Shown here: piece by piece, positions 1-64,000 of the stretch | How positions within the stretch are numbered: position 1 is the stretch's first letter | Layout: every line of letters begins with the position of its first letter | Assembly: GCF_006345805.1 (NCBI RefSeq) | Contig: NC_043026.1 | Coordinates: forward strand, 13,123,579-13,187,578 | From: Octopus sinensis | Taxonomy: Eukaryota | Direction: 5' to 3' | Length of the DNA stretch: 64,000 bases | Notes under the pieces: model-generated | Seen by the model: only the letters and a program-made list of their open reading frames with translations | What the model was told of the DNA's origin: nothing | Databases searched by the model: none | Program-made: the position numbers and the translations under genes

Positions 1-366
1 TTTCAAAGATTTAATCTTAATAGCAAAATTTATAAGGAGATCATCCACCAGATTTTAAAATTAGCAGAAAAATTGGAAAAGATATTTAGAAATTGTGCTG
101 AGATAGAATAATACAGTGAGTAAGAAAGAAAAAACAATTTCTCTTCGGCAGAGAAACTTTTACGAATGCAGCGGTATATGAAAGCGTATGAATAAAATGG
201 CGCGCATATTAATATTGTTCATATTGTATATAAAAGAATGTTAGTCAATATTCAGAGTGAAGAGTTATTTTGAAATTTAGAATGTTCCTAGAAGGCACTG
301 GAGTTCTTGGTAAAATTTACGTTAGGAAATAGCGTTAGTGAAACATCTCATTATATGATATTTCTG

Positions 367-806
367 GGATCTTTTCTGTTTGAACGAGAGTTTTTCTAGT
401 GGTGTCATATGAAACTGTCACCCATAATTATGACCCTAGTATCGATCTATCACATTTCAATCGGTTTTAGGGTTACGGTTAGTTAGGGTTAGGGTTAGGG
501 TTAGGGGTGGGGGGGAAGGGTATCTTTTTTTGTTCACAAATGTAAATAAACCCAATCTGTTTCTTAAACGAGGGACATATTCATACGGCACAGAAAGTTT
601 TTTTAGCTCAATAGATGTCATTGATTGGTTGAAATTGCAGAAATTTAAGAAAAAAACAACAAATATCTTACAAACTATAGAATTTTCTCAATAAAGCCAA
701 GAGAAAAAGATGTTTTATAAACAAATTCTACCAGTATACGAAGTTTAAAAGTGTTTAGTTACGTGGAAATTATTTTAAAAAACTGCCGTTCAAACCGAAA
801 AGATCC
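367..806 (+). mobile_element. Non-autonomous TIR element (GGATCTTTTC family, hAT-like MITE)
   Basis: TIRs GGATCTTTTCTGTTTGAAC...GTTCAAACCGAAAAGATCC. Perfect 8-bp TSD TATTTCTG (359-366 and 807-814). Internal short TTAGGG run. Confidence 0.85.
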
Positions 807-1798
807 TATTTCTGAAACCAAATCAAGTTTGGTGGTGGTCAGTTGTAACCATAAACCAATTCTTTTTTCAAAAAAATATCTGAGGTCTAAATTCATAAGT
901 AAGAGGTTTAAACGTTCAGATTCGCAGTGTGCGACATCAATAAACAGTGTTTAGTTCAATTTTAAGAGTGAAAATTAGTTTGAAATTTAGAATGTTCGTA
1001 GAAAGCTGTGATATTCTTAGTAAAATTTACGTTAGGAAATACTTTTAGTTAATTATCTAAAAAGTTACAGTATATTTATTAAACCAATATCAATTTGTAA
1101 TTATCGTGACGTATATTTGCCATTTCAATATGGCTAACCCCTAAGGGTGGATGCTACTGTAGTTTTTAGCCCCAGGAGGACACACTCCTCCAGCTGGCCA
1201 TAGACACACTTTCTGTGCCCTATCAGTATTTGCAAAGGGAAGTCATCCTTCCCGTCTTCAACTTATGATACACACGGACTCGAGTTTCGAGGTATTGACC
1301 TCTCGTCAGCGTGTGACAATTTGTAATTATATTAACAATTATTTAGTTGGAAACATTACATTTATCTATTTATTAATTTCTGCTGTGGGAATAAAATGTG
1401 AAAATAGTGTTTTTTCTTTTTGTTGTAGATGTATGAATTCATAAAATATACTTCTCTTGCAACTGTAAATGCATAAGTTCCAAAAATATATTCTTTTAGT
1501 GTAATATTCACATCGAAAGGATATTCTCACCGTAAGAAGATATTATCACGGTTCAATCTTTAGCTCTTTCAGTTATGTCATCATACGCTGGGGGTTTTGT
1601 TTCCAGCGATCTATTTCCGGATTACGACATCTGATATTCTGTATATTGATATACAAAAAGAAAATTCTGGCATTTTATATTCTGTATATGATATTAATGG
1701 ATGTTTTTAGTGTCACTTCTGGTTTGAATCGCAGAACCATTCCATGTTTCGAAGATCAATTTACCTTCATTCTTATACGACGTTCAACGCGGGCTAAC

Positions 1799-1905
1799 AT
1801 GTGTGTGTGTGTGTGTGTGTGTGTCCGTATGTGTATGTGTGTGTGTGTGCGTGTCGTATGTGGTGTGTGTGCGTGTGTGTGTGTGTGTGTGTGTGCGTGT
1901 GCGTA

Positions 1906-1936
<31 letters not shown>

Positions 1937-2062
1937 CCGTATGTGTGTATGTGTGTGTGTGTGTGTGTCCGTATGTGTATGTGTGTGTGTGTGCGTGTCC
2001 GTATGTGTGTGTGTGTGCGTGTCCGTATGTGTGTGTGTGTGCGTGTGTGTGTGTGTGTGTGT

Positions 2063-2099
<37 letters not shown>

Positions 2100-2100
2100 C

Positions 2101-2147
<47 letters not shown>

Positions 2148-2435
2148 TGTGCGTGTGTGTGCGTATGTGTGCATATGCGTGCATGTGTGTGCGTATGTGT
2201 GTGTGTGTGTGCGTGTGTGTGTGTGTGTGCGCGTGTGCGTGTGTGTGCGTATGTGCGCATATGCGTGCAGTGTGTGTGCGTATGTGTGCGTGTGTGTGTG
2301 TGCGTGTGTGCGTATGTGTATGTGTGTATGTCTGTGTGTGTGCGTGTGCGTATGTGTGTGTGTGGTGGTGTGTGTGTGTGTGTGGTGTGTGTGTGGCGTA
2401 TGTGTGTGTGTGTGTCGTGTGTGTGTGTGTGGTGT

Positions 2436-2470
<35 letters not shown>

Positions 2471-2770
2471 CGTGTGTGTGTGTGTGTGTGCGTGTGCGTG
2501 TGTGTGCGTATGTGTGCTTATGCGTGCATGTGTGTGCGTATGTGTGCGTGTGTGTGTGTGCGTGTGTGCGTATGTGTGTGTCTGTGTGCGTGAGCGTATT
2601 GTGCGTATGTGTGCATGTGTGTGCGTATGTGTGCATGTGTGTGCGTATGTGTGCTTATGCGTGCATGTGTGTGCGTATGTGTGCGTGTGTGTGTGTGCGT
2701 GTGCGTGTGTGTGTCTGTGTGCGTGAGTGTATGTGTGCGTATGTGTGCGTGTGTGTGTGTGTGTGTGTTT
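1799..2770. repeat. Compound (GT)n microsatellite
   Basis: About 970 bp of GT/GCGT/GTAT repeats. Source of the CV/HT pseudo-ORFs. Confidence 0.95.
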
Positions 2771-2878
2771 CTACATTACTGTGCATGTGACTGTGTTTAT
2801 GTATGTGTATTTGTATGTTCTTGGAGTTGTGCGTATTAATGTCGGCTTGCGCGGGCGCTTCTTTGAATTCCCATCCGT

Positions 2879-3748
2879 TTACCCAAGTGGACATATGCAT
2901 AGCGTACATCCTTTTGATGAAGCATTTTCCCTCCTCGGTTCAAACTTTAGCTGTTTGAGCAATGTCGACATAATCTGAGGCATTTGTTTCTCCAGTTCGG
3001 GATTGCGATCAGTGTTGAATTCTTCAGAAGCAACACAGTAAGAGACAGCGGTTAAAAGTGTCAGGAGTTCACGTTCAGTGCCATATTCACTCAAAGCTTT
3101 ACTTAATGTTTCCATAAAACACGTACCATTCGTTTTGTTCCTGAAAGACGAATATTTATTATAGGAGGAATGAAAGACCAACAGATCAGGCATAATTGGA
3201 ATATTGGATAGCGTTTCATTCACTTCTGTTTCAGGGCCATCAGTTACACAGAATCCTTCATCAATCTTTCCTCCACGACATGCTTGAACAAAAATTAATT
3301 TGGGTACTCCACTTAAAGATGGACATTTAACGGGTGTCAGGCAAGAAAGCAAATCATACAGTCCAACATCGCGGTCGTATGCACATAACTGATCGTTTTC
3401 CCTACCATGGCTCATAATTGCACAAACAAAGCAACCAACTGGATTACGAGTTCCAACTTTGTTAACATTTTTGAAAGTATTGAGCATTTCATCGGCTTTT
3501 TTATCTTTAAAAACTGTGACATCCCGTTTAGAAAATCCAAGTTTTATTAATGCCGCTTTAAAAGCTTTTGTATCTTTTGATGAGCCTTCACGATATAGAG
3601 AATCTTTGTTGAAATTTTCGTGGTTGAAGATGTAGGCTACAAGTCGCTTGTTATTTATATCATATTTAGCGAAACATTTACTAAGATCTTCCTTAGTTGG
3701 TGAATGGGGCTGATCGCTTGTCCCAACGTTTTCACCTCCATCTGCCAT
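2879..3748 (-). CDS. Effector-type caspase (caspase-3/7-like, short prodomain), copy A, 289 aa, intronless
   Basis: ATG at 3748 in ACAACCATGG context. Motifs NHENF..REGS, CAIMSHG, KLIFVQACRG, linker VTD/G, DLLVFHSSY..SFRN..GTCF, QMPQIMSTLLKQLKF. No CARD or DED. Ends GCTLCICPLG-stop. Confidence 0.92.
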   Translation of the reverse strand: MADGGENVGTSDQPHSPTKEDLSKCFAKYDINNKRLVAYIFNHENFNKDSLYREGSSKDTKAFKAALIKLGFSKRDVTVFKDKKADEMLNTFKNVNKVGTRNPVGCFVCAIMSHGRENDQLCAYDRDVGLYDLLSCLTPVKCPSLSGVPKLIFVQACRGGKIDEGFCVTDGPETEVNETLSNIPIMPDLLVFHSSYNKYSSFRNKTNGTCFMETLSKALSEYGTERELLTLLTAVSYCVASEEFNTDRNPELEKQMPQIMSTLLKQLKFEPRRENASSKGCTLCICPLG

Positions 3749-3789
3749 GGTTGTCAATGTAAGAAGTGATGAGCAGAACTGGTTCCGTT

Positions 3790-3836
3790 TATTATATATT
3801 TCTGTCCTCTCAGATTGCTATCAATGCGCATGCGTT
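3790..3836 (-). promoter_or_regulatory. Putative caspase A proximal promoter (TATA-like + TGCGCATGCGT NRF1-like motif)
   Basis: TATATAA about 50 bp and GCGCATGCG about 80 bp upstream of the ATG. Same arrangement upstream of all three intact caspase ORFs. Confidence 0.5.
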
Positions 3837-4229
3837 AACGAAATCCAACTCCTCGCTTCCAACTCAAAATATACAAATGCATCAGAAATTCTCACCGTAA
3901 TAATCTGCGTTTCTATTTAAGGACTCCACACCTTAAGGGGTTACACGAAAAACTATCTGAGGGCTGAACTCATAGGCGAGAGGGTTAAACGTTCAGATGC
4001 ACGGTGTTCGATATCGATAGAATGTCTTTCTTCCCTTATTTGGCATTTAAAATTTCGGCAATGTTTCGTTGATGGTTTAAATCTTCGGCAATTTCCGTAA
4101 GGAAATTTTTATTTCTTTATTTTATTTACGTCATTTTGTAGGCGACATTTGCTTAGAAATCGTTGAGGGAGGGGAAAAGTGAACCACACCGAAGAGTGCG
4201 TGCGCAACCATTCACACACACACACGCAG

Positions 4230-4273
<44 letters not shown>

Positions 4274-4532
4274 ATACGTACACACACATACACACACACG
4301 TACACATACAACCACTGACTTTTGTTGTGGATGAGTTGAATATTGAAACCCTCGCTCGCAGAATGCATGAATGTATTTAGGTGTATATGCGAGAAAATGG
4401 CTGTGAATGTGTGTGTATGTGTGTGTGTGTGTGTGTATGTGTGTGTGTGTGTGTGTGAATACAAATACATAAAACAGAACACGCTTGGGCACATGCATAA
4501 TGTTACACGCACACATACACACACACACACAC

Positions 4533-4566
<34 letters not shown>

Positions 4567-4664
4567 ACACACACACACACATAGACACGCCCGCGGGCAA
4601 AATATTTCTGCATTTTTACTCCTCAATGGCCGGAATTTTGAGCTTCAAAATACGGTGCCATCAA

Positions 4665-6030
4665 TTGCGCCGCCGGGACCTCTCCTTTCAGGGTCCTGAG
4701 GGAGATTCCAGAGTTCTACACATCTATCTCCAGCTCATCCCCCTGGCCACCACGGCTTCACCTGCCCTGATGCCTTTTACCATAAAACAAAATCTGCCTT
4801 ACGTAAACTTTCACTCTTCCTACTGCAAACATGTCATGCCCAGCCGAGACGCAATAAGGTGAAGAGGGCCTTCATACTAACCGCGACAGTGTAGCGCAGG
4901 GCCTCTACATTAGGGCTCAGGTCAGGGCTTTGATATGTCGGTGATCAAGAGCAGCGCATTCCGTTGAATAGTTGAGGCAAGTGAGCACTACACCATTTTA
5001 CAATTTCGTTTGCATTTTGTGGTCAGTGCCAAGGAATCTCCGGAGATGCTTCTCAAAGGAGGCAAAAGCCTTTCTGGCAGACTGTATTCACCACTTAACT
5101 TCCAAGTCAGAAATGTTAATACAAGTCAAAGCACTGTCCAGGGATAAAGCCCTCATGTGTACTTCAAAGGCTCCCCGTCTACTGTCAATGGCTCTGGAGC
5201 CCTCGATATAATATGGCAACTTGGTGGAATCTGGTAGAACGCTGAATTGTCTGCCGAGGGCAAAACCCTGACACGCATTTCCCTGATTTTGGTGTAAGTT
5301 CGAAGTCGATCCTGGCTGAAGGTCTTCCCATCTATTCTAGTACGGTTTAAATCGCCCTTTTGCTAGTTGACCATCATGGTGCAAGCACATCTGGACGCAA
5401 ACATACAAGAAAGCTTGGATAACACGCACCACTGCTTCTCACCGTGGTTGACTGCAAACGATTCCCTAAATGTCCGCCAACCAAGGCGAATCCTTCCGTC
5501 CCCGCGATGTCAACAACCTTCTCCAGCACTTACTAAAGTATTTCTCCCATAACTGTGTCTGTGTGAAGATTGTGTCCATCGTTCAACTCCCTCACCTGGT
5601 GCCACATTGATTCTCTGGTAAGACCTGCTCTGAGATGTCTTTTCAGCCGGTTGAGAATGATCTTCGTCAACAGCTCGCCAGTAATGGCCTCATCTCCATG
5701 CAATCATCTCAAATCCCCGCTCAATCTCAATTTTCGCTTTTATCTAATTTTTATTCGTGTCCCATACGGGTCCACAAGATTTCTACATACACCACTCCCT
5801 GGGCTTATAAAGGTACGAGAGTGTTTCACAATGGCGTCAATAAAGACAAGTGTTTGGAAATTGTGGTAACTGGCTCACTCGTCTGTAAATATATTGGACC
5901 CCAGTTCTACACTTTCCATTACGAACGCCTCGGCTGTGTCCAGCATCCAGTCTGGAACCTGTTGCAGCCTTCCTATCTTCTCAGAGCTCTCGTGTAAATC
6001 AACTCCCCGGAAAACACTGATAAACAGCAC
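4665..6030 (-). mobile_element. Degenerate RTE-clade LINE reverse-transcriptase fragment
   Basis: Broken-frame peptides KIILNRL, VLPENQCG, MDTIFT..QLWEK, RIDGKPFSL, HRHIKAL, RLGWA*HV, QILFYG match RTE ORF2 motifs. Many stops and frameshifts. Confidence 0.75.
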
Positions 6031-7309
6031 TAAATGCTTTCTAAGATGGCGTCGTCCACGGTGATGATGCAGACGACAATGACATCATATATATTGTACG
6101 TATTTCTTTAGTGCCACTTAGCTTTGTATTTCAAAACAGTTTCATTTTCCAAGGACAATTTACTTTCCCTGTAAAAATGACGGTCAATTGCATGATAAAC
6201 GCGATCGTACATGTGTATGTGTTGTGTGTGTAAGTGTGTGTGTGTGCGTGTGTGCTTGGTTATGTGTTTGTGTGAAACCTGTTTGGTTTTCTTAAGTGGG
6301 ATCGTGCTGGGATGGGTCTGGCCAGGGATTAAACTGGAGTATTTTGCTGGGATTAATCCAATGACTTAAAAGTAACATGTGGTTATGCCGCAGAAAAAAC
6401 GATTTTCCTTCATTTAGCTGTTATTTCTAGCATGTTGAATTTCTTTGAGGGGTCCATATTTTACATCTTCTGTTCGGGCGAAATCTACGCGGGCGCAAAG
6501 ACACATGTTCAATATGTACAACATTCGGAATTTCTTAGTTTTTGTAAGAAGAAAAATGTAGGAGGAATGACATTGGATCTTTCTTTCTGAAAGTTTAAAA
6601 TTGAAAAAATCTATCTTTCACATTCGAAATCTCCGTTGATTAAGCAAAAAAGTAAAATAAAAAACTGTTACCCCAAATCATAATCCTCGATAACAAAAAA
6701 ATAGGAATGCCTGAGATATTTTTGTAAAATAGAGAGGGTTGAGATAGCGCCGAACAGCGCCGATATTTGAATCAAAAAAGGGTCACACGAAAATATATCT
6801 GAAGGCTGCCCTCATAGGTAAGAGGGTTAAACGGTCAGATGCACGGTGCAAAATATCCGTAAAGAGTCTTTCTTTCAGTATTTGGAATTTAAAAATTCGG
6901 AAATGTTTCGTTGAGGGTCTAAATCTTCGGTAATTTCCGTCACAAAGTTTTATATATTTACTTTCTCGTTTCATGTCGTGTTGAAGGTGACATTTGCTTC
7001 GAAATCAGTGAGGGGGGTGAAAGGTGGAATAGAATGGAGGGCGCGTGCGCAATCGTACACAGATAGACACACGCACATACACACACACACACAAACACCA
7101 CACACAGATCCCTTTGAAATTTAGAATTTAACTATAAGGCACAGGTGTTCTTAATAAAGGCACAGGTGTTCTTATAAAATTCATGCTGAGAAATACTTTT
7201 AGTTAAGTATCACGTTCATGATCATTTTAGCAATTATTTAGCTGAAAATATTACATTTATCTATTTATCAATTTATGCTGTTGGTGTTACCTGTGGAAAT
7301 AGTCATGTT

Positions 7310-7485
7310 ATATATATGTATATATATATATGTATATATATATGTATCGAAATCTGCGATGAGGAATCGGTTTCTGACTGAAGAACGAAGGCTTTGAATG
7401 ACCCGTCTGTCTCTTATGTTCGTCCCTTCGTGTATTTCACGTTATTTATTTATGTAAAGGTTTATTATATATATATCTATATCTA

Positions 7486-7548
<63 letters not shown>

Positions 7549-7566
7549 GTATATATATATTATATA

Positions 7567-7614
<48 letters not shown>

Positions 7615-7640
7615 TATATATATATATACATGTATATACA
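7310..7640. repeat. (TA)n and (TATC)n microsatellites
   Basis: Direct reading. Mirrored at about 26,100-26,460. Confidence 0.9.
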
Positions 7641-7805
7641 TGAGGTTTTTAAAATCTACTCCGTTGCATCTCTGGATGTGTGTGTTTCTAAACCATATTC
7701 TTTTCGTACAATATGCAGATGCGTCAGAAATTCTCACCGTAAGAAGTTCCATATCTATTTAAGGGTCCCACACCAGAAATATTTTACTTCCTCTCTCAAA
7801 ATTTT

Positions 7806-8290
7806 AGGTTTTTGAGCAAGGTTGATATAATCTGAGGCATTCGCTTACAGCCATTATATTTTGAATTGGAATTCAAAAGAGGCAAGATAGTTTTAATCCG
7901 GATCTACCAGCATCGATTTCTTAATCTCACGACCAGCTTGACTAAAGATTAATTTAATTATTCCCTATAATGATGGACAGCAATCGAGTCCCGGGCAAGA
8001 AAGCAACGCATCTAGCTTCACTTCATCGTCGTATCCATATATAACATCGTTTTCTTCCCCATGATACAGAATTGCACAAATAAAGCAATCAATAGTGATA
8101 ACAGGATTATCTTCCTCAAATTCTTTCATCAAAAGACGAGGATTTAAAAAGAGGACCTCAGCTTTATACAGATGTAACAGTCGAACAAATGTTTGACTTC
8201 TGAATCTGTATAAAATCTGAGGTCATCATCTTGAAATCACGATTTTCTCAAGCCCTTTGAACATCTCCGTCTTTTGATGAAAGAATTTGA
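7806..8290 (-). pseudogene. Caspase pseudogene (left-arm copy)
   Basis: Minus strand reads CFICAILYHG...CPSL*GIIKLIFSQAGRE...MPQIISTLLK. In-frame TAG (7965-7967), catalytic Cys replaced by Gly, most of the small subunit deleted. Confidence 0.8.
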
Positions 8291-9849
8291 GCAAGATAAT
8301 CTTGAAATCGTTTTTGATTGCTTTATTTGTGCAATTCCGCGATACACGAAGGACAGACGTAAAAGCTAATACATGGTATTATTTCGTTGTCATTTCAGAG
8401 ATTATCCTCCAGAGATTATCCTCCGGAGTGAAACAAATACCCAAAGAATTGAAGAAACGTTACGCAATGATGCCCAGAAAGTACAATGCAGTGAGAAAAC
8501 AAAGTAAAACAATTTCTGTTTCGCAGACAATGTTTTACTAATCCAGCGATGTATGAGAGCACAGGAATAATATAACCTACATATTGATTTTCGTTAAATA
8601 AATATCCCCTAACATTTTAAGGTGCTGCTTCACTAAAACTATTTCCTCCCGTAAATTTTACTAAAGAACACCAGTGACTTATAGGTCCATTCTAAATTAC
8701 AAAATAATCCTACATTCTGAAAATTGAACCAACATTGTTTTATATACAACTAAATATGAACAATATTAATATCTAGGCTATTTTATTCATGTATTTTCCT
8801 ATATCGCTGGATTCGTAACAGTTTCTCTGCCAAAGAGAAATTTTTTATCTTTCTTCTCTCACTGCATTAAACTATCTCATCACCATTGCGTAATATTTTT
8901 TTCAATTATTCTGCTATTCTTGTTAAATTCTTGTGGATAATCTCCTAATAAAATTTCTCTCTTATAAATGTGAAGTCTCTGAATTGCCAATGAAATATCA
9001 AAATGTATCAGCTTTTTCGTTAGTCTTAATTTATTTAGATATGTAAAGTGTGAATGAAAACTTCTGTAAATTTCTTTGCCTGCAGCGCAATGTTTCCATC
9101 ATGGGTTCAATCTTGTCTTTATCTTGCGTCTAATTGCTCGACAATTTCCGTAAGTAGTTCGTTACGGAAATTGCCGACAACTGAAGGAAAGGCATTTTAT
9201 CTTTTTCGGACACCTCGCATCTGAACGTTTAACCATCTTACTTATGAGTTCAGCCTCCGGATATGTTTTTATGAAATCCTTTCTCTTTCAAATTTCGGCG
9301 GGGTTTACCCTAACCCCAAATCCATATTCCTTTCATTTATTTCTTACTCTTTCCGATGTTTTAGTTATGGAAGATTACGATTTTGCCAAAAAAAGAAAAA
9401 AAAAGAAATTTTCCAAAATAAAAATTTCTTTCCCACCCAAAGTTTTTTTATTTTACAATTTTTTAAAGAGGGGTTTTGTTTAAACTACGTCTACAGACAC
9501 GGAGATAGAATCCGGAAGATTTATTCTTTTAGTTCAAACTTCCAGAAAAAAGACCCTAAGTTGCTTCTCATATATTTCCTTCTTTCCAAAAGTAGAAAAC
9601 TCCTTTTTAGACGGATTGGATGTGTTGCTTTGCGCCTGCGTAGAAGTAAAGTACGAACGTAGAAGAAATGTGGAAGCAAATATGAATCCCTCACTGGAAA
9701 TGTGGATATGGAAGAATAAAAGCTGAAAATATTGTTTCTCGCCCTAAATACACCTTTTTTAAAATTCATTCGATTAATTTCGCAAAGATCTCCAAATCCC
9801 TCCCAGGAAATTCGACTTAAGAAAACTACGAAGATTTCATACAAACACA

Positions 9850-10820
9850 AACACACACGCCACACCACACACTCACTACATACCACAAAGGCATACACAC
9901 TCACGCACGCACACAAACACACACGCCACACGCACACACTCATACATACACACACAGGCATACACACTCACGCACACACCACACACACACACTCATACAT
10001 ACACACACAGGCATACACACTCACGCACACACCACACACACACTTATATATACACACACAAGCATACACACTCACGCACACACCACACGCACACTTATAT
10101 ATACACACACAGGCATACACACTCACGCACACACCACACGCACACTTATATATACACACACAGGCATACACACTCACGCACACACCACACACACACTTAT
10201 ATATACACACACAGGCATACACACTCACGCACACACCACACACACACTTATATATACACACACAGGCATACACACTCACGCACACACCACACGCACACTT
10301 ATATATACACACACAGGCATACACACTCACGCACACACCACACGCACACTTATATATACACACACAGGCATACACACTCACGCACACACCACACACACAC
10401 TTATATATACACACACAGGCATACACCTCACGCACACACCACACACACATTATATATACACACACAGGCACACACACACTCACGCACAACCACACGCACA
10501 CTTATATATAACACACAGCATACACACTCACGCACACCACACGCACACTTTATATATACACACACAGGCATACACACTCACGCACACACCACACACACAC
10601 TTATATATACACAACAGGCATACACACTCACGCACACACCACACACACACTTATATATACACACACAGGCATACACACTCACGCACACACCACACGCACA
10701 CTTATATATACACACACAGGCACACACACTCACGCACACACACAAACACACACCACACGCACACACTCATACATACACACACAGACATACACACACTCAC
10801 ACACACATACACACACACAC
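9850..10820. repeat. 51-bp CA-derived minisatellite
   Basis: Unit CACACACAGGCATACACACTCACGCACACACCACACGCACACTTATATATA, roughly 15 copies. Gives the 17-aa period seen in ORF 9732-10511. Confidence 0.85.
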
Positions 10821-10989
10821 AGACATTCATTCACAACACCCTTATATACGAGAGCAGTTTAACATACACTTGACCGTCATTTTACATTGAAATTGATTTG
10901 TCCTTGGAAACCGAAACTGCGTTGCGATTACAAAGCTGAAGTGGTCCCAAACACATCCTGTAATGTCATAGACCCAATGGATGATGTCA

Positions 10990-11200
10990 GTTCGAAGTGT
11001 TTCCTCAGTGTTATCCGGGGAATCGATTTACAGGAGAACACTCAGACGATAGAGGACATGCAACAAGTTCCGGACAGAATGGTAGAGCAAATTGTGGCTT
11101 TCATAATGGAACGTGTGTGTTCTGGGGCCCATTATATTTACAGAGAAGTGCACCAGTTACTATATAATCTCCAAAGGCATCGCTTTATTCAGGCCACTTG
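10990..11200 (+). mobile_element. Highly diverged fragment homologous to the start of the RTE-like segment at 27,760
   Basis: Visible alignment of CCGGGGAATCGATTTACAGGAGAAC...CAAGTTCCGGAC with CCGGGGAGTTGATTTACACGAGAGC...CAGGTTCCAGAC. Mirror copy at about 22,450-22,660. Confidence 0.55.
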
Positions 11201-11384
11201 AAGTACTTTGATGGGTTAATACAATGAATTAAAATGAAATAATTTAAGAGAGAATTTATTTCGATATAGAATTTCAGTTTTTGCTTTCGTAGGAAATCTG
11301 TTTTTGTTTTATTCGCAATACTCGCGCGTACACTCACACTTAGCCGGAAGACAGACAGACAGACAGACATACACACGAACATAC

Positions 11385-11655
11385 ATGTATGTGTGTAGTA
11401 TGTGTGTGTGTATGTATGTATGTATGTATGTATGTATGTATGTATGTATGTATGTATGTATGTAGGATGTATGTATGTATGTATGTATGTATGTATGTAT
11501 GTATGTATGTATGTATGTCTGTATGTATGTATGTATGTATGTATGTATGTATGTATGTATGTATGTATGTATGTATGTTTGTATGCATGTATATGTATGT
11601 ATGTATGTATGTTTGTATGATATGTATGTATGTATGTAGTATGTCTGTATGTATG
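11385..11655. repeat. (TATG)n microsatellite
   Basis: Direct reading. Shorter mirror at about 22,100-22,270. Confidence 0.95.
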
Positions 11656-11825
11656 GAAGAAAAAACTATTTCCACAGGTAACACCAACAGCATAAATTGA
11701 TAAATAGATAAATGTAATATTTTCAGCTAAATAATTGCTAATATGATTACAAATTGATATTGGTTTAATAAATACTCTAATTTTGCAAGATGCCTAACTA
11801 AACCCATTCCTAGCATGAATTTTAT

Positions 11826-12925
11826 TAAGAACACCTGTGCTTTTTTTTAAAAACACCCCCTGCCTTTATTAGAACACCTGTGTCTTTATTAAGAACACCT
11901 GTGTCTTTATTAAGAACAGATGTGCCTTTATTAAGAACAAACGTGCCTTTATTAAGAACACCTGTGTCCTTCCTTATTAAGAACACCTGTGTCTTTTTAA
12001 GAACACCTGTGTCTTTATTAAGAACAGATGTGCCTTTTTAGAACAAACGTGCCTTTATTAAGAACACTGGTCCTTATTAAGAACACCTGTGTCTTTATTA
12101 AGAACACCTGTGTCCTTATTAAGAACACCTGTGTCTTTATTAAGAACATCTGCATCTTTTAAGAACACCTGTGCCTTTATTAAGAACACACCTGTGTCTT
12201 TATAAAGAACAAATGTACCTTTATTAAGAAACACCTCTGCCATTATTAAGAACACCTGTGTCTTTATTAAGAACACCTGTGTCTTTATTAAGAACAGATG
12301 TGCCTTTATTAGAACAAATGTGCCTATTAAGAACACCCGTGTCCTTATTAAGAACACCTGTGCCTTTATTAAGAACATCTGTGTCTTTATTAAGAACAAA
12401 TGTGCCTTTATTAAGAACACCTGTGTCCTTATTAAGAACACCTGTGTCTTTATTAAGAACACCTGTGTCCTTATTAAGAACACCTGTGTCTTTATTAAGA
12501 ACATCTGCATCTTTATTAAGAACACCTGTGCCTTTATTAAGAACACCTGTGTCTTTATAAAGAACAAATGTACCTTTATTAAGAACACCTCTGCATTTAT
12601 TAAGAACACCTCTGCATTTATTAAGAACACCTGTGTCTTTATTAAGAACACCTGGTGTCTTTATTAAGAACAGATGTGCCTTTATTAGAACAAATGTGCC
12701 TTTATTAAGAACACCCGTGTCCTTATTAAGAACACCTGTGCCTTATTAAGAACACTCTGTGTCTTTATTAAGAACAAATGTGCCTTTATTAAGAACACCT
12801 GTGTCCTTATTAAGAACACCTGTGTCTTTATTAAGAACACCTGTGTCCTTATTAAGAACACCTGTGTCTTTATTAAGAACATCTGCATCTTTATTAAGAA
12901 CACCTCTGCATTTATTAAGAACACC
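11826..12925. repeat. 21-bp minisatellite (TTTATTAAGAACACCTGTGTC)n, about 52 copies
   Basis: Continuous tandem monomers with no spacers. 7-aa period in overlapping pseudo-ORFs. Confidence 0.95.
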
Positions 12926-12980
12926 AGTTATATTCTAAATTTCAAAATAATTCTACACTCTGAAACTTGAACTAACAATT

Positions 12981-13110
12981 AAACAAGTCCAGAAGTTAGG
13001 TTAAATATAGATACAAGCAGAAGTACCATGAATTCCCTTTCTATAAACTGGCAAACAGTTCTGTGAATGCTTCACGGCCAACGCCGGGTATTAAGTCTAG
13101 TATGCAACTA
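12981..13110 (+). mobile_element. Helitron-like 3' end fragment
   Basis: GC hairpin (CCGGC-CAAC-GCCGG in the mirror copy) followed by CTAG|T. Absent from paralogous modules at about 8,730 and 16,070. Confidence 0.55.
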
Positions 13111-13299
13111 AATGCGTACAATATTAATATGGATACTTTCGTAAAACGCTGGATTCGTAAAACATTGTCTGCGAAAGAGAAATTGATTTATTTTTCTTTT
13201 CTCACAGCATTGTATTATTTCAGCAGCATTCCGTAAAGTTCTTTTTTTTCAGTTCTCCTGCTATTTTTTTACTCTCCTGTAAAATCTTCAATGATATTT

Positions 13300-13548
13300 T
13301 AGTTAGTTAGTTAATTTTTTGGCTCAAAAAGAAAAAGCAAGGCATGTAGGGGGACATGGAGTTATGTACAGGGTGGTGCTCATGCAAAGAGTTCAGGCCA
13401 TTTCTGGTCAAGGGAGCCTTTGAACCGAGCGGTCGTCGGCATCTTCACTATCTCGTCCGGCAGCTTATTCCACGGATCCGCAACCCCGGACGGAGAAAAA
13501 GCCCTCTCCTTCGATTCAGATTCAGCATGAAATCATCGCAGATAGAGC
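13300..13548 (-). mobile_element. CR1-clade LINE 3' fragment
   Basis: Minus strand SVRVADPWNKLPDEIVKMPTTARFK..LDQKWPELF plus 3' UTR ending in (TAAC)n. Same family as 49,652-50,150. Confidence 0.8.
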
Positions 13549-13968
13549 TGTTTGTCTGTTATTAACACAAAGTCCCTGAAATGACGACGAAATATAAATG
13601 TATCAGCTTTTATGTTAGTTTTTAAGGTCTTAAAATATTTCAAGCTTGAAGAATGGCTTCTCATGTATTTCCGTTCGACTGCAACGCCATCTTTCGATGA
13701 CGTTTTCAATCTTGTGATTTCCGTATCGTTTTCTTGCAGCTGATTGTTCGGCAATTTCCGTAAGTAATTTCTTTCATTTTCATCATTCATGTCCTGTTCA
13801 ATTCGAGTTTGCTTTGATGTCGGTGAGGGAGGCAAAATGAGATATTGAGGCTAGCAATCACTACACGTATATACTCATACACACACACGATCAAACACAC
13901 GTACACACGTACACACACACACGTGCACTTGTATCACACACTCGTTACGTGTATATGAAATACAATTG

Positions 13969-14126
13969 GTGAGTGGCTGTGTGGTAAGTAGCTTGCTTAC
14001 CAACCACTGGTTCCGGGTTCAGTCCCACTGCGTGGCATCATGGGCAAGTGACTTCTGCTATAACCCCGGGCCGACCAATGCCTTGTGAGTGGATTGGTAG
14101 ACGGAAACTGAAAGAAGCCTGTCGTA

Positions 14127-14172
<46 letters not shown>

Positions 14173-14399
14173 TATATATATGTGTGTGTGTGTGTGTGGT
14201 GTGTGTGTGTGTTTGTGTTGTCCCCTAGCATTGCTTGACAACCGATGCTGGTGTGTTTACGTCCCCGTAACTTAGCGGTTCGGCGAAAGAGACCGATAGA
14301 ATAAGTACTGGACTACAAAGAATAAGTCCCGGGGTCGATTGCTGACTAAAGGCGGTGCTCCAGCATGGCCGCAGTCAAATGACTAAACAAGTAAAGAGT
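13969..14399 (+). mobile_element. tRNA-derived SINE, family A (TGGGCAAGT core, internal (TA)n, GGCGGTGCTCCAGCATGGCC 3' region)
   Basis: A/B-box-like head (TGGCTGTGTGG...GGTTCAGTCCC). At least 8 related copies in the window. Confidence 0.85.
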
Positions 14400-14620
14400 A
14401 TGTGTGTGTGCGTGTGTGCGGTGTGTGTTTGTGTGGTGTGTGTGTGTGTGTGTGCGCGTGTGTGTGTCGTGTGTGCGGTGTGTGTATGTGTGCGTGTGTG
14501 TTTGTGTGTGTGTGTGGTTGTGCTTTGTGTGTGCGTGCGCGTGTGTGTGTGTTTGTGTGTTTGTGTGTGTGTGGTGTGTGCGTGTGTGTGTTTGTTTGTG
14601 TGTTTGTGTGTGTGCGTGTG

Positions 14621-14652
<32 letters not shown>

Positions 14653-14653
14653 C

Positions 14654-14685
<32 letters not shown>

Positions 14686-14864
14686 GTGACCGGAATGTAA
14701 CGGCCGAAAACAAATAATCTCATTACACAAAGAACTAAAGTTTGAACCGAGGAGCTATGATATTTCAGATGTAATAACCTCAAATGAACATGGATCTTCT
14801 GACGGTGACAATTTCTGATTCATGCGCACATCTTGAGTTGAAAGCCAGGGGTCGGATTTCGTTA

Positions 14865-14915
14865 ACGCATGCGCATTGATAGCAATCTGAGAGGACTGAA
14901 AGAATATATAATACA
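14865..14915 (+). promoter_or_regulatory. Putative promoter of pseudo-caspase C (ACGCATGCGCA + TATATAA)
   Basis: Near-identical to motifs upstream of caspases A and B at similar spacing. Confidence 0.5.
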
Positions 14916-14956
14916 CGGAACTAAGTTCAGCTCATCACATTCTTACATTGACTACC

Positions 14957-15676
14957 ATGGACACTGAAAGCGCAAACATTGGGACAAGCGATCAGCCCAA
15001 TTCACCAACTAAGAAAGATCTTAGTAAATGTTTCGCTAAATATGATATGGAAAATAAAACACGTGTAGCTTATATAGTCGACCCTAAGTGTTCAACAAAC
15101 GATGCAGCAGATTTTAGAAGGGCATTAGAACGTATTGGATTTAAATGTGAACCTATTTATAACGATTTTGAAACAATGTGCAAAGATTTGGAAAAGTTTA
15201 AGGAAACTGAACGTAAAAATAAAATTGGTTGCTTTATTTGTGCAGTTATAAACCAAGATCACGAGAAAGCTGGATCTGACGTAATTGCACTAACTTCTAA
15301 GCTGACAGCCGATAAGTGTCAATCTTTAAAAGGAGTTCCTAAATTAATTTTTATTGAAGCAGTTGAAATAGTTGGAAGATTCCACGCAGTGGATGCACCT
15401 GAAACAGGCAATATACTTAAAATCCCAATAACGGCAGATCTGTTGGTTTTTCGTTCGTGGCGGAAAGAATGTCTGCCAATCCACGGCAAACATGAAGCTT
15501 CGCCATTTATGAAAATATTAACCGAAAATTTGAATGAGTATGGCACTAAATATGAAATCCTGAAACTATTAACCATTACTTCTGGTGAATTCCAAAGTTC
15601 GGAGAATTCGAAAAATAATGGCTCTGAAAGAAAGACTCAGATTGCGTCGACATTGCTCAAAGAACTAATGTTTTGA
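14957..15676 (+). CDS. Catalytically dead caspase homologue (pseudo-caspase C), 239 aa, intact ORF
   Basis: N-terminus GTSDQPNSPTKKDLSKCFAKYD matches A/B. GCFICAVINQD replaces SHG and KLIFIEAVE replaces QACRG. DLLVFRS and QIASTLLKELMF retained. No stops or frameshifts; ACTACCATGG start. Confidence 0.82.
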   Translation: MDTESANIGTSDQPNSPTKKDLSKCFAKYDMENKTRVAYIVDPKCSTNDAADFRRALERIGFKCEPIYNDFETMCKDLEKFKETERKNKIGCFICAVINQDHEKAGSDVIALTSKLTADKCQSLKGVPKLIFIEAVEIVGRFHAVDAPETGNILKIPITADLLVFRSWRKECLPIHGKHEASPFMKILTENLNEYGTKYEILKLLTITSGEFQSSENSKNNGSERKTQIASTLLKELMF

Positions 15677-16449
15677 ACCAGCGAACTAAAATATTTCCGG
15701 TGTGGGATCCTTAAATAGAAATGCGCTTCTTATGGTGAGAATTTCTGATGCATCTACATATTATATGAAAAGAATATATTTTAGATATTCATACATCGAA
15801 AACTACAAGAATTTTAAGAATTCATATATCTACAAATAAATGCACAATTTCACGTGCAATACCCACAGCAGAAATTGATAAATCGATAAATACAATATTT
15901 TCAACTAAATGATTGCTAATATGATTACAAACTTGATTTTAGTTTAATATCTTCGAACATTTTAAGATGCTTCACTAAACCTATTTCCTACCATAAATTT
16001 TACTAAGAACACCACGTGACTTATTGGTACATTCTAAATATCAAAATAATTCTACACTCTGAAATTGGACTAACATTCTTTTATATACAACTAATATGAA
16101 CAATATTAATACGTAGACTATTTTATTCACATGCTTTCATATATCGCTGATTCCTAAAGGTTATCCGCCAAACAGAAATTATTTTCTTTCTTTTCTTATT
16201 GCATTATATCTCAGTACAATTGCGTAACGTTTCTTTCTTCCAATAATTCTGATATTTTTTTTTACTCTGGTGGTTAATCTCTCCTTAAAATTTGTCTTTT
16301 ATTAACATATTGTCTCTGAATTGCCAACAACATAATAAAATCTATCAGCTTGTACGTTGTTTGTAATTAATTTAAAACATATTAAGTGTAAATGAATGTT
16401 TCGTCTGTAATTTTGTTTGCCTGGAACGCAATATTTCCATGATGTTTTC

Positions 16450-16730
16450 AATCCTGTCATTTTCCTGTCAATTTCCTGTCATTTTCCTGTCAATTTCCTG
16501 TCATTTTCCTGTCAATTTCCTGTCATTTTCTCGTCAATTTCCTGTCATTTTCCTGTCATTTTCTTGTCATTTTCCTGTCAATTTCCTGTCAATTTCCTGT
16601 CAAATTCCTGTCATTTTCTTGTCATTTTCTTGTCATTTTCCAGTCATTTTCTTGTCAAATTCCTGTCAAATTCCTGTCAATTTTCCTGTCAATTTCTTGT
16701 CATTTTCCTGTCATTTTCCTGTCATTTTCT
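16450..16730. repeat. 11-bp minisatellite (TTTTCCTGTCA / ATTTCCTGTCA), about 25 copies
   Basis: Direct reading. Confidence 0.9.
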
Positions 16731-17699
16731 TGCAGCTGATTGTTCGGCAATTTCCGTAAATAATTTTTAAATAATTTACCATCATTTCATGTCCTGTTGA
16801 AGTCGACATTTCCTTTTGAAGTCGGTGAGGTGGACAAAATGAGACACTGAGGCTAGGAGCGAGTGTAGAAGGAACTCGCATACTCACACGCACGCGCCAA
16901 CACACACACACACACTTACCCACACACACCAACCACACACACACACACGCGCACACACACACACACTTACCCACACACACATATACAATGCATGTATGAA
17001 CGCGTATAAGAAATGTAATTTGTTTAGCTGTGCGTGTGTGTGTGTGTGCGTGTGTGTGTGTGTCGTGTGTGTGTGTGTGTGTGTGTGAGTTGATGTGTGT
17101 GGAAGTAAAGCATTTTCGTGTTTCTCTGTGCGTGCAACATTGTGCTTGCGTGTGAGCGCGTTCTGTTTAACTATTATACACACAAACACACAACATACAT
17201 ACACACACTCACACACACACCAGACACACGACACACACACACACACACAAACTCGCAAACACACACAGACTCAAACACACACGCACACACAGAGACTCAC
17301 CCACACACACACACACGACACACAGACTCACAGACTCACACACACGACACACCACACACACACATACACACACTCACACACACACAGACACATGACACAC
17401 ACACACACACAAACTCGCAAAAACACACAGACTCAAACACACACACACGACACACACACACACACAGACTCACACACACACACGACACACACACACAGAC
17501 TCACACACGACACACACACATACACACACACACACACATACACACACATACACACACACACATACACACACACACATACACACACGCACACACACACATG
17601 CACACATATTACCTCTCATATTCATCTAAATACATTCATACATCTTGCAAGTCTGGGTTTACATTAAGGGGTCAATGGTTGTATGTCGTGTGCTTGTAC

Positions 17700-18940
17700 T
17701 GGTACTGATTTATTTGACCCCAAAAAGACGCGAGGCAAAGACAACCACGAGGGAACTTGAACCCAGAACGCAAAGAGGAAATGATGCCACGTAACCCCCC
17801 CCCCCACATATATAATCTTTCCTACCACAAGCTCACAAGCAGAAGTTTTGTTGGGTGAACAGTCGATTACAACGACCGCGGTGCTCCACTCCACTGGTGG
17901 AATTTGAACCCAGAACGGAAAGACTGATGCAATTCAACTAAGCCACAAATGCACACGCATAATAACCCTTCTACAATAGGCACAAGGCCTGCAATTTTGG
18001 GGTTAGGGGGATGGTCGATTCCACAGAACCCCAGTGCTCCACTGGTATATATTTCTTTTACTACCCACAAGGGGCTAAACACAGAGGGGACAAACAAGGA
18101 CAGACAAAGGATTAAGTCGATTATATCGACCCCAGTGTGTAACTGGTACTTAATTTATCGACCCGAAAGGATGAAAGGCAAAGTCGACCTCGGTGGAATT
18201 TGAACTCAGAACGTTCAAATTCCACCGATTATATTGACCCCAGTGCGTAACAATCAGTAATAAGACGGTGGCGGTGTCTTAATTAGTTTTGCTTCGTTCA
18301 GCTACACACTGTCAGGACAAGCACGAACCGACCATCCAACATCCCAGTCTCCTATACCGCCTATCCACAACTCTCCCTTTTCCTGCCGACCAGCTCACTT
18401 GCTAACCGCAGTGAACACCCCTGCCTACAGTTCGTCTACAATCCTTGCTCAGTGCCTTACACTAATACTTATTTCATCGATCCCGAAAAGGATAAAAGGG
18501 CAAGTTGACTTCGTGGAGTTTGAACCCTGGATACAAAGAAGGATGAAATTATGTGAAGCAACACACACACACGTGCGCCTAATAATCCTCCCACTAAAGG
18601 CAAAACGCTTGAATTTTGCGGGTTGGGCAGTCGATTACGTTGACCCCTAGTGTATGACTGGTACTCATTTCATTGACCAAGGTAGGATGAAAGGCTAAGT
18701 GAGTCTCGGTTGAATTTGAACCTAGTTTCCGTTTCCTATAAGTCGCCAAAAAAAAAAACAGCTTTTACTGCAAACAGATGAAATGCAAGCGAGCAACACA
18801 CATACGAAATAACCTTTTCCACTAAAAGCACAAGGGCTGAAATTTTGACGGGCAGGACTAATTGATTACATCGACCCTAGTACGCAACTGGTACCCACTT
18901 CATTGATTCTTAAGGGATAAAAGGCAATGGTTGATCCGAA
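17700..18940 (-). mobile_element. Cluster of degenerate SINE family B fragments
   Basis: Several diverged copies of GATCGACCCCAGT..CTGGTAC..GGATGAAAGGCAAAGTCGAC..GAATTTGAAC. Best copy at about 18,050-18,212. Confidence 0.7.
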
Positions 18941-18951
18941 TTTTGACGGGC

Positions 18952-19184
18952 GTTTGACTGCGGCCATGCTGGAGCACCCGCCTCTAGTCGAGCAAATCGA
19001 CACCACGACTATTTTTGTAAGCCTAGTACTTATTCTATCGGTCTCTTTCGCCGAACCGCTAAGTTACGGGGACGTAACACACCAGCATCGTTTGTCAAGC
19101 AATGCTAGGGGGACAAACACAGACACAAACACAGACACGCATATATTATATATATTATATATTATAATATATATATATATATAT

Positions 19185-19222
<38 letters not shown>

Positions 19223-19453
19223 ATATATTATATATGTATATATGTAGGTCCCGGGTTGAGTCGGGGTTAACCACAGTAAATAAGGTACTCAATACATAGC
19301 AGAGTAAATTAATTTATTATATAGAAGCTTTGGTGATGGTTATAAGGGCACTGGGGTGTGCTAGGATATGTAGGTCCCGGGTTGAGTCGGGGTTAACCAC
19401 AGTAAATAAGGTACTCAATACATAGCAGAGTAAATTACTTTATTATATAATAA

Positions 19454-19486
<33 letters not shown>

Positions 19487-19509
19487 TATATATATATATA
19501 TATAATATA

Positions 19510-19565
<56 letters not shown>

Positions 19566-19695
19566 CATATATACGACAGGCTTCTTTGAGTTTCCGTCTA
19601 CCAAATCCACTCACAAGGCATTGGTCGGCCCGGGGTTATAGCAGAAGACACTTGCCCATGATGAACCCAGAACCATGTGGTTGGTTAGCCACTCA
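18952..19695 (-). mobile_element. SINE family A (mirror of 13,969-14,378) with extra insertion in its (TA)n tract
   Basis: Reverse complement of the left copy, 3' tail truncated. Contains a 126-bp duplicated insert at 19,243-19,450. Confidence 0.8.
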
Positions 19696-20124
19696 CCATT
19701 ATATTTCATATACACGTAACGAGTGGTGATACAAGTGCACGTGTGTGTGTGTGTGTGTTTGTGTGTGTACATGTGTTTGATCGTGTGTGTGTGTGAGTAT
19801 ATACGTGTAGTGATTGCTAGACTTAATATCTCATTTTGCCTCCCTCACTGACATCAAAGCAAACTCGAATTGAACAGGACATGAAATGATGGAAAATGAA
19901 TAGAAATTACTTACGGAAATTGCCGAACAATCAGCTGCAAGAAAACGATACGGAAATCACAAGATTGAAAACGTCATCGAAAGATGGCGTTGCAGTCGAA
20001 CGGAAATACATGAGAAGCCTTTCTTCAAGCTTGAAATATTTAAGACCATAAAACTAACATAAAAGCTGATACATTTTATTATTTCGTCATCATTTCAGGG
20101 ACTTTGTGTTAATAACAGACAAAC

Positions 20125-20372
20125 AGCTCTATCTGCGACAATTTCATCTGAATCGAAGGAGAGGGGGCTTTCTCCGTCCGGGTTGCGGATCCGTGGAATA
20201 AGCTGCCGGACGAGATAGTGAAGATGCCGACGACCGCTCGGTTCAAAGCCTCCCTTGACCAGAAATGGCCTGAACTCTTTGCATAAACACCACCCTGTAC
20301 ATAACTCCATGTCCCCCTACATGGCCTTGCTTTTTTGCTTTTTGAGCCAAAAAATTAACTAACTAACTAAAA
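20125..20372 (+). mobile_element. CR1 LINE 3' fragment (mirror copy)
   Basis: Reverse complement of 13,300-13,548. Confidence 0.8.
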
Positions 20373-20747
20373 TATCATTGAGAGATTTTCCAGGAGAGTA
20401 AAAAATAGCAGGAGAACTGAAAAAAAAAAGAACTTTACGGAATGCTGCTGACATAATACAATGCTGTGAGAAAAGAAAAATAAATCAATTTCTCTTTCGC
20501 AGACAATGTTTTACGAATCCAGCGTTTTACGAAAGTATCCATATTAATATTGTACGCATTTAGTTGCATACTAGACTTAATACCCGGCGTTGGCCGGTGA
20601 AGCATTCACAGAACTGTTTGCCAGTTTATAGAAAGGGAATTCATGGTACTTCTGCATTGTATATATATTTAACCTAACTTCTGGACTTGTTTAATTGTTA
20701 GTTCAAGTTTCAGAGTGAAGAATTATTTTGAAATTTAGAATATAACT

Positions 20748-21940
20748 GGTGTTCTTAATAAAGGCACAGTTGTTCTTAATAAAGGCACAAGTGTTCTTAA
20801 TAAAGGCACAGGTGTTCTTAATAAAGGCACAGGTGTTCTTAATAAAGGCACAGGTGTTCTTAATAAAGACACAGGTGTTCTTAATAAGGACACAGGTGTT
20901 CTTAATAAAGACACAGGTGTTCTTAATAAAGGCACAAGTGTTCTTAATAAAGGCACAGGTGTTCTTAATAAAGGCACAGGTGTTCTTAATAAAGGCACAG
21001 GTGTTCTTAATAAAGACACAGGTGTTCTTAATAAGGACACAGGTGTTCTTAATAAAGACACAGGTGTTCTTAATAAAGGCACAAGTGTTCTTAATAAAGG
21101 CACAGGTGTTCTTAATAAAGGCACAGGTGTTCTTAATAAAGGCACAGGTGTTCTTAATAAAGACACAGGTGTTCTTAATAAGGACACAGGTGTTCTTAAT
21201 AAAGACACAGGTGTTCTTAATAAGTTCTTAATAAAGGCACATTTGTTCTTAATAAAGGCACATTTGTTCTTAATAAAGACACAGATGTTCTTATAAAGGC
21301 ACAGGGTTTCTTAATAAGGACACGGGTGTTCTTAATAAGACAGATGTTCTTAATAAAGACACAGGTGTTCTTAATAAGGACACAGGTGTTCTTAATAAGA
21401 CACAGGTGTTCTTAATAAGGACCATTGTTCTTAATAAAGGCACATTTGTTCTTAATAAAGGCACATTTGTTCTTAATAAAGACACAGGTGTTCTTAATAA
21501 GGCACAGGTGTTCTTAATAAGGACACAGGTGTTCTTAATAAAGGCACATCTGTTCTTAATAAAGACACAGGTGTTCTTAGTAAAGACACAGGTGTTCTTA
21601 ATAAATGCAGAGGTGTTCTTAATAAAGGCACAGGTGTTCTTAATAAAGGCACATTTGTTCTTTATAAAGACACAGGTGTTCTTAATAAAGGCACAGGTGT
21701 TCTTAATAAAGATGCAGATGATCTTAATAAAGACACGGGTGTTCTTAATAAGGACACAGGTGTTCTTAATAAAGACACAGGTGTTCTTAATAAGGACACA
21801 GGTGTTCTTAATAAAGGCACATTTGTTCTTAATAAAGGCACAGGTGTTCTTAATAAAGACACAGGTGTTCTTAATAAAGGCACAGGTGTTCTAATTAAGG
21901 CAGGGGTGTTTTTAATAAAGGCACAGGTATTCTTAATAAA
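20748..21940. repeat. 21-bp minisatellite, about 57 copies, with 147-bp higher-order repeat
   Basis: Variant AAAGGCACAAGTG recurs at 20,781, 20,928 and 21,075. Confidence 0.95.
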
Positions 21941-22829
21941 ATTCATGCTAGGAAATGGGTTTAGTTAGGCATCTTGCAAAATTAGAGGATATTTATTAAA
22001 CCAATATCAATTTGTAATCATTTTAGCAATTATTTAGCTGAAAATATTACATTTATCTATTTATCAATTTATGCTGTTGGTGTTACCTGTGGAAATAGAT
22101 TTTTCTTCCATACATACAGACATACATACATACATACATACATACATACAAACATACATACATACATACAAACATACATACATACATACAAACATACATA
22201 CATACACACATACATACATACATACATACATGCATGCATACACACACACATACATACACACATACATGTATGTTCGTGTGTTTGTCTGTCTGTCTGTCTG
22301 TCTTCCGGCTAAGTGTGAGTGTACGCGCGAGTATTTGCGAAATAAAACAAAAACAGATTTCCTACGAAAGCAAAAACTGAAATTCTATATCGAAATAAAT
22401 TCTCTCTTAAATTATTTTAATTTTAATTCATTGTATTAACCCATCAAAGTACTTCAAGTGGCCTGAATAAAGCGATGCCTTTGGAGATTATATAGTAAAC
22501 TGGTGCACTTCTCTGTAAATATATGGGCCCCAGAACACACACGTTCATTATGAAAGCCACAATTTGCTCTACCATTCTGTCCGGAACTTGTTGCATGTCC
22601 TCTATCGTCTGAGTGTTCTCCTGTAAATCGATCCCCTGGAAAACACTGAGGAAACACTTCGAACTGACATCATCCATTGGGTCTATGACATTACAGGATG
22701 TGTTTGGGACCACTTCAGCTTTGTAATCGCAACGCATTTCGGATTCCAAGGACAAATCAATTTCAATGTAAAATGACGGTCAAGTGTATGTTAAACTGCT
22801 CTCGTATATAAGGGTGTTGTGAATGAATG

Positions 22830-23880
22830 TCTGTGTGTGTGTGTATGTGTGTGTGAGTGTGTGTATGTCTGTGTGTGTGTGCGTGAGTGTGTATGCCTGT
22901 GTGTGTATATATGAGTGTGTGCGTGTAGTGTGTGTGCGTGTGGTGTGTGTGTTTGTGTGTGCGTGAGTGTGTGTGCCTTTGTGTGTATGTATGAGTGTGT
23001 GCGTGTGGTGTTTGTGTTTGTGTGTGTGCGTGAGTGTGTATGCCTGTGTGTGTATATATGAGTGTGTGCGTGTGGTGTGTGTGTGTTTGTGTGTGTGCGT
23101 GAGTGTGTATGCCTGTGTGTGTATATATGAGTGTGTGCGTGTGGTGTGTGTGCGTGTGGTGTGTGTTTGTGTGTGTGCGTGTGGTGTGTATGTATGAGTG
23201 TGTGCGTGTGGTGTGTGTATTTGTGTGTGTGCGTGAGTGTGTATGTATGAGTGTGTGCGTGTGGTGTGTGTATTTGTGTGTGTGCGTGAGTGTGTATGTA
23301 TGAGTGTGTGCGTGTGGTGTGTGTATTTGTGTGTGTGCCTGTGTGTGTATGTATGAGTGTGTGCGTGTGGTGTGTGTATTTGTGTGTGTGCGTGAGTGTG
23401 TATGTATGAGTGTGTGCGTGTGGTGTGTGTATTTGTGTGTGTGCCTGTGTGTGTATGTATGAGTGTGTGCGTGTGGTGTGTGTATTTGTGTGTGTGCGTG
23501 AGTGTGTATGTATGAGTGTGTGCGTGTGGTGTGTGTGTTTGTGTGTGCGTGAGTGTGTATGCCTTTGTGTGTATGTATGAGTGTGTGCGTGTGGTGTGTG
23601 TGTTTGTGTGTGCGTGAGTGTGTATTCCTGTGTGTGTATATATGAGTGTGTGCGTGTGGTGTGTGTGTGTGAGTGTGTATGCCTGTGTGTGTATGTATGA
23701 GTGTGTGCGTGTGTGTGTATATATGAGTGTGTGCGTGAATGTGTATGCCTGTGTGTGTATATATAAGTGTGTGCGTGTTGTATATATGAGTGTGTGCATG
23801 TGGTGTGTGTGTTTGTGTTTGTGCGTGAGTGTGTATGCCTGTGTGTGTATTGTGGAGTGTGTGCGTGTGGCGTGTGTGTT
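22830..23880. repeat. GT-derived minisatellite (mirror position of 9,850-10,820, different unit mix)
   Basis: Units GTGTGTGCGTGAGTGTGTATG... with variable internal motifs. Confidence 0.85.
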
Positions 23881-25439
23881 TGTGTTTGTATGAAATCTTC
23901 GTAGTTTTCTAGTCGAATTCTCCTGGGAGGGATTTGGAGATCTTTGCCGAAATTAATCGAATGAATTTTAAAAAAGGTGTATTTAGGGCGAAGAAACAAT
24001 ATTTCAGCTTTTATTTCTTCCATATCCACATTTCCAGTGAGGGATTCATATTTTGCTTCCACATTTCTTCTACGTTCGTACTTTACTTCTACGCAGGCGC
24101 AAAGCAACACATCCAATCCGTCTAACAAAAGGAGTTTTTCTACTTTTGGAAAGAAGGAAATTATATGAGAAGCAACTTAGGGTCTTTTTTCTGGAAGTTT
24201 GAAACTAAAAGAATAAATCTTCCGGATTCTATCTCCGTGTCTGTAGACGTAGTTTAAACAAAACCCCTCTTTCAAAAATTGTAAAATAAAAAAACTTTTG
24301 GGTGGGAAGGAAGAAATTTTTATTTTGGAAAATTTCTTTTTGTCTTTTTTTTTGGCAAAATCGTAATCTTCCATAACTAAAACATCGGAAAGAGTAAGAA
24401 ATAAATGAAAAGGAATATGGATTTGGGGTTAGGGTAAAACCGCCGAAATTTGAAACAGAAAGGATTTCATAAAAACATATCCGGAGGCTGAACTCATAAG
24501 TAAGATGGTTAAACGTTCAGATGCGAGGTGTCCGAAAAAGATAAAATGCCTTTCCTTCAGTTGTCGGCAATTTCCGTAACGAACTACTTACGGAAATTGT
24601 CGAGCAATTAGACGCAAGGAAAGGACAAGATTGAACCCATAATGGAAACATTGCGCTGCAGGCAAAGAAATTTACAGAAGTTTTCATTCACACTTTACAT
24701 ATCTAAATAAATTAAGAACTAACGAAAAAGCTGATACATTTTGATATTTCATTGGCAATTCAGAGACTTCCACATTTATAAGAGAAATTTTATTAGGAGA
24801 TTATCCACAAGAATTTAACAAGAATAGCAGAATAATTGAAAAAAATATTACGCAATGGTGATGAGATAGTTTAATGCAGTGAGAGAAGAAAGATAAAAAA
24901 TTTCTCTTTGGCAGAGAAACTGTTACGAATCCAGCGATATAGGAAAATACATGAATAAAATAGCCTAGATATTAATATTGTTCATATTTAGTTGTATATA
25001 AAAACAATGTTGGTTCAATTTTCAGAATGTAGGATTATTTTGTAATTAGAATGGACCTATAAGTCACTGGTGTTCTTTAGTAAAATTTACGGGAGGAAAT
25101 AGTTTTAGTGAAGCAGCACCTTAAAATGTTAGGGGATATTTATTTAACGAAAATCAATATGTAGGTTATATTATTCCTGTGCTCTCATACATCGCTGGAT
25201 TAGTAAAACATTGTCTGCGAAACAGAGATTGTTTTACTTTGTTTTCTCACTGCATTGTACTTTCTGGGCATCATTGCGTAACGTTTCTTCAATTCTTTGG
25301 GTATTTGTTTCACTCCGGAGGATAATCTCTGGAGGATAATCTCTGAAATGACAACGAAATAATACCATGTATTAGCTTTTACGTCTGTCCTTCGTGTATC
25401 GCGGAATTGCACAAATAAAGCAATCAAAAACGATTTCAA

Positions 25440-25930
25440 GATTATCTTGCTCAAATTCTTTCATCAAACGGAGATGTTCAAAGGGCTTGAGAAAATCGTG
25501 ATTTCAAGATGATGACCTCAGATTTTATACAGATTCAGAAGTCAAACATTTGTTCGACTGTTACATCTGTATAAAAGCTGAGGTCCTCTTTTTAAATCCT
25601 CGTCTTTGATGAAAGAATTTGAGGAAGATCATCCTGTTATCATTATTGATTGCTTTATTTGTGCAATTCTGTATCATGGGGCAGAAAACGATGTTATATA
25701 TGGATACGACGATGAAGTGAAGCTAGATGCGTTGCTTTCTTGCCCGGGACTCGATTGCTGTCCATCATTATAGGGAATAATTAAATTAATCTTTAGTCAA
25801 GCTGGTCGTGAGATTAAGAAATCGATGCTGGTAGATCCGGATTAAAACTATCTTGCCTCTTTTGAATTCCAATTCAAAATATAATGGCTGTAAGCGAATG
25901 CCTCAGATTATATCAACCTTGCTCAAAAAC
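25440..25930 (+). pseudogene. Caspase pseudogene (right-arm copy)
   Basis: IDCFICAILYHG (CAT GGG 25,675-80), TAG at 25,771, QAGRE at 25,798, MPQIISTLLK at about 25,898. Same lesions as the left copy. Confidence 0.8.
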
Positions 25931-26132
25931 CAAAATTTTGAGAGAGGAAGTAAATATTTCTGGTGTGGGACCCTTAAATAGATATGGAACTTCTTACGGT
26001 GAGAATTTCTGACGCATCTGCATATTGTACGAAAAGAATATGGTTTAGAAACACACACATCCAGAGATGCAACGGAGTAGATTTTAAAACCTCATGTATA
26101 TACATGTATATATATATATATATGTATATATA

Positions 26133-26212
<80 letters not shown>

Positions 26213-26214
26213 AC

Positions 26215-26285
<71 letters not shown>

Positions 26286-27739
26286 TAGATATAGATATAT
26301 ATATAATAAACCTTTACATAAATAAATAACGTGAAATACACGAAGGGACGAACATAAGAGACAGACGGGTCATTCAAAGCCTTCGTTCTTCAGTCAGAAA
26401 CCGATTCCTCATCGCAGATTTCGATACATATATATATACATATATATATATACATATATATAACATGACTATTTCCACAGGTAACACCAACAGCATAAAT
26501 GATAAATAGATAAATGTAATATTTTCAGCTAAATAATTGCTAAAATGATCATGAACGTGATACTTAACTAAAAGTATTTCTCAGCATGAATTTTTATTAA
26601 GAACACCTGTGCCTTTATTAAGAACACCTGTGCCTTATAGTTAAATTCTAAATTTCAAAAGGATCTGGTGTGTGTGTTTGTGTGTGTGTGTGTATGTGCG
26701 TGTGTCTATCTGTGTACGATTGCGCACGCGCCCTCCATTCTATTCCACCTTTCACCCACCTCACTGATTTCGAAGCAAATGTCACCTTCAACACGACATG
26801 AAACGAGAAAGTAAATATATAAAACTTCGTGACGGAAATTACCGAAGATTTAGACCCTCAACGAAACATTGCCGAATTTTTAAATTCCAAATACTGAAAG
26901 AAAGACTCTTTACGGATATTTTGCACCGTGCATCTGACCGTTTAACCCTCTTACCTATGAGGGCAGCCTTCAGATATATTTTCGTGTGACCCTTTTTTGA
27001 TTCAAATATCGGCGCAATTCGGTTGTACCCCTATCTCAACTCTCTCTATTTTTCAAAAATTCTCAGGCATTCCTATTTTTTGTTATCGAGGATTATGATT
27101 TGGGGTAACAGTTTTTTATTTTACTTTTTGCTTAATCAACGGAGATTTCGAATGTGAAAGATAGATTTTTTCAATTTTAAACTTTCAGAAAGAAAGATCC
27201 AATGTCATTCCTCCTACATTTTTCTTCTTACAAAAACTAAGAAATTCCGAATGTTGTACATATTGAACATGTGTCTTTGCGCCCGCGTAGATTTCGCCCG
27301 AACAGAAGATGAAAAATATGGACCCCTCAAAGAAAATTCAACATGCTAGAAATAACAGCTAAATGAGGGGAAAATCGTTTTTCTGCGGCATAACCACATG
27401 TTACTTTTAAGTCATTGGATTAATCCCAGCAAAATACTCCAAGTTTAATCCCTGGCCAGACCCATCCCAGCACGATCCCACTTAAGAAAACCAAACAGGT
27501 TTCACACAACACACAACCAAGCACGCACACACACACACACACTTCCACACACAACACATACACACATGTACGATCGCGTTTATCATGCAATTGACCGTCA
27601 TTTTTACAGGAAAGTAAATTGTCCTTGGAAAATGAAACTGTTTTGAAATACAAAGCTAAGTGGCACTAAAGAAATGCTGAAATGTCATACGTACAATATA
27701 TGATGTCATTGTCGTCTGCGTCATCGCCGTGGACGACGC

Positions 27740-29095
27740 CATCTTAGAAAGCATTTAGTGCTGTTTATCAATGTTTTCCGGGGAGTTGATTTACACGAGA
27801 GCCCTCAGAAGATAGGAAGGCTGCAACAGGTTCCAGACTGGATGCTAGACACAGCCGAGGCGTTCGTAATGGAAAGTGTAGAACTGGGGTCCAATATATT
27901 TACAGACGAGTGATCCAGTTACCACAATTTCCAAACACTTGTCTTTATTGACGCCATTGTGAAATACTCTCGTACCTTTATAAACCCACGGAGTGGTGTA
28001 TGTAGAAATCTTGTGGACCCGTATGGGACACGAATAAAAATGAGATAAAAGCGAAAGTTGAGATTGAGCGGGGATTTGAGATGATTGCATGGAGATGAGG
28101 CCATTACTGGCGAGCTGTTGACGAAGATCATTCTCAACCGGCTGAAAAGACATCTCAGAGCAGGTCTTACCAGAGAATCAATGTGGCACCGGGTGAGGGA
28201 GATGAACGATGGACACAATCTTCACACAGACACAGTTATGGGAGAAATACTTTAGTAAGTGCTGGAGAAGGTTGTTGACATCGCGGGGATGGAAGGACTC
28301 GCCTTGGTTGGCGGAGATTTAGGGAATCGTTTGCAGTCAACCACGGTGAGAAGTAGTGGTGCGTGTTATCCAAGCTTTCTTGTATGTTTGCGTCCAGATG
28401 TGTTGCACCATGATGGTCAACTAGCAAAAGGGCGATTTCAACCGTACTAGAATAGATGGGAAGCCCTTCAGCCTGGCTCAACTTCGTACTTACACCAAAA
28501 TCAGGGAAATGCGTTCAGGGTGCTGCCCTCGGCAGACAATTCAGTGTTCTACCAGATTCCACCAAGTTGCCATATTATATCGAGGGCTCCAGAGCATTTG
28601 AGGTAGACTGAGGGCTTTATCCCTGGACAGTGCTTTGACTTGTATTAACATTTCTGACTTGGAAGTTAAGTGGTGAATACAGTCTGCCAGAAAGGCTTTT
28701 GCCTCCTTTGAGAAGCATCTACGGAGATTCCTTGGCAGTGACCACAAAATGCAAGCGAAATTGTAAGGTGCAGTGCTCACTTGCCTCAACTATTCAACGG
28801 AATGCGTTGCTCTTGACCACCGACATATCAAAGCCCTGCCTGAGCCCTAATGTGGAGGCCCTGCGCTGCACTGTCGCGGTTAGTATGAAGGCCCTCTTCA
28901 CCTTATTGCGTCTCGGCTGGGCATGACATGTTTGCAGTAGGAAGAGTGAAAGTTTACGTAAGGCAGATTTTGTTTTATGGTAAAAGGCATCAGGGCAGGT
29001 GAAGCCGTGGTGGCCAGGGGATGAGCTGGAGATAGATGTGTAGAACTCTGGAATCTCCCTCAGGACCCTGAAAGGAGAGGGTCCCGGCGGTGCAA
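27740..29095 (+). mobile_element. Degenerate RTE-clade LINE fragment (mirror copy)
   Basis: Reverse complement of 4,665-6,030 with a small arm-specific deletion of about 30 bp near 28,605. Confidence 0.75.
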
Positions 29096-29212
29096 TTGAT
29101 GGCACCGTATTTTGAAGCTCAAAATTCCGGCCATTGAGGAGTAAAAATGCAGAAATATTTTGCGCGCGGTCGTGTCTATGTGTGTGTGTGTGTGTGTGTG
29201 GTTTGTTTGTAA

Positions 29213-29245
<33 letters not shown>

Positions 29246-29512
29246 TAAGTGTGTAAGTGTGTGTGTGGTGTGTGTGTATGTGTGTGTGTAACATTGTGTA
29301 TGTGCCCGAGCGTGTTCTGTTTTATGTATTTGTATTCACAACACACACACACACACACCATACACCACACACACACACACACATTCACAGCCATTTCTCG
29401 CACATACACCTAAATACATTCATGCATTCTGCGAGGGAGGGTTTCAATATTCAACTCATCCACAATAAAAGTCAGTGGTTGTATGTGTACGTGTGTGTGT
29501 ATGTGTGTGTAC

Positions 29513-29545
<33 letters not shown>

Positions 29546-29762
29546 TGTGTGTATGTATGTATGTATGTATGCATGTATGTATGTGTGTGTATGTGTGTGT
29601 GTAGTGTGTGTGTATGTGTGTGTGAGTGTGGTGGTGTATGTGTGTATGTATGTATGTAGTATGCATGTATGCATGTATGTATGTGTGTGGTGACTGTGTG
29701 TGTATGTGTATGTGTACGTGCGTGTATATGTGTGTGTGTATGTGTGTGTGTATGTGTGTGTG

Positions 29763-29802
<40 letters not shown>

Positions 29803-30185
29803 CGTGTGTGTGTGAATGGTTGCGCACGCACTCTTCGGTGTGGTTCACTTTTCCCCTCCCTCAACGATTTCTAAGCAAATGTCGCCTACAAAATGACGTA
29901 AATAAAATAAAGAAATAAAAATTTCCTTACGGAAATTGCCGAAGATTTAAACCATCAACGAAACATTGCCGAAATTTTAAATGCCAAATAAGGGAAGAAA
30001 GACATTCTATCGATATCATCGAACACCGTGCATCTGAACGTTTAACCCTCTCGCCTATGAGTTCAGCCCTCAGTTTTCGTGTAACCCTTAAGGTGTGGAG
30101 TCCTTAAGAAACGCAGATTATTACGGTGAGAATTTCTGATGCATTTGTATATTTTGAGTTGGAAGCGAGGAGTTGGATTTCGTTA

Positions 30186-30235
30186 ACGCATGCGCATTGA
30201 TAGCAATTTGAGAGGACAGAAATAATATATAATAA
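30186..30235 (+). promoter_or_regulatory. Putative caspase B proximal promoter
   Basis: ACGCATGCGCA at 30,186-30,196 and TATATAA at about 30,226. Confidence 0.5.
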
Positions 30236-30277
30236 ACGGAACCAGGTTCTGCTCATCACGTTCTTACATCGACTACC

Positions 30278-31255
30278 ATGGCAGATGGAGGTGAAAACGT
30301 TGGGACAAGCGATCAGCCCCATTCCCCAACTAAGGAAGATCTTAGTAAACGTTTCGCTAAATATGATATAAATAACAAGCGACTTGTAGCCTACATCTTC
30401 AACCACGAAAATTTCAAAAATAACCATCCTGAATCTCGTGAAGGCTCATCAAAAGATACAGAAGCTTTTATAGCGGCATTAATAAAACTTGGATTTTCTG
30501 AACGGGATGTCACAGTTTTTAAAGATAAAACAGCCGATGAAATGCTCAATGCTTTCAAAAATGTTAACGAAGTTGGAACTCGTAATCCAGTTGGTTGCTT
30601 TGTTTGTGCAATTATGAGCCATGGTAGGGAAAACGATCAGTTATGTGCATACGACCGCGATGTTGGACTGTATGATTTGCTTTCTTGCCTGACACCCGTT
30701 AAATGTCCATCTTTAAGTGGAGTACCCAAATTAATTTTTGTTCAAGCATGTCGTGGAGGAGAGATTGATGAAGGATTCTGTGTAACTGATGGCCCTGAAA
30801 CAGAAGTGAATGAAACGCTATCCAATATTCCAATTATGCCTGATCTGTTGGTTTTTCATTCCTCCTATAATAAATATTCGTCTTTCAGGAATAAACCGAA
30901 TGGTACGTGTTTTATGAAAACATTAAGTGAAGCTTTGATTGAATATGGCACTGAACGTGAACTCCTGACACTTTTAACCGCTGTCTCTTACTATGTTGCT
31001 TCTTCAGAATTCAAAACTTATCGCAATCCCGAACTGGAGAAGAAACAAATGCCTCAGATTATGTCGACATTGCTCAAACAGCTAAAGTTTGAACCGAGGA
31101 GGGAAAATGCTTCATCAAAAGCACGTACGCGAAGCAGAAGTCCACTTGAGGAAACGGATGGGAGTTCAAAGAAGCGCCCGCGCAAGCCGACATTAATACG
31201 CACAACTCCAGGAACATACAAATACACATACATAACACAGTCACATGCACAGTAA
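30278..31255 (+). CDS. Effector-type caspase, copy B, 325 aa, intronless
   Basis: SHG (30,617-30,625), QACRG (30,743-30,757), VTD/G linker. Basic tail RTRSRSP...SKKRPRKP. Confidence 0.92.
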   Translation: MADGGENVGTSDQPHSPTKEDLSKRFAKYDINNKRLVAYIFNHENFKNNHPESREGSSKDTEAFIAALIKLGFSERDVTVFKDKTADEMLNAFKNVNEVGTRNPVGCFVCAIMSHGRENDQLCAYDRDVGLYDLLSCLTPVKCPSLSGVPKLIFVQACRGGEIDEGFCVTDGPETEVNETLSNIPIMPDLLVFHSSYNKYSSFRNKPNGTCFMKTLSEALIEYGTERELLTLLTAVSYYVASSEFKTYRNPELEKKQMPQIMSTLLKQLKFEPRRENASSKARTRSRSPLEETDGSSKKRPRKPTLIRTTPGTYKYTYITQSHAQ

Positions 31256-31259
31256 TGTA

Positions 31260-31921
31260 GAAACACACCACACACACCACATGCACACATACGCACACAT
31301 ACACTCACGCACACAGACAACCACGCACACGCACACACACACACACGCACACATACGCACACACATGCACACACACACACATACGCACACACATGCACAC
31401 ACACACACATACGCACACACATGCACACATACGCACACACATGCACACATACGCACACACACACACACACACGCACACATGCACTCACACGCAGACCCAA
31501 CATACATGCACACACACACGTACACACCACACATACGCACAAACACGCACACACGCACAAACACACACACATATGCACACATACGCACACACACATACGC
31601 ACCACATGCACACACACACACATACGCACACACATGCACACACACACACACACGCAACACACACACACATAGCACACATACGCCACACACGCTCCGCAAC
31701 AACACACACACATACACATACGCACACATACGTCACACACACGCACACACACACATACACATACGCACCACACGAACACACGCACAACACACACATACGC
31801 ACACATACGCACACAACGCACACGCACACACACACACACACATACACACACGCACACACACACACACATACACACGCACACGCACAAACACACACATACG
31901 CACACATACGCACACACACGC

Positions 31922-31957
<36 letters not shown>

Positions 31958-31987
31958 ATACGGACACACACACACACACACACACAT
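31260..31987. repeat. Compound (CA)n microsatellite
   Basis: Mirror of 1,799-2,770 with a different length. Confidence 0.95.
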
Positions 31988-32346
31988 GCTAGCCCGCGTT
32001 GAACGTCGTATAAGAATGAAGGTAAATTGATCTTCGAAACATGGAATGGTTCTGCGATTCAAACCAGAAGTGACACTAAAAACATCCATTAATATCATAT
32101 ACAGAATATAAAATGCCAGAATTTTCTTTTTGTATATCAATATACAGAATATCAGATGTCGTAATCCGGAATAGATCGCTGGAACAAAACCCCCAGCGTA
32201 TGATGACATAACTGAAAGAGCTAAAGATTGAACCGTGAGAATATCTTCTTACGTGAGAATATCCTTTCGATGTGAATATTACACTAAAAGAATATATTTT
32301 TGGAACTTATGCATTTACAAGAGAAGATATTTTATGAATTCGTACA

Positions 32347-32757
32347 TACTCTTTACTCTCTTTTTACTCTTTCTCTTTACTCTTTTAGTTGTTTCAGTCA
32401 TTTTACTGCGGCCATGCTGGAGCAACCGCCTTTAGTCGAGCAAATCGACCCGGGACTTATCTTTGTAAGCCCAGTACTTATTCTATCGGTCTCTTTTGCC
32501 GAACCGCTAAGTTACGGGGACGTAAACACACCAGCATCGGTTGTTAAGCAATGCTAGGGGGACAAACACAGACACACACAAAACACACACATACATACAT
32601 ATATATATACATATATACGACAGGCTTCTTTCAGTTTTCCGTCTACCAAATCCACTCACAAGGCTTTGGTTCGGCCCGAGGCTATAGCGAAGACACTTGC
32701 CCAGATGCCACGCAGTGGGACTGAACCGGAACCATGTGGTTGGTAAACAAGCTACTT
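32347..32757 (-). mobile_element. SINE family A, right-arm specific
   Basis: Near-full-length minus-strand copy located where the left arm has about 700-1,431. Confidence 0.85.
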
Positions 32758-33064
32758 GGCTTTATTGAGAAAATTCTATAGTTTGTAAGATATTGTTTGT
32801 TTTTTTCTTCAATTTCTGCAATTTTCAACCATCAATGACGTCTATTGAGCTAAAAAAACATTCTGGCCGTATGAATATGTCCCTCCTTTAAGAAACAGAT
32901 TGGATTATTTCATTTGTGAACAAAAAAGATACCCTCCCCCTACCCCTACCCTAACCCTAAAACTAAAACGATTGAAATGTAATAGATCGATACTAGGGTC
33001 ATAATTATGGGTGACAGTTTCATATAACCCGCTAGAAAAAATGCCGTTCAAACAGAAAAGATCC
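32758..33064 (-). mobile_element. Truncated mirror of the 367-806 MITE
   Basis: Ends CAAACAGAAAAGATCC|CAGAAATA. Other end removed at the SINE junction. Confidence 0.8.
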
Positions 33065-33302
33065 CAGAAATATCATATAATAAGATGTTTCACTAACGCT
33101 ATTTCCTAACGTAAATTTCCAAGAACTCCAGTGCCTTCTAGGAACATTCTAAATTTCAATACTCTTCACACTCTGAATATTGACTAACATTCTTTTATAT
33201 ACAATATGAACAATATTAATATGCGCGCCATTTTATTTCATCGCTTTTCATATACCGCTGCATTCGTAAAATTTTCTCTGCCGAAGAGAAATTGTTTTTT
33301 TC

Positions 33303-34196
33303 GGATCTTTTCAATTCTGAACCAGTTTTTTCAAATTTTTTCCTACTGAACCAAACAATTTGAAACTTCGTATACTGGTAGAATGTGTCAAAGTAAACTT
33401 AATTGTAAACCAGATGAAAACGGAAACTGTAACTTCTAAGTTTAACGTTTTTAATATAATTAGAATTTTTAACCAATGAGATTCCCGTCATTCGGCTTTA
33501 TTTTATTTACTCCGTCTCGACCACCAATTTGGTGACGTATTAACATCTTAAATGTAAACAAGCCGCATGTCTCCGTGAAATCTCCTTCTAATTATTTAAC
33601 GTACTCATGTTTCCATGATCCTATAGTCAGCCACCTTCTAATGACATATTTAAAACTAGTTAATAAGCCACATGATTAAATTGAACTGTTTCCATTCTGT
33701 TAGTACTTGCTTTCGTTTGCTATTAAGAAGTGGCATCTCAGTGACGAGGCTTCTAACAAGATTTCGTTTCTAGCTAATGCGTTTCATTTCACTTATTGTA
33801 TTTATTTGTGCAAAAGGCAAGAAATTTAATATTAAAAAAGCAAGAGCTGGCAGAAACGTTAGCACGCCGGGAATGCGTAGCTGTATTTCGTCTGCCGTTA
33901 CGTTCTGTTGTTTGGTTTACAGTTTTCCGAACGTTAGTACGTCACAAAAGCGCTTTCTACGTCCACACTAATAGAATGCAGTCAAGTTTTACACATGAAA
34001 ACAAAAAAAACAAAATCTGATTGGTTAATTCGCAGTTTTAAATCTACGATTAAAGTCATAAAATAGATTTTTCTCAAATAAACTAGTTCCACAACCTGTG
34101 TCCTTGTTTTGCTAGACTCTATCAGCAATACGAAGTTTCAGAATATTTAAGTTAGTAGAAAGATCTGGTGTTCTGGCTTCAGAATTGAAAAGATCC
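33303..34196. mobile_element. 894-bp TIR element (GGATCTTTTC family), right-arm specific
   Basis: 19-bp TIR GGATCTTTTCAATTCTGAA. TSD GTTTTTT(T)C on both sides. Empty site GAAAAAAC at 128-135 in the left arm. Confidence 0.85.
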
Positions 34197-35327
34197 GTTT
34201 TTTCTTTCTTACTCACTGTATTATTCTATCTCAGCACAATTTCTAAATATCTTTTCCAATTTTTCTGCTAATTTTAAAATCTGGTGGATGATCTCCTTAT
34301 AAATTTTGCCTATTAAGATTAAATCTTTGAAATGCCGGCGAAAATATAATGTAGTTGCTTTTACGCTAGTTCTTAATTTCTTAAAATATTTAAATTTGAC
34401 TGAAAGCTTCTGCGATGTTCTATACCTGCAAGGCATCGTATTTTGAAGCTCAAAGTTCCGGCCATTGAGGAGTGAAGATGCAGAAATATTTTGCGCGCGG
34501 TCGTGTCTGTGTGTGTAAGTGTGTGTGTGTGTATATGTGTGTATGTGTGTGTGTATGTGTGTGTGTAACATTGTGCATGTGCCCGAGCGTGTTCTGTTTT
34601 ATGTATTTGTATTCACACACACACACACACACATACACACACACACACAAACACACACATACACACACAAACACACACACACATACACACACACACTTAC
34701 ACCACGCACAAACACACATACACACACATACACACACACACTTACACACGCACAAAACACATACACACATAACACACACAAACACACACCCATACACACA
34801 CATACACACACACAAACACCACACACAAACACACACACCACACACATACAACCAATCACACACACATACACCACAAACAGACACACATACACACAAACAC
34901 ACATACACACACCCACACACACACACACACACACCCACACATTCACAGCCATTTTCTCGCACATACACCTAAATGCATTCATGCATTCTGCGAGCGAGGG
35001 TTTCAATATTCAACTCATCCCACAAAAGTCAGTGGTTGTATGTGTGTACGTGTGTGTGTATGTAATGTCATGTATGTGTTGTGTGTATGTGTGTGTGTGT
35101 GTTGTGGTATGTGTGTGTGGTGTATGGTGTGGTGTGGTTGTGATGTGTTGTGGGTGTATGTGTGTGTGTATGTGTGTGTGTGTGATGTGTGTGTGTGTGT
35201 AAATGTGTGTGTGTATTGTGTGTTTGTGTATGTGGTGTGTGTGTAGTGTGTGTGTATGTGTGGTACGTATGTGTGTGTACGGTGTTTGTGATTGTGTGTG
35301 TGTGTACGTGTGTGTGTGTAATGTGTG

Positions 35328-35427
35328 NNNNNNNNNNNNNNNNNNNNNNNNNNNNNNNNNNNNNNNNNNNNNNNNNNNNNNNNNNNNNNNNNNNNNNNNN
35401 NNNNNNNNNNNNNNNNNNNNNNNNNNN
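35328..35427. other. Assembly gap (100 N)
   Basis: Run of N flanked by GT repeats. Confidence 1.
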
Positions 35428-35829
35428 TGTGTGTGTGTGTATGTCTGCATTTGTCCACTCATCAGCGCTTGAGAACAGGCATATTATTGTTTTGTTTTTG
35501 TTGTTTTTGGCCCTTCAAAACCATGGGAGAAGCCTTTTTGGTAAAAAAAAATAAAGAAAATATTTTTAAAATATCGTTAATATTTTTATTGGGCGACGAA
35601 ATTCATCGATTTAAGAGATATGGCTGTTATTTCTAGCACATTCCTCCTCGTTTGTTTATCAATATCGATGAGCGAGACAGACAGAAGAGAGAAGGATGAA
35701 TAACACGTGTGTGTTTGTGTGTGTGCGCGCGTGTGTGTGTGTGTGTGCGTGCGCGCGCTGTTTACGTTGTAACAGGATGTTGTCTGAGTTTTTAGACGCA
35801 GTAAATGATTTGAGCTCAAAAGAGAGCAT

Positions 35830-36258
35830 ACGATTGGTTAAAATTCGAAAAATTAAACTACGTTAAACTTACAAATTACAAATTTATCAAAAAGCCAAGT
35901 GAAAATAATGATTTCTTTTGACACATTCTACCAGTATACGAAGTTTCAAATTGTTTAGTTAACTAGAAATTGTGTTGAATTCCGTCCATCAAAAGGAAAA
36001 GATCCCAATCTGTTTCTTAAACGAGGGACATATTCATACGGCACAGAATGTTTTTTAGCTCAATAGACGTCATTGATTGGTTGAAATTGCAGAAATTGAA
36101 GAAGAAAAACAACAAATATCTTACAAACTATAGTATTTTCTCAATAAAGCCAAGAGAAAAAGATGTTTTATAAACACATTCGACCAGTATACGAAGTTTA
36201 AAAGTGTTTAGTTACTTAGAAATTATGTTAAAAACTGCCGTTCAAACCGAAAAGATCC
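35830..36258 (+). mobile_element. Two abutting right-end fragments of GGATCTTTTC-family MITEs
   Basis: ...AAAAGGAAAAGATCC (36,005) directly followed by the 3' part of the 367-type element, ending GAAAAGATCC (36,258). Confidence 0.7.
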
Positions 36259-37239
36259 GAAATATTAACTAATATTTGTGCAACGTCTGTGACCATTCCT
36301 GAGTTTAACAATGTCTGTTTCAACCCACATTTTCACATAAAAAAAAAACTTGCGAAACAAATACATAAACGCACATTTATAAAACATTTTCCAGGTAAAA
36401 TAAAAGGATTAAAACGAAGTCATTCTAGAGTTGGTACTTAGTGCAGCTTCAAATCACCAAAGAAGGGACCTCTGGAGTTGGCCCATCTTGAGACAAACAT
36501 TATTTTCTGCTAGGATGACAGGGGTATGTGAGATTTTTGCCAAAATAAGATATAGTGAAAAATTCATTTTTTCCTTTGCATTTTGAGATCGGCGTAGGAT
36601 CGTAAATATTACATAAACTGAATGATATAAACGTGTCATGAATTTCAAAGGAGACCGAGGAATAATTAAAAGCGGAGTAATTAAAATCGCGTTCGAATTA
36701 ACGGAAGATAACTTATTTTAAGCGGGTAATTTCTACTCTTTAACGATTGACATTTTCCGGTTTCGTTGTGTATTTTGTTTCGTTTTTCCGAGTCAGTTTT
36801 TACATTTCCTTTGCAAAAAAATTGATTGAATGCAGAGATTGCTTATGGAAGAGAAAGATTGGAAGAGATAAGAAACAGAAATTAGTAATTTATGGAGAAA
36901 TGTAAGTAAGTCTTTTACTCAGCAATGTGAAAGTAATAACTCGATAGATTCATTGTCTAATATAACTAGTTGTAAATATATAGGCTTCACTGTAGCAGAA
37001 AGATGAATGGATTACGATGTATATTTATTAGAGTGGGGGAGTATAATTGCTTAAATATTAAATAATTCCTCTGTATGAAAACTATTATGTTAATATCTTT
37101 AATGAATTTATCCGAGTGAAAACTGCCATCTGTACCCCTCAAAAAACCCTACTTCATTTATTTATTTACGGGTACGGAGATTACGAATCTGAAAAAAAAA
37201 ATTCGGCATTTTAAAATTTCAATTTTGCGTGAATTCGTG

Positions 37240-37612
37240 CTCTTTTACTCTTTCACTTGTTTCAGTCATTTGACTGCGGCCATGCTGGAGCACCGCCTTT
37301 TAGTCGAGGAAATCGACCCCCGGGACTTATTCTTTGTAAGCCTAGTACTTATTCTATCGGTCGCTTTTGCCGAACCGCTAAGTGACGGGGGACGTAAACA
37401 CACTAGCGATGTTGGGGGGACAAACACAGACACACATATATATACATACGACGGGATTCTTTCAGTTTCCGTCTACCAAATCCACTCACAAGGCTTTGGT
37501 CGGCCCGAAGCTATAGCAGAAGACACTTGCCCAAGATGCCACGCAGTGGGACTGAACCCGGAACCATGTGGTTGGTAAGCAAGCTACTTACCACACAGCC
37601 ACTCCTGCGCCT
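37240..37612 (-). mobile_element. SINE family A
   Basis: Full-length minus-strand copy ending CACTCCTGCGCCT. Confidence 0.85.
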
Positions 37613-38071
37613 ATTATGTGCATCTGTATGTGCTTCACATACAGATGTGTGTTAAGAGAGTGTGTTGGAAATTTGGCTGTTATTTCGGCACTCATACTTT
37701 TGTAACTTCGGAAATTTCCAACACTTTCAGTTGTAAAATAAAAAAATGAACACTTTATTTTAACTTTTGGTAAATTTTTACCACCCCACCGCCGCCCTTT
37801 TTACTAGGAAAAAAAAAGACACGATTTTCCGCATGGAATCAACTCCCCTGACCTACTACTTTCCCGCAAATCCCTCATTTTGATGGTTCGGAAAGGGGTA
37901 AGGGAAATGTCTGGAAAGGCAACCGCTCGTGTCGTCGTCCTCCCCCCCACCACCACCCGCCATTTTCTCCCAAATTTGTTTATTTTTGTAATTTTTTTTT
38001 TTTTTTTGCCAAAAATCCCCCTTTTCGGATACGGAGGTTCCGGAAAATTGCCAAAAATTGCCGTATATATG

Positions 38072-38104
<33 letters not shown>

Positions 38105-38623
38105 TTGTCCCCCCCCCCAATATCGCTTGACAACCGAAGCTGGTGTGCTTACGTCCCCGTAACTTAGCGGTTCGGCAAAAGCGAGCGATAGAATAAGTAC
38201 TGGGGGGGGGTCGATTTGCTCGACTAAAAGGCGGTGCTCCAGCATGGCCGCAGTCAAAAACGACTGAAACAAGTAAAAAGAGTTAAAAGAACAGCGAGTA
38301 GAGCCATCTATTGGGTAATTCAAGAAGTAAATTCCATAAAGGGAAACAACTTGCACAGAGTGTCGGTTCCAGCAGGTGCGACTTCGCTTCTTTATATTTC
38401 GCATACGGTAAGGTTTATTAAACGTTTAAATAATTGAATTGTGTGACCTTTCAGGGATGCAGTTATGATATAGAAGGGAAAACAGGTAACAACATTGGGG
38501 AAAAGATATTCCCTTCTCCAGACGTTTACCTGTAAGAGAATGGTAGTTCTACATTTTGTAATATTGATCTATTATTATTTTTTTTAATCTAAGGATAATT
38601 TTTGCGTGTTACGTAAAATAAAT

Positions 38624-39058
38624 GGTGATCTTTCGTCTCTAGTAGACCTTTCCGTCGATTTCCGTAAAAAAATTTTTTTTTTTTTTTTTACATATGGGCT
38701 TGCGGGAACTTTTGAAGTAATATACATACATATACACATACACCGAGTAAAAAATTTCAGTTATCTCTTTCTTTCACACATTACTCTCTCTGTCTCTTCA
38801 CACACACTAACAGAAGCACTTCACTTACACAACATACTGTCTGTCTCCCACACCCCATCAAACACACACACACACACACATGTACATCAATGCTTCCCCT
38901 GGACGGTAACTTCAAAAGAACTTCCCTCGTTATACAATCGCTTTCTCTTAGTCTCTTTCGCTCTCATTACTTCAAAAGTTCCCGCAAGCCCATATGTAAA
39001 AAGAAAAATTTTTTTTACGGAAATCGACGGAAAGGTCTACTGGAGACGAAAGATTGCC
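38624..39058. mobile_element. MITE with TIRs of about 95 bp (GGCRATCTTTCG family, hAT-like)
   Basis: Long TIRs. Perfect 8-bp TSD AAATAAAT (38,616-23 and 39,059-66). Confidence 0.85.
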
Positions 39059-39245
39059 AAATAAATTGCCTACACTTCGGTTACAATTAGAACGAAGCAG
39101 TTTCCTTAATTTTTACATTGTAAAAATCAGTATAATTATGTAACAGAACTTCCTTTTGGTTTGCATCTCTCCCGCCACCACCTTAATTCGTTTTTCTCCA
39201 TATGTGTGTCTGAGAATGCATACATACCGTAAATCCTCGAGTATA

Positions 39246-39661
39246 TATTTCTTTATTGCCCACAAGGGGCTAAACACAGAGGGGACAAACAAGGACAGAC
39301 AAAGGGATTAAGTCGATTACATCAACCCCAGTGCGAAACTGGTACTTTTATTTATCGACCCCGAAAGGATGAAAGGCAAAGTCGACCTCGGCGGAATTTG
39401 AACTCAGAACGTAACGACAGACGAAATACCTATTTCTTTATTACCCACAAGGGGCTAAACACAGAGGGAACAAACAAGGACAGATATAGGTATTAAGTCG
39501 ATTACATCGACCCCAGTGCGAAACTGGTACTTTTATTTATCGACCCCGAAAGGATGAAAGGCAAAGTCGACCTCGGTGGAATTTGAACTCAGAACGTAAC
39601 GACAGACGAAATACCGCTAAGCATTCCGCCCGGCGCGCTAACGTGTCTGCCAGCTCGCCGC
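39246..39661 (-). mobile_element. SINE family B tandem dimer
   Basis: Minus-strand head GGCGAGCTGGCAG..GAGTTCAAATTCC, central GCCTTTCATCCTTTCGGGGTCGATAAA. Two units joined at GAAATA|GGTATTTC. Confidence 0.85.
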
Positions 39662-39806
39662 CTTTAAATCCTCGAGTATAGTCCGGTACTACTAGCGAAC
39701 AGTGGGCCGGTGCGCGCAGTCGCGCATCCGCGCTAGCTAGTCACGACTAGTCGATCCTTACTTTGTGTTTTTGTGTGTTATTTACTTTGTTTTAAAAAAT
39801 TATTTA

Positions 39807-40371
39807 GGATCTTTTCGGTTTGAACGGCAGTTTTTTCTAGCGGTGTCATATGAAATTGTCACCCATAATTATGACCCTAGTATCGATCTATTGCATTTCA
39901 ATCTGTTTTAGGGTTAGGGTTACAGGTGGGGGAAGGGTATCTTTTTTTTCTTCACAAATGTAAATAAACTCAATCTGTTTCTTAAACGAGGGACATATTC
40001 ATACGGCACAGAATGTTTTTTTTATCTCAATACACGTCAGTGATTGGTTGAAATTGCAGAAATTGAAGAGAAAAAAACAACAAATATCTTACAAACTATA
40101 GAATTTTCTGAATAAAGCCAAAAGAAAAAGATGTTTTATAAACACATTCTACCAGTATATGAAGTTTAAAAGTGTTTAGTTACCTAGAAATTATGTTAAA
40201 AACTGCCGTTCAAACCGAAAAGATCCATATCTTACAAACTATAGAATTTTCTCAATAAAGCCAAGAGAAAAAGATGTTTTATAAACACATTCTACCAGTA
40301 TACGAAGTTTAAAAGTGTTTAGTTACGTGGAAATTCTTTTAAAAAAACTGCCGTTCAAACCGAAATGATCC
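39807..40371 (+). mobile_element. GGATCTTTTC-family MITE with tandemly duplicated right end
   Basis: TIRs at 39,807 and 40,226. The terminal segment of about 145 bp is repeated to 40,371. Confidence 0.8.
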
Positions 40372-40672
40372 AGTACTTATTCTATCGGTCTCTTTTGCCG
40401 AACCGCTAAGTTACGGGGATGTAAATACACCAGCATCGGTTGTCAAGCGATGTTGGCGGGACAAACACAGACACACAAACATATACACACATATCTATAT
40501 ATATATATATATATACGACGGGATTCTTTCAGTTTCCGTCTACCAAATCCACTCACAAGGCTTTGGTCGGCCAGAGGCTATGTTAGAAGACACTTGCCCG
40601 AGATGCCATGATGTGGGACTGAACCATGTGATTGGTAAGCAAGCTACTTACCACACAGTCACTCCTGCGCCT
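40372..40672 (-). mobile_element. SINE family A (partial)
   Basis: Sequence match to other family A copies. Confidence 0.8.
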
Positions 40673-40911
40673 AATTACCACACAGCCACTCCTATGCCTG
40701 CCTAATTTATTATTAAATACAATAATATAAATTATTTACATGCTTCTAAGTTATGAAACAATTTGTCATGATAGAACTTTGTTATTGTTAAACAAAACCT
40801 CATCAAACCATCTCTGCCAAATGGATAATTAGATATCAAAACTTAGTGTAAATTACTTCAATAGATGAACAGTATTTTCATATAGATGATTGTGCACATG
40901 CGTATACACAC

Positions 40912-41533
40912 GTGGCACGTAAAAAGCACCCACTACACTCACGGAGTGGTTGGCGTTAGGAAGGGCATCCAGTCGTAGAAACACTGCCAGATCTGACTGG
41001 GCCTGATGAAGCCTTCCGGCTTCACAGACCCCAGTTGAACCGTCCAACCCATGCTAGCATGGAAAACGGACGCTAAATGATGATGATATATATCGAAATT
41101 GAACCAATCCTATGACTGGCACCCGGCAGTTGCCAGGACCCCTGGACTGGTGGTACGTAAGAAGCGCTATCCGAATCGTGGCCGATGCCAGTGCCGCCTC
41201 GACTGGCTTCCGTGCCGGTGGCATGTAAAAAGCACCATCCGAATCGTGACTGATGTCAGTGCCGCCTCGACTGGCTTCCGTGTCGGTGGCACGTAAAATG
41301 CACCAATCCGACCGTGGCCGTTGCCAGCCTCGCCTGGCACCTATGCAGGTGACACATAAAAAGCACCCACTACACTCACAGAGTGGTTGACGTTAGGAAG
41401 GGCATCCAGCTGTAGAAACACTGCCAGATAAGACTGGAGCCCGGTGCAGCCTTCTGGCTTCCCAGATCCCCGGTCGAACCATCCAACCCATGCTAGCATG
41501 GAGAACGGATGTTAAACGATGATGATGATGATG

Positions 41534-41535
<2 letters not shown>
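40912..41535 (+). mobile_element. (GAT)n-tailed retroposon copies (family D)
   Basis: GTTAGGAAGGGCATCCAG...CCATGCTAGCATGGA...TAAA(C/T)GATGATGATG, two copies. Related copies at 48.3-48.7 kb. Confidence 0.75.
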
Positions 41536-41564
<29 letters not shown>

Positions 41565-41565
41565 A

Positions 41566-41603
<38 letters not shown>

Positions 41604-41714
41604 AAATATAAAAATAATGAGGGAGATAAATTTAATATTAATTTAATTAATATCAATTTAAAACCAGTAGCCTAGCATACAAAAATCTGAAAAATCAGAG
41701 AAAATTCTAATTCA

Positions 41715-41982
41715 TGTGTATATTCAAAGGGCAAGACCACTAGGTAGTCGGCCGTATGCTAGAAATAGATCACCTACGATCAAACTACAAAGAAAAGAAT
41801 GTTCTCTAGAGGAAAATTTAGTGGACACCAGACGAATTAGGCGGGCAAGACAGATGAAAATTATATTAAAAAATCAGAATTACTCACAGACCGGCGAGAA
41901 CATTCTTTTCTTTGTAGTTTGATCGTTGATGATCTATTTCTAGCATACGGCCGACTACCTAGTGGTCTTGCCCTTTGAATAT

Positions 41983-41988
<6 letters not shown>
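41715..41988. mobile_element. Fold-back/MITE-like element with inverted repeats of about 92 bp
   Basis: 41,715-41,806 is the near-perfect reverse complement of 41,896-41,988. Confidence 0.8.
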
Positions 41989-42015
<27 letters not shown>

Positions 42016-42132
42016 ATCTAATTAATCTTGAGTGTGCAAATAGATGTTCAATTCCTACAATTGAGTTTAGAGCCCCAAGTACATCATTATCATCATCATC
42101 CAATCTACTTCTAGTATAATGATTAAGCAACT

Positions 42133-42322
42133 TTTTCAATTCAATTAAATTTTTATTGGCTCAAAAAGCAAAAGCAAGGCTATGTAGGGGGGCAGGGAGT
42201 TATGTACCGGGAGGGTAGTCATACAAAGAGTTCAGGCCATTTCTGGTCAAGAGAGACTTTCAACCGAGCGGTCGTCGGCATCTTCACTATCTCGTCCGGC
42301 AGCTTATTCCACGGATCCGCAA
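42133..42322 (-). mobile_element. CR1 LINE 3' fragment
   Basis: Same 3' end as the other CR1 copies. Confidence 0.75.
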
Positions 42323-43046
42323 ACTACTATACATAGCAGTATTACTAGTGAGGTATACAGCACAAATGTAGTAGAAATTACTTGTGTTTTTACAGTTTTT
42401 CATATATGTGTGTGTGTGTATGAATGACGTAGGCTTTGCACTGTGTTGTCTGATGTAATTTTAGTAACAAATTGAAAAGTAAAGTTCAGTTGTTCAGGTA
42501 AATGTTTACTTCTAGAATTTATCTCTGTAGACATGTAGTAACAGTTCCACTGTTGCATGTCTGCTATTAAAATATCCTCTTGTATCTTATGCTGTTGTTT
42601 CTCTCTTATTTCAGAATATCAGACAACTGTGACATCAAAGAATTGCTTTCATCAGATTCATCATCAACATCTGTTATCTTTTAAAGACCAAAGAAAAACG
42701 TTACATCCGACAAATATATAAACTCTGTGGTAAACTACTGTGAAATATTTCTTGCGAATGGAGATTAATGGCGACATTTCTCTACTGTACAGTCTGTAAT
42801 ATGTACAAGATGAATTTGCCTTCTAGTAATTAAATTTGGATGAAGTTTCAAATATATGTTTGTGGCAGCATCAGGTGTTGATGAAAATCAGAATTGATGG
42901 AAAAACAGCTGTAAAAAATTTCAAAGAAACGAACGATAAAAAGTGAAACGAGAAAATAAACGTATATTGTTCTGAGAGGCGAAAACTATTCAAACAACAG
43001 ATACTGTTACAGACTTAAAGGATTGATTTATTATTTTGTTGAAGAG

Positions 43047-44159
43047 ATGCAGAAAGTGACCGAAAAATCCTACCATTGTGATATCTGTCAAAAATCATTT
43101 TGCCTAAAAGGTAACCTCATTAAACACAAATGTGTTAGTAGAGGTGAGAAACCATATCGTTGTGATATTTGTGGTAAGTCTTTCCCTATAAATAGTCACT
43201 TGGCTATACATAAACGCATTCATACAGGGGAGAGGCCATATCACTGTGATGTCTGTGGTAAATCTTTCTCTCTAAGTGGTAATTTAACTGTCCACAAACG
43301 TATTCACACAGGAGAGAAACCACATCCCTGTGATATTTGTGGTAAATCATTTTCTGATTCGAGTCACTTAAATACACACAAACTCATCCATACAGGAGAG
43401 AAGCCATATCATTGTGATGTCTGTGATAAATCCTTCTCGAAAAATGGGGATTTGACTAAACACATACGTATTCATACAGGAGAGAAACCATATCACTGTG
43501 ATATCTGTGATAAATCATTCTCCCAAAGTAGTGATTTAACCAGACACAAGCGTATTCATTCAGGAGACAGACCGTATCACTGCGATATCTGTGGTAAATC
43601 ATTCTCTGTAAGTTGTCATTTAACTATCCATAAACGTGTTCATACAGGAGAGAAGCCATATGACTGTGGTATCTGCGGTAAATCCTTCTCTGAAGCTAGC
43701 CACATAGCTAAACACAAACGTATTCATTCAGAGGATAAACCATATCAGTGTGATATCTGTAATAAAGCATTTTCTGAAACTAGTGATTTAACTAAACACA
43801 AACGTATTCACACAGGAGAAAAACCATACAACTGCGATGTTTGTGGTAAATCATTCTCTCAGATAAATACTTTACAGACTCACAAACATATTCATTCGGG
43901 AGAAAAACCATATCACTGCGATACCTGTGGTAAATCATTCTCTCAAAAAAATACCTTGTGCTCTCACAAACGTACTCACACGGGAGAAAAACCATACAAC
44001 TGCGATATCTGTAGTAAATCATTCTCTCATATCAATACCTTATGTACTCACAAACATATTCATTCAGGAGAAAAACCTTACAACTGTGATATTTGCAGTA
44101 GATCATTCTCTTATAAAAGCCAGTTAGCTTCTCATGTAGCTGTTCATTTAGGACTATAA
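43047..44159 (+). CDS. C2H2 zinc-finger protein 1, 13 tandem fingers (first lacks terminal His), 370 aa
   Basis: Repeated YxCxxCGKSF...HxxxH with TGEKP-type linkers. First in-frame ATG at 43,047. Candidate splice acceptor TTATTTCAG ends at 42,614. No recognisable KRAB, ZAD or BTB domain. Confidence 0.9.
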
Positions 44160-44186
44160 CTGTCAATGTCCAAATTCAATACTTAA

Positions 44187-44610
44187 CCCTTTCATTATCA
44201 ACCTGGCTGAAACCATTTCTGTCTCTGTAGTACAAATGTCTTGTTTTCATAAGTTTTGAATTAAAATCTTCCACCAAACCTTAGTCACAATTTGTGTTCC
44301 TAACTCTAGCTTAATTGATAACTAAGTTATTTTACTAAATTCTTTGTTACCCCTCTCTCTTTTTCGGAGAGGCACAAGCACCTACACGCACATATACACA
44401 CACGGCAGTAACTCCGCCTGCCGAATTCAATCATAAAGCTTCGGTCAGCTCGGGGCCATAGCAGAAGACACCTACCCAAAGTGCCACGCAGTGGGACTGA
44501 ACCCGAAACCATATAGCTAGAAAGCAAGCTCCCTAACCACACAGCCATGCCATTTAAAATTAACTGAAAGAAACACAGAGCATCTTAAAATAAATACAGT
44601 AACGAAAGGG
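44187..44610. mobile_element. piggyBac-type MITE with nested SINE A fragment
   Basis: TTAA|CCCTTTC...GAAAGGG|TTAA. SINE piece at about 44,395-44,550. Confidence 0.85.
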
Positions 44611-44762
44611 TTAAGAAGAAAAATAATCAGCAGAAGACATGAGAGAAGGAGACCTCAATGTGGTCACTCTATATGCTAGAAATAATAGCCTAAATTTCTT
44701 TCAATCCACACCCTTTCAACTGCTTCTAATGTCCATCTGCTCAAATGTAGAAGTGTTTTTAA

Positions 44763-44981
44763 CCCTTTCGATACCAACCCGGCTGAAACCGGTTCTGGCT
44801 CTGTAGTACAAGTATCTTGTTTTCATAAGTTTTGAATTAAAATCTTCCACCAAACCTTAGTCACAATTTGTGTTCCTAACACTAGCTTAATGATAACAAA
44901 GTTATTTTACTAAATTCTTTGTTATATTTAAAGTAACTGAAAGAAACACAGCATCTCAAAATAAATACAGTAACAAAAGGG
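44763..44981. mobile_element. piggyBac-type MITE
   Basis: TTAA TSD, CCCTTT...AAAGGG termini. Confidence 0.85.
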
Positions 44982-45148
44982 TTAAGCCAATATTACAAAG
45001 CCATCTTTAAATGGTGTTATCCAAATTGCACGACCTGCCCACTTTAACTTTTCCTGAATTGCATATATTTACCTTTTTTAATACTCTATCTTCATTCAAA
45101 TATTCTTCTTAAACATTACTTTATTTAAAACAAATTTCAACTCCTTAA

Positions 45149-45369
45149 ACCTTTCAATACCAAACTGGCTGAAACCACCTCTGGCTCTGCAGTACAAATG
45201 TCTTGTTTTCAAAAGTTTTGAATTAAAATCTTCCACCAAACCTTAGTCACAATTTATGTTCCTAACACTAGCTGAATGATAACCAAGTTATTTTACTAAA
45301 TTCTTTGTTATATTTAAAGTAACTGAAAGAAACACAGAATATCTCAAAATAAATACAGTAACGAAAGGG
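45149..45369. mobile_element. piggyBac-type MITE
   Basis: TTAA TSD, ACCTTTC...GAAAGGG termini. Confidence 0.8.
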
Positions 45370-45549
45370 TTAACACAGCAACAAACTTTCTAAGACTATT
45401 CCCCACGACACACACACACACACACACACACACTAAAACGATTTTTACCTTGACACTTCAGTAATCTCATTTTGATTCCCTTTTTGAAATATTTTAAAGC
45501 TGGATACCTTCCTTGATGCCAGTCTTTTAAGCACCATTTACACTACATA

Positions 45550-45972
45550 AGATATACCTATTTCTTTACTACCCATGAGGGGCTAAACACAGAGGGGACA
45601 AACGAGGGCAACCAAATGGATTAAATCGATTATATCGACCCCAGAGCATAACTGGTACTTAATTTATCGACCCCGAAAGGATGAAAGGCAAAGTCGACCT
45701 GAGCAGAATTTGAACTCTGAACATAGTGGCAGATGAAATACCTATTTCTTTATTACCCACAAGGGGCTAAACACAGAGGGGACAAACAGGGCTAGACATA
45801 GGTATTAAGTCGATTACATCGACTCCAGTGCGTAACTGCTACTTAATTTATCGACCCCAAAAGGATGAAAGGCAAAGTTGACCTCGGCGGAATTTGAACT
45901 CAGAACATAACGGCAGATGAAATACGGCTACGCATTTCGCCCGTTGTGCTAACGTTTCTGCGAGCTCGCCGC
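45550..45972 (-). mobile_element. SINE family B tandem dimer
   Basis: Same unit and same junction as 39,246-39,661. Confidence 0.85.
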
Positions 45973-46439
45973 TCTACATAAGATATACCATCTTGTAAAG
46001 CCATGATACAATTTGTCAAAGTTCTTTCTATGGAAATTTTATCTTATACAATCATCAATGTATTCCACAAAGAAAGAAAACAAAGGGATTAAAACGAAGT
46101 CATTCTAGAGTTGGTACTTAGTGCAGCTTCAAATCACCAAAGAAGGGGCCTCTGGAGTTGGCCCATCTTGAGACGAACATTATTTTCTGCTAGGATTACA
46201 GGGGTGAAGTGAAAACAGTATAGGACCATGAGTCAGAAAATAATGTAATTTTTATGTGCATTACTTTTTGATCCGCCTTTGTATATATGCTGTTGAGTCA
46301 AAAACTAATGCAAATTAAAGTACTGTATCTGCATTGGTGTAATAACTTATCTCTGTAATACTTCTAATTATGCTTGTATGTATTCCATCATACCTACTTC
46401 TCTCTTTCTCCACACTCCTGCAATCTACCCAACATCATG

Positions 46440-47757
46440 ACCTCTTTCTCGTCCTTCTCCTGTCTACTATATCGTCATTCCTGTTCCGCTGCGTCTCACT
46501 GTCAGTTTTCTTCTCTTCCTCTTAAATCTCACACCATTAGTAGCCACCAACCTCTCCTCCCCCATTCCCCATTTCTCGTCCTTCTCCTGTCTACTATATC
46601 ATCATTCCTGTTCCGCTGTGTCTCACTGTCAGTTTTCTTCTCTTACTTCCTCTTAAATCTCACACCATTAGTAGCCACCAACCTCTCCTCACCCATTCCC
46701 CATTTCTCGTCCTTCTCCTGTCTACTATATCATCATTCCTGTTCCGCTGCGTCTCACTGTCAGTTTTCTTCTCTTACTTCCTCTTAAATCTCACACCATT
46801 AGTAGCCACCAACCTCTCCTCCCCCATTCCCCATTTCTCGTCCTTCTCCTGTCTACCATATCATCATTCCTGTTCTGCTGCGTCTCACTGTCAGTTTTCT
46901 TCTCTTACTTCCTCTTCAATCTCACACCATTAGTAGCCACCAACCTCTCCTCCCCCATTCCCCATTTCTCGTCCTTCTCCTGTCTACTATATCATCATTC
47001 CTGTTCCACTGCGTCTCACTGTCAGTTTTCTTCTCTTACTTCCTCTTAAATCTCACACCATTAGTAGCCACCAACCTCTCCTCCCCCATTCCCCATTTCT
47101 CGTCCTTCTCCTGTCTACCATATCATCATTCCTGTTCTGCTGCGTCTCACTGTCAGTTTTCTTCTCTTACTTCCTCTTCAATCTCACACCATTAGTAGCC
47201 ACCAACCTCTCCTCCCCCATTCCCCATTTCTCGTCCTTCTCCTGTCTACTATATCATCATTCCTGTTCCACTGCGTCTCACTGTCAGTTTTTTCTCTTAC
47301 TTCCTCTTAAATCTCACACCATTAGTAGCCACCAACCTCTCCTCACCCATTCCCCATTTCTCGTCCTTCTCCTGTCTACTATATCATCATTCCTGTTCCG
47401 CTGCGTCTCACTGTCAGTTTTCTTCTCTTACTTCTCTTAAATCTCACACCATTAGTAGCCACCAACCTCTCCTCCCCCATTCCCCATTTCTCGTCCTTCT
47501 CCTGTCTACCATATCATCATTCCTGTTCTGCTGCGTCTCACTGTCAGTTTTCTTCTCTTACTTCCTCTTCAATCTCACACCATTAGTAGCCACCAACCTC
47601 TCCTCCCCCATTCCCCATTTCTCGTCCTTCTCCTGTCTACTATATCATCATTCCTGTTCCACTGCGTCTCACTGTCAGTTTTCTTCTCTTACTTCCTCTT
47701 AAATCTCACACCATTAGTAGCCACCAACCTCTCCTCCCCCATTCCCCATTTCTCGTA
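46440..47757. repeat. 131-bp pyrimidine-rich tandem repeat, about 10 copies
   Basis: GCCACCAAC recurs at 46,543, 46,674, 46,805, 46,936, 47,067, 47,198, 47,328, 47,458, 47,589 and 47,720. Confidence 0.95.
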
Positions 47758-48319
47758 CTCTCTGAAATGTCTTACTTCAGTAAGACAGGATCAGATTTCA
47801 TTGGAAGAGTGTTTAATCCATTAGACTGTTATCCAGATCGATTAAAGAGACACCAGAATGAATGCAGCATATCAACTCTCAGGAATCATTATGTACCACA
47901 TGGAACATTACAGCAAGAAAGCACCCCCCCTCCTCACATTCCACAAGACCACCAGACCTTGGAAAAAAAAAAAACTTTGGTGGTCTTGTTGTAGTCGAGG
48001 GCTCTTCGTTGACGCCCAACACCACTGGGAGGTGGCCCTCGAAGTCGCTGGAAATGGAGATCTCCAGGTCCAAATTCTTGAACGGCTTATCCATGCTGGC
48101 ATGGGTTGGATGGTTTGACCAGGGCCGATAAGCTGAGGGGCTGCACCAGGTTCCAATCTGATTTGGCATGGTTTCTACGACTGGATGCCCTTCCTAATGT
48201 TTTCCTCAGTGGTGGCAGTTGCAGAATGTCCAGAACTTGGGGTCATCGTCAAAACTCTTCCTACCCCTTCTAAATTCAGTTGCCTCAGTGACAGTGGCAC
48301 GGAAGAGAACCATCCAAAC

Positions 48320-48710
48320 GTGGCCGTAGCCAGGCCTCCGTGCCAGTGGCACGTAAAAGCACCATCTGATCGTGGTCGTTTGCCAGCCTTGTCTGGCACG
48401 TAAAAAGCACCCACTACACTCTCAGAGTGGTTGGCGTTAGGAAGGGCATCCAGCCGTAGAAACATTGCCAGATCAGACTGGGCCTGGTGCAGCCTTCTGG
48501 CTTGCCAGACCCCAGTTGAACCGTCCAACCCATGCTAGCATGGAAAGCGGACGTTAAACGATGAAGGTGTTAGGAAGGGCATCCAGCTGTAGAAACATTG
48601 CCAGATCAGACTGGGCCTGGTGCAGCCTTCTGGCTTGCCAGACCCCAGTTGAACCGTCCAACCCATGCCAGCATGGAAAGCGGACGTTAAACGATGATGA
48701 TGATGATGAC
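48320..48710 (+). mobile_element. (GAT)n-tailed retroposon, tandem pair
   Basis: Two consecutive copies; the second is 5'-truncated at GTTAGGAAGGG. Confidence 0.75.
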
Positions 48711-49067
48711 AGCTGCAATGCAATCTCCTAATGTAGCAACCTTGTCGGCATGAATGTCTTTGTAGCGTAAACCATTTTTCTGCAGGTACTTGGTAACACC
48801 ATCATCATCGTTTAACGTCTGCTTTCCATGCTAGGTAACATCTGCAAGACGAGCACTGGAAGGCTACCGCACCAACCCTTGTGAAAGCAGTGACCCACAT
48901 ACGGGAGAATCCAGTGCAGCATACCAAAGAGGACATCAAGCGAAACAAACTGAGGAAGATATGAATTCACAGCACCTTGACCTCAAGCATGCTAAAGTCA
49001 GCACCGTGGATTTGAAAGCATGAAATAACATGAGCACCAGAGCCTGCCATCCAGCAGCATCCACAGA

Positions 49068-49400
49068 GGAGGCGTAATGGCCCAATGGTTAGGGCAGCAG
49101 ACTCGCTGTCGGAGGATCGTGGTTTCGATCTCTAGACCGGGCGTTGTGAGTGTTTATTGAGCGAAAACACCTAAAGCTCCACACAGCTCCGGCAGGGGGT
49201 GGTGGCGACCCCTGTTGTACTCTTTCGTTCCAACTTTCTCTCACTCTTTCTTCCTGTTTCTTGTCCCCGACTTCCTGCGCAACCACTAAGCCTGGATGCG
49301 CATTCATTCATCCATCCGTCGGTGTTGGGGGTTGACCTGCTTTCTCTTCTACAGGTCTTATGAATAGCAAAGGACCACGTTTCGGACTTCTCCCATCTTG
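49068..49400 (+). mobile_element. tRNA-derived SINE family C
   Basis: Head TGGCCCAATGGTTAGGGCAGCAGACTCGC..GGTTTCGATC with A/B boxes. Related copies at 51.6, 55.9 and 63.2 kb. Confidence 0.8.
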
Positions 49401-49651
49401 CAAGCTCTGGGACGAAGACCGTTCGCTCAACAGCAACAGTAGCACCCACAGCAGTGTATTGGTTGAGAGGACAGCATCCACCTCCAGTCACAAGCTACGG
49501 ATTTTACTTACTAATGTTAACCATTGCAAACATCAGAAAATATTCCATCTGTATCAAGATGTGGGAGCCTATACTGAAGTTTAGGTTATCTACCATTGGA
49601 TGTTTCAGTCATTATACTACAGCCATGCTGGAGCACTGCCTTAAAGGGTTT

Positions 49652-50150
49652 TAAGTTAAGTTAATTTTTTGGCTCAAAAAGCAAAAAGCAAGGCCATGTA
49701 GGGGGACATGGAGTTATGTACAGGGAGTGTGTTCATGTAAAGAGTTCAGGCCACTTGTGGTCAAGAGAGACTTTGAACCGAGCGGTCGTCGGCATCTTCA
49801 CTATCTCGTCCGGCAGCTTATTCCACAGATCCGCAACCCGGACGGAGAAAGCACCTCTCCTTCGATTGAGATGAAATCGTTGCAGATAGAGCTTTTCGGA
49901 GTGAACCCCGCAGCCGACGCTCTGGAGCAGAAGTGAAGAACAGCTCTTTCGAGAGGTTACACTTTCCACTTATGATGTTGTGCGCAAGAATGAGATCACC
50001 ACGGCGGCGGCGTTTTTCTAGAGAATAAAGGTCGAGCGTCTTCAGCCTTTCTTCATAAGACAAATGCTTGAGACCAAGAACCATGCGGGTAGCCAGCTTC
50101 TGGACTCTTTCGAGATGATGTACATCTTTTTTAATTGAATGAATCAATTC
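49652..50150 (-). mobile_element. CR1-clade LINE ORF2 C-terminal fragment + 3' UTR
   Basis: LERVQKLATRMVLGLKHLSYEERLKTLDLYSLEKRRRRGDLI...FSVRVADLWNKLP, (TTAAC)n tail. Confidence 0.9.
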
Positions 50151-50274
50151 CACTATTTATTTTTTCTTAAACTTGATACTAATTCTATTGGTCTTTGTGC
50201 GACAAGCAGTTAAGTTACAGGTATGGAAACAAACCACCACTGCTGAGTAGTGGCAAGAGACAAACAGATATATA

Positions 50275-50658
50275 CTCTTACTTTTTTACTTGTTTCAGTC
50301 ATGTGACTGTGGCCATGCTGGAGCACCGCCTTTAATCGAGCAAATCGACCCGGGACTTTTGTAAGCCCAGTACTTATTCTATCGGTCTCTTTTTTGCCGA
50401 ACGCTAAGTGACAGGGACATAAACACACCAGCATCGGTTGTCAAGCGATGTTGGGGGGGACAAACACAAACATGCACATACATATATATATATATACGAT
50501 GGGCTTCTTTCAGTTTCCATCTACCAAATCCACTCACAAGGCTTTGGTCGGCCTGAGGCTATAGTAGAAGACACTTGCCCAAGGTGCCATGCAGTAGGAC
50601 TGAACTCGGAACCATATTGTTGGTAAGCAAGCTACTTATCACAGCCACTCCTACGCCT
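50275..50658 (-). mobile_element. SINE family A
   Basis: Full-length minus-strand copy. Confidence 0.85.
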
Positions 50659-50786
50659 ATATACATACATATATATAATAATAATATTAGGGAGTATGGC
50701 TCCAAACTTAATTTATTATATTATATTTATCGTTCTTGTTATACTTTTTGGATAAAAAAATATATATATATGTATATTATATACAT

Positions 50787-50953
50787 AGGCGCAGGAGTGG
50801 CTGTGTGGTAAGTAGCTTGTTTACCAACCACATGGTTCCGGGTTCAGTCCCACTGCATGGCACCTTGGGCAAGTGTCTTCTGCTATAGCCTTGGGCTGAC
50901 CAAAGCCTTGTAAGTGGATTTGGTAGACGGAAACTGAAAAGAAGCCCGTCGTA

Positions 50954-50986
<33 letters not shown>

Positions 50987-51165
50987 GCGTTTGTGTGTCT
51001 GTGTTTGTCCCCCTAGCATTGCTTGACAACCGATGCTGGTGTGTTTATGTCCCCGTTACTTAGCGGTTCAGCAAAAGAGACCGATAGAATAAGTCCCAGG
51101 GTCGAGTTATTAAAGGCGGTGCTCCAGCATGGCCACAGCCAAATGACTGAAACAAGTAAAAGAGT
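50787..51165 (+). mobile_element. SINE family A
   Basis: Full-length plus-strand copy starting AGGCGCAGGAGTGG. Confidence 0.85.
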
Positions 51166-51639
51166 ATATAGTATATTTATATTGTTATTTATGCTTTGGT
51201 TTATGTCTATCACTGTTTGAGTTGTCTAATAGTGGTTTTATCTCTAATTCATATTTTATGTATCTATATATATATAAATTTGATTAGAGATTGTGTTAAC
51301 CTCATGAAGGGATGGTTTCATACTGGTTCAATACCTAGTATTTTCGGGGAATGAATTTCCTTAAAATGATAGGTATATATATATAAAAGCATATAATTTA
51401 TATTCAGGTAAAAAGTGTAAACGCATATATATATTTACATACATGTATTGTGTGTGTGCACATGCATGTACATATATGTATATATACGTATATGAGTGGA
51501 CATGTGTGGATGTATGTATGTGTATTATATGCATGTTTCTGTGTGTATGTGTGTGTATGTATATATATATATATATATATATATTTGTACATACAAAATT
51601 TAAAAGACTGACCACTAAAAGTGGACAGTCAACATGCTA

Positions 51640-52027
51640 GATGGAAGCACTCCGTCGGTTACGACGATGAGGGTTCCGGTTGATCCGAATCAATGGAACA
51701 GCCTGCTCGTGAAATTAACGTGTAAGTGGTTGAGCACTCCACAGACATGTGTACCCTTAACGCAGTTCTCGGGGATATTCAGCGCGACACAGAGAGTGAC
51801 AAGGCCGGCCCTTTGAAATACAGGTACAACAGAAACAGGAAGTAAGAGTGAGAGAAAGTTGTGGTGAAAGAGTACAGCAGGGATCACCACCATCCCCTGC
51901 CGGAGCCTCGTGAAGCTTTTAGGTGTTTTCGCTCAATAAACACTCACAACGCCCGGTCTGGGAATCGAAACCGCGATCCTACGACCGCGAGTCTGCTGCC
52001 CTAACCACTGGGCCATTGCGCCTCCAC
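51640..52027 (-). mobile_element. SINE family C, full length
   Basis: Minus-strand head GAGGCGCAATGGCCCAGTGG...GGTTTCGATTCC. Confidence 0.85.
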
Positions 52028-52692
52028 CAACATGCTAGATATAGACGTCAAATCGCTATTTTCCACAAAGAATATGTTCTCAAATAAAAAAACTCAGCAC
52101 AAACCAAAGTATTAAAAATAAGAAAGACAAATGAAAATATACGAAATAAAAACCATTACCCATGTACCGATCAGTTTCGATTGTTAATATCCACGCATAT
52201 GGATACCTGCAATCTCTTCAGCATAGTCTGTCATATAGAAATACAATTTGCAGGACTAGATACAAAACCGTTTGACCGGAGTCTCGTATGCATAGAGTCC
52301 AACCAATTATATTTTTGTGTATCTTTCAAATGCCTTCACTTTGGCGTGCTGAGATCGGAAATCTACCCAGCAGCTAATAAGTAGCAGCAGTCAATTTATA
52401 TATATATAAATTAGGAAAAAAACCACCTTTTATCAATTCAAAATGAACAATTAAATTACACCATCTAGAAAATTACATATAATAGAAATATTAAAATTAA
52501 AATAACAATAATATACCGATGATTAAGTAAATTGCAAAATAATAATAAAAACGTGCTAATGATACTTCCAGTTCAGCGCCTTTGTCCAATAAATAATAAC
52601 CAACAAATACTATAGTAGTAAGATTTTAAATTTATAAGATTCTTTCCTAAAATATGATTTTTATTAAAATAAGATTTAAATTTACATATAAA

Positions 52693-53087
52693 TCTTTATA
52701 TATAAAAGTGAAGTTGTGTGTCTGTCTCCTACGATTTAGATTCCTAACTACTCCCACATTTTGTGGTGCAGTGTAACCAAAAGCGGGTATCTTATAGTCA
52801 TGATTCATATCGAGCCCTTCTGGGTATTAGCGCACGTCTACGATGAGTCTACGATTTAAAAAAAAATTTACCATCATTTTTTCCTATTTTTAATGCATTT
52901 TTTGGCTATTATATAAAGGAAGTAACTCTCTAAAAATGTATTATTAAATCTCAGAACGTAAAAAGCTACAGTAACACCTCCCTTTGTGGTTAGCCATATT
53001 GAGATGGCTATTATACTTTACATCTCTAAAAATGCTTATATAGTTATTTCCCTTACAAACCCGAGCAACGCCGGGTGATACTGCTAG
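52693..53087 (+). mobile_element. Non-autonomous Helitron
   Basis: A|TC start, subterminal hairpin CCCG-AGCAACGC-CGGG, CTAG|T end. Empty paralogous site at about 54,010. Confidence 0.85.
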
Positions 53088-55416
53088 TTTTATAATAAAT
53101 TTTGGTGATAAGATCAAACACGAATTTATCAATGATTTCGTCTTTTGGTGAAACTTAAGAATTGACTCAGAGAAAATGGTAAAATTTCTCAAATAAATTC
53201 TTCACTTTATTAATGTTTTAATTAGGGAATAGTTTTGAAAGATGGCGAGCTAGTAGAATTGTTAGCACATTGGGTAAAAATACTTAGCCACATTTCTTTT
53301 GGCTTTTTACATTCTAAAAAACACCTTTTGGGCCTCACAGAGTCAATGACAAATGACCAAGACCTTTGGCAACATACTGTGTATGTGAAGACTTATCAAG
53401 CCAAGTGAAATTGTAGTCATGACCAATACTGGTATCACACAGCTGGCATTTGTGCTGGTGGCATGTAAAAGCACCCATGACACTCTCTGATGAATTCTGC
53501 ATTAGGAAGGGCATCCAGTCGTAGAAACCATGCCAAATCAGATTGGAACCTGGTGCAGCCCCTCAGCTTACCAGCCCTGGTCAAACCATCCAACCCATGC
53601 CAGCATGGATAAGCTGTTCAAGAATTTGGACCTGGAGATCTCCATTTCCAGTGACTTCGAGGGCCACCTCCCAGTCGTGTCGGGTGTCAACGAAGAGCCC
53701 TGGACTACAACAAGATGACCAAAGTTTTTTGGGTTTTTTTCCAAAGTCTGGGGTCTCCCGCCCCTAAGCCCTAGACCATCACTTAATCAACCTTACCCAT
53801 CTTGTTGCTTAACAACAGCATGGATAATAGACATGAAATGATGAGGATGCGGATGATGCTGGTATGTGTACAGTGCTGAAACAATTTTGCAATAAACAAT
53901 AACCAATAAATATTACAGGAGCAGTAGTAAGATTTTAAATTTAAAATTTATAAGATTTTTTTTCCTAAAATATGATTTTTATTAAATTAAGATTTAAATT
54001 TACATATAAATTTTATGATAAATTTTGGTGATAAGATCAAACACGAATTTATCAATGATTTCGTCTTTTGGTGAAACTTAAGAATTGACTCAGAGAAAAT
54101 GGTACAGGAGCAGTTGTAAGATTTTTAATTTAAAATTTATAAAATTTTTTCCTAAAATATGATTTTTATTAAATTAAGATTTAAATTTACATATCAATTG
54201 GATAATGGACATGAAATGATGAGGAGGATGATGTTGGTATGTTTACAGTGCTGAAACAATTTTGCAATTAGTCATTTTCACTGTCCAATAAATAATAACC
54301 AATAAATATTACAGGAGCAGTTGTAAGATTTTTAATTTAAAATTTATAAAATTTTTTCCTAAAATATGATTTTTATTAAAATAAGATTTAAATTTACATA
54401 TAAACTTTATAACAAATTTTGGTGATAAGATCAAAGATGAATTTCTCAATGATTTCTTCTTTTGGTGAAACTTATGAATTCCCATAAGTGGTAAAATTTC
54501 TCAAATGAATTTTGCACTTAATTAAAGTTTTAATTAGTGAACAGTTTTGAAAGATTTTGAGCTGGCAAAAATTGTTAGTACATTGGAGAAAAATACTTAG
54601 TCATATTTCTTCTGAGTTCAAATTCTGCTGATGGGGACTTTGCCTTCTATCCTTTTGGGATCGATAAAATAAAGTACCGTCAAGTACTGGGGTTTATGTA
54701 ATCAACTTTCAACTTGCCGCCACCCTTCAAAATTGCTGGCTTTGTGCAAAAATTAGAAAGGATTATTAAATTCTTTTGTCCTTCAACATAATCTGGGAAG
54801 CTTAAAGAAGGTGGTCATGCGTGTATATACATATATATTTCTTTACTACCCACAAGGGGCTAAACATAGAGGGGACAGACAAGGACAGACAAAGGGATTA
54901 AGTCGATTACATCGACCCCAGTGCGTAACTAACATCAGTTTTCTATGCTTGCATGGCTCAAACTGTTTGACAGAACTGGTAAGCCAGGGAGCAGCACCAG
55001 GTTCCAATCTGATTTGGCATGGTCGCCATGGATGGATGCCCTTCCTAATGCCAGCCACTCCAAGACAGGTGTTTTTTTATGTACCACCAGCATTAGCCAC
55101 AACTCACTTGGCTTGACAGGTCTTGAGGCTGCATGGCCTAGTGGTTAGAGTTTTGCATTCAGAACTGCATGATCGTGGTTTCAATTCCTCCAACAAGTGG
55201 TATGTTTGGTTTTTGAGCAAAATACTTCATCTCAAGTTGTTCTATAATCACATCAAGACCTGACATGTGGTACACCATGCACCTCATCTTGCAATGCCAA
55301 TTTGATGGATGGAATGAGCTTATGCACAGCGAATATATTGGATCAGTGTAAACAAGGTATTTGAGCAGGTTGTTTGGCAAGAAACTGCAGAACCGTCTTT
55401 CTTGGACTACAACAGG

Positions 55417-55452
<36 letters not shown>

Positions 55453-55757
55453 TACAAAATTAGAAAATGGAGAAACATACTTAAATCAATAAAACATCAA
55501 CTATCAGATGATACCCAATCAATACTTTATTACACCATTACATATCAGTAAAGGCATTATACAAAATATACAGTAAATGTAAATAGACAAAGAGATATAA
55601 GTATAAAATTTCAAATATAATATGTAATTAAATCATATCTGACAGCTGTTTCGGCAGCAAGGGCAGTCATACCTCATTTAACCTATAAGCCATAAAGGCA
55701 GGTATAAATGAGGCATTAACAAGGATGCCCCACGGCCTCTTCAGAGAATTAAATTTG

Positions 55758-55791
<34 letters not shown>

Positions 55792-55855
55792 GTACATTTG
55801 AATATATGTATATATATACGTACATTTGAATATATATATGTATATATATATATGT

Positions 55856-56340
55856 GGAGGCACATGGCCTAGTGGTTAGAGCAGCAGACTCGCGGTCGAA
55901 TCTTAGACCGGACGATGTGTGTGCTTATGAGCGAAGCACCTAAGCTCTACGCAGCTCCAGCAGAAGATAATGGTGAACTTCTGCTGACTCTTTCGCCACA
56001 ACTTTTGCTCTTTCCTCTTGCAACTCACCAGCGTCCTGTCCAGGTGGGGAACCTATACGCGAAGGAAACCGGCCCTATGAACCAGGCGTGGCTCAAGAAA
56101 GAACAAACATAGATATATATATATTTCTTTATTGCCCACAAGGGGCTAAACATAGACGGGACAAGCAAGGACAGACAAAGGGATTAAGTCGATTATATCG
56201 ACCCCAGTGCGTAACTGGTACTTTATTTATCGACCCGGAAAGGATGAAAGGCAAAGTCGACCTCGGCAGAATTTGAACTCAGAACGCAGTGGCAGACGAA
56301 ATACCGCTAAGCATTTCACCCAGCGTGCTAACGTTTCTGC
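55856..56340. mobile_element. SINE C (+) followed by SINE B (-)
   Basis: Sequence matches to the families above. Confidence 0.8.
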
Positions 56341-56657
56341 ACTCTGTTAGTTATGATGACAATTGTTCCAGTTGGTCCAATCAACGGAACAGCCTGCTTG
56401 TGAAATTAACATGCAAGTGGCTGAGAACTCCACAGACACGTGTACCCATAACATAGTTCTCAGGGAGGTCCAGTGTGATACAGAATATGACATGGTTGGC
56501 CCCCTTTGAATTACAAGTACAACTCATTTTTGCCAGCTGAGTGCACTGGAGTAACATCAAATAAAGTGTCTTGCTCAGTCAAATGGTTTTTCTCTAATAC
56601 GATTTCTTTTGTAATAATAAATCTCTGAACGAGGTATAAACAGTAACTGCATGACAA

Positions 56658-56814
56658 TGTAAGGTATACTTGCCATCTCAATATGGCTAACCACTAAGGG
56701 TGGGTGTTACTGTAGCTTGTAGCCCCAGGAGAACGTCGTCTCCAGCTGGCTACAAGCTACAGTAACACCCACCCTTAGTGGTTAGCCATATTGAGATGGC
56801 TAGTATACCTCACA
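56658..56814. repeat. Hairpin: 53-bp perfect inverted repeat with 23-nt loop
   Basis: 56,672-56,724 is the exact reverse complement of 56,748-56,800. Extends about 13 bp further past mismatches. Confidence 0.9.
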
Positions 56815-56879
56815 GATTTCTTTTGGGTTCTGAGACAATATTTTACAACAAAAAGATTTTCACCTGATTGTAGATAAAA

Positions 56880-57620
56880 AGAGAATTCCACATACATTTC
56901 CAACAATTTCACAGTGAAACTTCTTTATCCAGTGTGTTTTTTATTATGAATTACAAAACGAGACATCAGTGAATGATTTCCTGATAAGGTTTTTCGGATC
57001 TTTTCCTTTTGAACGGCAGACAATTTCTAGTTAACTAAACACTTTAAAACTTTGTATACTGGTAGAATGTGTCAAAAGAAAGCATTTTTTTCTCTTGGCT
57101 TTCTTGAGAAAATTGTAATTTGTTTGTTTATAGTAGTTTAATTTTTCGAATTTTAACCAATCCTATGCTCTCTTTTGAGCTAAAATCATTTGCTGCGTCT
57201 AAAACTGAGACAACATCCTGTAACTAACCCTAAATTTTTTTTTAATTGTTAATGCCGAAATGCTCGGATTTTCAGACGAAATATCTTACAAACTATAGAA
57301 TTTTCTCAATAAAACCAAGAGAAAAAGATGTTTTAGGTATTACATCGTATACGATGAAATAGGTATTACATCGTATTCCTGGAAGCCGGATTAAGAAGTC
57401 TGATGTTGTATTTATCAGGGGTCGGGTACAATTGAAGATGTTTCTGACTGTATTAAACACATTCAACCAGTATACGAAGTTCAAAACTTTTTAGTTACCT
57501 AGAAATTATGTTACAAAATGCCGTTCAAAAGGAAAAGATCCAGTTTCTCTCCAGCGTGGGCTATATTTGTGAACTGCAAGAATTGAAGTGTCAGAAAACG
57601 TTTTCCCTCCACATTAATAC
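56880..57620 (-). pseudogene. Decayed zinc-finger repeats beyond the ZNF2 stop, split by a MITE
   Basis: Minus strand reads CGGKTFSDTSILAVHKY.(frameshift).HAGEK, then the MITE, then EKPY..GKSF..HTG. Confidence 0.6.
56996..57541. mobile_element. GGATCTTTTC-family MITE
   Basis: TIR GGATCTTTTCCTTTTGAACGGCA. Degenerate 8-bp TSD GGTTTTTC/AGTTTCTC. Internal insert of about 120 bp. Confidence 0.8.
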
Positions 57621-58361
57621 TCAGTCAAACGGTTTCTCTCCAAAATGTATCTTTTTGTGCATCACAAGATTTGGATTCTGAGTGAAAGACTTGCCGCAAA
57701 TATCACAATGAAAGGGTCTTTCACCCGTGTGAGTACGATTGTGGATAACAAGACCAGAATTCCGTGTAAAAGATTTACCACATATTTCACAACGATAAGG
57801 TTTTTCGCCAGTGTGAAGTCTTCCATGTTTTTTCAATTCACCATTACTACTAAAAGATTTTCCGCATATTTCACAACGATATGGTTTTTCCCCCGTGTGA
57901 ATCCGTTTATGCCTCGTTAAGTCACTGTTATTTACAAACGATTTACCGCAAATTTGACAAAAATTGGGCCGTTCTCCCGTATGCATTCGCTTGTGAACCA
58001 CAACGTTAGAATTACTAGAAAATGATTTACCGCAAATTTCACAGTGATATGGCTTTTCGCCCGTGTGGATTCGTTGATGTCGTTTTAAGTGATCGTTGGT
58101 GATAAAAGATTTCCCGCATATTTCACAACGATGAGGTTTATCCCCGCTATGTATCCGTTTGTGTTTTGTTAAATTACTGTTAGAAACAAAAAACTTCAAA
58201 CATATTTCACAGTGAAACGGTTTTTCTCCGGTGTGAGTACGTCTGTGAATAACAAGATTTGATTTGTGAGTAAAAAACTTCCCACAGATTTGACACTGGA
58301 GCACTTTTTCTCTAGTCTGTACTTTTTTGGGCCTGTTCAGATTACTATTTATAACAGACAT
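57621..58361 (-). CDS. C2H2 zinc-finger protein 2, 8 tandem fingers, 246 aa
   Basis: ATG at 58,361. Eight CxxC-12-HxxxH fingers with TGEKP-type linkers. Ends mid-linker (FGEKPFD*). Confidence 0.88.
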   Translation of the reverse strand: MSVINSNLNRPKKVQTREKVLQCQICGKFFTHKSNLVIHRRTHTGEKPFHCEICLKFFVSNSNLTKHKRIHSGDKPHRCEICGKSFITNDHLKRHQRIHTGEKPYHCEICGKSFSSNSNVVVHKRMHTGERPNFCQICGKSFVNNSDLTRHKRIHTGEKPYRCEICGKSFSSNGELKKHGRLHTGEKPYRCEICGKSFTRNSGLVIHNRTHTGERPFHCDICGKSFTQNPNLVMHKKIHFGEKPFD

Positions 58362-59719
58362 TTCTCAACTTTTAATCAGCTCCTCGATAATTAATATAAA
58401 ATACATTAATCACTTGGACACTTCTAACACAACTGAGTTTTTTTTTTTTAACCATGTAGATACAGTTATAGGGACAATCGGTGGTGAAAGCCTTCATCTA
58501 TTTATAACAGACATTTCTCAACTTTTAAACAGCTCCTCGATAATTAATATAAAATACATTAATCACTTGGACACTTCTAACACAACTGAGTTTGTTTTTT
58601 TAGCCCCTTGTGAGTAGTAAAGAAATAGGTATTACATCGTATTCCTGGAAGCCGGATTAAGAAGTCTGATGTTGTATTTATCAGGGGTCGGGTACAATTG
58701 AAGATGTCTCTGACTGCATTAAATGTTTACAAAAACAAAGCAGAGAGAGAGAGGGCCATAAATAATAGGTAGCAGAAGTCCTGAGAAAACAGGAATTTCT
58801 GTAACGGGACGATAGCGCAGGAGTAAGGCAAATGAAAGACACAGAGGTACAGGACGGATGTTAGGGGGTGAATGCGTAGGATATAAATATCGATATGTCT
58901 GTGTGTGGGTAATGTGGCTTGAATAGTTCGCAATTGTTTACCACGGATGGAGAAAAGTTCAGAATGAATTCTGTTAATTGCAATCCACATAAGGTGAAGG
59001 CAGTGCGTGATATAACAAAGTTTGTGATGAAGTAAAGTATTTAATCATGAAGGTAATGGAAAACCAACCCTGAAACATGTATGTAACCGTATGTTATCCA
59101 CAAGCACCAACGTTCACCTTGACAAGAGATGATTACTAAATATTCCTTAATTAACTTGTGTGAACTAATTTTCTCGCACCAAGTAGACGGTGTCATTCAC
59201 AATTTTTTCCCACCTTCAATGACATCGGTGTCATAAGTTAAAAGTGTCCATAAAAATTTAATACAGTCAGAAACATCTTCAATTGTACCCGACCCTTGAT
59301 AAATACAACACCAGACTTCTTAATCCGGCTTCCAGGAATACGATGTAATACCTATTTCTTTATTGCCCTCAGTGGGCTAAACATAGAGGGGACAAACAAG
59401 GACAGACAAACGGATTAAACCGATTATATCGACCTCAGAGCGTGACTGGTACTTATTTAATCGACCCCCGAAAGGATGAAAGGTAAAGTCGACCGCGGCG
59501 GAATTTGAACTCAGAACGTAACGGCAGGCGAAATACGGCTTTTGACGATTCTCACTTATTTCCAGTTAAAAGCAAACCCATTGATAAGCTCATCCGTAAT
59601 GAATATATAATACTTTATACTTCGATTAATATACCCACGCTGTTGATAAATATATGCTAGTGCATATTTTTTCTACCTTATGGATCACACACACACACAA
59701 TTTCTTGCAAAAAATAAAT

Positions 59720-60358
59720 TCAAAGCATATTTATCGACCCCGAAAAGATGAAAGGCAAAGTCGACCTCGGCGGAATTTGAACTCAGAAAGTAACGGCAGA
59801 CGAAATGCCTATTTCTTTACTACCCACAAGGGGCTAAACACAGAGGGGGGCAAACAAGGACAGACGTAGGTATTAAGTCGATTACATCGACCCCAGTGCG
59901 AAACTGGTACTTTATTTAATCGACCCCCGAAAGGATGAAAGGCAAAGTCGACCTCAGCGGAATTTGAACTCGGAACGTAACGGCAGACGAAATACCTATT
60001 TCTTTACTACCCACAAGGGGCTAAACACAAAGGGGACAAACAAGGACAGACGTAGGTATTAAGTCGATTACATCGACCCCAGTGCGAAACTGGTACTTTA
60101 TTTAATCGACCCCCGAAAGGATGAAAGGCATGGTCGACCTCGGCGGAATTTGAACTCGGAAAGGTATCGGCAGACGAAATACCTATTTCTTTACTACCCA
60201 CAAGGGGCTAAACACAAAGGGGACAAACAAGGACAGACGTAGGTATTAAGTCGATTACATCGACCCCAGTGCGAAACTGGTACTTTATTTAATCGACCCC
60301 CGAAAGGATGAAAGGCATGGTCGACCTCGGCGGAATTTGAACTCGGAAAGGTAACGGC
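59720..60358 (-). mobile_element. SINE family B head-truncated tandem array (about 3.5 units, roughly 185-190 bp period)
   Basis: Junction GAAAT(A/G)CCTATTTC at about 59,805, 59,990 and 60,178. Confidence 0.85.
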
Positions 60359-60405
60359 ACGTCCAAATATAGAAATATAGATATATGCACATCCAAAAAT
60401 GAAAC

Positions 60406-60553
60406 TGACGTCAGTACGCATGCGTAGTTAGAGAAAGATTTTCACGTCCGCTTTCATATCCACCTTTGCTTAATTCGTTGTCTTTTCTTCGATATTTCTC
60501 ATCTCCCTGTCACAGTCCGACACTCTTGTACTTCATAAAACATTTCCGTAAGT
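60406..60553 (+). promoter_or_regulatory. Candidate promoter / non-coding first exon of ZNF3
   Basis: TGACGTCA (60,406-13) abutting palindrome TACGCATGCGTA (60,415-26). GTAAGT donor at 60,548 and matching acceptor TTATTTCAG ending 62,168. Confidence 0.45.
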
Positions 60554-60742
60554 ATTCTATAACGAAACTATTATATCTGTTAATACTGGGTGTTTTCGTC
60601 GGCATTAAATGATTCCCTGATATCGACATTGTACCCTCGGCGAAGGTAAAACGAGTGGAGATCGCCACCCTTCTACCGCTTTCGTTTTTTTTTCCTTTTT
60701 TTCAATATTTTCTTCGGATTTCTTTATACGGGAATACGATTT

Positions 60743-61174
60743 GGCGATCTTTCGTCTCTAATAGACCTTTCCGTCGATTTCCGTAAAAATTTTTTTTTTT
60801 TTACATATGGGCTTGCGGGAACTTTTGAAGTAATATACATACATATACACATACACCGAGTAAAAAATTTCAGTTATCTCTTTCTTTCACACATTACTCT
60901 CTCTGTCTCTTCACACACACTAACAGAAGCACTTCACTTACACAACATACTGTCCGTCTCCCACACCCCATCAAACACACACACACACACATGTACATCA
61001 ATGCTTCACATGCACGGTAACTTCAAAAGAACTTCCTTCGTCATACAAATCGCTTTCTCTTAGCCTCTTTCGCTCTCATTACTTCAAAAGTTCCCGCAAG
61101 CCCATATGTAAAAAAAAAAAAAAAATTTTTTTACGGAAATCGACGGAAAGGTCTACTAGAGACGAAAGATTGCC
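60743..61174. mobile_element. MITE, GGCRATCTTTCG family
   Basis: Near-identical to 38,624-39,058. Flanked by a 28-bp direct repeat. Confidence 0.85.
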
Positions 61175-61357
61175 CGGATTTCTTTATACGGGAATACGAT
61201 TTTTATCCCAAATATAACGTTTTTCAAAATTTTATCCCCCACCCCACCACCACCAATTTCTTAATTTTAGACTTTGCTAGGTCGTCGTTGTAGGATCGAC
61301 TACTTGCGACTGCGCGTGTGCGCTCACCGGGACCACTGTTCGCTTGTAGTACATTTA

Positions 61358-61915
61358 GGTACTACTAGCGAACAGTGGTCCCGGTGCGCACGCGCGCCAG
61401 CTCGTCATGACTAGTCGATCCTTGCTTTGTGTCTTTGTGTGTTATTTACTTTGTTTAACAAAAAATATTTACTTTGTGTAAAAAAGAAGTAATATACATA
61501 CATATACACATACACCGAGTAAAAAATTTCAGTTATCTCTTTCTTTCACACATTACTCTCTCTGTCTCTTCACACACACTAACAGAAGCACTTCACTTAC
61601 ACAACATACTGTCTGTCTCCCACACCCCATCAAACACACACACACACACACATGTCCATCAATGCTTCCCCTGGACGGTAACTTCAAAAGAACTTCCCTC
61701 GTCATACAATCGCTTTCTCTTAGTATCGACGGAAAGGTCTACTAGAGACGAAAGATTGCCAAAAAATTATTTACTTTGTGTAAAAAAAATTATTTATTTT
61801 GTGTTTTATTTACTCTGCTAGGTCGTCGTTGTAGGATCGACTACTTACGACTAGCTAGCGCGGATGCGCGACTTGGCGTGCGCGCGCACCGGGACCACTG
61901 TTCGCTAGTTGTACC
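61358..61915. mobile_element. TIR element (GGTACTACTAGCGAACAGTGGTCCCGG) with nested partial GGCRATC MITE
   Basis: TIRs at 61,358 and 61,915. An extra right end at 61,275-61,352 and a lone left end at about 39,683. Confidence 0.7.
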
Positions 61916-62324
61916 AAAACAGAACAAGCACACACACACACACAACCCATTTCTCTTCCCAACTGACAATTGATTTCTTTATTAGCCACAAGGGGCCCAA
62001 AATAGAGGGGACAAACAAGGGCAGACAGGACACCTCAGAGGGGACAATATATAGAACAAATATGAGATGAAGACAAGATATTTCGGCCAGTTTAAATTCT
62101 AAAAGATTCAGTATTTTCTGTACCTTAAACAGTATTTTTCACACGGTCTTTTTTTTATCTTATTTCAGATTATCAGATAATATTTACGATTAAAGAATTC
62201 TTTACAGTGGATACATCTTCATTATTTATCATCTTTTGAAGGCAAAAAGAAAATGTTTTACTGAACTTCTATAATTGTTTACATAAACTTGTGGATAATT
62301 TATTTTCATGAGGTGAGAAAAATT

Positions 62325-63086
62325 ATGGAAGTTGAATTATGTGAGAAGAATGAAGAATTTAAATCACAATGTAAAACTTCTGATTTTCCTGAAGATATAA
62401 AGAAAGAGGAAAAAGAAACACCTTATCACTGTGATACATGTGATAGATCATTCTCTGAGAGATGTCACCTCAATAAACACAAATGTATTCAAACGAGGGA
62501 GCGACCATATCAGTGTAATAATTGTGGTAAATCATTTTCGCATAACCGTAATTTAATTGTTCACATACGTATTCATACTGGAGAGAGACCGTATCATTGT
62601 GATATCTGTGACAGATCTTTCTCCACAGGAAGCAGCTTGACTAAACACACACGCATTCATACAGGAGAGAAACCATTCCACTGCGATCTCTGCGGGAAAT
62701 CGTTCTCTGGCAGTAGTGACTTGACTCAACATAAGCGCTTTCATACAGGTGAAAAGCCATATCAGTGTGATATCTGTAATAAATCATTCTCGCAGAGTGG
62801 ACACTTAACTGTACACAGACGTATTCATACGGGAGAAAAACCATATCAGTGTGATATCTGTAGTAAGACCTTCTCTGAAAGCAGTCCCTTAATTCAACAT
62901 ACGCGTATTCATACGGGAGAGAAACCATATCACTGTGATATCTGTGGTAGATCATTCACACAAAGTACCCACCTAACTATACATAGACGTAAGCACGCAG
63001 GCAAAAAACTCTATCCTTGTGATATCTGTGGTAAATCATTCTCTCGAACTGGTCTATTGGCTCTTCATAAATTAGATTGTAATTAA
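62325..63086 (+). CDS. C2H2 zinc-finger protein 3, 8 fingers (first lacks terminal His, last ends H-x3-C), 253 aa
   Basis: In-frame ATG at 62,325, short charged leader, TGEKP-linked fingers. Confidence 0.9.
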   Translation: MEVELCEKNEEFKSQCKTSDFPEDIKKEEKETPYHCDTCDRSFSERCHLNKHKCIQTRERPYQCNNCGKSFSHNRNLIVHIRIHTGERPYHCDICDRSFSTGSSLTKHTRIHTGEKPFHCDLCGKSFSGSSDLTQHKRFHTGEKPYQCDICNKSFSQSGHLTVHRRIHTGEKPYQCDICSKTFSESSPLIQHTRIHTGEKPYHCDICGRSFTQSTHLTIHRRKHAGKKLYPCDICGKSFSRTGLLALHKLDCN

Positions 63087-63169
63087 ACAAAATTGTTTCA
63101 AGTGTGAGCATGACAGAAACTGTAATGAAATTTCAAGATGTAGTCTCTTGTGATTATCAAGAGTAAAGT

Positions 63170-63470
63170 TGAGGTACATGGCCTAGTGGTTAGAGCAGCG
63201 GACTCGCGGTCGAGGGATTGCGGGTTCGAATCTCAGACCGGGCGATGTGTGTGTTTATGAGCGAAACATCTAAGCTCCACACGGCTCTGGCAGAAGGTAA
63301 TGGCGAAACTTCTGCTGACTCTTTCGCCGCAACTTTCTCTCACTCTTTCCTCCTGCATCTTGCAGCTCACCTGCGACGGACCGGCGTCCCGTCCAGGTGG
63401 GTAACCTATACGCCAAGAAACCAGGAAACCGGCCCTTATGAGCCAGGAATGGCTCGAGACGGAACAAATA
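63170..63470 (+). mobile_element. SINE family C
   Basis: Head TGGCCTAGTGGTTAGAGCAGCGGACTCGCGG..GGTTCGAATC. Confidence 0.85.
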
Positions 63471-64000
63471 AATAATAAAATATAACCAAGAGTAAAGGCA
63501 GTGCTCCAGCATGGCCGCAGTCAAATGACTGAAACAAGTAAAAGAGTAGGAGGATTATTTCTCTAATCAATATTCACCAACACAGTCCCAATTACACCAT
63601 GTAACGATTTTGTGTAGGTGGGTAGTAACAGTTATTTCTTATTTGCTTACCCCTAGAAAGTATGAAAAATGGCTAACATTTCCTTCACACTTTGCTTTTG
63701 TTATAATATTTATTCAATCCCCAGAGAATCCCTCAAAGAATCATGGCTATGATGCTCCTCCACTGCTCCTGTTCATCATCAGAGATGTACATGATATCGG
63801 CCACCAAGAGACATTCTCAGGTGGTTATGGTCAGGCAATTGACAACTAAATTTATTGTATTGAGCAGAATATTTGTAATGGAAAATAAGTCAGCTTCGAA
63901 CAACTGATGTCCAGGTCACAAAAAGTACGAAGGGGACAGTAGGGATTTCTTCGTATTTCGTACATAGAAGCAAATATGAGATAACACTTACTCACCAAAG

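What the first reader, a model, noticed from the sequence alone, without database searches (positions are those of the whole stretch)
1..34331. A palindromic caspase cassette of 34 kb or more: two active caspases facing outward with a dead caspase at the axis
Seen: arms of at least 14 kb are reverse complements around a 4.6-kb unique spacer. Layout: caspase A(-), pseudogene(-), [spacer: intact pseudo-caspase C(+)], pseudogene(+), caspase B(+). Known: palindromic arms permit arm-to-arm gene conversion (e.g. mammalian sex-chromosome palindromes), and inactive caspase homologues such as c-FLIP regulate active partners. Inference: this may be a self-contained enzyme-pair-plus-decoy cell-death or immune module. 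I do not recognise such a locus as described in molluscs.
Basis: partly seen in the sequence, partly recalled or inferred. Interest (0 to 1): 0.8.

Follow-up and report, generated by a model that had tools for sequence, protein, structure and literature searches.

The report
Octopus caspase palindrome with dead caspase
In the East Asian common octopus, a young inverted duplication places two working cell-death proteases back to back around an old, catalytically dead relative; all three share one conserved promoter and their proteins change unusually fast, which suggests an immune or cell-death gene cluster in an evolutionary arms race.

Summary
Window 1-14181 and 19512-35327 are inverted copies around a 5.3-kb spacer (not 4.6 kb). 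The layout is caspase A(-), relic(-), intact pseudo-caspase C(+), relic(+), caspase B(+). The window is Octopus sinensis chromosome CM016888.1.

The arms are imperfect: 85-93% identical with indels, about 1.5-4% substitutions. The left arm is orthologous to the O. vulgaris copy. The right arm groups with an unplaced O. sinensis scaffold that independently carries the right arm/spacer junction. The arms split about twice as long ago as the two species did. O. bimaculoides has the core A(-)...relic(-)...C(+) but no palindrome, so the dead caspase predates the palindrome by at least 34 My.

The locus is not self-contained. More caspases lie just left of the window, and the right arm ends at an assembly gap.

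New points:
- Every intact cluster member, dead or active, has the same roughly 155-190-bp TATA promoter with an invariant 20-mer.
- The A/B coding sequence diverges 6-7 times faster than flanking DNA, with dN/dS above 1.
- C keeps its ORF (neutral chance below 1%), its fold and the linker aspartate.

Best reading: a co-regulated, fast-evolving effector-caspase and decoy cluster. The palindrome is a recent by-product, with some arm-to-arm conversion.

The parts
1..14181 (-). Left arm of the inverted duplication (continues at least 0.3 kb beyond the window's left edge); orthologous to the O. vulgaris locus
   Evidence: Self-BLAST chain. Four-way alignment: L-V 0.0-1.0% substitutions in unique blocks. 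Site patterns LV|RU 82 against 7 and 3. Continuation beyond the window.
14182..19511 (.). Unique 5.3-kb spacer, bounded on both sides by (TA)n/(CA)n microsatellites; holds pseudo-caspase C, an 11-bp satellite, (AC)n and SINE-like copies
   Evidence: Window 14597-16401 is orthologous to the O. bimaculoides C1 region at 81%.
19512..35327 (+). Right arm (has a 0.9-kb insertion at 33301-34196 and a terminal satellite at 34614-35327); ends at the assembly gap
   Evidence: Near-identical (0-0.8% in most unique blocks) to unplaced scaffold VCDQ01006033.1, which also carries the unique sequence on the spacer side of the junction.
35328..35427 (.). Run of 100 N (scaffold gap) at the outer end of the right arm
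2879..3748 (-). Caspase A, single-exon CDS of 289 aa; effector-type, all catalytic and S1 residues present; C-terminal basic tail cut off by a stop
30278..31255 (+). Caspase B, single-exon CDS of 325 aa; effector-type, all catalytic and S1 residues present; C-terminal KKRPRK basic tail
14957..15676 (+). Pseudo-caspase C, intact single-exon CDS of 239 aa. The R179 loop is deleted, SHG has become NQD, and QACRG has become EAVE with a 3-aa deletion. R341 has become H. The linker Asp and the C-terminal strand are kept.
   Evidence: Structure model pTM 0.73 matching caspase-6/7/3. dN/dS about 2 against O. bimaculoides C1/C2. ORF retention under neutrality has P<1%.
7799..8132 (-). Relic pseudogene of a P0007-like caspase (only about aa 94-165 and 250-275 remain; in-frame stop; Cys to Gly)
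   Evidence: The same stop (CPSL*G) is present in O. bimaculoides.
25609..25942 (+). Mirror copy of the relic pseudogene
3749..3940 (-). Promoter of A: TATATAAT at 3791-3798, ATTGATAGCAAT at 3814-3825, invariant 20-mer at 3827-3846, distal box at 3881-3898
14765..14956 (+). Promoter of C with the same elements: distal box 14802-14819, 20-mer 14854-14873, ATTGATAGCAAT 14875-14886, TATATAAT 14905-14912
30086..30277 (+). Promoter of B with the same elements: distal box 30123-30140, 20-mer 30175-30194, ATTGATAGCAAT 30196-30207, TATATAAT 30226-30233
11821..12925 (.). 21-bp satellite array in the left arm (mirror copy at 20748-21940); other mirrored arrays at 9893-10826/22832-23848 and 1800-2768/31263-31986

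Best explanation
The region is the core of an octopod-specific cluster of single-exon, short-prodomain, effector-type (caspase-3/7-like) caspase genes on O. sinensis chromosome CM016888.1.

Shown:
- The ancestral core, shared with O. bimaculoides (split about 34 Mya), is an active A-type caspase(-), a relic pseudogene(-) and a catalytically dead caspase C(+), with A and C arranged head to head.
- In the O. sinensis/O. vulgaris lineage a block of at least 14.5 kb, carrying the A-type gene and the relic, was copied in inverted orientation to the far side of C. The inner breakpoints lie at (TA)n tracts. The copying happened roughly twice as long ago as the 2.5-My species split. The result is an imperfect palindrome.
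- Every intact cluster member, dead or active, keeps the same roughly 155-190-bp TATA promoter with an invariant 20-mer about 100 bp upstream of the ATG.
- The A/B coding sequence diverges 6-7 times faster than adjacent non-coding DNA, mostly by amino-acid changes. Judged by position relative to the catalytic motifs, many of these changes fall in the substrate-binding loops L1-L4.
- C keeps its ORF, predicted fold, inter-subunit aspartate and C-terminal strand.

Inferred:
- The genes are co-regulated and under diversifying selection, most plausibly in host defence or a conflict with pathogen-encoded caspase inhibitors.
- C acts without catalysis, either as a heterodimer partner or as a competing cleavage substrate or inhibitor sink that tunes A/B-type caspases.
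- The palindrome is a by-product of cluster turnover. It added a second active copy and allows occasional arm-to-arm conversion. It is not the functional unit.
For: - Palindrome geometry.
- Species and context.
- Tree ((L,V),(R,U)): informative sites 82 against 7 and 3; singletons L39, V35, R50, U30.
- Three distinct arm versions exist in one assembly. U carries the unique right-side spacer junction.
- O. bimaculoides has the core but no large inverted repeat, and shares the relic's stop codon.
- Catalytic table.
- Effector type: the best PDB hits are Sf-caspase-1 and caspase-7/3/6, and Pfam finds no CARD or DED.
- Promoter: the -150..-1 region is 83-94% identical across paralogues and species, against 63-70% for the C versus A-type CDS body. 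The 20-mer occurs once per intact gene in three species and is absent from the relics and from an unlinked caspase.
- Fast CDS: L-V 31/819 against 27/5042 (p=1e-12); R-U 22/819 against 21/5042 (p=7e-9); promoter 0/198.
- dN/dS: A-V 2.6, B-V 3.35 (p=0.04); only 5 of 48 variable codons are synonymous (p=0.036).
- C against C1/C2: dN/dS about 2 (p=0.006 and 0.01).
- Neutral chance of an open ORF: 0.7-0.8%.
- C model: pTM 0.73, matching caspase-6/7/3 at TM about 0.65.
- The linker Asp is invariant.
- Conversion traces: codons 31-34 are shared and derived in A and B only; divergence heterogeneity p=7e-4; the 274-aa gene's 5' end is 99-100% identical to A/B.
- Dates and heterozygosity: PMC10700109.
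Against: - No expression data were available for A, B or C. The exact C protein is on no other public contig.
- No B-like or C-like protein is annotated in O. vulgaris, although the dating predicts that the right-type arm existed in the common ancestor. I could not read the O. vulgaris sequence beyond the left arm.
- The full palindromic adjacency rests on one PacBio-era contig, whose right arm ends at a gap. Only 45 bp of the spacer side of the junction could be seen in the second scaffold.
- C's dN (0.26) is close to the interspecies non-coding divergence, so dN/dS above 1 partly reflects a low dS.
- Synonymous changes are also elevated in R-U (5 against 0.75 expected), so mutation or ectopic conversion contributes to the fast CDS change.
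- Heterodimerisation, decoy action and any immune role are inference only.
Confidence: 0.6

Rival explanations
1. One reading: the palindrome itself is the functional unit. On this view it is a self-contained module of two active caspases plus a decoy at the axis, kept symmetrical by arm-to-arm gene conversion.
For: The layout is as described. A and B share a derived micro-tract at codons 31-34 that is absent from U, V and the outgroup. A tract around the relic is 99-100% identical between the arms. C shares the A/B promoter.
Against: Arm identity is only 85-93%, with 1.5-4% substitutions. O. bimaculoides has the active-plus-dead pairing without a palindrome. More caspases with the same promoter lie just outside, namely the 274-aa gene and P0007, with P0008 on an unplaced scaffold. 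No B-like gene is annotated in O. vulgaris.
Confidence: 0.1
2. Assembly artefact: the right-type arm and caspase B are real sequence, but their inverted placement next to the spacer is a mis-join in the PacBio/Hi-C assembly. The cause would be either a divergent haplotype or a dispersed paralogue folded back at a repeat.
For: The right arm ends at an N gap in a satellite. Repeats ((AC)n and a SINE) lie between C and the right junction. The O. sinensis assembly has many unplaced scaffolds and only 86% of sequence in chromosomes (PMC10700109). O. bimaculoides has P0007-like genes, not an inverted arm, to the right of C, and similar genes sit on an unplaced O. sinensis scaffold. No B-like protein is annotated in O. 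vulgaris.
Against: Three distinct versions (L, R, U) exist, which is too many for a single-copy diploid locus. R and U form a clade older than the species split. U independently contains the right arm joined through (TA)n to the same unique spacer-side sequence. There is no N gap anywhere between position 1 and 35327. A and B share a derived tract, as expected for linked copies.
Confidence: 0.15
3. Neutral birth and death: C is a decaying, non-functional copy that happens to be still open. The fast change in A/B reflects relaxed constraint or ectopic gene conversion, not selection. No decoy function exists.
For: dN/dS is about 1 for A/B against O. bimaculoides. C's dN is close to the neutral divergence. 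Several neighbours have eroded S1 or catalytic residues. There are clear conversion events. Synonymous changes are also elevated in R-U.
Against: The chance of open ORFs under random substitution is 0.7-0.8% for C-C1 and 0.25% for A-P0004, before counting frameshifts. C's promoter is about 90% conserved while its coding body is 63% identical to A. Nonsynonymous changes exceed the flank-rate expectation eight-fold, 28 against 3.4. Only 7 of 19 polarised changes exist in the sampled paralogues. Structural residues, the linker Asp and the C-terminal strand are conserved.
Confidence: 0.1

Closest known systems
Dipteran 'caspase-like decoy' paralogues (Aedes aegypti CASPS18/CASPS19; Bryant et al. 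2010, as described in PMC3141678 and PMC7768685)
   Same: An enzymatically inactive, short-prodomain caspase homologue that arose by duplication of an active effector-type caspase, lost critical residues, and is proposed or shown to regulate its paralogue.
   Different: A different phylum and an independent origin. Here the dead lineage is at least 34 My old and is itself duplicated in O. bimaculoides. It shares an almost invariant promoter with the active genes and sits at the axis of a young palindrome. No biochemical test has been done.
c-FLIP(L)/CFLAR next to CASP8/CASP10 in vertebrates (PMC11121540, PMC11994107)
   Same: A pseudo-caspase with a caspase fold and mutated catalytic residues, encoded adjacent to its active paralogue. 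It acts by heterodimerisation and is itself cleaved at a linker aspartate.
   Different: c-FLIP is initiator-type with tandem DEDs and works at the DISC. C has no DED or CARD, only a prodomain of about 35 residues, and is effector-type, where dimers are constitutive. It is not a member of that family.
C. elegans CSP-3 (and CSP-2), caspase homologues without an active site (PMC3591282)
   Same: A caspase paralogue lacking the active site, reported to restrain the active caspase.
   Different: Per my own recollection, CSP-3 corresponds to the small subunit only. Its anti-apoptotic role was not reproduced in PMC3591282. C is a full-length p20+p10 homologue.
Molluscan effector-caspase expansions by tandem or segmental duplication (PMC11543851)
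   Same: A lineage-specific expansion of caspase-3/6/7-like genes in molluscs. The tree in that paper includes O. bimaculoides, O. sinensis and O. vulgaris proteins.
   Different: That work concerns long-linker caspases in bivalves and gastropods. It describes no octopod pseudo-caspase lineage, shared promoter, palindrome or rate excess.
Large genomic palindromes maintained by arm-to-arm gene conversion (primate sex-chromosome ampliconic palindromes; own knowledge)
   Same: Inverted arms of more than 10 kb around a unique spacer, with genes in the arms and some evidence of arm-to-arm sequence exchange.
   Different: Those arms are more than 99.9% identical and conserved across species. Here the arms differ by 1.5-4% in substitutions plus many indels, and the structure is absent from O. 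bimaculoides.

Membership tests
Caspase family (MEROPS C14A / Pfam PF00656) | Peptidase_C14 domain detectable by profile | tested here: met
   A 5.9e-44, B 1.5e-44, C 1.3e-15, all above the gathering score.
Caspase family (active enzyme) | Catalytic dyad His237/Cys285 (SHG, QACxG) and S1 pocket Arg179, Gln283, Arg341 | tested here: met
   Met for A, B, U, O. vulgaris P0003 and O. bimaculoides P0004. For C and O. bimaculoides C1/C2 the feature is not met: the R179 loop is deleted, H237 is Q/Y/H, C285 is V/S/S and R341 is H/S/S.
Effector (executioner) caspases | Short prodomain without CARD or DED; closest to caspase-3/6/7 | tested here: met
   About 35 residues precede the p20. Pfam finds only PF00656. 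The best solved relatives are Sf-caspase-1 and caspase-7/3/6. The C model matches caspase-6/7/3 best.
Pseudo-caspase / caspase-like decoy | Caspase fold retained, catalytic residues lost, ORF maintained | tested here: met
   Model pTM 0.73, Foldseek E=1e-13 and TM about 0.65 to caspases. Residue table. ORF retention P<1% under neutrality. Orthologous lineage in O. bimaculoides.
Pseudo-caspase / caspase-like decoy | Binds or modulates an active paralogue (heterodimer, competing substrate) | not testable with these tools
   Indirect evidence only: a conserved C-terminal strand, an invariant linker Asp and a shared promoter.
c-FLIP family | Tandem death-effector domains N-terminal to the pseudo-protease domain | tested here: not met
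   No DED is found by Pfam. C is 239 aa with a prodomain of about 35 residues.
Conversion-maintained genomic palindrome | Inverted arms around a unique spacer | tested here: met
   Arms 1-14181 and 19512-35327, spacer 5330 bp.
Conversion-maintained genomic palindrome | Near-identity of arms (over 99.9%) through ongoing gene conversion | tested here: not met
   Gapped identity is 85-93%. L-R substitutions are 1.55% in unique non-coding DNA and 4.1% overall. Only local tracts reach 99-100%.
Conversion-maintained genomic palindrome | Evidence of any arm-to-arm exchange | tested here: inconclusive
   The codon 31-34 tract is shared and derived in A and B only. The ratio of internal to terminal branch sites is heterogeneous (p=7e-4). 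However, LR|UV sites number only 7 against 82.
Conversion-maintained genomic palindrome | Conservation of the palindrome across species | tested here: not met
   There is no large inverted repeat in the orthologous 33.7 kb of O. bimaculoides. O. vulgaris could not be read beyond the left arm.

The most novel reading that the evidence does not exclude
Octopods carry a co-regulated battery of fast-diversifying effector caspases and dedicated pseudo-caspases, all driven by one conserved promoter. It would function as an innate-immune or cell-death arms-race system. The dead members would serve as decoys for pathogen caspase inhibitors, or as partners that alter specificity. Inverted duplication and ectopic conversion would generate new allelic and paralogous variants. 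That would make it an invertebrate counterpart of rapidly evolving vertebrate inflammatory-caspase and decoy loci.
Probability: 0.25. Interest if true: 0.7.

Novelty: new variant of a known kind. Interest (0 to 1): 0.5.

Why it matters
Caspase pseudo-enzymes that regulate active paralogues are known from vertebrates (c-FLIP), and reported from nematodes and mosquitoes. No cephalopod example has been described in the literature I could search. This locus offers a compact, testable case with three parts. The dead caspase has been kept for at least 34 My. Its promoter is almost identical to that of its active neighbours. The active genes change 6-7 times faster than the surrounding DNA between sister species, and apparently between alleles. 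If the inference holds, it points to a lineage-specific cell-death or immune module in an animal group whose immunity is poorly understood. It would also give a natural system for studying how effector-caspase decoys work. The palindrome is also a dated example (about 5 My old, imperfect) of how such clusters grow.

Tried and rejected
- Synteny anchor for O. vulgaris through the flanking C2H2 zinc-finger gene. The search was swamped by vertebrate zinc fingers and returned no octopus protein. I could therefore not measure whether O. vulgaris has room for a right arm.
- Exact-protein look-ups for C and B in other assemblies or transcripts. C is on no other contig and B is only on the reference contig, so there is no expression evidence.
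- P0009 of O. vulgaris as a possible neighbour. It lies 3.3 Mb away and is irrelevant.
- P0008 scaffold as a possible continuation of the right arm beyond the gap. It holds two further P0007-like caspases but is not continuous with U.
- Carriage by a transposon or virus. The arms contain no other ORFs, only satellites and microsatellites. Rfam and tRNA scans were empty. I rejected this idea.
- Ectopic gene conversion as the sole cause of fast CDS change. Only 7 of 19 polarised changes are present in the sampled paralogues. I rejected it as the main cause but kept it as a contributor.
- R/U as the alternative haplotype of L. I rejected this because there are three versions, R and U form a clade older than the species split, and U has the right-side junction.
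- Promoter motif resemblances (kappaB-like GGATTTCG, GATA-like TGATAG, NRF1-like GCATGCGC). These are recalled from memory only, were not tested, and are not used as evidence.

Full report
**1. Observation**

The inverted repeat is real. An inverted-repeat scan and a self-BLAST give a single anti-diagonal chain from window 129-14181 to 33300-19512. It falls into five blocks of 85-93% gapped identity, with local tracts of 99-100% (7271-7559, 7799-8133, 8273-8695). The unique spacer is 14182-19511, which is 5330 bp. The window has one N run, at 35328-35427.

- A: CDS 2879-3748(-), 289 aa.
- Relic: 7799-8132(-).
- C: CDS 14957-15676(+), 239 aa, intact.
- Mirrored relic: 25609-25942(+).
- B: CDS 30278-31255(+), 325 aa.

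All three intact genes are single coding exons. Pfam gives Peptidase_C14 for A, B and C. The closest solved structures to B are Spodoptera caspase-1 and caspases 7, 3 and 6. No CARD or DED was found. They are therefore short-prodomain, effector-type caspases.

**2. Source and neighbours**

Protein searches and contig look-ups show that the window is Octopus sinensis CM016888.1, at window position + 13,123,578. The cluster continues to the left of the window. A 274-aa caspase(-) lies 1-1.9 kb outside it, and P0007(-) lies 8.7-14 kb outside. To the right, after the gap, come C2H2 zinc-finger genes. The left arm also continues beyond the window edge. That continuation matches 34197-34435 on the right at 96.7%. 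The palindrome is therefore at least 35.6 kb long, and its right arm ends in a satellite at a contig end.

**3. Real or mis-assembled?**

I aligned four copies of the arm:
- L: the left arm.
- R: the right arm.
- U: O. sinensis unplaced scaffold VCDQ01006033.1, which carries P0002.
- V: O. vulgaris OX597841.1, which carries P0003.

Substitution-only divergence is 0.0-1.0% for L-V in unique blocks, 0-0.8% for R-U in most blocks, and 4.1% overall for L-R. In 5 kb of unique non-coding DNA, L-R is 1.55%. Parsimony-informative sites give LV|RU 82, LR|UV 7 and LU|RV 3. Singletons are L39, V35, R50 and U30.

Three conclusions follow. L is the orthologue of the O. vulgaris copy. R and U form a clade whose internal difference is in the range of octopus heterozygosity (1.22% in O. 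vulgaris, PMC10700109). The L/R split is about twice as deep as the 2.5-My species split.

Three distinct versions in one assembly cannot be two alleles of a single-copy locus. At base level, both inner arm ends are (TA)n tracts. V follows L into a SINE-like element on the left side of the spacer. U's innermost 45 bp equal the unique sequence on the right side of the spacer. The right junction therefore exists in two independently assembled sequences.

Some weaknesses remain:
- The complete L-spacer-R path rests on one contig.
- The right arm ends at a gap.
- Repeats lie between C and the right junction.
- No B- or C-like protein is annotated in O. vulgaris.
- I could not read further into U or V.

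I put about 15% on an artefactual adjacency.

**4. History**

The orthologous 33.7 kb of O. bimaculoides reads P0004 A-type(-), relic(-), C1(+), C2(+), a fragment(-), then a P0007-like active caspase(+). The relic has the same in-frame stop (CPSL*G). There is no large inverted repeat. Window 2925-4588 aligns to the P0004 region and 14597-16401 to the C1 region. The head-to-head pairing of an active and a dead caspase, with the relic between them, is therefore at least 34 My old. The palindrome is a later addition.

The relic covers only about residues 94-165 and 250-275 of a P0007-like caspase. The arms hold no other ORFs and no Rfam or tRNA hits.

**5. The proteins**

A residue table shows that A, B, U, P0003 and P0004 keep R179, H237, Q283, C285 and R341 (caspase-1 numbering, assigned by alignment).

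The C lineage (C, C1, C2) shares an 11-residue deletion that removes R179 and a 3-residue deletion after the former QACRG. It has H237 as Q/Y/H, C285 as V/S/S and R341 as H/S/S.

Other neighbours are partly eroded:
- The 274-aa gene and O. vulgaris P0005: Q283A, R341 lost.
- P0007: Q283E, R341I.
- P0025: C285S.

The inter-subunit aspartate (B D171) is invariant in all 13 aligned proteins, including the dead ones. The C-terminal strand is among C's best conserved parts. An AlphaFold model of C (25-sequence alignment; pLDDT 71.5, pTM 0.73) matches caspase-6/7/3/8 structures at E=1e-13 and TM about 0.65.

An exhaustive search of 1.84 billion representatives found no other cluster of the C type. 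It did turn up further pseudo-caspases: P0034, P0036, and an insect protein (P0033) that fuses a dead domain with a live one.

**6. Shared promoter**

I aligned 400 bp upstream plus the CDS of seven genes from two species. The 150 bp before the ATG is 83-94% identical in every comparison. Examples are C against A at 90%, O. bimaculoides C1 against P0004 at 94%, and O. sinensis C against O. bimaculoides P0004 at 89%. By contrast, the coding bodies of C-type and A-type genes are 63-70% identical, and their distal upstream regions are unalignable (33-41%).

The block contains four elements:
- TATATAAT at -50/-52.
- ATTGATAGCAAT at -77/-82.
- The invariant 20-mer GGATTTCGTTAACGCATGCG at -98/-103.
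- A further box at -150/-155.

The 20-mer occurs three times in the window, once before each of A, C and B, against 0 expected by chance. It occurs once before every intact cluster gene in the fetched loci of three species. It is absent from the relics and from an unlinked caspase locus.

Conservation across both paralogues and species shows constraint, not only conversion. The simplest reading is co-regulation. This is an inference.

**7. Rates**

Between A and its O. vulgaris orthologue, the CDS differs at 31/819 sites against 27/5042 in adjacent non-coding DNA (7-fold, p=1e-12). The promoter differs at 0/198. R against U gives 22/819 against 21/5042 (6-fold, p=7e-9). From the flank rate, 3.4 replacement changes are expected in A-V and 28 are seen.

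Nei-Gojobori dN/dS values:

| Pair | dN/dS | Note |
|---|---|---|
| A-B | 1.6 | |
| A-V | 2.6 | |
| B-V | 3.35 | p=0.04 |
| U-V | 3.8 | |
| A/B vs O. bimaculoides | about 1 | |

Only 5 of 48 variable codons are synonymous (p=0.036). Many changes are K/E swaps. By their position relative to the catalytic motifs, many lie in loops L1 (codons 48-54), L2 (163-169), L3 (207-212) and L4 (241-257). This loop assignment comes from alignment and my own knowledge of caspase-3, not from a structure of A or B.

C against C1 and C2 gives dN/dS of about 2 (p=0.006 and 0.01). There is a caveat. C's dN of 0.26 is near the interspecies non-coding divergence, so part of that ratio reflects a low dS. I therefore simulated random substitution. 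The ORF stays open in only 0.7-0.8% of trials along the C-C1 path and 0.25% along the A-P0004 path, before counting frameshifts. Selection is therefore keeping these proteins while their surfaces change.

Ectopic conversion contributes to the change:
- The 274-aa gene's upstream 400 bp is 99-100% identical to A/B and its first 105 nt of CDS 94%, against 76% for the rest of the CDS.
- B/U-type codons 48-54 recur in that gene.
- Synonymous changes are elevated in R-U.

However, only 7 of 19 polarised changes exist in the sampled paralogues.

**8. Arm-to-arm exchange**

A and B share a derived complex change at codons 31-34 (INN- in place of MDDK). It is absent from U, V, the 274-aa gene and the outgroup. 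The ratio of internal-branch to terminal-branch sites varies along the arm: 5:14 around the relic against 31:11 nearer the caspase gene (p=7e-4). Exchange therefore happens, but far too rarely to homogenise the arms.

**9. Comparison with known systems**

- Effector-caspase expansion by tandem and segmental duplication is established in molluscs (PMC11543851).
- Pseudo-caspases next to active paralogues are known, for example cFLIP beside CASP8 (PMC11121540).
- Active-site-less CSP-3 occurs in C. elegans, although its role was not reproduced (PMC3591282).
- Dipteran caspase-like decoys that arose by duplication are the closest functional analogue (Bryant et al. 2010, as described in PMC3141678 and PMC7768685).

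Searches of the held literature found no description of this locus, of an octopod pseudo-caspase lineage, or of the shared promoter.

I therefore class it as a new variant of a known kind. The genes themselves are already annotated as caspase-3/7-like. What is new is the conserved dead lineage, the common promoter, the rate excess and the young palindrome.

**10. Verdict**

Nothing in this work called for a referred step.

Noticed in passing
L001 14777-15601 (about 1.0-1.9 kb left of window position 1, minus strand in window sense): A 274-aa caspase neighbour with Q283A and R341 lost, so an altered S1 pocket. Its upstream 400 bp is 99-100% identical to A/B and its first 105 nt of CDS 94%, against 76% for the rest of the CDS. 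Its O. vulgaris orthologue P0005 differs in that 5' part, which points to recent ectopic gene conversion of the promoter and 5' CDS.
   Followed up: partly
window 2879-2940 versus 31110-31255: After the caspase domain, B (like U, and like the O. vulgaris gene read as a single exon) carries a basic tail ...KARTRSRSPLEETDGSSKKRPRKPT that resembles a nuclear localisation signal. A has a stop (GAA to TAA) that removes it. The two 'active' copies may therefore differ in localisation. This is untested.
   Followed up: no
L009 (O. sinensis unplaced scaffold VCDQ01006068.1) 1756-2544 and 10001-10852: Two more tandem P0007-like caspase genes (262 aa, and P0008 of 283 aa) on an unplaced 44-kb scaffold, about 82% identical in DNA to the P0007-like gene that lies right of C in O. 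bimaculoides. They may belong beyond the assembly gap.
   Followed up: partly
window 5832-6273 versus 10771-11196; window 8143-11843 versus O. bimaculoides merged locus 18471-13337: A nested, older inverted repeat (about 68% identical) lies inside each arm. The arm interior is inverted relative to O. bimaculoides, so the locus has a history of repeated inversions.
   Followed up: no
window 43023-44159(+), 57621-58361(-), 62289-63086(+): Three single-exon C2H2 zinc-finger ORFs (Pfam zf-C2H2 and zf-H2C2_2). They are typical of the large octopus ZNF expansion and are unrelated to the caspases.
   Followed up: partly
window 13971-14400, 18953-19243, 32378-32757, 37246-37614, 40369-40673, 50285-50650, 50785-51166: Copies of one SINE-like element of about 350-400 bp (75-93% identical). 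One copy abuts the left arm/spacer junction and another sits where right-arm homology is interrupted.
   Followed up: no
window 11821-12925 and 20748-21940; 9893-10826 and 22832-23848: Mirrored satellite arrays inside the arms, with units of 21 bp and 51-53 bp. Copy number and phase differ between the arms, which accounts for much of the indel divergence.
   Followed up: no
window 46001-48000: A G+C-richer stretch with a very strong negative GC skew (-0.50) and an internally repetitive ORF at 46374-46787. Its nature was not determined.
   Followed up: no
proteins P0033, P0034, P0036 (not in the window): Other natural pseudo-caspases turned up. P0034 is a Logan transcript-sized contig of unknown species (ASRG, no His, L1 deleted). 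P0036 is an O. bimaculoides 'caspase-6' without QACRG. P0033 is a leafhopper protein that fuses a dead and a live caspase domain in one chain.
   Followed up: partly
window 3814-3846, 14854-14886, 30175-30207: The invariant promoter core reads GGATTTCGTTAACGCATGCGCATTGATAGCAAT. From memory, parts of it resemble kappaB-like, NRF1-like and GATA-type sites. No motif library was available to test this.
   Followed up: no

What the first reader, a model, noticed from the sequence alone, without database searches (positions are those of the whole stretch)
2879..3748. Caspase A vs B: almost purely non-synonymous divergence, concentrated in substrate-binding loops
Seen (manual codon alignment): only 3 synonymous differences (Ser TCA/TCC, Val GTC/GTT, Asn AAC/AAT). 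Against these stand 16 amino-acid-changing codons in the body, 7 more plus a stop in the tail, a remodelled segment NKDSLY vs KNNHPES, and two in-frame codon indels. The 191 nt covering SHG to QACRG (30,570-30,760 in B) are identical, and neighbouring non-coding arm sequence (1,500-1,800) looks about 99% identical. Known: the segment before the REGS arginine, the SFRN region and the loop before QMPQ form caspase loops L1, L3 and L4. Inference: diversifying selection on substrate specificity or inhibitor evasion, resisting arm homogenisation.
Basis: partly seen in the sequence, partly recalled or inferred. Interest (0 to 1): 0.78.

Follow-up and report, generated by a model that had tools for sequence, protein, structure and literature searches.

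The report
Fast-evolving duplicated octopus executioner caspases
Two inverted copies of an executioner-caspase gene in the Octopus sinensis genome differ almost only by amino-acid-changing substitutions; related copies suggest adaptive protein evolution mixed with gene conversion, but the A-versus-B comparison alone is not statistically significant.

Summary
The window is Octopus sinensis nuclear DNA, not a virus. Caspase A (2879-3748, -) and caspase B (30278-31255, +) are intact caspase-3/6/7-like genes. They lie in the two arms of a ~12.7 kb inverted duplication inside one contig.

The A-B test is not significant (ML omega 1.46, p=0.48; with tail 1.89, p=0.21). Enrichment in the substrate loops is weak (p=0.10).

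Three more copies add support: O. vulgaris orthologue V, and C and D on an unplaced O. sinensis contig. Across the five copies there are 51 replacement and 5 synonymous variable sites (p=0.002; 0.023 with clusters collapsed). Replacement-site divergence is 8-fold (A-V) and 24-fold (B-D) the divergence of 4.4 kb of adjacent non-coding DNA. Lys/Glu swaps are about six times over-represented.

Site patterns conflict, so the copies exchange tracts, including A with B. This argues against "resisting homogenisation".

Best reading (about 0.5): recurrent positive selection on surface charge and loops L1/L4, in a gene family reshuffled by gene conversion. Neutral drift with clustered mutations remains a serious rival.

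The parts
2879..3748 (-). Caspase A: 289-codon ORF from ATG 3748 to stop at 2879-2881. Executioner-type caspase with SHG and QACRG intact.
   Evidence: Its sequence is an NCBI protein as such. The closest relative is O. vulgaris caspase-3-like P0003.
30278..31255 (+). Caspase B: 325-codon ORF. Same protease domain as A, plus a disordered basic tail (…SSKKRPRKPT…) that runs into the CA-rich microsatellite.
   Evidence: AF2 model has mean pLDDT 76. Foldseek best matches are caspase-7/-6/-3, with target-normalised TM 0.85-0.90.
1440..14181 (.). Arm A of the inverted duplication (~12.7 kb).
   Evidence: Self-BLAST and chained alignment. Outer boundary. Inner boundary.
19477..32345 (.). Arm B of the inverted duplication, the reverse complement of arm A.
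   Evidence: There is no N run between the arms; the only gap is 35328-35427.
14182..19476 (.). Spacer between the arms (~5.3 kb). It contains a catalytically dead caspase paralogue.
3593..3610 (-). L1-loop remodelled segment in A (NKDSLY), just before the P1-binding Arg. The B counterpart KNNHPES is at 30416-30436.
   Evidence: The state is shared by A and V versus B, C and D, so it is an old A-type/B-type difference. The loop assignment comes from AF2 secondary structure (loop 43-57).
3269..3459 (-). 191-nt stretch identical between A and B (B: 30570-30760). It covers the strand before SHG through to QACRG.
   Evidence: A run of at least 191 nt given 27 differences has p=0.026. O. vulgaris V differs here at 4 replacement sites. 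A recent A/B/C conversion tract therefore fits as well as constraint does.
2987..3025 (-). L4-loop region in A (SEEFNTDRNPELE-KQ). In B it is 31004-31045 (SSEFKTYRNPELEKKQ): 3 replacement codons plus 1 codon indel.
2879..2911 (-). A-specific cluster of 8 substitutions in 30 nt that creates the early stop (GCTLCICPLG*). B, C, D and V all keep ARxRSRSPLEE….
   Evidence: No donor sequence was found in the window or the fetched loci. The cluster overlaps the splice donor used in the O. vulgaris model.
14957..15676 (+). Spacer pseudo-caspase (ORF from TTG 14948). It has the caspase fold signature but lacks both the catalytic His and Cys.
7902..8138 (-). Relic caspase p20 fragment inside arm A. Its mirror copy is at 25600-25836 (+).
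   Evidence: tblastn.
1800..2790 (.). (CA/TG)n-rich microsatellite block 3' of caspase A, mirrored at about 31260-31990. A second block lies 5' at about 4160-4600, mirrored at about 29260-29870.

Best explanation
The window is Octopus sinensis chromosomal DNA. A and B are two intact executioner-type (caspase-3/6/7-like, short-prodomain) caspase genes. They are transcribed outwards from the two arms of a ~12.7 kb palindrome with a 5.3 kb spacer. They belong to a young, octopus-specific, multi-copy caspase cluster.

Shown:
- The copies exchange short tracts by gene conversion or recombination.
- Across five close copies, the coding sequence accumulates replacement changes faster than its own synonymous sites and faster than the adjacent non-coding DNA.
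- The active-site core stays identical.

Inferred:
- Recurrent positive (diversifying) selection drives this.
- It acts mainly on surface charge (Lys/Glu swaps on helices alpha1, alpha2 and alpha4) and on specificity loops L1 and L4.
- This would be expected if the enzymes are tuning substrate or partner recognition, or escaping an inhibitor.

Gene conversion then reshuffles the selected variants among copies. This is why A versus B looks like a mosaic. The A-B contrast on its own is statistically weak. A's truncated tail is a separate, lineage-specific clustered mutation of uncertain coding status.
For: Identity:
- Best protein hits are O. sinensis, O. vulgaris and O. bimaculoides caspases.
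- Pfam C14. PDB sequence and fold matches to caspase-7/-6/-3 and Sf-caspase-1.
- The palindrome lies in one contig.

Rate excess:
- NG86 omega is 1.6-3.8 in 5 of 6 pairs among A, B, C and V.
- ML omega: A-V 2.9 (p=0.049), B-V 3.2 (p=0.027), V-C 3.9 (p=0.028).
- Four-taxon M0 omega is 1.8-2.3.
- Five copies: 51 replacement versus 5 synonymous variable sites. P(S<=5)=0.002 with the empirical spectrum, 0.023 with clusters collapsed.
- pN versus 4403 unmasked upstream columns: A-V 4.3% vs 0.55% (Fisher 1e-12); B-D 2.7% vs 0.11% (2e-12); A-B 3.5% vs 1.57% (0.0014). pS is consistent with the upstream rate in 7 of the 10 pairs, including A-B.
- In CDS nt 225-276, A-specific and V-specific replacements interleave. 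Both orthologues therefore changed independently within about 2.5 My.

Non-random type of change:
- Lys/Glu swaps are 6 of 23 (A-B) and 10 of 48 (four copies), against 4% expected (p=2e-4 and 2e-5).
- The same RAA transition is not a hot spot in non-coding DNA: 1.0% versus 4.4% (p=0.013).

Conversion from diverged functional paralogues would import many synonymous differences. These are not seen.
Against: - The A-B pair alone gives omega=1.46, p=0.48.
- The best-fitting four-taxon tree gives LRT p=0.10-0.12.
- Only 4-5 synonymous changes exist, so omega has a wide interval.
- Several replacements come in tight clusters: codons 31-34, 48-54, 148-149, 244, and the tail. These look like multinucleotide or conversion events and inflate replacement counts.
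- Reticulation violates the single-tree models: all three four-taxon splits are present.
- Arm divergence is patchy (0-3.5% per 400 nt). The A-B CDS is therefore not an outlier.
- pS is elevated over the upstream rate in B-C, B-D and C-D. This shows that tract exchange contributes to CDS-limited differences.
- 13 of 19 B-D differences match A/V-type states.
- The Lys/Glu pattern was noticed post hoc.
- Both assemblies derive from noisy long reads. Expression and the true 3' end are unknown.
Confidence: 0.5

Rival explanations
1. There is no adaptive evolution. A and B are redundant young duplicates drifting under relaxed constraint (omega about 1). The replacement excess is a small-sample effect. 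It is amplified by multinucleotide mutations and by short gene-conversion tracts that move blocks of pre-existing differences between copies.
For: - A-B omega is not different from 1.
- M0 LRT p=0.10-0.12 on the best tree.
- Substitution clusters are obvious.
- Site patterns are incompatible, and 13 of 19 B-D differences match A/V-type states.
- The A copy carries an early stop and new Cys residues.
Against: - Neutral drift cannot push replacement-site divergence to 8-24x the flanking non-coding rate in A-V and B-D.
- It cannot make Lys/Glu swaps six times commoner than the mutation spectrum predicts.
- All five ORFs and all catalytic and P1-binding residues stay intact.
- The five-copy N:S is 51:5 (p=0.002-0.023).
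Confidence: 0.3
2. One reading: selection keeps the A and B coding sequences apart against arm-to-arm homogenisation that erases differences in the neighbouring DNA.
For: The CDS (3.2-4%) is flanked by near-identical non-coding DNA. 3752-4160 has 3 differences in 400 nt. 1470-1800 has about 2 in 330 nt.
Against: - Those two flanks are also near-identical in O. vulgaris V and in copy C. Their similarity is therefore not A-B homogenisation.
- A-B synonymous divergence (2.2%) equals the arm average (1.6%).
- A and B share the derived DINN tract and a 191-nt identical core inside the CDS.
- Further upstream, non-coding DNA is as diverged as the CDS (2.3-3.5%).
- Copies C and D in the sister palindrome are homogenised through the CDS.
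Confidence: 0.1
3. Assembly artefact. The A/B contig is a chimera of haplotypes or paralogous palindromes, or paralogous reads were mis-polished, so some 'differences between arms' are not differences within one molecule.
For: - Four close copies exist in one assembly: A, B, and C/D on the unplaced 33.8 kb contig.
- B and D are 0.11% apart upstream.
- The contig ends 3 kb beyond arm B, at gap 35328-35427.
- The assembly is PacBio plus Hi-C (Li et al. 2020, as cited in bioRxiv 10.1101/2023.05.16.540928).
Against: - Both arms and the spacer are contiguous without Ns.
- Mis-polishing can swap variants but cannot invent them.
- A is independently corroborated by the O. vulgaris assembly in its flanks (0.55% divergence).
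- The replacement bias holds in every pairing of copies except C-D, including the cross-species ones.
Confidence: 0.08

Closest known systems
Executioner caspases of clan CD family C14A (human caspase-7/-3/-6, Spodoptera frugiperda caspase-1)
   Same: - Pfam Peptidase_C14 across the full domain.
- SHG His and QACRG Cys are present, with Arg before alpha1 and Arg in SFRN for P1-Asp binding.
- Short N-terminal peptide, with no CARD or DED.
- The predicted fold superposes on caspase-7/-6/-3.
   Different: - Only about 30% identical to solved structures.
- The domain is encoded on a single exon.
- B-type copies have an extra disordered basic C-terminal tail.
- Activity and cleavage specificity are untested.
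Lineage-specific caspase expansions in molluscs (e.g. bivalve/gastropod caspase-3/6/7 groups, PMC11543851)
   Same: Tandem or inverted clusters of short-prodomain caspases that are specific to a mollusc lineage. The closest hits are all Octopus paralogues at 45-63% identity.
   Different: These copies are cephalopod-specific. They are only 90% identical to each other and sit in a palindrome. The rate excess over flanking DNA has not, to my knowledge, been described for them.
Genomic palindromes with arm-to-arm gene conversion (e.g. human Y-chromosome ampliconic palindromes; from general knowledge)
   Same: Inverted arms of more than 10 kb around a unique spacer, genes in the arms, patchy near-identity, and shared derived tracts between arms.
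   Different: The arms are much less homogenised (0-9% per 300 nt, against more than 99.9% in the Y palindromes). The genes in the arms differ by 10% at the protein level.
Catalytically dead caspase homologues (pseudo-caspases such as cFLIP; from general knowledge), relevant to the spacer ORF
   Same: Caspase-like domain without the catalytic Cys and His, conserved as an ORF between O. sinensis and O. bimaculoides.
   Different: No DED domains. Function, expression and even translation are unknown.

Membership tests
Caspase (MEROPS C14A / Pfam PF00656) | Significant full-length match to the Peptidase_C14 profile | tested here: met
   A: E=5.9e-44, profile positions 3-232 of 233. B: E=1.5e-44.
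Caspase (MEROPS C14A / Pfam PF00656) | Catalytic His (SHG) and Cys (QACRG) dyad | tested here: met
   Both motifs are present and identical in A, B, C, D and V.
Caspase (MEROPS C14A / Pfam PF00656) | P1-Asp pocket residues: Arg after L1, Gln of QACRG, Arg of L3 (S-x-R) | tested here: met
   REGS Arg, QACRG and SFRN align with the equivalent residues of Sf-caspase-1. The residue roles come from established caspase structural knowledge.
Caspase (MEROPS C14A / Pfam PF00656) | Caspase alpha/beta fold | tested here: met
   AF2 core pLDDT is above 90. Foldseek top hits are caspase-7/-6/-3, E about 1e-24, TMt 0.85-0.90.
Executioner (effector) subclass | Short prodomain without CARD or DED | tested here: met
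   Only about 34 residues precede beta1. No other Pfam domain is found. The nearest PDB sequences are caspase-7/-3/-6 and Sf-caspase-1.
Executioner (effector) subclass | Asp cleavage site in the inter-subunit linker, and Asp-specific proteolytic activity | not testable with these tools
   The linker contains candidate Asp residues (CVTD/GPETEVNE; low-pLDDT residues 167-180). Cleavage and activity need biochemistry.
Gene under positive (diversifying) selection | dN/dS significantly above 1 for the A-B pair | tested here: not met
   ML omega 1.46, LRT p=0.48. With the tail: 1.89, p=0.21. Binomial p=0.11-0.16.
Gene under positive (diversifying) selection | dN/dS significantly above 1 across related copies, robust to clusters and recombination | tested here: inconclusive
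   Pairwise p=0.03-0.05 for pairs involving V. M0 p=0.03-0.12. Five-copy N:S 51:5, p=0.002, or 0.023 with clusters collapsed. No recombination- or MNM-aware model was available.
Gene under positive (diversifying) selection | Replacement rate above an independent neutral reference (adjacent non-coding DNA) | tested here: met
   pN/upstream is 2.2 (A-B, p=0.0014), 7.9 (A-V, p=1e-12) and 24 (B-D, p=2e-12). Caveat: arm divergence is patchy.
Palindrome with arm-to-arm gene conversion | Long inverted arms around a unique spacer within one contiguous sequence | tested here: met
   Arms are about 1440-14181 and 19477-32345. The spacer is 5.3 kb, with no N run inside.
Palindrome with arm-to-arm gene conversion | Phylogenetic signature of exchange between arms | tested here: met
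   AB|VC(D) sites: 6 in the CDS, including the DINN tract, while the flank tree is (A,V),(B,C,D). AV|BC, AB|VC and AC|VB patterns all occur within 850 nt.

The most novel reading that the evidence does not exclude
The locus is a hypervariable executioner-caspase system. Paralogous and perhaps allelic copies are kept diverse by diversifying selection. Gene conversion acts as the shuffling engine, as in immune-type gene families. The striking excess of AAA/GAA (Lys/Glu) differences would then reflect the cephalopod A-to-I RNA-editing landscape. Edited adenosines are known to be replaced by genomic G more often than unedited ones in coleoids (PMC7703385). Under this reading the paralogues would be 'hard-wired' alternative editing states.
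Probability: 0.1. Interest if true: 0.75.

Novelty: new member of a known kind. Interest (0 to 1): 0.4.

Why it matters
Executioner caspases are normally among the more conserved components of the cell-death machinery. A cephalopod-specific cluster would therefore stand out if three things hold. First, near-identical copies (0.1-0.5% apart in flanking DNA) differ by 2-4% in the coding sequence, almost all of it replacement. Second, charge reversals are repeated. Third, specificity loops L1 and L4 are remodelled. Such a cluster would be a candidate for an arms race with a pathogen-encoded or endogenous caspase inhibitor, or for rapid sub-functionalisation of cell-death or immune proteolysis in octopus. 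It also gives a compact natural experiment (A, B, C, D, V) for mapping which surface and loop residues tune caspase specificity. If the signal instead proves to be conversion plus clustered mutation, it is a useful cautionary example for pairwise dN/dS on young duplicates.

Tried and rejected
1. Viral or terminal-repeat origin. Rejected: the sequence is full of (CA)n microsatellites, dispersed repeats and C2H2 zinc-finger genes, and the best hits are Octopus nuclear genes.

2. Hi-C scaffolding artefact. Rejected: the only N run is 35328-35427, outside the arms.

3. Donor search for A's tail cluster. No match with up to 3 mismatches in the window, and no exact match in the fetched loci.

4. Finding a B-type copy or the palindrome in O. 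vulgaris. This did not work.
   - No B-like or spacer-pseudo-caspase protein is annotated there.
   - P0009 lies 3.3 Mb away.
   - The 10 kb flank of V ends at the inner arm boundary, in a dispersed repeat.
   - No eukaryotic genome DNA search tool was available.

5. C as an allele of A. Rejected: C's outer flank is 3.8% from A while A-V is 0.6%. Whether the C/D contig is a haplotig of the whole palindrome or a paralogous palindrome stays open.

6. A general GAA/AAA mutational hot spot. Not supported by non-coding DNA.

7. Conversion from the diverged neighbours P0005 and the spacer pseudo-caspase as the source of most differences. This fits only the 5' DINN tract and a few sites. Most singletons have no counterpart there.

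8. RNA-editing 'hard-wiring' in the A-to-G direction. Polarisation shows that three of A's changes are G-to-A (Glu to Lys), so the simple version does not fit.
Full report
**What the sequence is**

The window has 34-50% GC. It is packed with (CA/TG)n microsatellites and dispersed repeats. Its right half carries C2H2 zinc-finger genes.

The two ORFs of the finding are Pfam Peptidase_C14 caspases. Their best database relatives are Octopus sinensis, O. vulgaris and O. bimaculoides 'caspase-3/7-like' proteins. Both ORFs exist as NCBI proteins on a 15.1 Mb O. sinensis scaffold. So this is octopus nuclear DNA, not a virus. None of the operator cautions about viruses or toxins come into play.

**Anatomy**

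- Caspase A (2879-3748, minus strand) and caspase B (30278-31255, plus strand) point outwards from the two arms of an inverted duplication.
- Arm A is about 1440-14181 and arm B about 19477-32345. The spacer is 5.3 kb.
- The only assembly gap is 35328-35427, so the arms and spacer lie in one contig.
- Each arm also carries a relic caspase fragment (7902-8138 and 25600-25836), a 21-bp tandem array, and microsatellite blocks on both sides of the caspase gene.
- The spacer holds a third caspase-like ORF (14957-15676) that lacks both the catalytic His and Cys.

**Family assignment**

- A and B keep SHG, QACRG, the Arg after loop L1 and the Arg of SFRN.
- They have only about 34 residues before the first strand, and no CARD or DED.
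- The closest solved sequences are Sf-caspase-1, caspase-7, -3 and -6.
- An AlphaFold model of B (mean pLDDT 76, core above 90) matches caspase-7/-6/-3 with target-normalised TM 0.85-0.90.
- They are executioner-type caspases. Residues 278-325 of B, the tail, are predicted to be disordered.

**Checking the observation**

| Item | Count |
|---|---|
| Replacement codons outside the remodelled segment | 16 |
| Remodelled L1 segment NKDSLY / KNNHPES | 5 replacement codons + 1 codon indel |
| Second codon indel | 1, in L4 |
| Replacement codons in the tail | 7, plus a stop in A |
| Synonymous differences | 4 |

The 191-nt identical run is exact. A run this long is unlikely if differences were spread uniformly (p=0.026). 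The tract 1470-1800 really is about 99% identical to arm B.

That tract is not representative, however. Masked arm divergence ranges from 0 to 9% per 300 nt. It is 1.7% over 4600-11540 and 2.3-3.5% over 4161-6915.

**Is A versus B more than chance?**

- NG86 gives Sd=4, Nd=30, dS=0.021, dN=0.046, omega=2.1. The one-sided binomial p is 0.107.
- Using the mutation spectrum measured on 175 non-coding arm differences, the expected synonymous share is 0.253. For the body alone (23:4) this gives p=0.16.
- A GY94 F3x4 maximum-likelihood fit gives omega=1.46 (LRT p=0.48) for the body and 1.89 (p=0.21) with the tail.

Loop concentration is also weak. Using AF2 secondary structure, L1-L4 make up 29% of the protein and hold 10 of 23 replacement codons (p=0.10). 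Counted as mutational events this is 6 of 19 (p=0.49). The rest sit on surface helices alpha1, alpha2 and alpha4.

**Bringing in relatives**

I fetched three further close copies.
- V is the O. vulgaris orthologue (P0003, locus L002).
- C (P0001) and D (P0035) lie in inverted orientation about 25 kb apart on an unplaced 33.8 kb O. sinensis contig. This contig is a second copy of the whole palindrome.

In 4403 unmasked upstream columns the tree is clearly (A,V),(B,C,D). There are 48 AV-versus-rest sites. Pairwise upstream differences are A-V 24 (0.55%), B-D 5 (0.11%), B-C 14, C-D 15 and A-B 69 (1.57%). A and V are also almost identical in the 1.4 kb outside the arm, where C is 3.8% away.

O. 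sinensis and O. vulgaris split about 2.5 Mya (bioRxiv 10.1101/2023.05.16.540928). The A-type and B-type lineages are therefore older than that split. Whether O. vulgaris still has a B-type copy could not be determined.

**The coding sequence behaves differently from its surroundings**

| Pair | Replacement : synonymous | pN | Upstream non-coding rate | Ratio | Fisher p |
|---|---|---|---|---|---|
| A-V | 28:3 | 4.3% | 0.55% | 7.9x | 1e-12 |
| B-D | 18:2 | 2.7% | 0.11% | 24x | 2e-12 |
| A-B | 23:4 | 3.5% | 1.57% | 2.2x | 0.0014 |

(All.) Synonymous divergence is compatible with the upstream rate in 7 of the 10 pairs, including A-B.

- Over the five copies there are 51 replacement and 5 synonymous variable sites. 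P(S<=5)=0.002, or 0.023 when each tight cluster counts once.
- ML omega is 2.9-3.9 (p=0.03-0.05) for pairs that include V. A four-taxon M0 fit gives 1.8-2.3 (p=0.03-0.12, depending on topology and cluster removal).
- In CDS nt 225-276, A-specific and V-specific replacements interleave. Both orthologues therefore changed independently in a short time.

**The changes are not a random sample of replacements**

- Lys/Glu swaps make up 6 of 23 replacements between A and B, and 10 of 48 among four copies. About 4% is expected from codon content and the mutation spectrum (p=2e-4 and 2e-5).
- The underlying RAA transition is not elevated in non-coding DNA: 1.0% per site against 4.4% in the CDS (p=0.013).
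- A has gained Lys (three Glu-to-Lys and one Thr-to-Lys), and B/C/D have lost Lys. By my tally of the A-B replacements listed, the A body is about 5 charge units more basic than the B body.
- This pattern was noticed post hoc and needs independent confirmation.

**Gene conversion is clearly at work**

- All three four-taxon splits occur within 850 nt of CDS.
- A and B share a derived tract (ATAAATAAC---, DINN). Their nearest relatives V, C and D lack it. The tract is identical in the neighbouring O. vulgaris paralogue P0005.
- C and D carry A/V-type states in the 3' third of the CDS. As a result, 13 of the 19 B-D differences match A or V.
- C and D are almost homogenised with each other: 6 nt differences, 3N:3S.
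- Conversion reshuffles variants and explains the mosaic. It cannot by itself create a 10:1 replacement bias. Tracts imported from diverged functional paralogues would carry many synonymous differences, and these are not seen.

**The tail**

- The eight substitutions within 30 nt that give A its early stop are specific to A. B, C, D and V share ARxRSRSPLEETDGSSKKRPRK.
- No donor sequence was found.
- The O. vulgaris gene model splices exactly at the start of this cluster (GCAC|GTAAGC) to a small 3' exon. That exon is also present downstream of C. For A it would lie just left of the window.
- The tail is outside the fold and possibly non-coding. It should not be counted as evidence about substrate binding.

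**Conclusion**

Most likely (about 0.5), this is a young octopus-specific executioner-caspase family under recurrent positive selection. The selection would act on surface charge and on loops L1 and L4, with an invariant catalytic core. Variants are shuffled among copies by gene conversion within and between palindromes.

The main rival (about 0.3) is relaxed drift plus clustered mutation and conversion, with a chance deficit of synonymous changes. An assembly chimera cannot be excluded without reads (about 0.08).

The caspases themselves are new members of a known family. The evolutionary pattern is a known kind of phenomenon in an unstudied lineage.

Noticed in passing
window 14957-15676 (+), ORF from TTG 14948: The palindrome spacer holds an intact 239-242-codon caspase-like ORF with no catalytic His or Cys (SHG becomes NQD, QACRG becomes EAVEIVG). 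O. bimaculoides has two annotated relatives (P0031, P0032; 57% and 56% identity) that also lack both residues. This suggests a pseudo-caspase conserved for about 34 My.
   Followed up: partly
L001 (10001-10897) and L004 (10001-10897), both on O. sinensis contig VCDQ01006033.1: An unplaced 33.8 kb contig carries a second copy of the whole palindrome. Its two caspases (XP_029654380.2 and XP_029654382.2) differ by only 2 residues. It may be a haplotig or a paralogous locus; this is unresolved. Its upstream DNA is 0.11% from arm B, but its CDS is 2.3% from B.
   Followed up: partly
window 3602-3898 vs 14802-15103 vs 30123-30369; L002 14121-14250: The first ~130 nt of the CDS (MADGGENVGTSDQPHSPTKEDLSK…) and ~150 nt upstream are 84-100% identical among paralogues that are otherwise only 40-60% identical. 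These are A/B, the spacer pseudo-caspase and O. vulgaris P0005. This points to a shared promoter and N-peptide module, or to 5'-end gene conversion.
   Followed up: partly
window 31120-31200 (B tail); equivalents in L001, L004 and L002: B, C, D and V keep an in-frame basic tail with an NLS-like KKRPRK motif. A loses it through the A-specific substitution cluster and stop at 2879-2911. The O. vulgaris model instead splices this region out.
   Followed up: partly
window 7902-8138 (-) and 25600-25836 (+): Mirror-image relic fragments of a caspase p20 region (65-78 aa). They are closest (65-69%) to O. vulgaris caspase P0009, not to A or B.
   Followed up: no
window 11821-12925 and 20745-21940: A 21-bp tandem array (about 53 copies, unit TTTATTAAGAACACCTGTGTC) lies in each arm near the spacer. 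Copy number differs between the arms.
   Followed up: partly
window 46445-47756: A 131-bp tandem repeat: 10 copies, 96% matches, strongly C/T-skewed.
   Followed up: no
window 43023-44159 (+), 57621-58361 (-), 62289-63086 (+): Three long single-exon C2H2 zinc-finger ORFs (multi-finger arrays with TGEKPY linkers). These are typical of the octopus ZNF expansion.
   Followed up: no
window 13971-14400, 18953-19514, 32370-32757, 37240-37617, 40370-40677, 50275-51094: A dispersed repeat of about 400 bp sits at both inner arm boundaries and near the outer boundary of arm B. It is a candidate substrate for the rearrangement that made the palindrome.
   Followed up: no
window 35328-35427: A 100-N assembly gap lies 3 kb beyond arm B. 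The 1.1 kb before it (34197-35327) resembles the region downstream of copies C and V. The duplicated segment may therefore have extended further on the B side before being interrupted.
   Followed up: partly

What the first reader, a model, noticed from the sequence alone, without database searches (positions are those of the whole stretch)
14957..15676. Intact pseudo-caspase lacking His, Cys and the S1 arginines but keeping the promoter, linker Asp and dimer strand
Seen: a 239-codon open frame with SHG changed to NQD and QACRG to EAVEI. The NHENF..REGS loop is deleted and SFRN replaced. The start context, promoter motifs, AVD/A linker and C-terminal QIASTLLKELMF are retained. It is far more diverged from A/B than the arms are from each other, yet has no stop, unlike the neighbouring true pseudogenes. 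Known: the C-terminal strand forms the caspase dimer interface, and c-FLIP-type pseudo-enzymes modulate partners by heterodimerising. Inference: a prodomain-less dominant-negative regulator or a pathogen-inhibitor decoy.
Basis: partly seen in the sequence, partly recalled or inferred. Interest (0 to 1): 0.75.

Follow-up and report, generated by a model that had tools for sequence, protein, structure and literature searches.

The report
Fast-evolving dead caspase kept in octopus
This is an intact octopus gene for a caspase-like protein that has lost every catalytic residue, has stayed open and promoter-bearing since before two octopus species split, and changes its amino acids faster than neutral DNA, so it is probably a working non-enzymatic relative of the neighbouring caspases rather than a dead gene.

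Summary
Window 14957-15676 (+), in Octopus sinensis chromosome CM016888.1, is a 239-codon single-exon caspase-domain ORF (Pfam PF00656, E=1.3e-15). SHG is changed to NQD and QACRG to EAVEI. The first S1-arginine loop is deleted and the second arginine is His. The linker Asp146 and the C-terminal strand are kept.

New evidence:
- O. bimaculoides has two positional orthologues (XP_014782016.1, XP_014782015.1) with the same deletions and no Cys, so inactivation predates the species split.
- All three ORFs stay open, where 4-7 nonsense changes and 2-9 frameshifts were expected between C and XP_014782016.1.
- A 20-nt promoter block and TATA box are identical to those of every active caspase in the cluster, in three species.
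- Residues conserved in active octopus caspases change less often (p=0.002).
- Overall dN/dS is about 2 (p=0.0014), and dN exceeds the divergence of flanking DNA.

Best reading: a maintained, co-regulated, rapidly diversifying pseudo-caspase of the Aedes CASPS18 or FLIP(L) kind.

Heterodimerisation, expression and the state of the O. vulgaris copy could not be tested. Structure models were uninformative. I file it as a new member of a known kind, of moderate interest.

The parts
14854..14873 (+). Invariant 20-nt promoter block GGATTTCGTTAACGCATGCG. It contains an NRF1-like CGCATGCGCA palindrome (TF assignment is from my own knowledge, not tested).
   Evidence: Exact copies lie upstream of A, B and C only in the window, 0 expected by chance. 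Exact copies also lie upstream of every cluster caspase in O. bimaculoides and O. vulgaris loci. The columns are invariant in the 7-gene alignment.
14903..14912 (+). TATA box AATATATAAT, about 50 nt upstream of the ATG. The predicted transcription start is around 14930-14945 (inferred).
   Evidence: Conserved in all 7 upstream regions aligned. Sequence read.
14957..15676 (+). Gene C: single-exon 239-codon pseudo-caspase ORF including the TGA stop. The database gene model starts at Met31 and gives 209 aa.
15251..15259 (+). Codons N99-Q100-D101 in place of the catalytic Ser-His-Gly.
   Evidence: Alignments.
15356..15370 (+). Codons E134-A135-V136-E137-I138 in place of QACRG (Cys to Val), followed by a 3-codon deletion.
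15392..15394 (+). Asp146 of the inter-subunit linker (HAVD/A). An Asp at this column is invariant in all 20 octopus family members aligned.
   Evidence: D146 is an invariant column.
15638..15673 (+). C-terminal strand QIASTLLKELMF. It is equivalent to caspase strand beta-6, which is both a core strand and the dimer interface.
   Evidence: I229, S231, L233, K235, L237 and F239 are invariant in 20 sequences.
15671..15676 (+). A TTTT run with one extra T relative to O. bimaculoides. This is the only frameshifting indel in the gene. It creates the TGA directly after the domain.
   Evidence: DNA alignment.
15835..15840 (+). Candidate AATAAA polyadenylation signal, about 160 nt after the stop (inferred).
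   Evidence: Sequence read.
2879..3757 (-). Paralogue A: a short caspase with SHG, QACRG and both S1 Arg intact. It is the likely partner.
30278..31255 (+). Paralogue B: an intact short caspase, 90% identical to A. It is the likely partner.
7766..8132 (-). True caspase pseudogene fragment in the left arm, used as an internal control. It has an in-frame stop, an internal deletion and a frame change, and is 17% diverged from its O. bimaculoides counterpart.
25609..25809 (+). Mirror copy of the same pseudogene fragment, in the right arm.

Best explanation
C is a selectively maintained, catalytically dead paralogue of the neighbouring short, prodomain-less effector-type caspases. In short, it is a pseudo-caspase.

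Shown:
- It arose by local duplication of the A/B-type gene.
- It lost the His-Cys dyad and both S1 arginines before O. sinensis and O. bimaculoides diverged.
- Since then it has kept an open frame, the cluster's invariant core promoter and the fold's core residues.
- Meanwhile its surface and former active-site loops changed faster than neutral DNA.

Inferred:
- It is co-transcribed with A and B from the same promoter type.
- It acts through protein-protein contact with them, most likely as a non-catalytic dimer partner.
- Its linker can still be cut at Asp146, as in FLIP(L) with caspase-8 or Aedes CASPS18 with CASPS19.
- Its rapid sequence turnover reflects co-evolution with fast-evolving partners or antagonists.

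My confidence of 0.6 is for 'maintained non-catalytic caspase-fold protein'. The specific heterodimer mechanism I put at about 0.35.
For: Orthology and age:
- C, XP_014782016.1 (P0002) and XP_014782015.1 (P0003) form a clade in 200 of 200 bootstraps. The clade is sister to the A/B/P0007 group in 174 of 200.
- They occupy the same position between an inverted and a direct active caspase.
- They share the loop deletion, LPI(H/S) in place of SFRN, and loss of Cys.

ORF retention:
- At the observed divergence, 4.4-7.1 stop-creating substitutions were expected between C and P0002. P(none) is 0.001-0.012.
- From the flank indel rate, 2-9 frameshifts were expected.
- Observed CDS indels are 6, 3 and 15 nt, plus one +1 insertion at the last codon. 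In the flanks, 13 of 15 indels are out of frame (Fisher p=0.037).

Promoter:
- The 20-nt block and TATA box are identical to those of all active cluster members in three species.
- The -120..0 region is at least 90% identical even between gene types whose coding sequences are about 60% identical.

Residual structural constraint:
- Codons at family-conserved positions change amino acid in 23 of 83 cases, against 75 of 154 elsewhere (p=0.002 for C-P0002; p=0.0006 for C-P0003).

Accelerated protein evolution:
- 98 nonsynonymous against 10 synonymous codon differences.
- Nei-Gojobori (NG86) dN 0.259 +/- 0.025 against dS 0.14.
- Neutral benchmarks are 0.13-0.20.
- omega for the branches within the C/P0002/P0003 clade (crown omega) is 2.2, with LRT against 1 of 10.2 (p=0.0014). 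Background omega is 0.72.
- There is no GC-to-AT decay bias.

Dead caspase fragments in the same locus show what real decay looks like.
Against: - There is no transcript or peptide evidence. Only the genome-derived model is on record.
- No O. vulgaris orthologue is annotated among 5.8 billion proteins, although its neighbours are. I could not read that DNA.
- C keeps only 51 of 91 family-conserved residues, against 59-60 in the O. bimaculoides copies. It also has a private 5-residue deletion in the LLTAVSNY helix.
- P0003 has an in-frame stop in its N-terminal peptide.
- dN/dS at or above 1 gives no direct sign of amino-acid constraint on average.
- The whole cluster, including active members, evolves at omega of about 0.7-1.
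- The omega tests use my own code, three sequences and no correction for multi-nucleotide changes.
- The 5' end may be kept by gene conversion from A/B.
- Structure models are uninformative.
Confidence: 0.6

Rival explanations
1. C is an unprocessed pseudogene in slow decay that happens still to be open. It makes no functional protein, and its promoter is merely refreshed by gene conversion from A/B.
For: - dN/dS is not below 1.
- CDS identity to the orthologue (80.3%) is no higher than that of the flanks.
- There is a conversion-like 5' tract.
- C has a private 15-nt deletion in a conserved helix and the longest branch of the clade.
- No orthologue is annotated in O. vulgaris.
- There is no expression evidence.
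- Dead caspase fragments are common in this locus.
Against: - Three genes in two species all keep the frame. P is 0.001-0.012 for stops alone, and lower once frameshifts are included.
- All internal indels are multiples of three.
- omega is significantly above 1, not equal to 1.
- Substitutions avoid family-conserved core positions (p=0.002).
- The inactivation is older than the species split.
Confidence: 0.15
2. C is a bait or decoy in a host-pathogen conflict. As a caspase look-alike, it soaks up pathogen-encoded caspase-binding inhibitors, or guards the real caspases, and it diversifies under an arms race.
For: - dN exceeds dS and neutral DNA.
- Changes concentrate outside the core, including the former active-site loops.
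- The family is expanded, clustered and lineage-specific, as immune gene families often are.
- Mollusc caspase expansions are linked to immunity in PMC7836458.
Against: - From my own knowledge, mechanism-based inhibitors of the p35 or serpin type need the catalytic Cys and an S1 pocket. C lacks both, so it could only trap exosite binders.
- No pathogen partner is known.
- Active neighbours also evolve fast, so co-evolution with them explains the signal equally well.
Confidence: 0.15
3. C has taken on a function unrelated to caspase regulation, using the caspase fold as a scaffold for a new binding function. Positive selection would then reflect that shift.
For: - Clade-specific residues are conserved between species where the S1/L3 pocket used to be: FRSW...LPI.G.H..SPFMK.
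- omega is above 1.
Against: The promoter is identical to that of the active paralogues, and the linker Asp is retained. Both argue for action in the same cells and pathway.
Confidence: 0.1

Closest known systems
Aedes aegypti CASPS18, a caspase-like decoy for the paralogous CASPS19 (Bryant et al. 2010, as cited in PMC4840389)
   Same: It is a short effector-type caspase paralogue without catalytic residues. It shares its expression profile with an active paralogue and acts on that paralogue. It has no recruitment domain.
   Different: It arose independently in insects, in the Decay group. For CASPS18, enhancement of the partner was shown experimentally. Nothing has been tested for C. C shows dN/dS above 1.
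c-FLIP(L) / CFLAR, the vertebrate pseudo-caspase (PMC7586951)
   Same: It has a caspase-like domain without the catalytic Cys, lies next to its active paralogues and retains a linker Asp that the partner cleaves. It works by heterodimerising through the (pseudo)catalytic domain.
   Different: FLIP(L) has tandem DEDs and acts on an initiator caspase at a recruitment platform. C has no prodomain and derives from effector-type caspases, which are constitutive dimers. The inactivating residues of FLIP are conserved across vertebrates. Those of the octopus clade differ between species (Val against Ser at the Cys position; Gln, Tyr or His at the His position).
C. elegans CSP-3 and CSP-2, caspase homologues that block CED-3 auto-activation (my own knowledge, not checked here)
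   Same: They are non-catalytic caspase paralogues that bind an active caspase and restrain it.
   Different: CSP-3 is a small-subunit-only protein. C has both subunit regions and a linker.
Bivalve Cg3/7-like and Mg2-like caspases with non-canonical or missing His/Cys (PMC7836458)
   Same: They are members of expanded, clustered mollusc executioner-caspase families that lack the conserved His and/or Cys. They have been described but not studied functionally.
   Different: They are different lineages, and many lack the p10 part. No orthologue comparison or selection analysis is reported for them.
O. bimaculoides XP_014782016.1 and XP_014782015.1, annotated caspase-1-like and caspase-7-like
   Same: They are positional orthologues, 57% and 56% identical to C. 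They share the same loop deletions, the lost S1 arginines and the lost Cys, and they carry the same promoter block.
   Different: They have Ser rather than Val at the Cys position. XP_014782015.1 keeps the His. They form a tandem pair with a near-identical C-terminal half. They keep the AVSNY helix segment that C has deleted.

Membership tests
Caspase fold (Pfam PF00656, MEROPS C14A) | Significant match to the caspase domain profile over both the p20 and p10 regions | tested here: met
   E=1.3e-15, 58.2 bits against a cut-off of 21.4, profile positions 22-231 of 233. Caspase-7 is the best solved relative, E=6e-10. Even the low-confidence model hits only caspases.
Catalytically active caspase | His-Cys dyad (SHG ... 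QACxG) | tested here: not met
   His is replaced by Gln100 and Cys by Val136.
Catalytically active caspase | Two S1-pocket arginines that bind the P1 Asp | tested here: not met
   The first Arg lies in an 11-residue deletion. The second is His176.
Pseudo-caspase, general (pseudoenzyme retained by selection) | The inactive state is old and the gene is kept intact in more than one species | tested here: met
   The losses are shared with two O. bimaculoides orthologues, and the ORFs are open against expectation. The O. vulgaris copy could not be read.
Pseudo-caspase, general (pseudoenzyme retained by selection) | The gene is expressed as a protein | not testable with these tools
   Only promoter conservation could be assessed. 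No transcript-derived copy is on record.
c-FLIP(L) type | Tandem death-effector domains for recruitment | tested here: not met
   Only a peptide of about 30 residues precedes the caspase domain, and Pfam finds no other domain.
c-FLIP(L) type | Heterodimer with the active paralogue through the pseudo-catalytic domain | not testable with these tools
   No multimer prediction is available. Monomer models are poor, with pLDDT 58 for C and 59.5 for the control A. The C-terminal strand is conserved, but that is required for the fold anyway.
c-FLIP(L) type | Linker Asp cleaved by the partner | tested here: inconclusive
   Asp146 is present and the column is invariant in 20 family members. Cleavage itself was not tested.
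CASPS18-type decoy caspase | A short-prodomain paralogue without catalytic residues, located beside and co-regulated with an active paralogue | tested here: met
   C lies in the same cluster between A and B and has an identical core promoter. Co-expression is inferred, not measured.
CASPS18-type decoy caspase | Changes the activity of the partner caspase | not testable with these tools
   This needs co-expression and activity assays.
Unprocessed pseudogene | Disabling stops or frameshifts, promoter decay and neutral substitution pattern | tested here: not met
   There is no internal stop or frameshift. The promoter is intact. omega is 2.2 and differs from 1 (p=0.0014). Substitutions avoid core positions. 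The real pseudogene fragments nearby meet all of these criteria.

The most novel reading that the evidence does not exclude
A prodomain-less effector-type pseudo-caspase has been under sustained positive selection since before the O. sinensis / O. bimaculoides split. It acts as an adaptive, rapidly retuned subunit or bait within a cephalopod-specific, co-regulated caspase cluster. One version is that it forms heterodimers that change the activity or specificity of A/B. Another is that it intercepts pathogen factors that target them. Either would be a pseudoenzyme caught in an arms race, not a static brake.
Probability: 0.25. Interest if true: 0.7.

Novelty: new member of a known kind. Interest (0 to 1): 0.45.

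Why it matters
Pseudo-caspases are few and mostly known from vertebrates (FLIP), nematodes and one mosquito case. All of them turned out to be regulators of their active paralogues.

This octopus lineage adds an independent origin from effector-type caspases. It comes with an unusually clean natural experiment:
- active partners, the dead paralogue and truly decayed copies lie side by side;
- they share one invariant promoter;
- the coding-sequence signal is the opposite of the usual purifying selection.

If the protein is made and binds A/B, it would give cephalopod cell-death and immunity research a tractable regulator. It would also be an example of adaptive evolution in a pseudoenzyme. If it is not expressed, it is a caution that open frames and intact promoters can persist in conversion-prone gene clusters.

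Tried and rejected
- **O. vulgaris orthologue.** The loci around P0004/P0006 (L003, L004) stop about 10 kb upstream of the B-like gene, roughly 5 kb short of where C should lie. I tried to reach further through the 239-aa gene model called on the minisatellite. That used the last protein search and returned nothing. P0164 lies 3.3 Mb away on the same record and was of no help.
- **Unplaced O. sinensis scaffold VCDQ01006033.1 (L007).** It carries a third B-like arm that is 95-96% identical. Its fetched part ends at the equivalent of window 19419, short of any C-like copy.
- **Exact look-up of the 239-aa protein.** It is not on record. Only the 209-aa model is.
- **AlphaFold2 with the 20-sequence octopus alignment.** pLDDT is 58 for C. 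The active control A gives 59.5 with the same alignment. The poor model therefore reflects alignment depth, not C itself, and nothing structural can be concluded.
- **L003/L004 in the script sandbox.** They never appeared there, so O. vulgaris genes are absent from the codon analyses.
- **Monte-Carlo ORF-survival simulation.** It timed out and was replaced by an analytic expectation.
- **Compositional artefact as the cause of omega above 1.** The idea was that codon positions 1 and 2 decay towards AT after loss of constraint. It is rejected: AT-to-GC changes (37) equal GC-to-AT changes (38) at positions 1 and 2.
- **A substitute catalytic dyad.** His102 (NQDH) and Cys172/His176 (ECLPIH) are not conserved in the orthologues, so this is rejected.
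- **Literature.** I found no paper on octopus pseudo-caspases. PMC2902568, the CASPS18 paper, is not held.

Full report
**Where we are.** The window is eukaryotic. It comes from Octopus sinensis chromosome record CM016888.1 of assembly GCA_006345805.1, around 13.14 Mb. It is AT-rich and full of CA microsatellites and minisatellites, which produce many spurious ORFs. Three real caspase ORFs stand out:
- A at 2879-3757 (minus strand);
- B at 30278-31255 (plus strand);
- C, the finding, at 14957-15676 (plus strand).

All three match Pfam PF00656, with E=6e-44 for A, 1.5e-44 for B and 1.3e-15 for C. A and B sit in inverted arms of about 14 kb each (129-14379 and 18953-33300), which are 86-93% identical. 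C lies in the 4.5-kb spacer between them.

**The observation.**
- C is a 239-codon single-exon frame.
- Against A and B, and against human caspase-7, SHG is replaced by NQD and QACRG by EAVEI, followed by a 3-residue deletion.
- The NHENF..REGS loop that carries the first S1 arginine is deleted, and the second S1 arginine is His176.
- The linker HAVD146/A and the terminal QIASTLLKELMF are kept.
- C is 43-45% identical to A and B, which are 90% identical to each other.
- The caspase fragments at 7766-8132 (minus strand) and 25609-25809 (plus strand) are truly dead. They have an in-frame stop, YHG and QAGR remnants, loss of the middle third and a frame change.

**Promoter.** An alignment of the 300 nt upstream of seven cluster genes from two species shows an invariant block, GGATTTCGTTAACGCATGCG, about 85-105 nt before the ATG. 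It also shows a TATA box (AATATATAAT) at about -50 and a conserved ACCATGG start context.
- The 20-mer occurs exactly three times in the 64-kb window, once before each of A, B and C, with none expected by chance.
- It occurs once before each cluster caspase in the O. bimaculoides and O. vulgaris loci, but not at an unlinked caspase locus.
- The -120..0 region is at least 90% identical even between gene types whose coding regions are about 60% identical. The core promoter is therefore under strong constraint, and C has a complete copy.

There is a caveat. From -120 to +100, C is 87-94% identical to the same-species A. Downstream it is about 60% identical to A and about 80% identical to its orthologue. 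This points to a gene-conversion tract covering the promoter and the first 33 or so codons.

**Orthologues.** A search of 5.8 billion proteins found only two close relatives of C, both from O. bimaculoides: XP_014782016.1 (P0002, 57% identity) and XP_014782015.1 (P0003, 56%). An exhaustive profile search of 1.8 billion representatives added no further member of this type.
- Both genes are single-exon and lie in tandem between an inverted active caspase (P0007) and a direct active caspase. This matches the A(-) / C(+) / B(+) layout.
- Flanking non-coding blocks and even the dead fragment are collinear between the two species.
- C, P0002 and P0003 form a clade in 200 of 200 bootstraps. The clade is sister to the A/B/P0007 group in 174 of 200.
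- All three share the loop deletions, LPI(H/S) in place of SFRN and loss of the catalytic Cys. The replacing residues differ: Val in C and Ser in P0002/P0003 at the Cys position; Gln, Tyr or His at the His position.

The catalytic apparatus was therefore lost, at least in large part, before the two species diverged.

**Is it decaying?** Between C and P0002 the orthologous block is 84.2% identical upstream, 80.3% in the CDS and 87.9% downstream. Other neutral benchmarks, namely the dead caspase fragment and two 1.8-kb intergenic blocks, give JC distances of 0.19-0.20.
- At that divergence, 4.4-7.1 stop-creating substitutions were expected in the CDS. P(none) is 0.001-0.012.
- The indel rate of the flanks predicts 2-9 frameshifts.
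- Observed internal indels are 6, 3 and 15 nt. The single out-of-frame event is an extra T directly after the last Phe codon. It creates the TGA and removes only the post-domain tail.
- In the flanks, 13 of 15 indels are out of frame (Fisher p=0.037).
- P0003 has a stop in the N-terminal peptide, with the domain read from a downstream Met.

Frame retention in three genes of two species is therefore not chance.

**Selection.** There is no average purifying selection.
- Of 108 codons that differ between C and P0002, 98 change the amino acid.
- Differences by codon position are 57, 52 and 33 (chi-square p=0.034).
- The Nei-Gojobori (NG86) method gives dN=0.259 +/- 0.025 and dS=0.14, a ratio of 1.84.
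- My own pairwise GY94 maximum-likelihood code gives omega of about 2 (p=0.014).
- A branch model on seven genes gives omega of 2.2 for the branches within the C/P0002/P0003 clade (crown omega). The LRT against omega=1 is 10.2 (p=0.0014). It is robust to the codon-frequency model. Background omega is 0.72.
- dN also exceeds the neutral benchmarks.
- The excess is not compositional decay, because AT-to-GC and GC-to-AT changes at positions 1 and 2 are balanced at 37 against 38.

Substitutions are not spread evenly. Positions conserved in at least 88% of 17 other octopus caspases change in 23 of 83 codons, against 75 of 154 elsewhere (p=0.002 for C-P0002; p=0.0006 for C-P0003). Whole strands, such as KIPITADLLVFRSW, GVPKLIFIE and the C-terminal strand, are untouched. 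The picture is a conserved fold core with accelerated turnover of surfaces and of the former active-site loops.

Caveats apply. Only three sequences are available, the code is my own, there is no site model, and multi-nucleotide changes are not modelled. The active genes of the cluster also evolve fast, with omega of about 0.7-1.

**Structure.** AlphaFold2 with the 20-sequence octopus alignment gave pLDDT 58 for C. It gave 59.5 for the active control A with the same alignment. The low confidence therefore says nothing about C. The model still retrieves only caspases, with TM-score of about 0.5.

**Interpretation.** The data support a maintained pseudo-caspase and reject a plain pseudogene. The mechanism is inferred.
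- An identical promoter implies co-expression with A and B.
- The invariant linker Asp implies that C can still be processed by active caspases.
- The fold core, including strand beta-6, is kept.

The closest precedents are Aedes CASPS18, a short decoy caspase co-expressed with and acting on CASPS19 (PMC4840389, citing Bryant et al. 2010), and FLIP(L), which heterodimerises with caspase-8 and is cleaved at its linker Asp (PMC7586951). C lacks DEDs, so it is not a FLIP family member.

The omega above 1 suggests co-evolution with fast-evolving partners or with antagonists. A decoy for mechanism-based inhibitors is unlikely without the Cys and the S1 pocket (my own knowledge).

**What weakens the case.**
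- There is no expression evidence.
- There is no annotated O. vulgaris orthologue, and its DNA could not be reached.
- C is the most eroded member of the clade. It keeps 51 of 91 conserved residues and has a private 5-residue deletion in the LLTAVSNY helix.

**Novelty.** Catalytic-site-less caspase paralogues have been described in expanded mollusc families (PMC7836458). C and its orthologues are already annotated as caspase-like proteins. What is new here is the orthology, the frame-retention statistics, the shared invariant promoter and the positive-selection signal. I rate it a new member of a known kind, with interest 0.45.

Noticed in passing
window 129-14379 and 18953-33300: There is a large palindrome. 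Two inverted arms of about 14 kb are 86-93% identical and symmetric about position 16.8 kb. Each arm carries an active caspase (A or B), a dead caspase fragment, a minisatellite array and CA repeats. Gene C sits in the 4.5-kb spacer.
   Followed up: partly
L007 (O. sinensis unplaced scaffold VCDQ01006033.1, 33.8 kb): There is a third copy of the arm with a B-like gene (P0166). It is 95-96% identical to both window arms. It is either a haplotig or a further duplication. Its unfetched half could hold a second C allele.
   Followed up: partly
window 14837-15056 compared with 3650-3870: From -120 to +100 around the start codon, C is 87-94% identical to A. Downstream it is about 60% identical. Within each species the N-terminal peptides of the paralogues resemble each other more than they resemble their orthologues. 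This indicates concerted evolution of the 5' ends.
   Followed up: yes
P0008/P0165 and P0158/P0162 (O. bimaculoides and O. sinensis, other chromosomes): Two orthologous pairs of octopus caspases carry Ser in place of the catalytic Cys (EASRG, QASRG). They keep SHG, and three of the four keep the second S1 Arg. This Cys-to-Ser variant is conserved between species.
   Followed up: no
P0168, P0016 (O. bimaculoides) and P0010/P0157 (Logan contigs of 1.6 kb): There are further, independent caspase paralogues without His and/or Cys. Tandem two-domain mollusc caspases also occur in which one domain is dead (P0011, P0012, P0014). Loss of the catalytic site is recurrent in this family.
   Followed up: no
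P0160, P0161: These caspases have an intact QACRG, but the second S1 Arg is replaced (SVIH, SIKH). This may indicate altered P1 specificity.
   Followed up: no
window 11821-12928 and 20745-21940; L003 1595-2546: 21-bp minisatellite arrays are open in several frames (LIKTQVF..., VLNKDTG...). In O. vulgaris such an array is annotated as a 239-aa gene, which is very likely a spurious model.
   Followed up: partly
window 15699-15760: Directly after C's stop lies a remnant of another unit's upstream region (GGTGTGGGATCCTTAAATAGA...GGTGAGAATTTCTGATGCAT). It has no gene behind it. It is probably the trace of a lost tandem copy, corresponding to the second O. bimaculoides gene.
   Followed up: no
window 43023-44159 (+), 57621-58361 (-), 62289-63086 (+): There are three long single-exon C2H2 zinc-finger ORFs. 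This gene type is famously expanded in octopus genomes (the expansion is from my own knowledge).
   Followed up: no
window 46445-47763: There is a tandem array with a period of about 130 bp, 96-98% identical between copies, in a region of strongly negative GC skew.
   Followed up: no
window 35328-35427: There is an assembly gap of 100 N about 4 kb downstream of B. In O. vulgaris a further caspase (P0006) lies about 3.2 kb downstream of the end of the B-like caspase ORF. No counterpart is present in the window, so it may be hidden by the gap.
   Followed up: no

What the first reader, a model, noticed from the sequence alone, without database searches (positions are those of the whole stretch)
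31091..31255. Paralogues with opposite localisation tails: Cys-rich CaaX-like end in A, NLS-like end in B
Seen: over 11 aligned codons, eight single-base changes, all non-synonymous, convert B's ARTRSRSPLEE... into A's GCTLCICPLG-stop (GAA to TAA). B continues into SKKRPRKP. Known: short K/R clusters act as monopartite NLSs. A terminal C-x-x-x with upstream cysteines is the prenylation-plus-palmitoylation pattern of H/N-Ras, although CPLG is a non-canonical CaaX. Inference: one copy is nuclear and the other membrane-anchored or metal/redox-binding, i.e. subfunctionalisation by address.
Basis: partly seen in the sequence, partly recalled or inferred. Interest (0 to 1): 0.75.

Follow-up and report, generated by a model that had tools for sequence, protein, structure and literature searches.

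The report
Young caspase tail truncated in one copy
Two recently duplicated octopus caspase genes end differently because one copy gained a tight cluster of eight mutations, including a new stop codon, in a young, disordered tail made from former 3'-untranslated sequence; a difference in cell location is possible but unproven, and the "lipid anchor" reading is weak.

Summary
A (3748..2879, minus strand, 289 aa) and B (30278..31255, plus strand, 325 aa) are intronless caspase-3/7-like genes of Octopus sinensis. They lie in the two arms of a ~14 kb inverted duplication. Eight substitutions in 30 bp, all non-synonymous, turn ARTRSRSPLEE into GCTLCICPLG-stop. B reads on into KKRPRKP.

- **Direction:** the O. 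vulgaris orthologue and two further O. sinensis copies carry the B-type tail, so all eight changes arose on A's lineage. The clustering is significant (0 of 200,000 permutations).
- **Origin of the tail:** it lies beyond the caspase fold and is predicted disordered. Other family members lack it. It appears to come from loss of the ancestral stop (TAA to GAA). The O. bimaculoides orthologue shows no DNA homology there.
- **Cysteines:** six of the eight changes are to T, turning Arg/Ser codons into Cys codons. The Cys-richness is probably a by-product.
- **Motifs:** CPLG is not a canonical CaaX box, and Cys at -4 occurs in 5.5% of arbitrary frame ends here. KKRPRK does fit the NLS consensus (about 1% by chance).
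- **Splicing:** the O. vulgaris gene model splices the tail out, at a donor inside the cluster.

"Subfunctionalisation by address" is not shown. The most likely story is turnover of a young, dispensable tail, with possible loss of a nuclear import signal in A.

The parts
30278..31255 (+). Copy B: intronless caspase-3/7-like gene, 325 aa. It is an annotated NCBI protein of Octopus sinensis.
   Evidence: ORF; Pfam Peptidase_C14 at residues 37-269, E=1.5e-44; exact sequence found in the protein collection as P0033.
2879..3748 (-). Copy A: intronless caspase-3/7-like gene, 289 aa, 90% identical to B.
   Evidence: Pfam Peptidase_C14 at residues 37-267, E=5.9e-44; annotated on CM016888.1 of GCA_006345805.1.
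30386..31084 (+). Caspase domain of B. SHG is at 30617..30625, QACRG at 30743..30757, and the linker Asp within CVTD|G at 30779..30793.
   Evidence: PDB caspase matches end at query residues 271-277. D171 is invariant in 23 homologues.
2948..3640 (-). Caspase domain of A, with SHG (3412..3404) and QACRG (3286..3272) intact.
31103..31105 (+). GAA codon in B (2929..2927 in A) at the position of the ancestral stop. Everything after it is the young extension.
   Evidence: The neighbouring paralogue reads GAA GCG AAG AAA TAA AAT ATT TCA where A and B read GAA CCG AGG AGG GAA AAT GCT TCA. Twelve of the 23 aligned homologues end three or four residues after ...LKF (such as EPRR/EPRN/EPKK), and three more end within two residues of it.
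31121..31153 (+). B side of the 8-substitution cluster. It keeps the ancestral state ARTRSRSPLEE.
2879..2911 (-). A side of the cluster, in the derived state GCTLCICPLG plus TAA (stop codon at 2881..2879).
31125..31130 (+). Splice-donor-like GT inside the cluster: CAC|GTACGC in B and GAT|GTACGC in A (2907..2902). In O. vulgaris, C and C2 it is CAC|GTAAGC, and the O. vulgaris model uses it as a donor.
31148..31162 (+). EETD|G in B's tail. It resembles the gene's own linker site CVTD|G, but this is a motif resemblance only.
   Evidence: inference.
31169..31189 (+). KKRPRKP basic cluster (NLS-like), translated in B.
2843..2863 (-). The same KKRPRKP codons in A. They now lie downstream of the new stop and are not translated.
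31190..31255 (+). Last 21 codons of B plus its stop. They run into a CA microsatellite (31256 to about 31980). In O. vulgaris the unspliced frame already stops after KPT, and in C and C2 the end is frameshifted.
129..14380 (.). Left arm of the inverted duplication, carrying A.
   Evidence: Self-BLAST.
18953..33300 (.). Right arm of the inverted duplication, carrying B.
   Evidence: Self-BLAST.

Best explanation
A and B are young paralogues of an octopus-specific, intronless caspase-3/7-like gene family. They sit in the two arms of an inverted duplication in Octopus sinensis.

The family's proteins normally end a few residues after the last strand of the caspase fold (...LKFEPRR-stop). In the common ancestor of the O. 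vulgaris and O. sinensis copies, that stop was lost (TAA to GAA). The reading frame then ran on into former 3'-UTR. This added a disordered extension of 30-50 residues that happens to contain an Arg/Ser stretch, an EETD|G motif and a KKRPRK basic cluster. B keeps this ancestral extension.

After the split from O. vulgaris (about 2.5 My ago), copy A picked up a tight patch of eight substitutions, six of them to T. The patch turned Arg/Ser codons into Cys/Leu/Ile codons and GAA into TAA. That cut the extension to 14 residues and left the basic cluster untranslated.

What is shown: the anatomy, the direction of change, the clustering and the young age of the tail. What is inferred: the tail is largely dispensable, the Cys-richness and the 'CxxX' ending are by-products of the mutation patch rather than a new lipid-anchor signal, and the only likely functional effect is that A lost a possible nuclear import signal that B-type copies retain.
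For: - **Family and fold limits:** Pfam Peptidase_C14 ends at residue 269 in B and 267 in A. PDB caspase matches end at residues 271-277. AlphaFold pLDDT is below 50 for B residues 277-325 and A residues 275-289.
- **Extension is lineage-specific:** 12 of the 23 aligned homologues end three or four residues after ...LKF. The O. bimaculoides orthologue has an unrelated A-rich tail with no DNA homology.
- **Stop loss:** the neighbouring paralogue has TAA where A and B have GAA, followed by homologous AAT-NNT-TCA.
- **Polarity:** O. vulgaris, C and C2 all carry the B-type bases at all eight sites.
- **Clustering:** 8 of A's 17 private changes fall in 30 bp, with 0 of 200,000 permutations reaching this.
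- **Mutation spectrum:** C>G, C>T, G>T, A>T, G>T, A>T, A>G and G>T. CGT, AGC and AGT became TGT, TGC and TGT.
- **Chance levels:** Cys at -4 in 5.5% of arbitrary frame ends, canonical CaaX in 0.27%, and a K/R cluster in 0.9% of pieces.
- **Recent stop:** A's post-stop frame is still open and nearly identical to B.
- **Divergence times:** 2.5 My (O. vulgaris/O. sinensis) and 34 My (O. bimaculoides), from PMC10700109.
Against: - A neutral account does not explain why eight changes fall in one 30-bp patch. They fall in four pairs, each hitting codon position 2 and the next codon's position 1.
- No donor sequence for a gene-conversion or templated event was found in the window or in six related loci.
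- The whole gene group shows an excess of non-synonymous private changes (A 16:1, O. vulgaris 15:0, B 7:0). Positive selection on the tail therefore cannot be excluded.
- KKRPRK is unusual by chance (0.9%) and is unchanged in all five copies. However, they are too closely related for that conservation to carry weight.
- No expression, splicing or localisation data were available.
Confidence: 0.55

Rival explanations
1. B is sent to the nucleus by KKRPRK. A is prenylated at CPLG and palmitoylated at the upstream cysteines, or binds metal through C-x-x-C-x-C. The two paralogues have thus divided localisation between them.
For: The tails differ as described. KRPR fits the NLS consensus. A has Cys at -4 with two Cys upstream and L at a2. 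[quoted passage not shown] A's lineage also gained a fourth Cys, Y238C. Non-synonymous changes are in excess overall.
Against: CPLG is non-canonical: P at a1 was absent from the enriched Ydj1 set in PMC10320760, and G is not a preferred X residue. Cys at -4 is common by chance (5.5%). The Cys residues follow from the T-biased patch. The A-type tail is unique to one copy of one species. AlphaFold shows no confident packing of the tail. The ancestor had no lipid signal, so this would be gain plus loss, not subfunctionalisation. The tail itself is young and non-conserved.
Confidence: 0.06
2. A half-version of the reader's model. The B-type tail is a working nuclear import signal, possibly removable by caspase cleavage at EETD|G. 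A is simply a natural loss-of-NLS variant, and its cysteines have no role.
For: KKRPRK is rare by chance (0.9%) and sits in a disordered, exposed tail. The ancestral form in C, C2 and O. vulgaris also fits the bipartite pattern KR-x12-KKRPR. EETD|G resembles the gene's own linker site CVTD|G at the invariant Asp171. A's stop lies just upstream of this motif.
Against: The tail is recent 3'-UTR-derived sequence and is missing from all other family members. B itself has lost the upstream KR (K to T). The O. vulgaris model splices the NLS-like part out. There is no functional evidence. The motifs were found after the fact.
Confidence: 0.2
3. The tail is mostly not translated. The main transcripts are spliced from the donor inside the cluster to a small terminal exon 2.4-3.1 kb downstream, as annotated in O. 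vulgaris (...SSKA-LDICFEVGGEGKDGNRR). On this view both 'tails' are intron sequence, free to drift.
For: The O. vulgaris model CAI9742739.1 uses AAAGCAC|GTAAGC and the acceptor TTTTCTTAAAG|. That annotation pipeline used Iso-Seq, RNA-seq and PASA (PMC10700109). The exon-2 homologue, with its acceptor, is 98-99% conserved downstream of A and of C. No AATAAA or ATTAAA lies within about 1.5 kb (A) or about 2.4 kb (B) downstream of the stop codons.
Against: A and B have the weaker donor GTACG, and A also changed positions -3 and -1. No exon-2 homologue was found in the window downstream of B. RefSeq models for A, B, C and C2 are unspliced. It is unknown whether the O. vulgaris junction has read support or is ab initio.
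Confidence: 0.17
4. The eight-base patch is not a series of point mutations in this gene. It was either copied by gene conversion from a paralogue not sampled here, or introduced during assembly polishing by reads from such a paralogue.
For: The gene group is a mosaic. Site patterns (A,Ov | B,C,C2) and (A,B | Ov,C,C2) alternate along the gene. The other dense patch (30416..30435, KNNHPES versus NKDSLY) is shared with the neighbouring gene. The region is a multi-copy inverted duplication in a PacBio/Illumina assembly.
Against: No sequence within 3-4 mismatches of the derived 19-22-mers exists in the window or in loci L001-L006, apart from B's own ancestral-type homologue, which scores exactly 4 mismatches. 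No annotated O. sinensis protein has an A-like tail. The flanks of the patch are A-specific and continuous.
Confidence: 0.1

Closest known systems
Effector caspases (caspase-3/-7/-6; Spodoptera Sf-caspase-1), MEROPS family C14A
   Same: Peptidase_C14 domain, SHG and QACRG catalytic motifs, a short prodomain, a linker Asp, and a fold ending at ...LKF. The best PDB matches are Sf-caspase-1 (1m72, E=3.7e-34) and human caspase-7.
   Different: These genes are intronless and locally duplicated in an inverted repeat. They carry a 14-50-residue disordered C-terminal extension that solved caspases and the other octopus paralogues lack.
C-terminal extension by stop-codon loss (read-through into former 3'-UTR)
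   Same: A paralogue keeps TAA at the homologous codon, and the first bases after it are still alignable. The extension is disordered, varies in length between close relatives, and runs into a microsatellite.
   Different: In one copy the extension was shortened again by a new stop 14 codons later. That stop arose inside a significant cluster of eight substitutions.
Classical importin-alpha-dependent NLS (monopartite K-K/R-X-K/R; bipartite KR-x10-12-basic)
   Same: B has KKRPRK, which contains KRPR. C, C2 and O. vulgaris also fit the bipartite pattern.
   Different: This is a motif match only. It sits on a caspase, in recently non-coding sequence, and no import has been tested.
CaaX box with upstream palmitoyl cysteines (H-Ras/N-Ras type)
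   Same: Cys at -4, L at a2, and two further Cys 2 and 5 residues upstream.
   Different: a1 is Pro and X is Gly, so it is not canonical. It is not conserved in any relative, and it arose from T-biased substitutions.

Membership tests
Caspase (Pfam PF00656 Peptidase_C14, clan CD) | Significant match to the caspase domain profile over its full length | tested here: met
   B: E=1.5e-44, profile positions 3-232 of 233. A: E=5.9e-44. There are 123 PDB caspase sequences at E<=1e-10.
Caspase (Pfam PF00656 Peptidase_C14, clan CD) | Catalytic dyad: His in SHG and Cys in QACRG | tested here: met
   B has SHG at 114-116 and QACRG at 156-160. A has them at 113-115 and 155-159. H and C are nearly invariant in the alignment.
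Caspase (Pfam PF00656 Peptidase_C14, clan CD) | Effector type: short prodomain, no CARD or DED | tested here: met
   Only Peptidase_C14 was found. About 36 residues precede the domain.
Caspase (Pfam PF00656 Peptidase_C14, clan CD) | Asp-specific proteolytic activity | not testable with these tools
   Needs an enzyme assay.
Classical NLS | Monopartite consensus K-K/R-X-K/R in an exposed segment | tested here: met
   KRPR within KKRPRK (B residues 298-303). The tail has pLDDT below 50. At least 5 K/R in 6 occurs in 0.9% of arbitrary 50-residue pieces.
Classical NLS | Bipartite consensus (K/R)(K/R)-x10-12-(at least 3 of 5 basic) | tested here: not met
   Not met in B (ARTRSRS...). Met in C, C2 and the unspliced O. 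vulgaris frame (ARKRSRS...KKRPR).
Classical NLS | Importin binding or nuclear accumulation of a reporter | not testable with these tools
   Needs an experiment.
CaaX prenylation motif | Cys exactly four residues from the C-terminus | tested here: met
   A ends C286-P-L-G289 followed by the stop. The same holds for 5.5% of arbitrary frame ends in this window.
CaaX prenylation motif | Aliphatic a1 and a2; X is S/M/Q/A/C (FTase) or L/F (GGTase-I) | tested here: not met
   a1=P, a2=L (acceptable), X=G. Yeast data (PMC10320760) list no restriction on G at X, but P at a1 was absent from the enriched set. CPLG was not found in the supplements held as text.
CaaX prenylation motif | Motif conserved in orthologues or paralogues | tested here: not met
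   It is unique to copy A. B, C, C2 and O. vulgaris have the Arg/Ser version.
Stop-loss C-terminal extension | Relatives have a stop at the homologous codon, and the sequence after it is homologous to their 3'-UTR | tested here: met
   TAA in the neighbouring paralogue aligns with GAA in A, B and O. vulgaris, and the next ~14 bases are still similar (AAAAT..TTCA.C shared). The protein ends are shown.

The most novel reading that the evidence does not exclude
The B-type tail could be a caspase-removable address label. On this reading a disordered extension born from 3'-UTR carries a working NLS (KKRPRK) just downstream of a caspase site (EETD|G), so activation would cut off the import signal. 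Copy A would be a natural variant in which a burst of eight mutations replaced this with a short Cys-rich end, possibly lipidated or redox-sensitive. An even more speculative variant, specific to cephalopods, is that A-to-I editing of A's UAA stop to a UGG-like (Trp) codon could restore the in-frame NLS, which is still intact behind the stop.
Probability: 0.06. Interest if true: 0.55.

Novelty: new member of a known kind. Interest (0 to 1): 0.22.

Why it matters
If the tails really sent two near-identical caspases to different compartments, this would be a neat, very recent (under about 2.5 My) case of a protein gaining and then losing an address signal from former untranslated sequence. It would sit in a gene family that is evolving fast in octopus.

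As the evidence stands, it is mainly a clean example of two ordinary processes: stop-codon loss creating a disposable C-terminal extension, and a clustered multi-nucleotide change re-truncating it. It also shows that short motif matches (CxxX, K/R clusters) in young, disordered tails should not be read as localisation signals without expression and splicing data.

The wider locus may be of more interest than the tail. It holds an inverted duplication of intronless caspase genes with an excess of amino-acid-changing substitutions, and a catalytically dead copy in the spacer.

Tried and rejected
- **Gene-conversion or templated origin of the cluster.** I ran fuzzy searches (up to 4 mismatches) for the derived 19-22-mers in the window and in six related loci. 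I also ran exact k-mer searches (8-12 nt spanning at least 2 derived sites) within about 3 kb either side of A (window 1..6500). These found only A itself, B's ancestral-type homologue, and chance-level 8-mers. Local donors are therefore rejected. Donors elsewhere in the genome could not be searched.
- **Independent evidence for the A-type tail.** A protein search with A's last 53 residues returned nothing, because of the word-index limits of the tool, so it is uninformative. The 90%-identity clusters of A, B and C contain only NCBI genome-derived proteins and none from transcriptomes.
- **Pairwise dN/dS between A and B.** The ratio is 1.65 for the core and 2.16 including the tail, but it is not significant (Fisher p=0.24 and 0.09). 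I do not claim positive selection from that test. Only the pooled excess of non-synonymous private changes is suggestive.
- **Looking up CPLG in the yeast CXXX screen.** It was not found in the supplementary files held as text.
- **Bacterial promoter/terminator scan of the region.** This is irrelevant for a eukaryotic locus and was ignored.
- **Literature on cephalopod caspases.** Nothing was found on C-terminal tails.
- **Whether the unplaced contig with C and C2 is simply the other haplotype of this locus.** Its flanks differ from both arms by about 1.5% mismatches plus many indels, so the question stays open.

Full report
**What is there**

The window is Octopus sinensis chromosome CM016888.1 (assembly GCA_006345805.1), near 13.12 Mb. 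The finding lies at the 3' end of a 978-bp single-exon ORF, copy B (30278..31255, plus strand, 325 aa). B is an annotated NCBI protein. A tblastn search of B against the window finds copy A at 3748..2879 on the minus strand (289 aa, 90% identical). It also finds a more distant copy at about 14950..15676 and two mirrored fragments.

Both A and B give full-length Pfam Peptidase_C14 matches (E about 1e-44). Both keep the catalytic SHG and QACRG motifs. Their best matches among solved structures are Sf-caspase-1 and human caspase-7, -6 and -3. They are caspase-3/7-like genes with a short prodomain, the form typical of effector caspases. Self-BLAST shows that A and B lie in the two arms of an inverted duplication, roughly 129..14380 against 33300..18953.

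**Check of the observation**

- B reads GCA CGT ACG CGA AGC AGA AGT CCA CTT GAG GAA at 31121..31153.
- A reads GGA TGT ACG CTA TGC ATA TGT CCA CTT GGG TAA at 2911..2879.
- There are eight single-base differences, all non-synonymous, and the last one creates A's stop.
- B continues through TDGSSKKRPRKP to a stop at 31255.
- In A the frame after the TAA still reads TDGNSKKRPRKPT... with only two more substitutions.

By contrast, the 440 aligned bases upstream of the start codon differ at only three positions.

**Direction and significance**

I fetched three related stretches of DNA.
- The O. vulgaris orthologue (L002).
- Two further O. sinensis copies, C and C2. They lie in opposite orientations, roughly the same distance apart as A and B (about 25 kb against 26.5 kb), on the unplaced contig VCDQ01006033.1 (L001, L004).

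At all eight sites O. vulgaris, C and C2 carry the B-type base. The A-type tail is therefore derived and the B-type tail ancestral. O. vulgaris and O. sinensis are reported to have split about 2.5 My ago (PMC10700109).

In a five-way alignment A has 17 private substitutions in 1403 ungapped sites, and eight of them fall in a single 30-bp window. None of 200,000 random placements reached eight, and a Poisson scan bound gives about 8e-6. The cluster is real and not chance.

Its spectrum is C>G, C>T, G>T, A>T, G>T, A>T, A>G and G>T. The changes come in four pairs two bases apart, each hitting codon position 2 and the next codon's position 1. The codons CGT, AGC and AGT became TGT, TGC and TGT. 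The three cysteines are thus what N-to-T changes in an Arg/Ser-coding stretch would produce anyway.

I found no donor for a conversion or templated event in the window or in six loci. The cause of the patch remains unexplained.

**What the tail is**

- The Pfam domain ends at residue 269 in B and 267 in A.
- All PDB caspase alignments end at residues 271-277.
- AlphaFold models built with a 23-sequence alignment give pLDDT above 90 for the core. They give below 50 for B residues 277-325 and A residues 275-289.
- In the alignment of 23 homologues, 12 end three or four residues after ...LKF (such as EPRR, EPRN, EPKK) and three more end within two residues of it. Only the A/B/C/O. vulgaris group and the O. 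bimaculoides orthologue run on much further.

At the DNA level the neighbouring paralogue reads GAA GCG AAG AAA TAA AAT ATT TCA, where A and B read GAA CCG AGG AGG GAA AAT GCT TCA. The ancestral TAA became GAA, and the frame ran into former 3'-UTR.

The O. bimaculoides orthologue split about 34 My ago. It has an unrelated A-rich tail with no DNA homology. Even among the close relatives the far end varies. The unspliced O. vulgaris frame stops after ...KKRPRKPT. C and C2 are frameshifted near the end. B's last 21 codons run directly into a CA microsatellite about 700 bp long.

The tail is therefore a young, disordered and variable extension.

**Splicing**

The annotated O. vulgaris protein (CAI9742739.1) does not contain the Arg/Ser or Lys/Arg part. 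Its model splices at AAAGCAC|GTAAGC, exactly where the cluster begins. The acceptor is TTTTCTTAAAG|, 2.45 kb downstream, and it adds LDICFEVGGEGKDGNRR. That annotation combined Iso-Seq, RNA-seq, ab initio predictions and PASA. I could not tell which kind of evidence supports this junction.

- C and C2 keep GTAAG. A and B have GTACG, and A also changed positions -3 and -1.
- The downstream exon, with its acceptor, is conserved 3.1 kb beyond A (about 207 bp outside the window start) and beyond C. No homologue of it was found in the window downstream of B.
- No AATAAA or ATTAAA occurs within about 1.5 kb (A) or about 2.4 kb (B) downstream of the stops.

It is therefore an open question whether the tails are translated at all.

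**The two motifs**

- **K/R cluster.** KKRPRK contains KRPR, which matches the classical K-K/R-X-K/R consensus. C, C2 and O. vulgaris also match the bipartite pattern (KR-x12-KKRPR). B has lost the upstream Lys. At least 5 K/R in 6 residues occurs in 0.9% of arbitrary 50-residue open-frame pieces from this window. The NLS-like reading is reasonable as a motif match but was made after the fact.
- **CPLG.** It has Cys at -4 and Leu at a2, but Pro at a1 and Gly at X, so it is not canonical. Cys at -4 occurs in 5.5% of arbitrary stop-terminated peptides here, and canonical CaaX in 0.27%. [quoted passage not shown] It also reports that P at a1 was absent from the enriched Ydj1 set (PMC10320760). 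Prenylation cannot be excluded but nothing favours it. The motif exists in no other copy.
- **EETD|G.** I also noted that B's tail contains EETD|G (31148..31162). This resembles the gene's own linker site CVTD|G at the invariant Asp171. It is a resemblance only.

**Evolution of the gene group**

Private codon changes are almost all non-synonymous: 16:1 in A, 15:0 in O. vulgaris and 7:0 in B. Many are Glu/Lys swaps.

Pairwise dN/dS between A and B is 1.65 for the core but is not significant (Fisher p=0.24). Pooling the private changes in the core gives about 27 non-synonymous to 2 synonymous, against an expected synonymous share of about 22%. My own hand binomial calculation from the counts puts this near p=0.03. 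It was not run as a tool, and I treat it as suggestive only.

Site patterns alternate between (A,Ov | B,C,C2) and (A,B | Ov,C,C2). The other dense patch (30416..30435, KNNHPES in B against NKDSLY in A) is shared with the gene downstream of A. This indicates gene conversion among paralogues.

In long intergenic stretches the arms differ from each other by about 2.9% mismatches. Each arm differs from O. vulgaris by 1.1-1.6%. The duplication is therefore about as old as the species split or older.

**Verdict**

A has lost a plausible NLS-like cluster that B retains. However, the CaaX reading is weak, and 'subfunctionalisation' does not fit a young tail derived from 3'-UTR. It is also uncertain whether the tail is present in the mature mRNA.

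The best-supported account is turnover of a dispensable C-terminal extension: stop loss, followed by re-truncation through a clustered mutation event. The genes themselves are already annotated as caspase-7-like. The new part is a small piece of evolutionary anatomy. Interest is low to moderate.

Noticed in passing
window 129-14380 and 18953-33300: Large inverted duplication with arms of about 14 kb. The arms differ by about 2.9% mismatches plus many indels. They carry A and B pointing outwards, and the spacer is about 4.5 kb. The O. vulgaris locus is closer to each arm (1.1-1.6% mismatches) than the arms are to each other.
   Followed up: partly
window 14948-15676 (+): A third caspase-like ORF lies in the spacer, 42% identical to B, with a Pfam Peptidase_C14 match at E=1.3e-15. 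It has lost both catalytic motifs: QDH replaces SHG and EAVEI replaces QACRG. It ends at the canonical ...LMF-stop. It is either a catalytically dead pseudo-caspase or a young pseudogene with an intact frame.
   Followed up: partly
window 7929-8132 (-) and 25645-25809 (+): Mirror-image caspase fragments, one in each arm, covering the SHG-to-QACRG region. Both share the same in-frame stop (PSL*G) and read QAGR instead of QACRG. They are remnants of a dead caspase copy that predates the duplication.
   Followed up: no
window 30278-31090 versus 3748-2951; loci L001, L002, L004: Lineage-private changes in this gene group are almost all non-synonymous (A 16:1, O. vulgaris 15:0, B 7:0). Many are Glu/Lys swaps through G/A changes at first codon positions. 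This could reflect diversifying selection. In a coleoid it could also relate to A-to-I recoding of Lys codons. Neither was tested.
   Followed up: partly
window 30416-30435 (B) versus 3608-3594 (A); L006 12777-13601: A second dense patch of differences, including a 3-bp indel, gives KNNHPES in B, C and C2 against NKDSLY in A and NKHSLY in O. vulgaris. The B-type version (KNNRPES) also occurs in the caspase gene downstream of A. This points to gene conversion between paralogues.
   Followed up: partly
L001 and L004 (unplaced contig VCDQ01006033.1, 33.8 kb): A second pair of copies in opposite orientations, C and C2 (XP_029654380.2 and XP_029654382.2), both with B-type tails. They are spaced about 25 kb apart, against 26.5 kb for A and B. 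This is either a divergent haplotype of the same palindrome or a further duplication. The flanks differ from both arms by about 1.5%.
   Followed up: partly
window 30278-31255, 2879-3748, 14948-15676; L002 10121-10942; L005 4001-4924; L006 12777-13601: Every member of this octopus caspase group that I examined is a single uninterrupted ORF. This raises the possibility that the family started from a retrocopy and then spread by local duplication.
   Followed up: no
window 11821-12928 and 20745-21940: Long minisatellite arrays, one in each arm. Self-BLAST offsets step by about 21 bp and the units are 84-92% alike.
   Followed up: no
window 46445-47763: Tandem array with a period of about 131 bp and copies about 97% identical, inferred from self-BLAST offsets.
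   Followed up: no
window 35328-35427: An assembly gap of 100 N, flanked by CA-rich microsatellite. It lies just beyond the outer end of the right arm.
   Followed up: no
window 31256-31980 and about 29130-29830; also 1430-2770: CA/CACG-type microsatellites hundreds of bases long directly abut both ends of the caspase genes. They generate long spurious His/Thr- or Cys/Val-rich ORFs on both strands.
   Followed up: no
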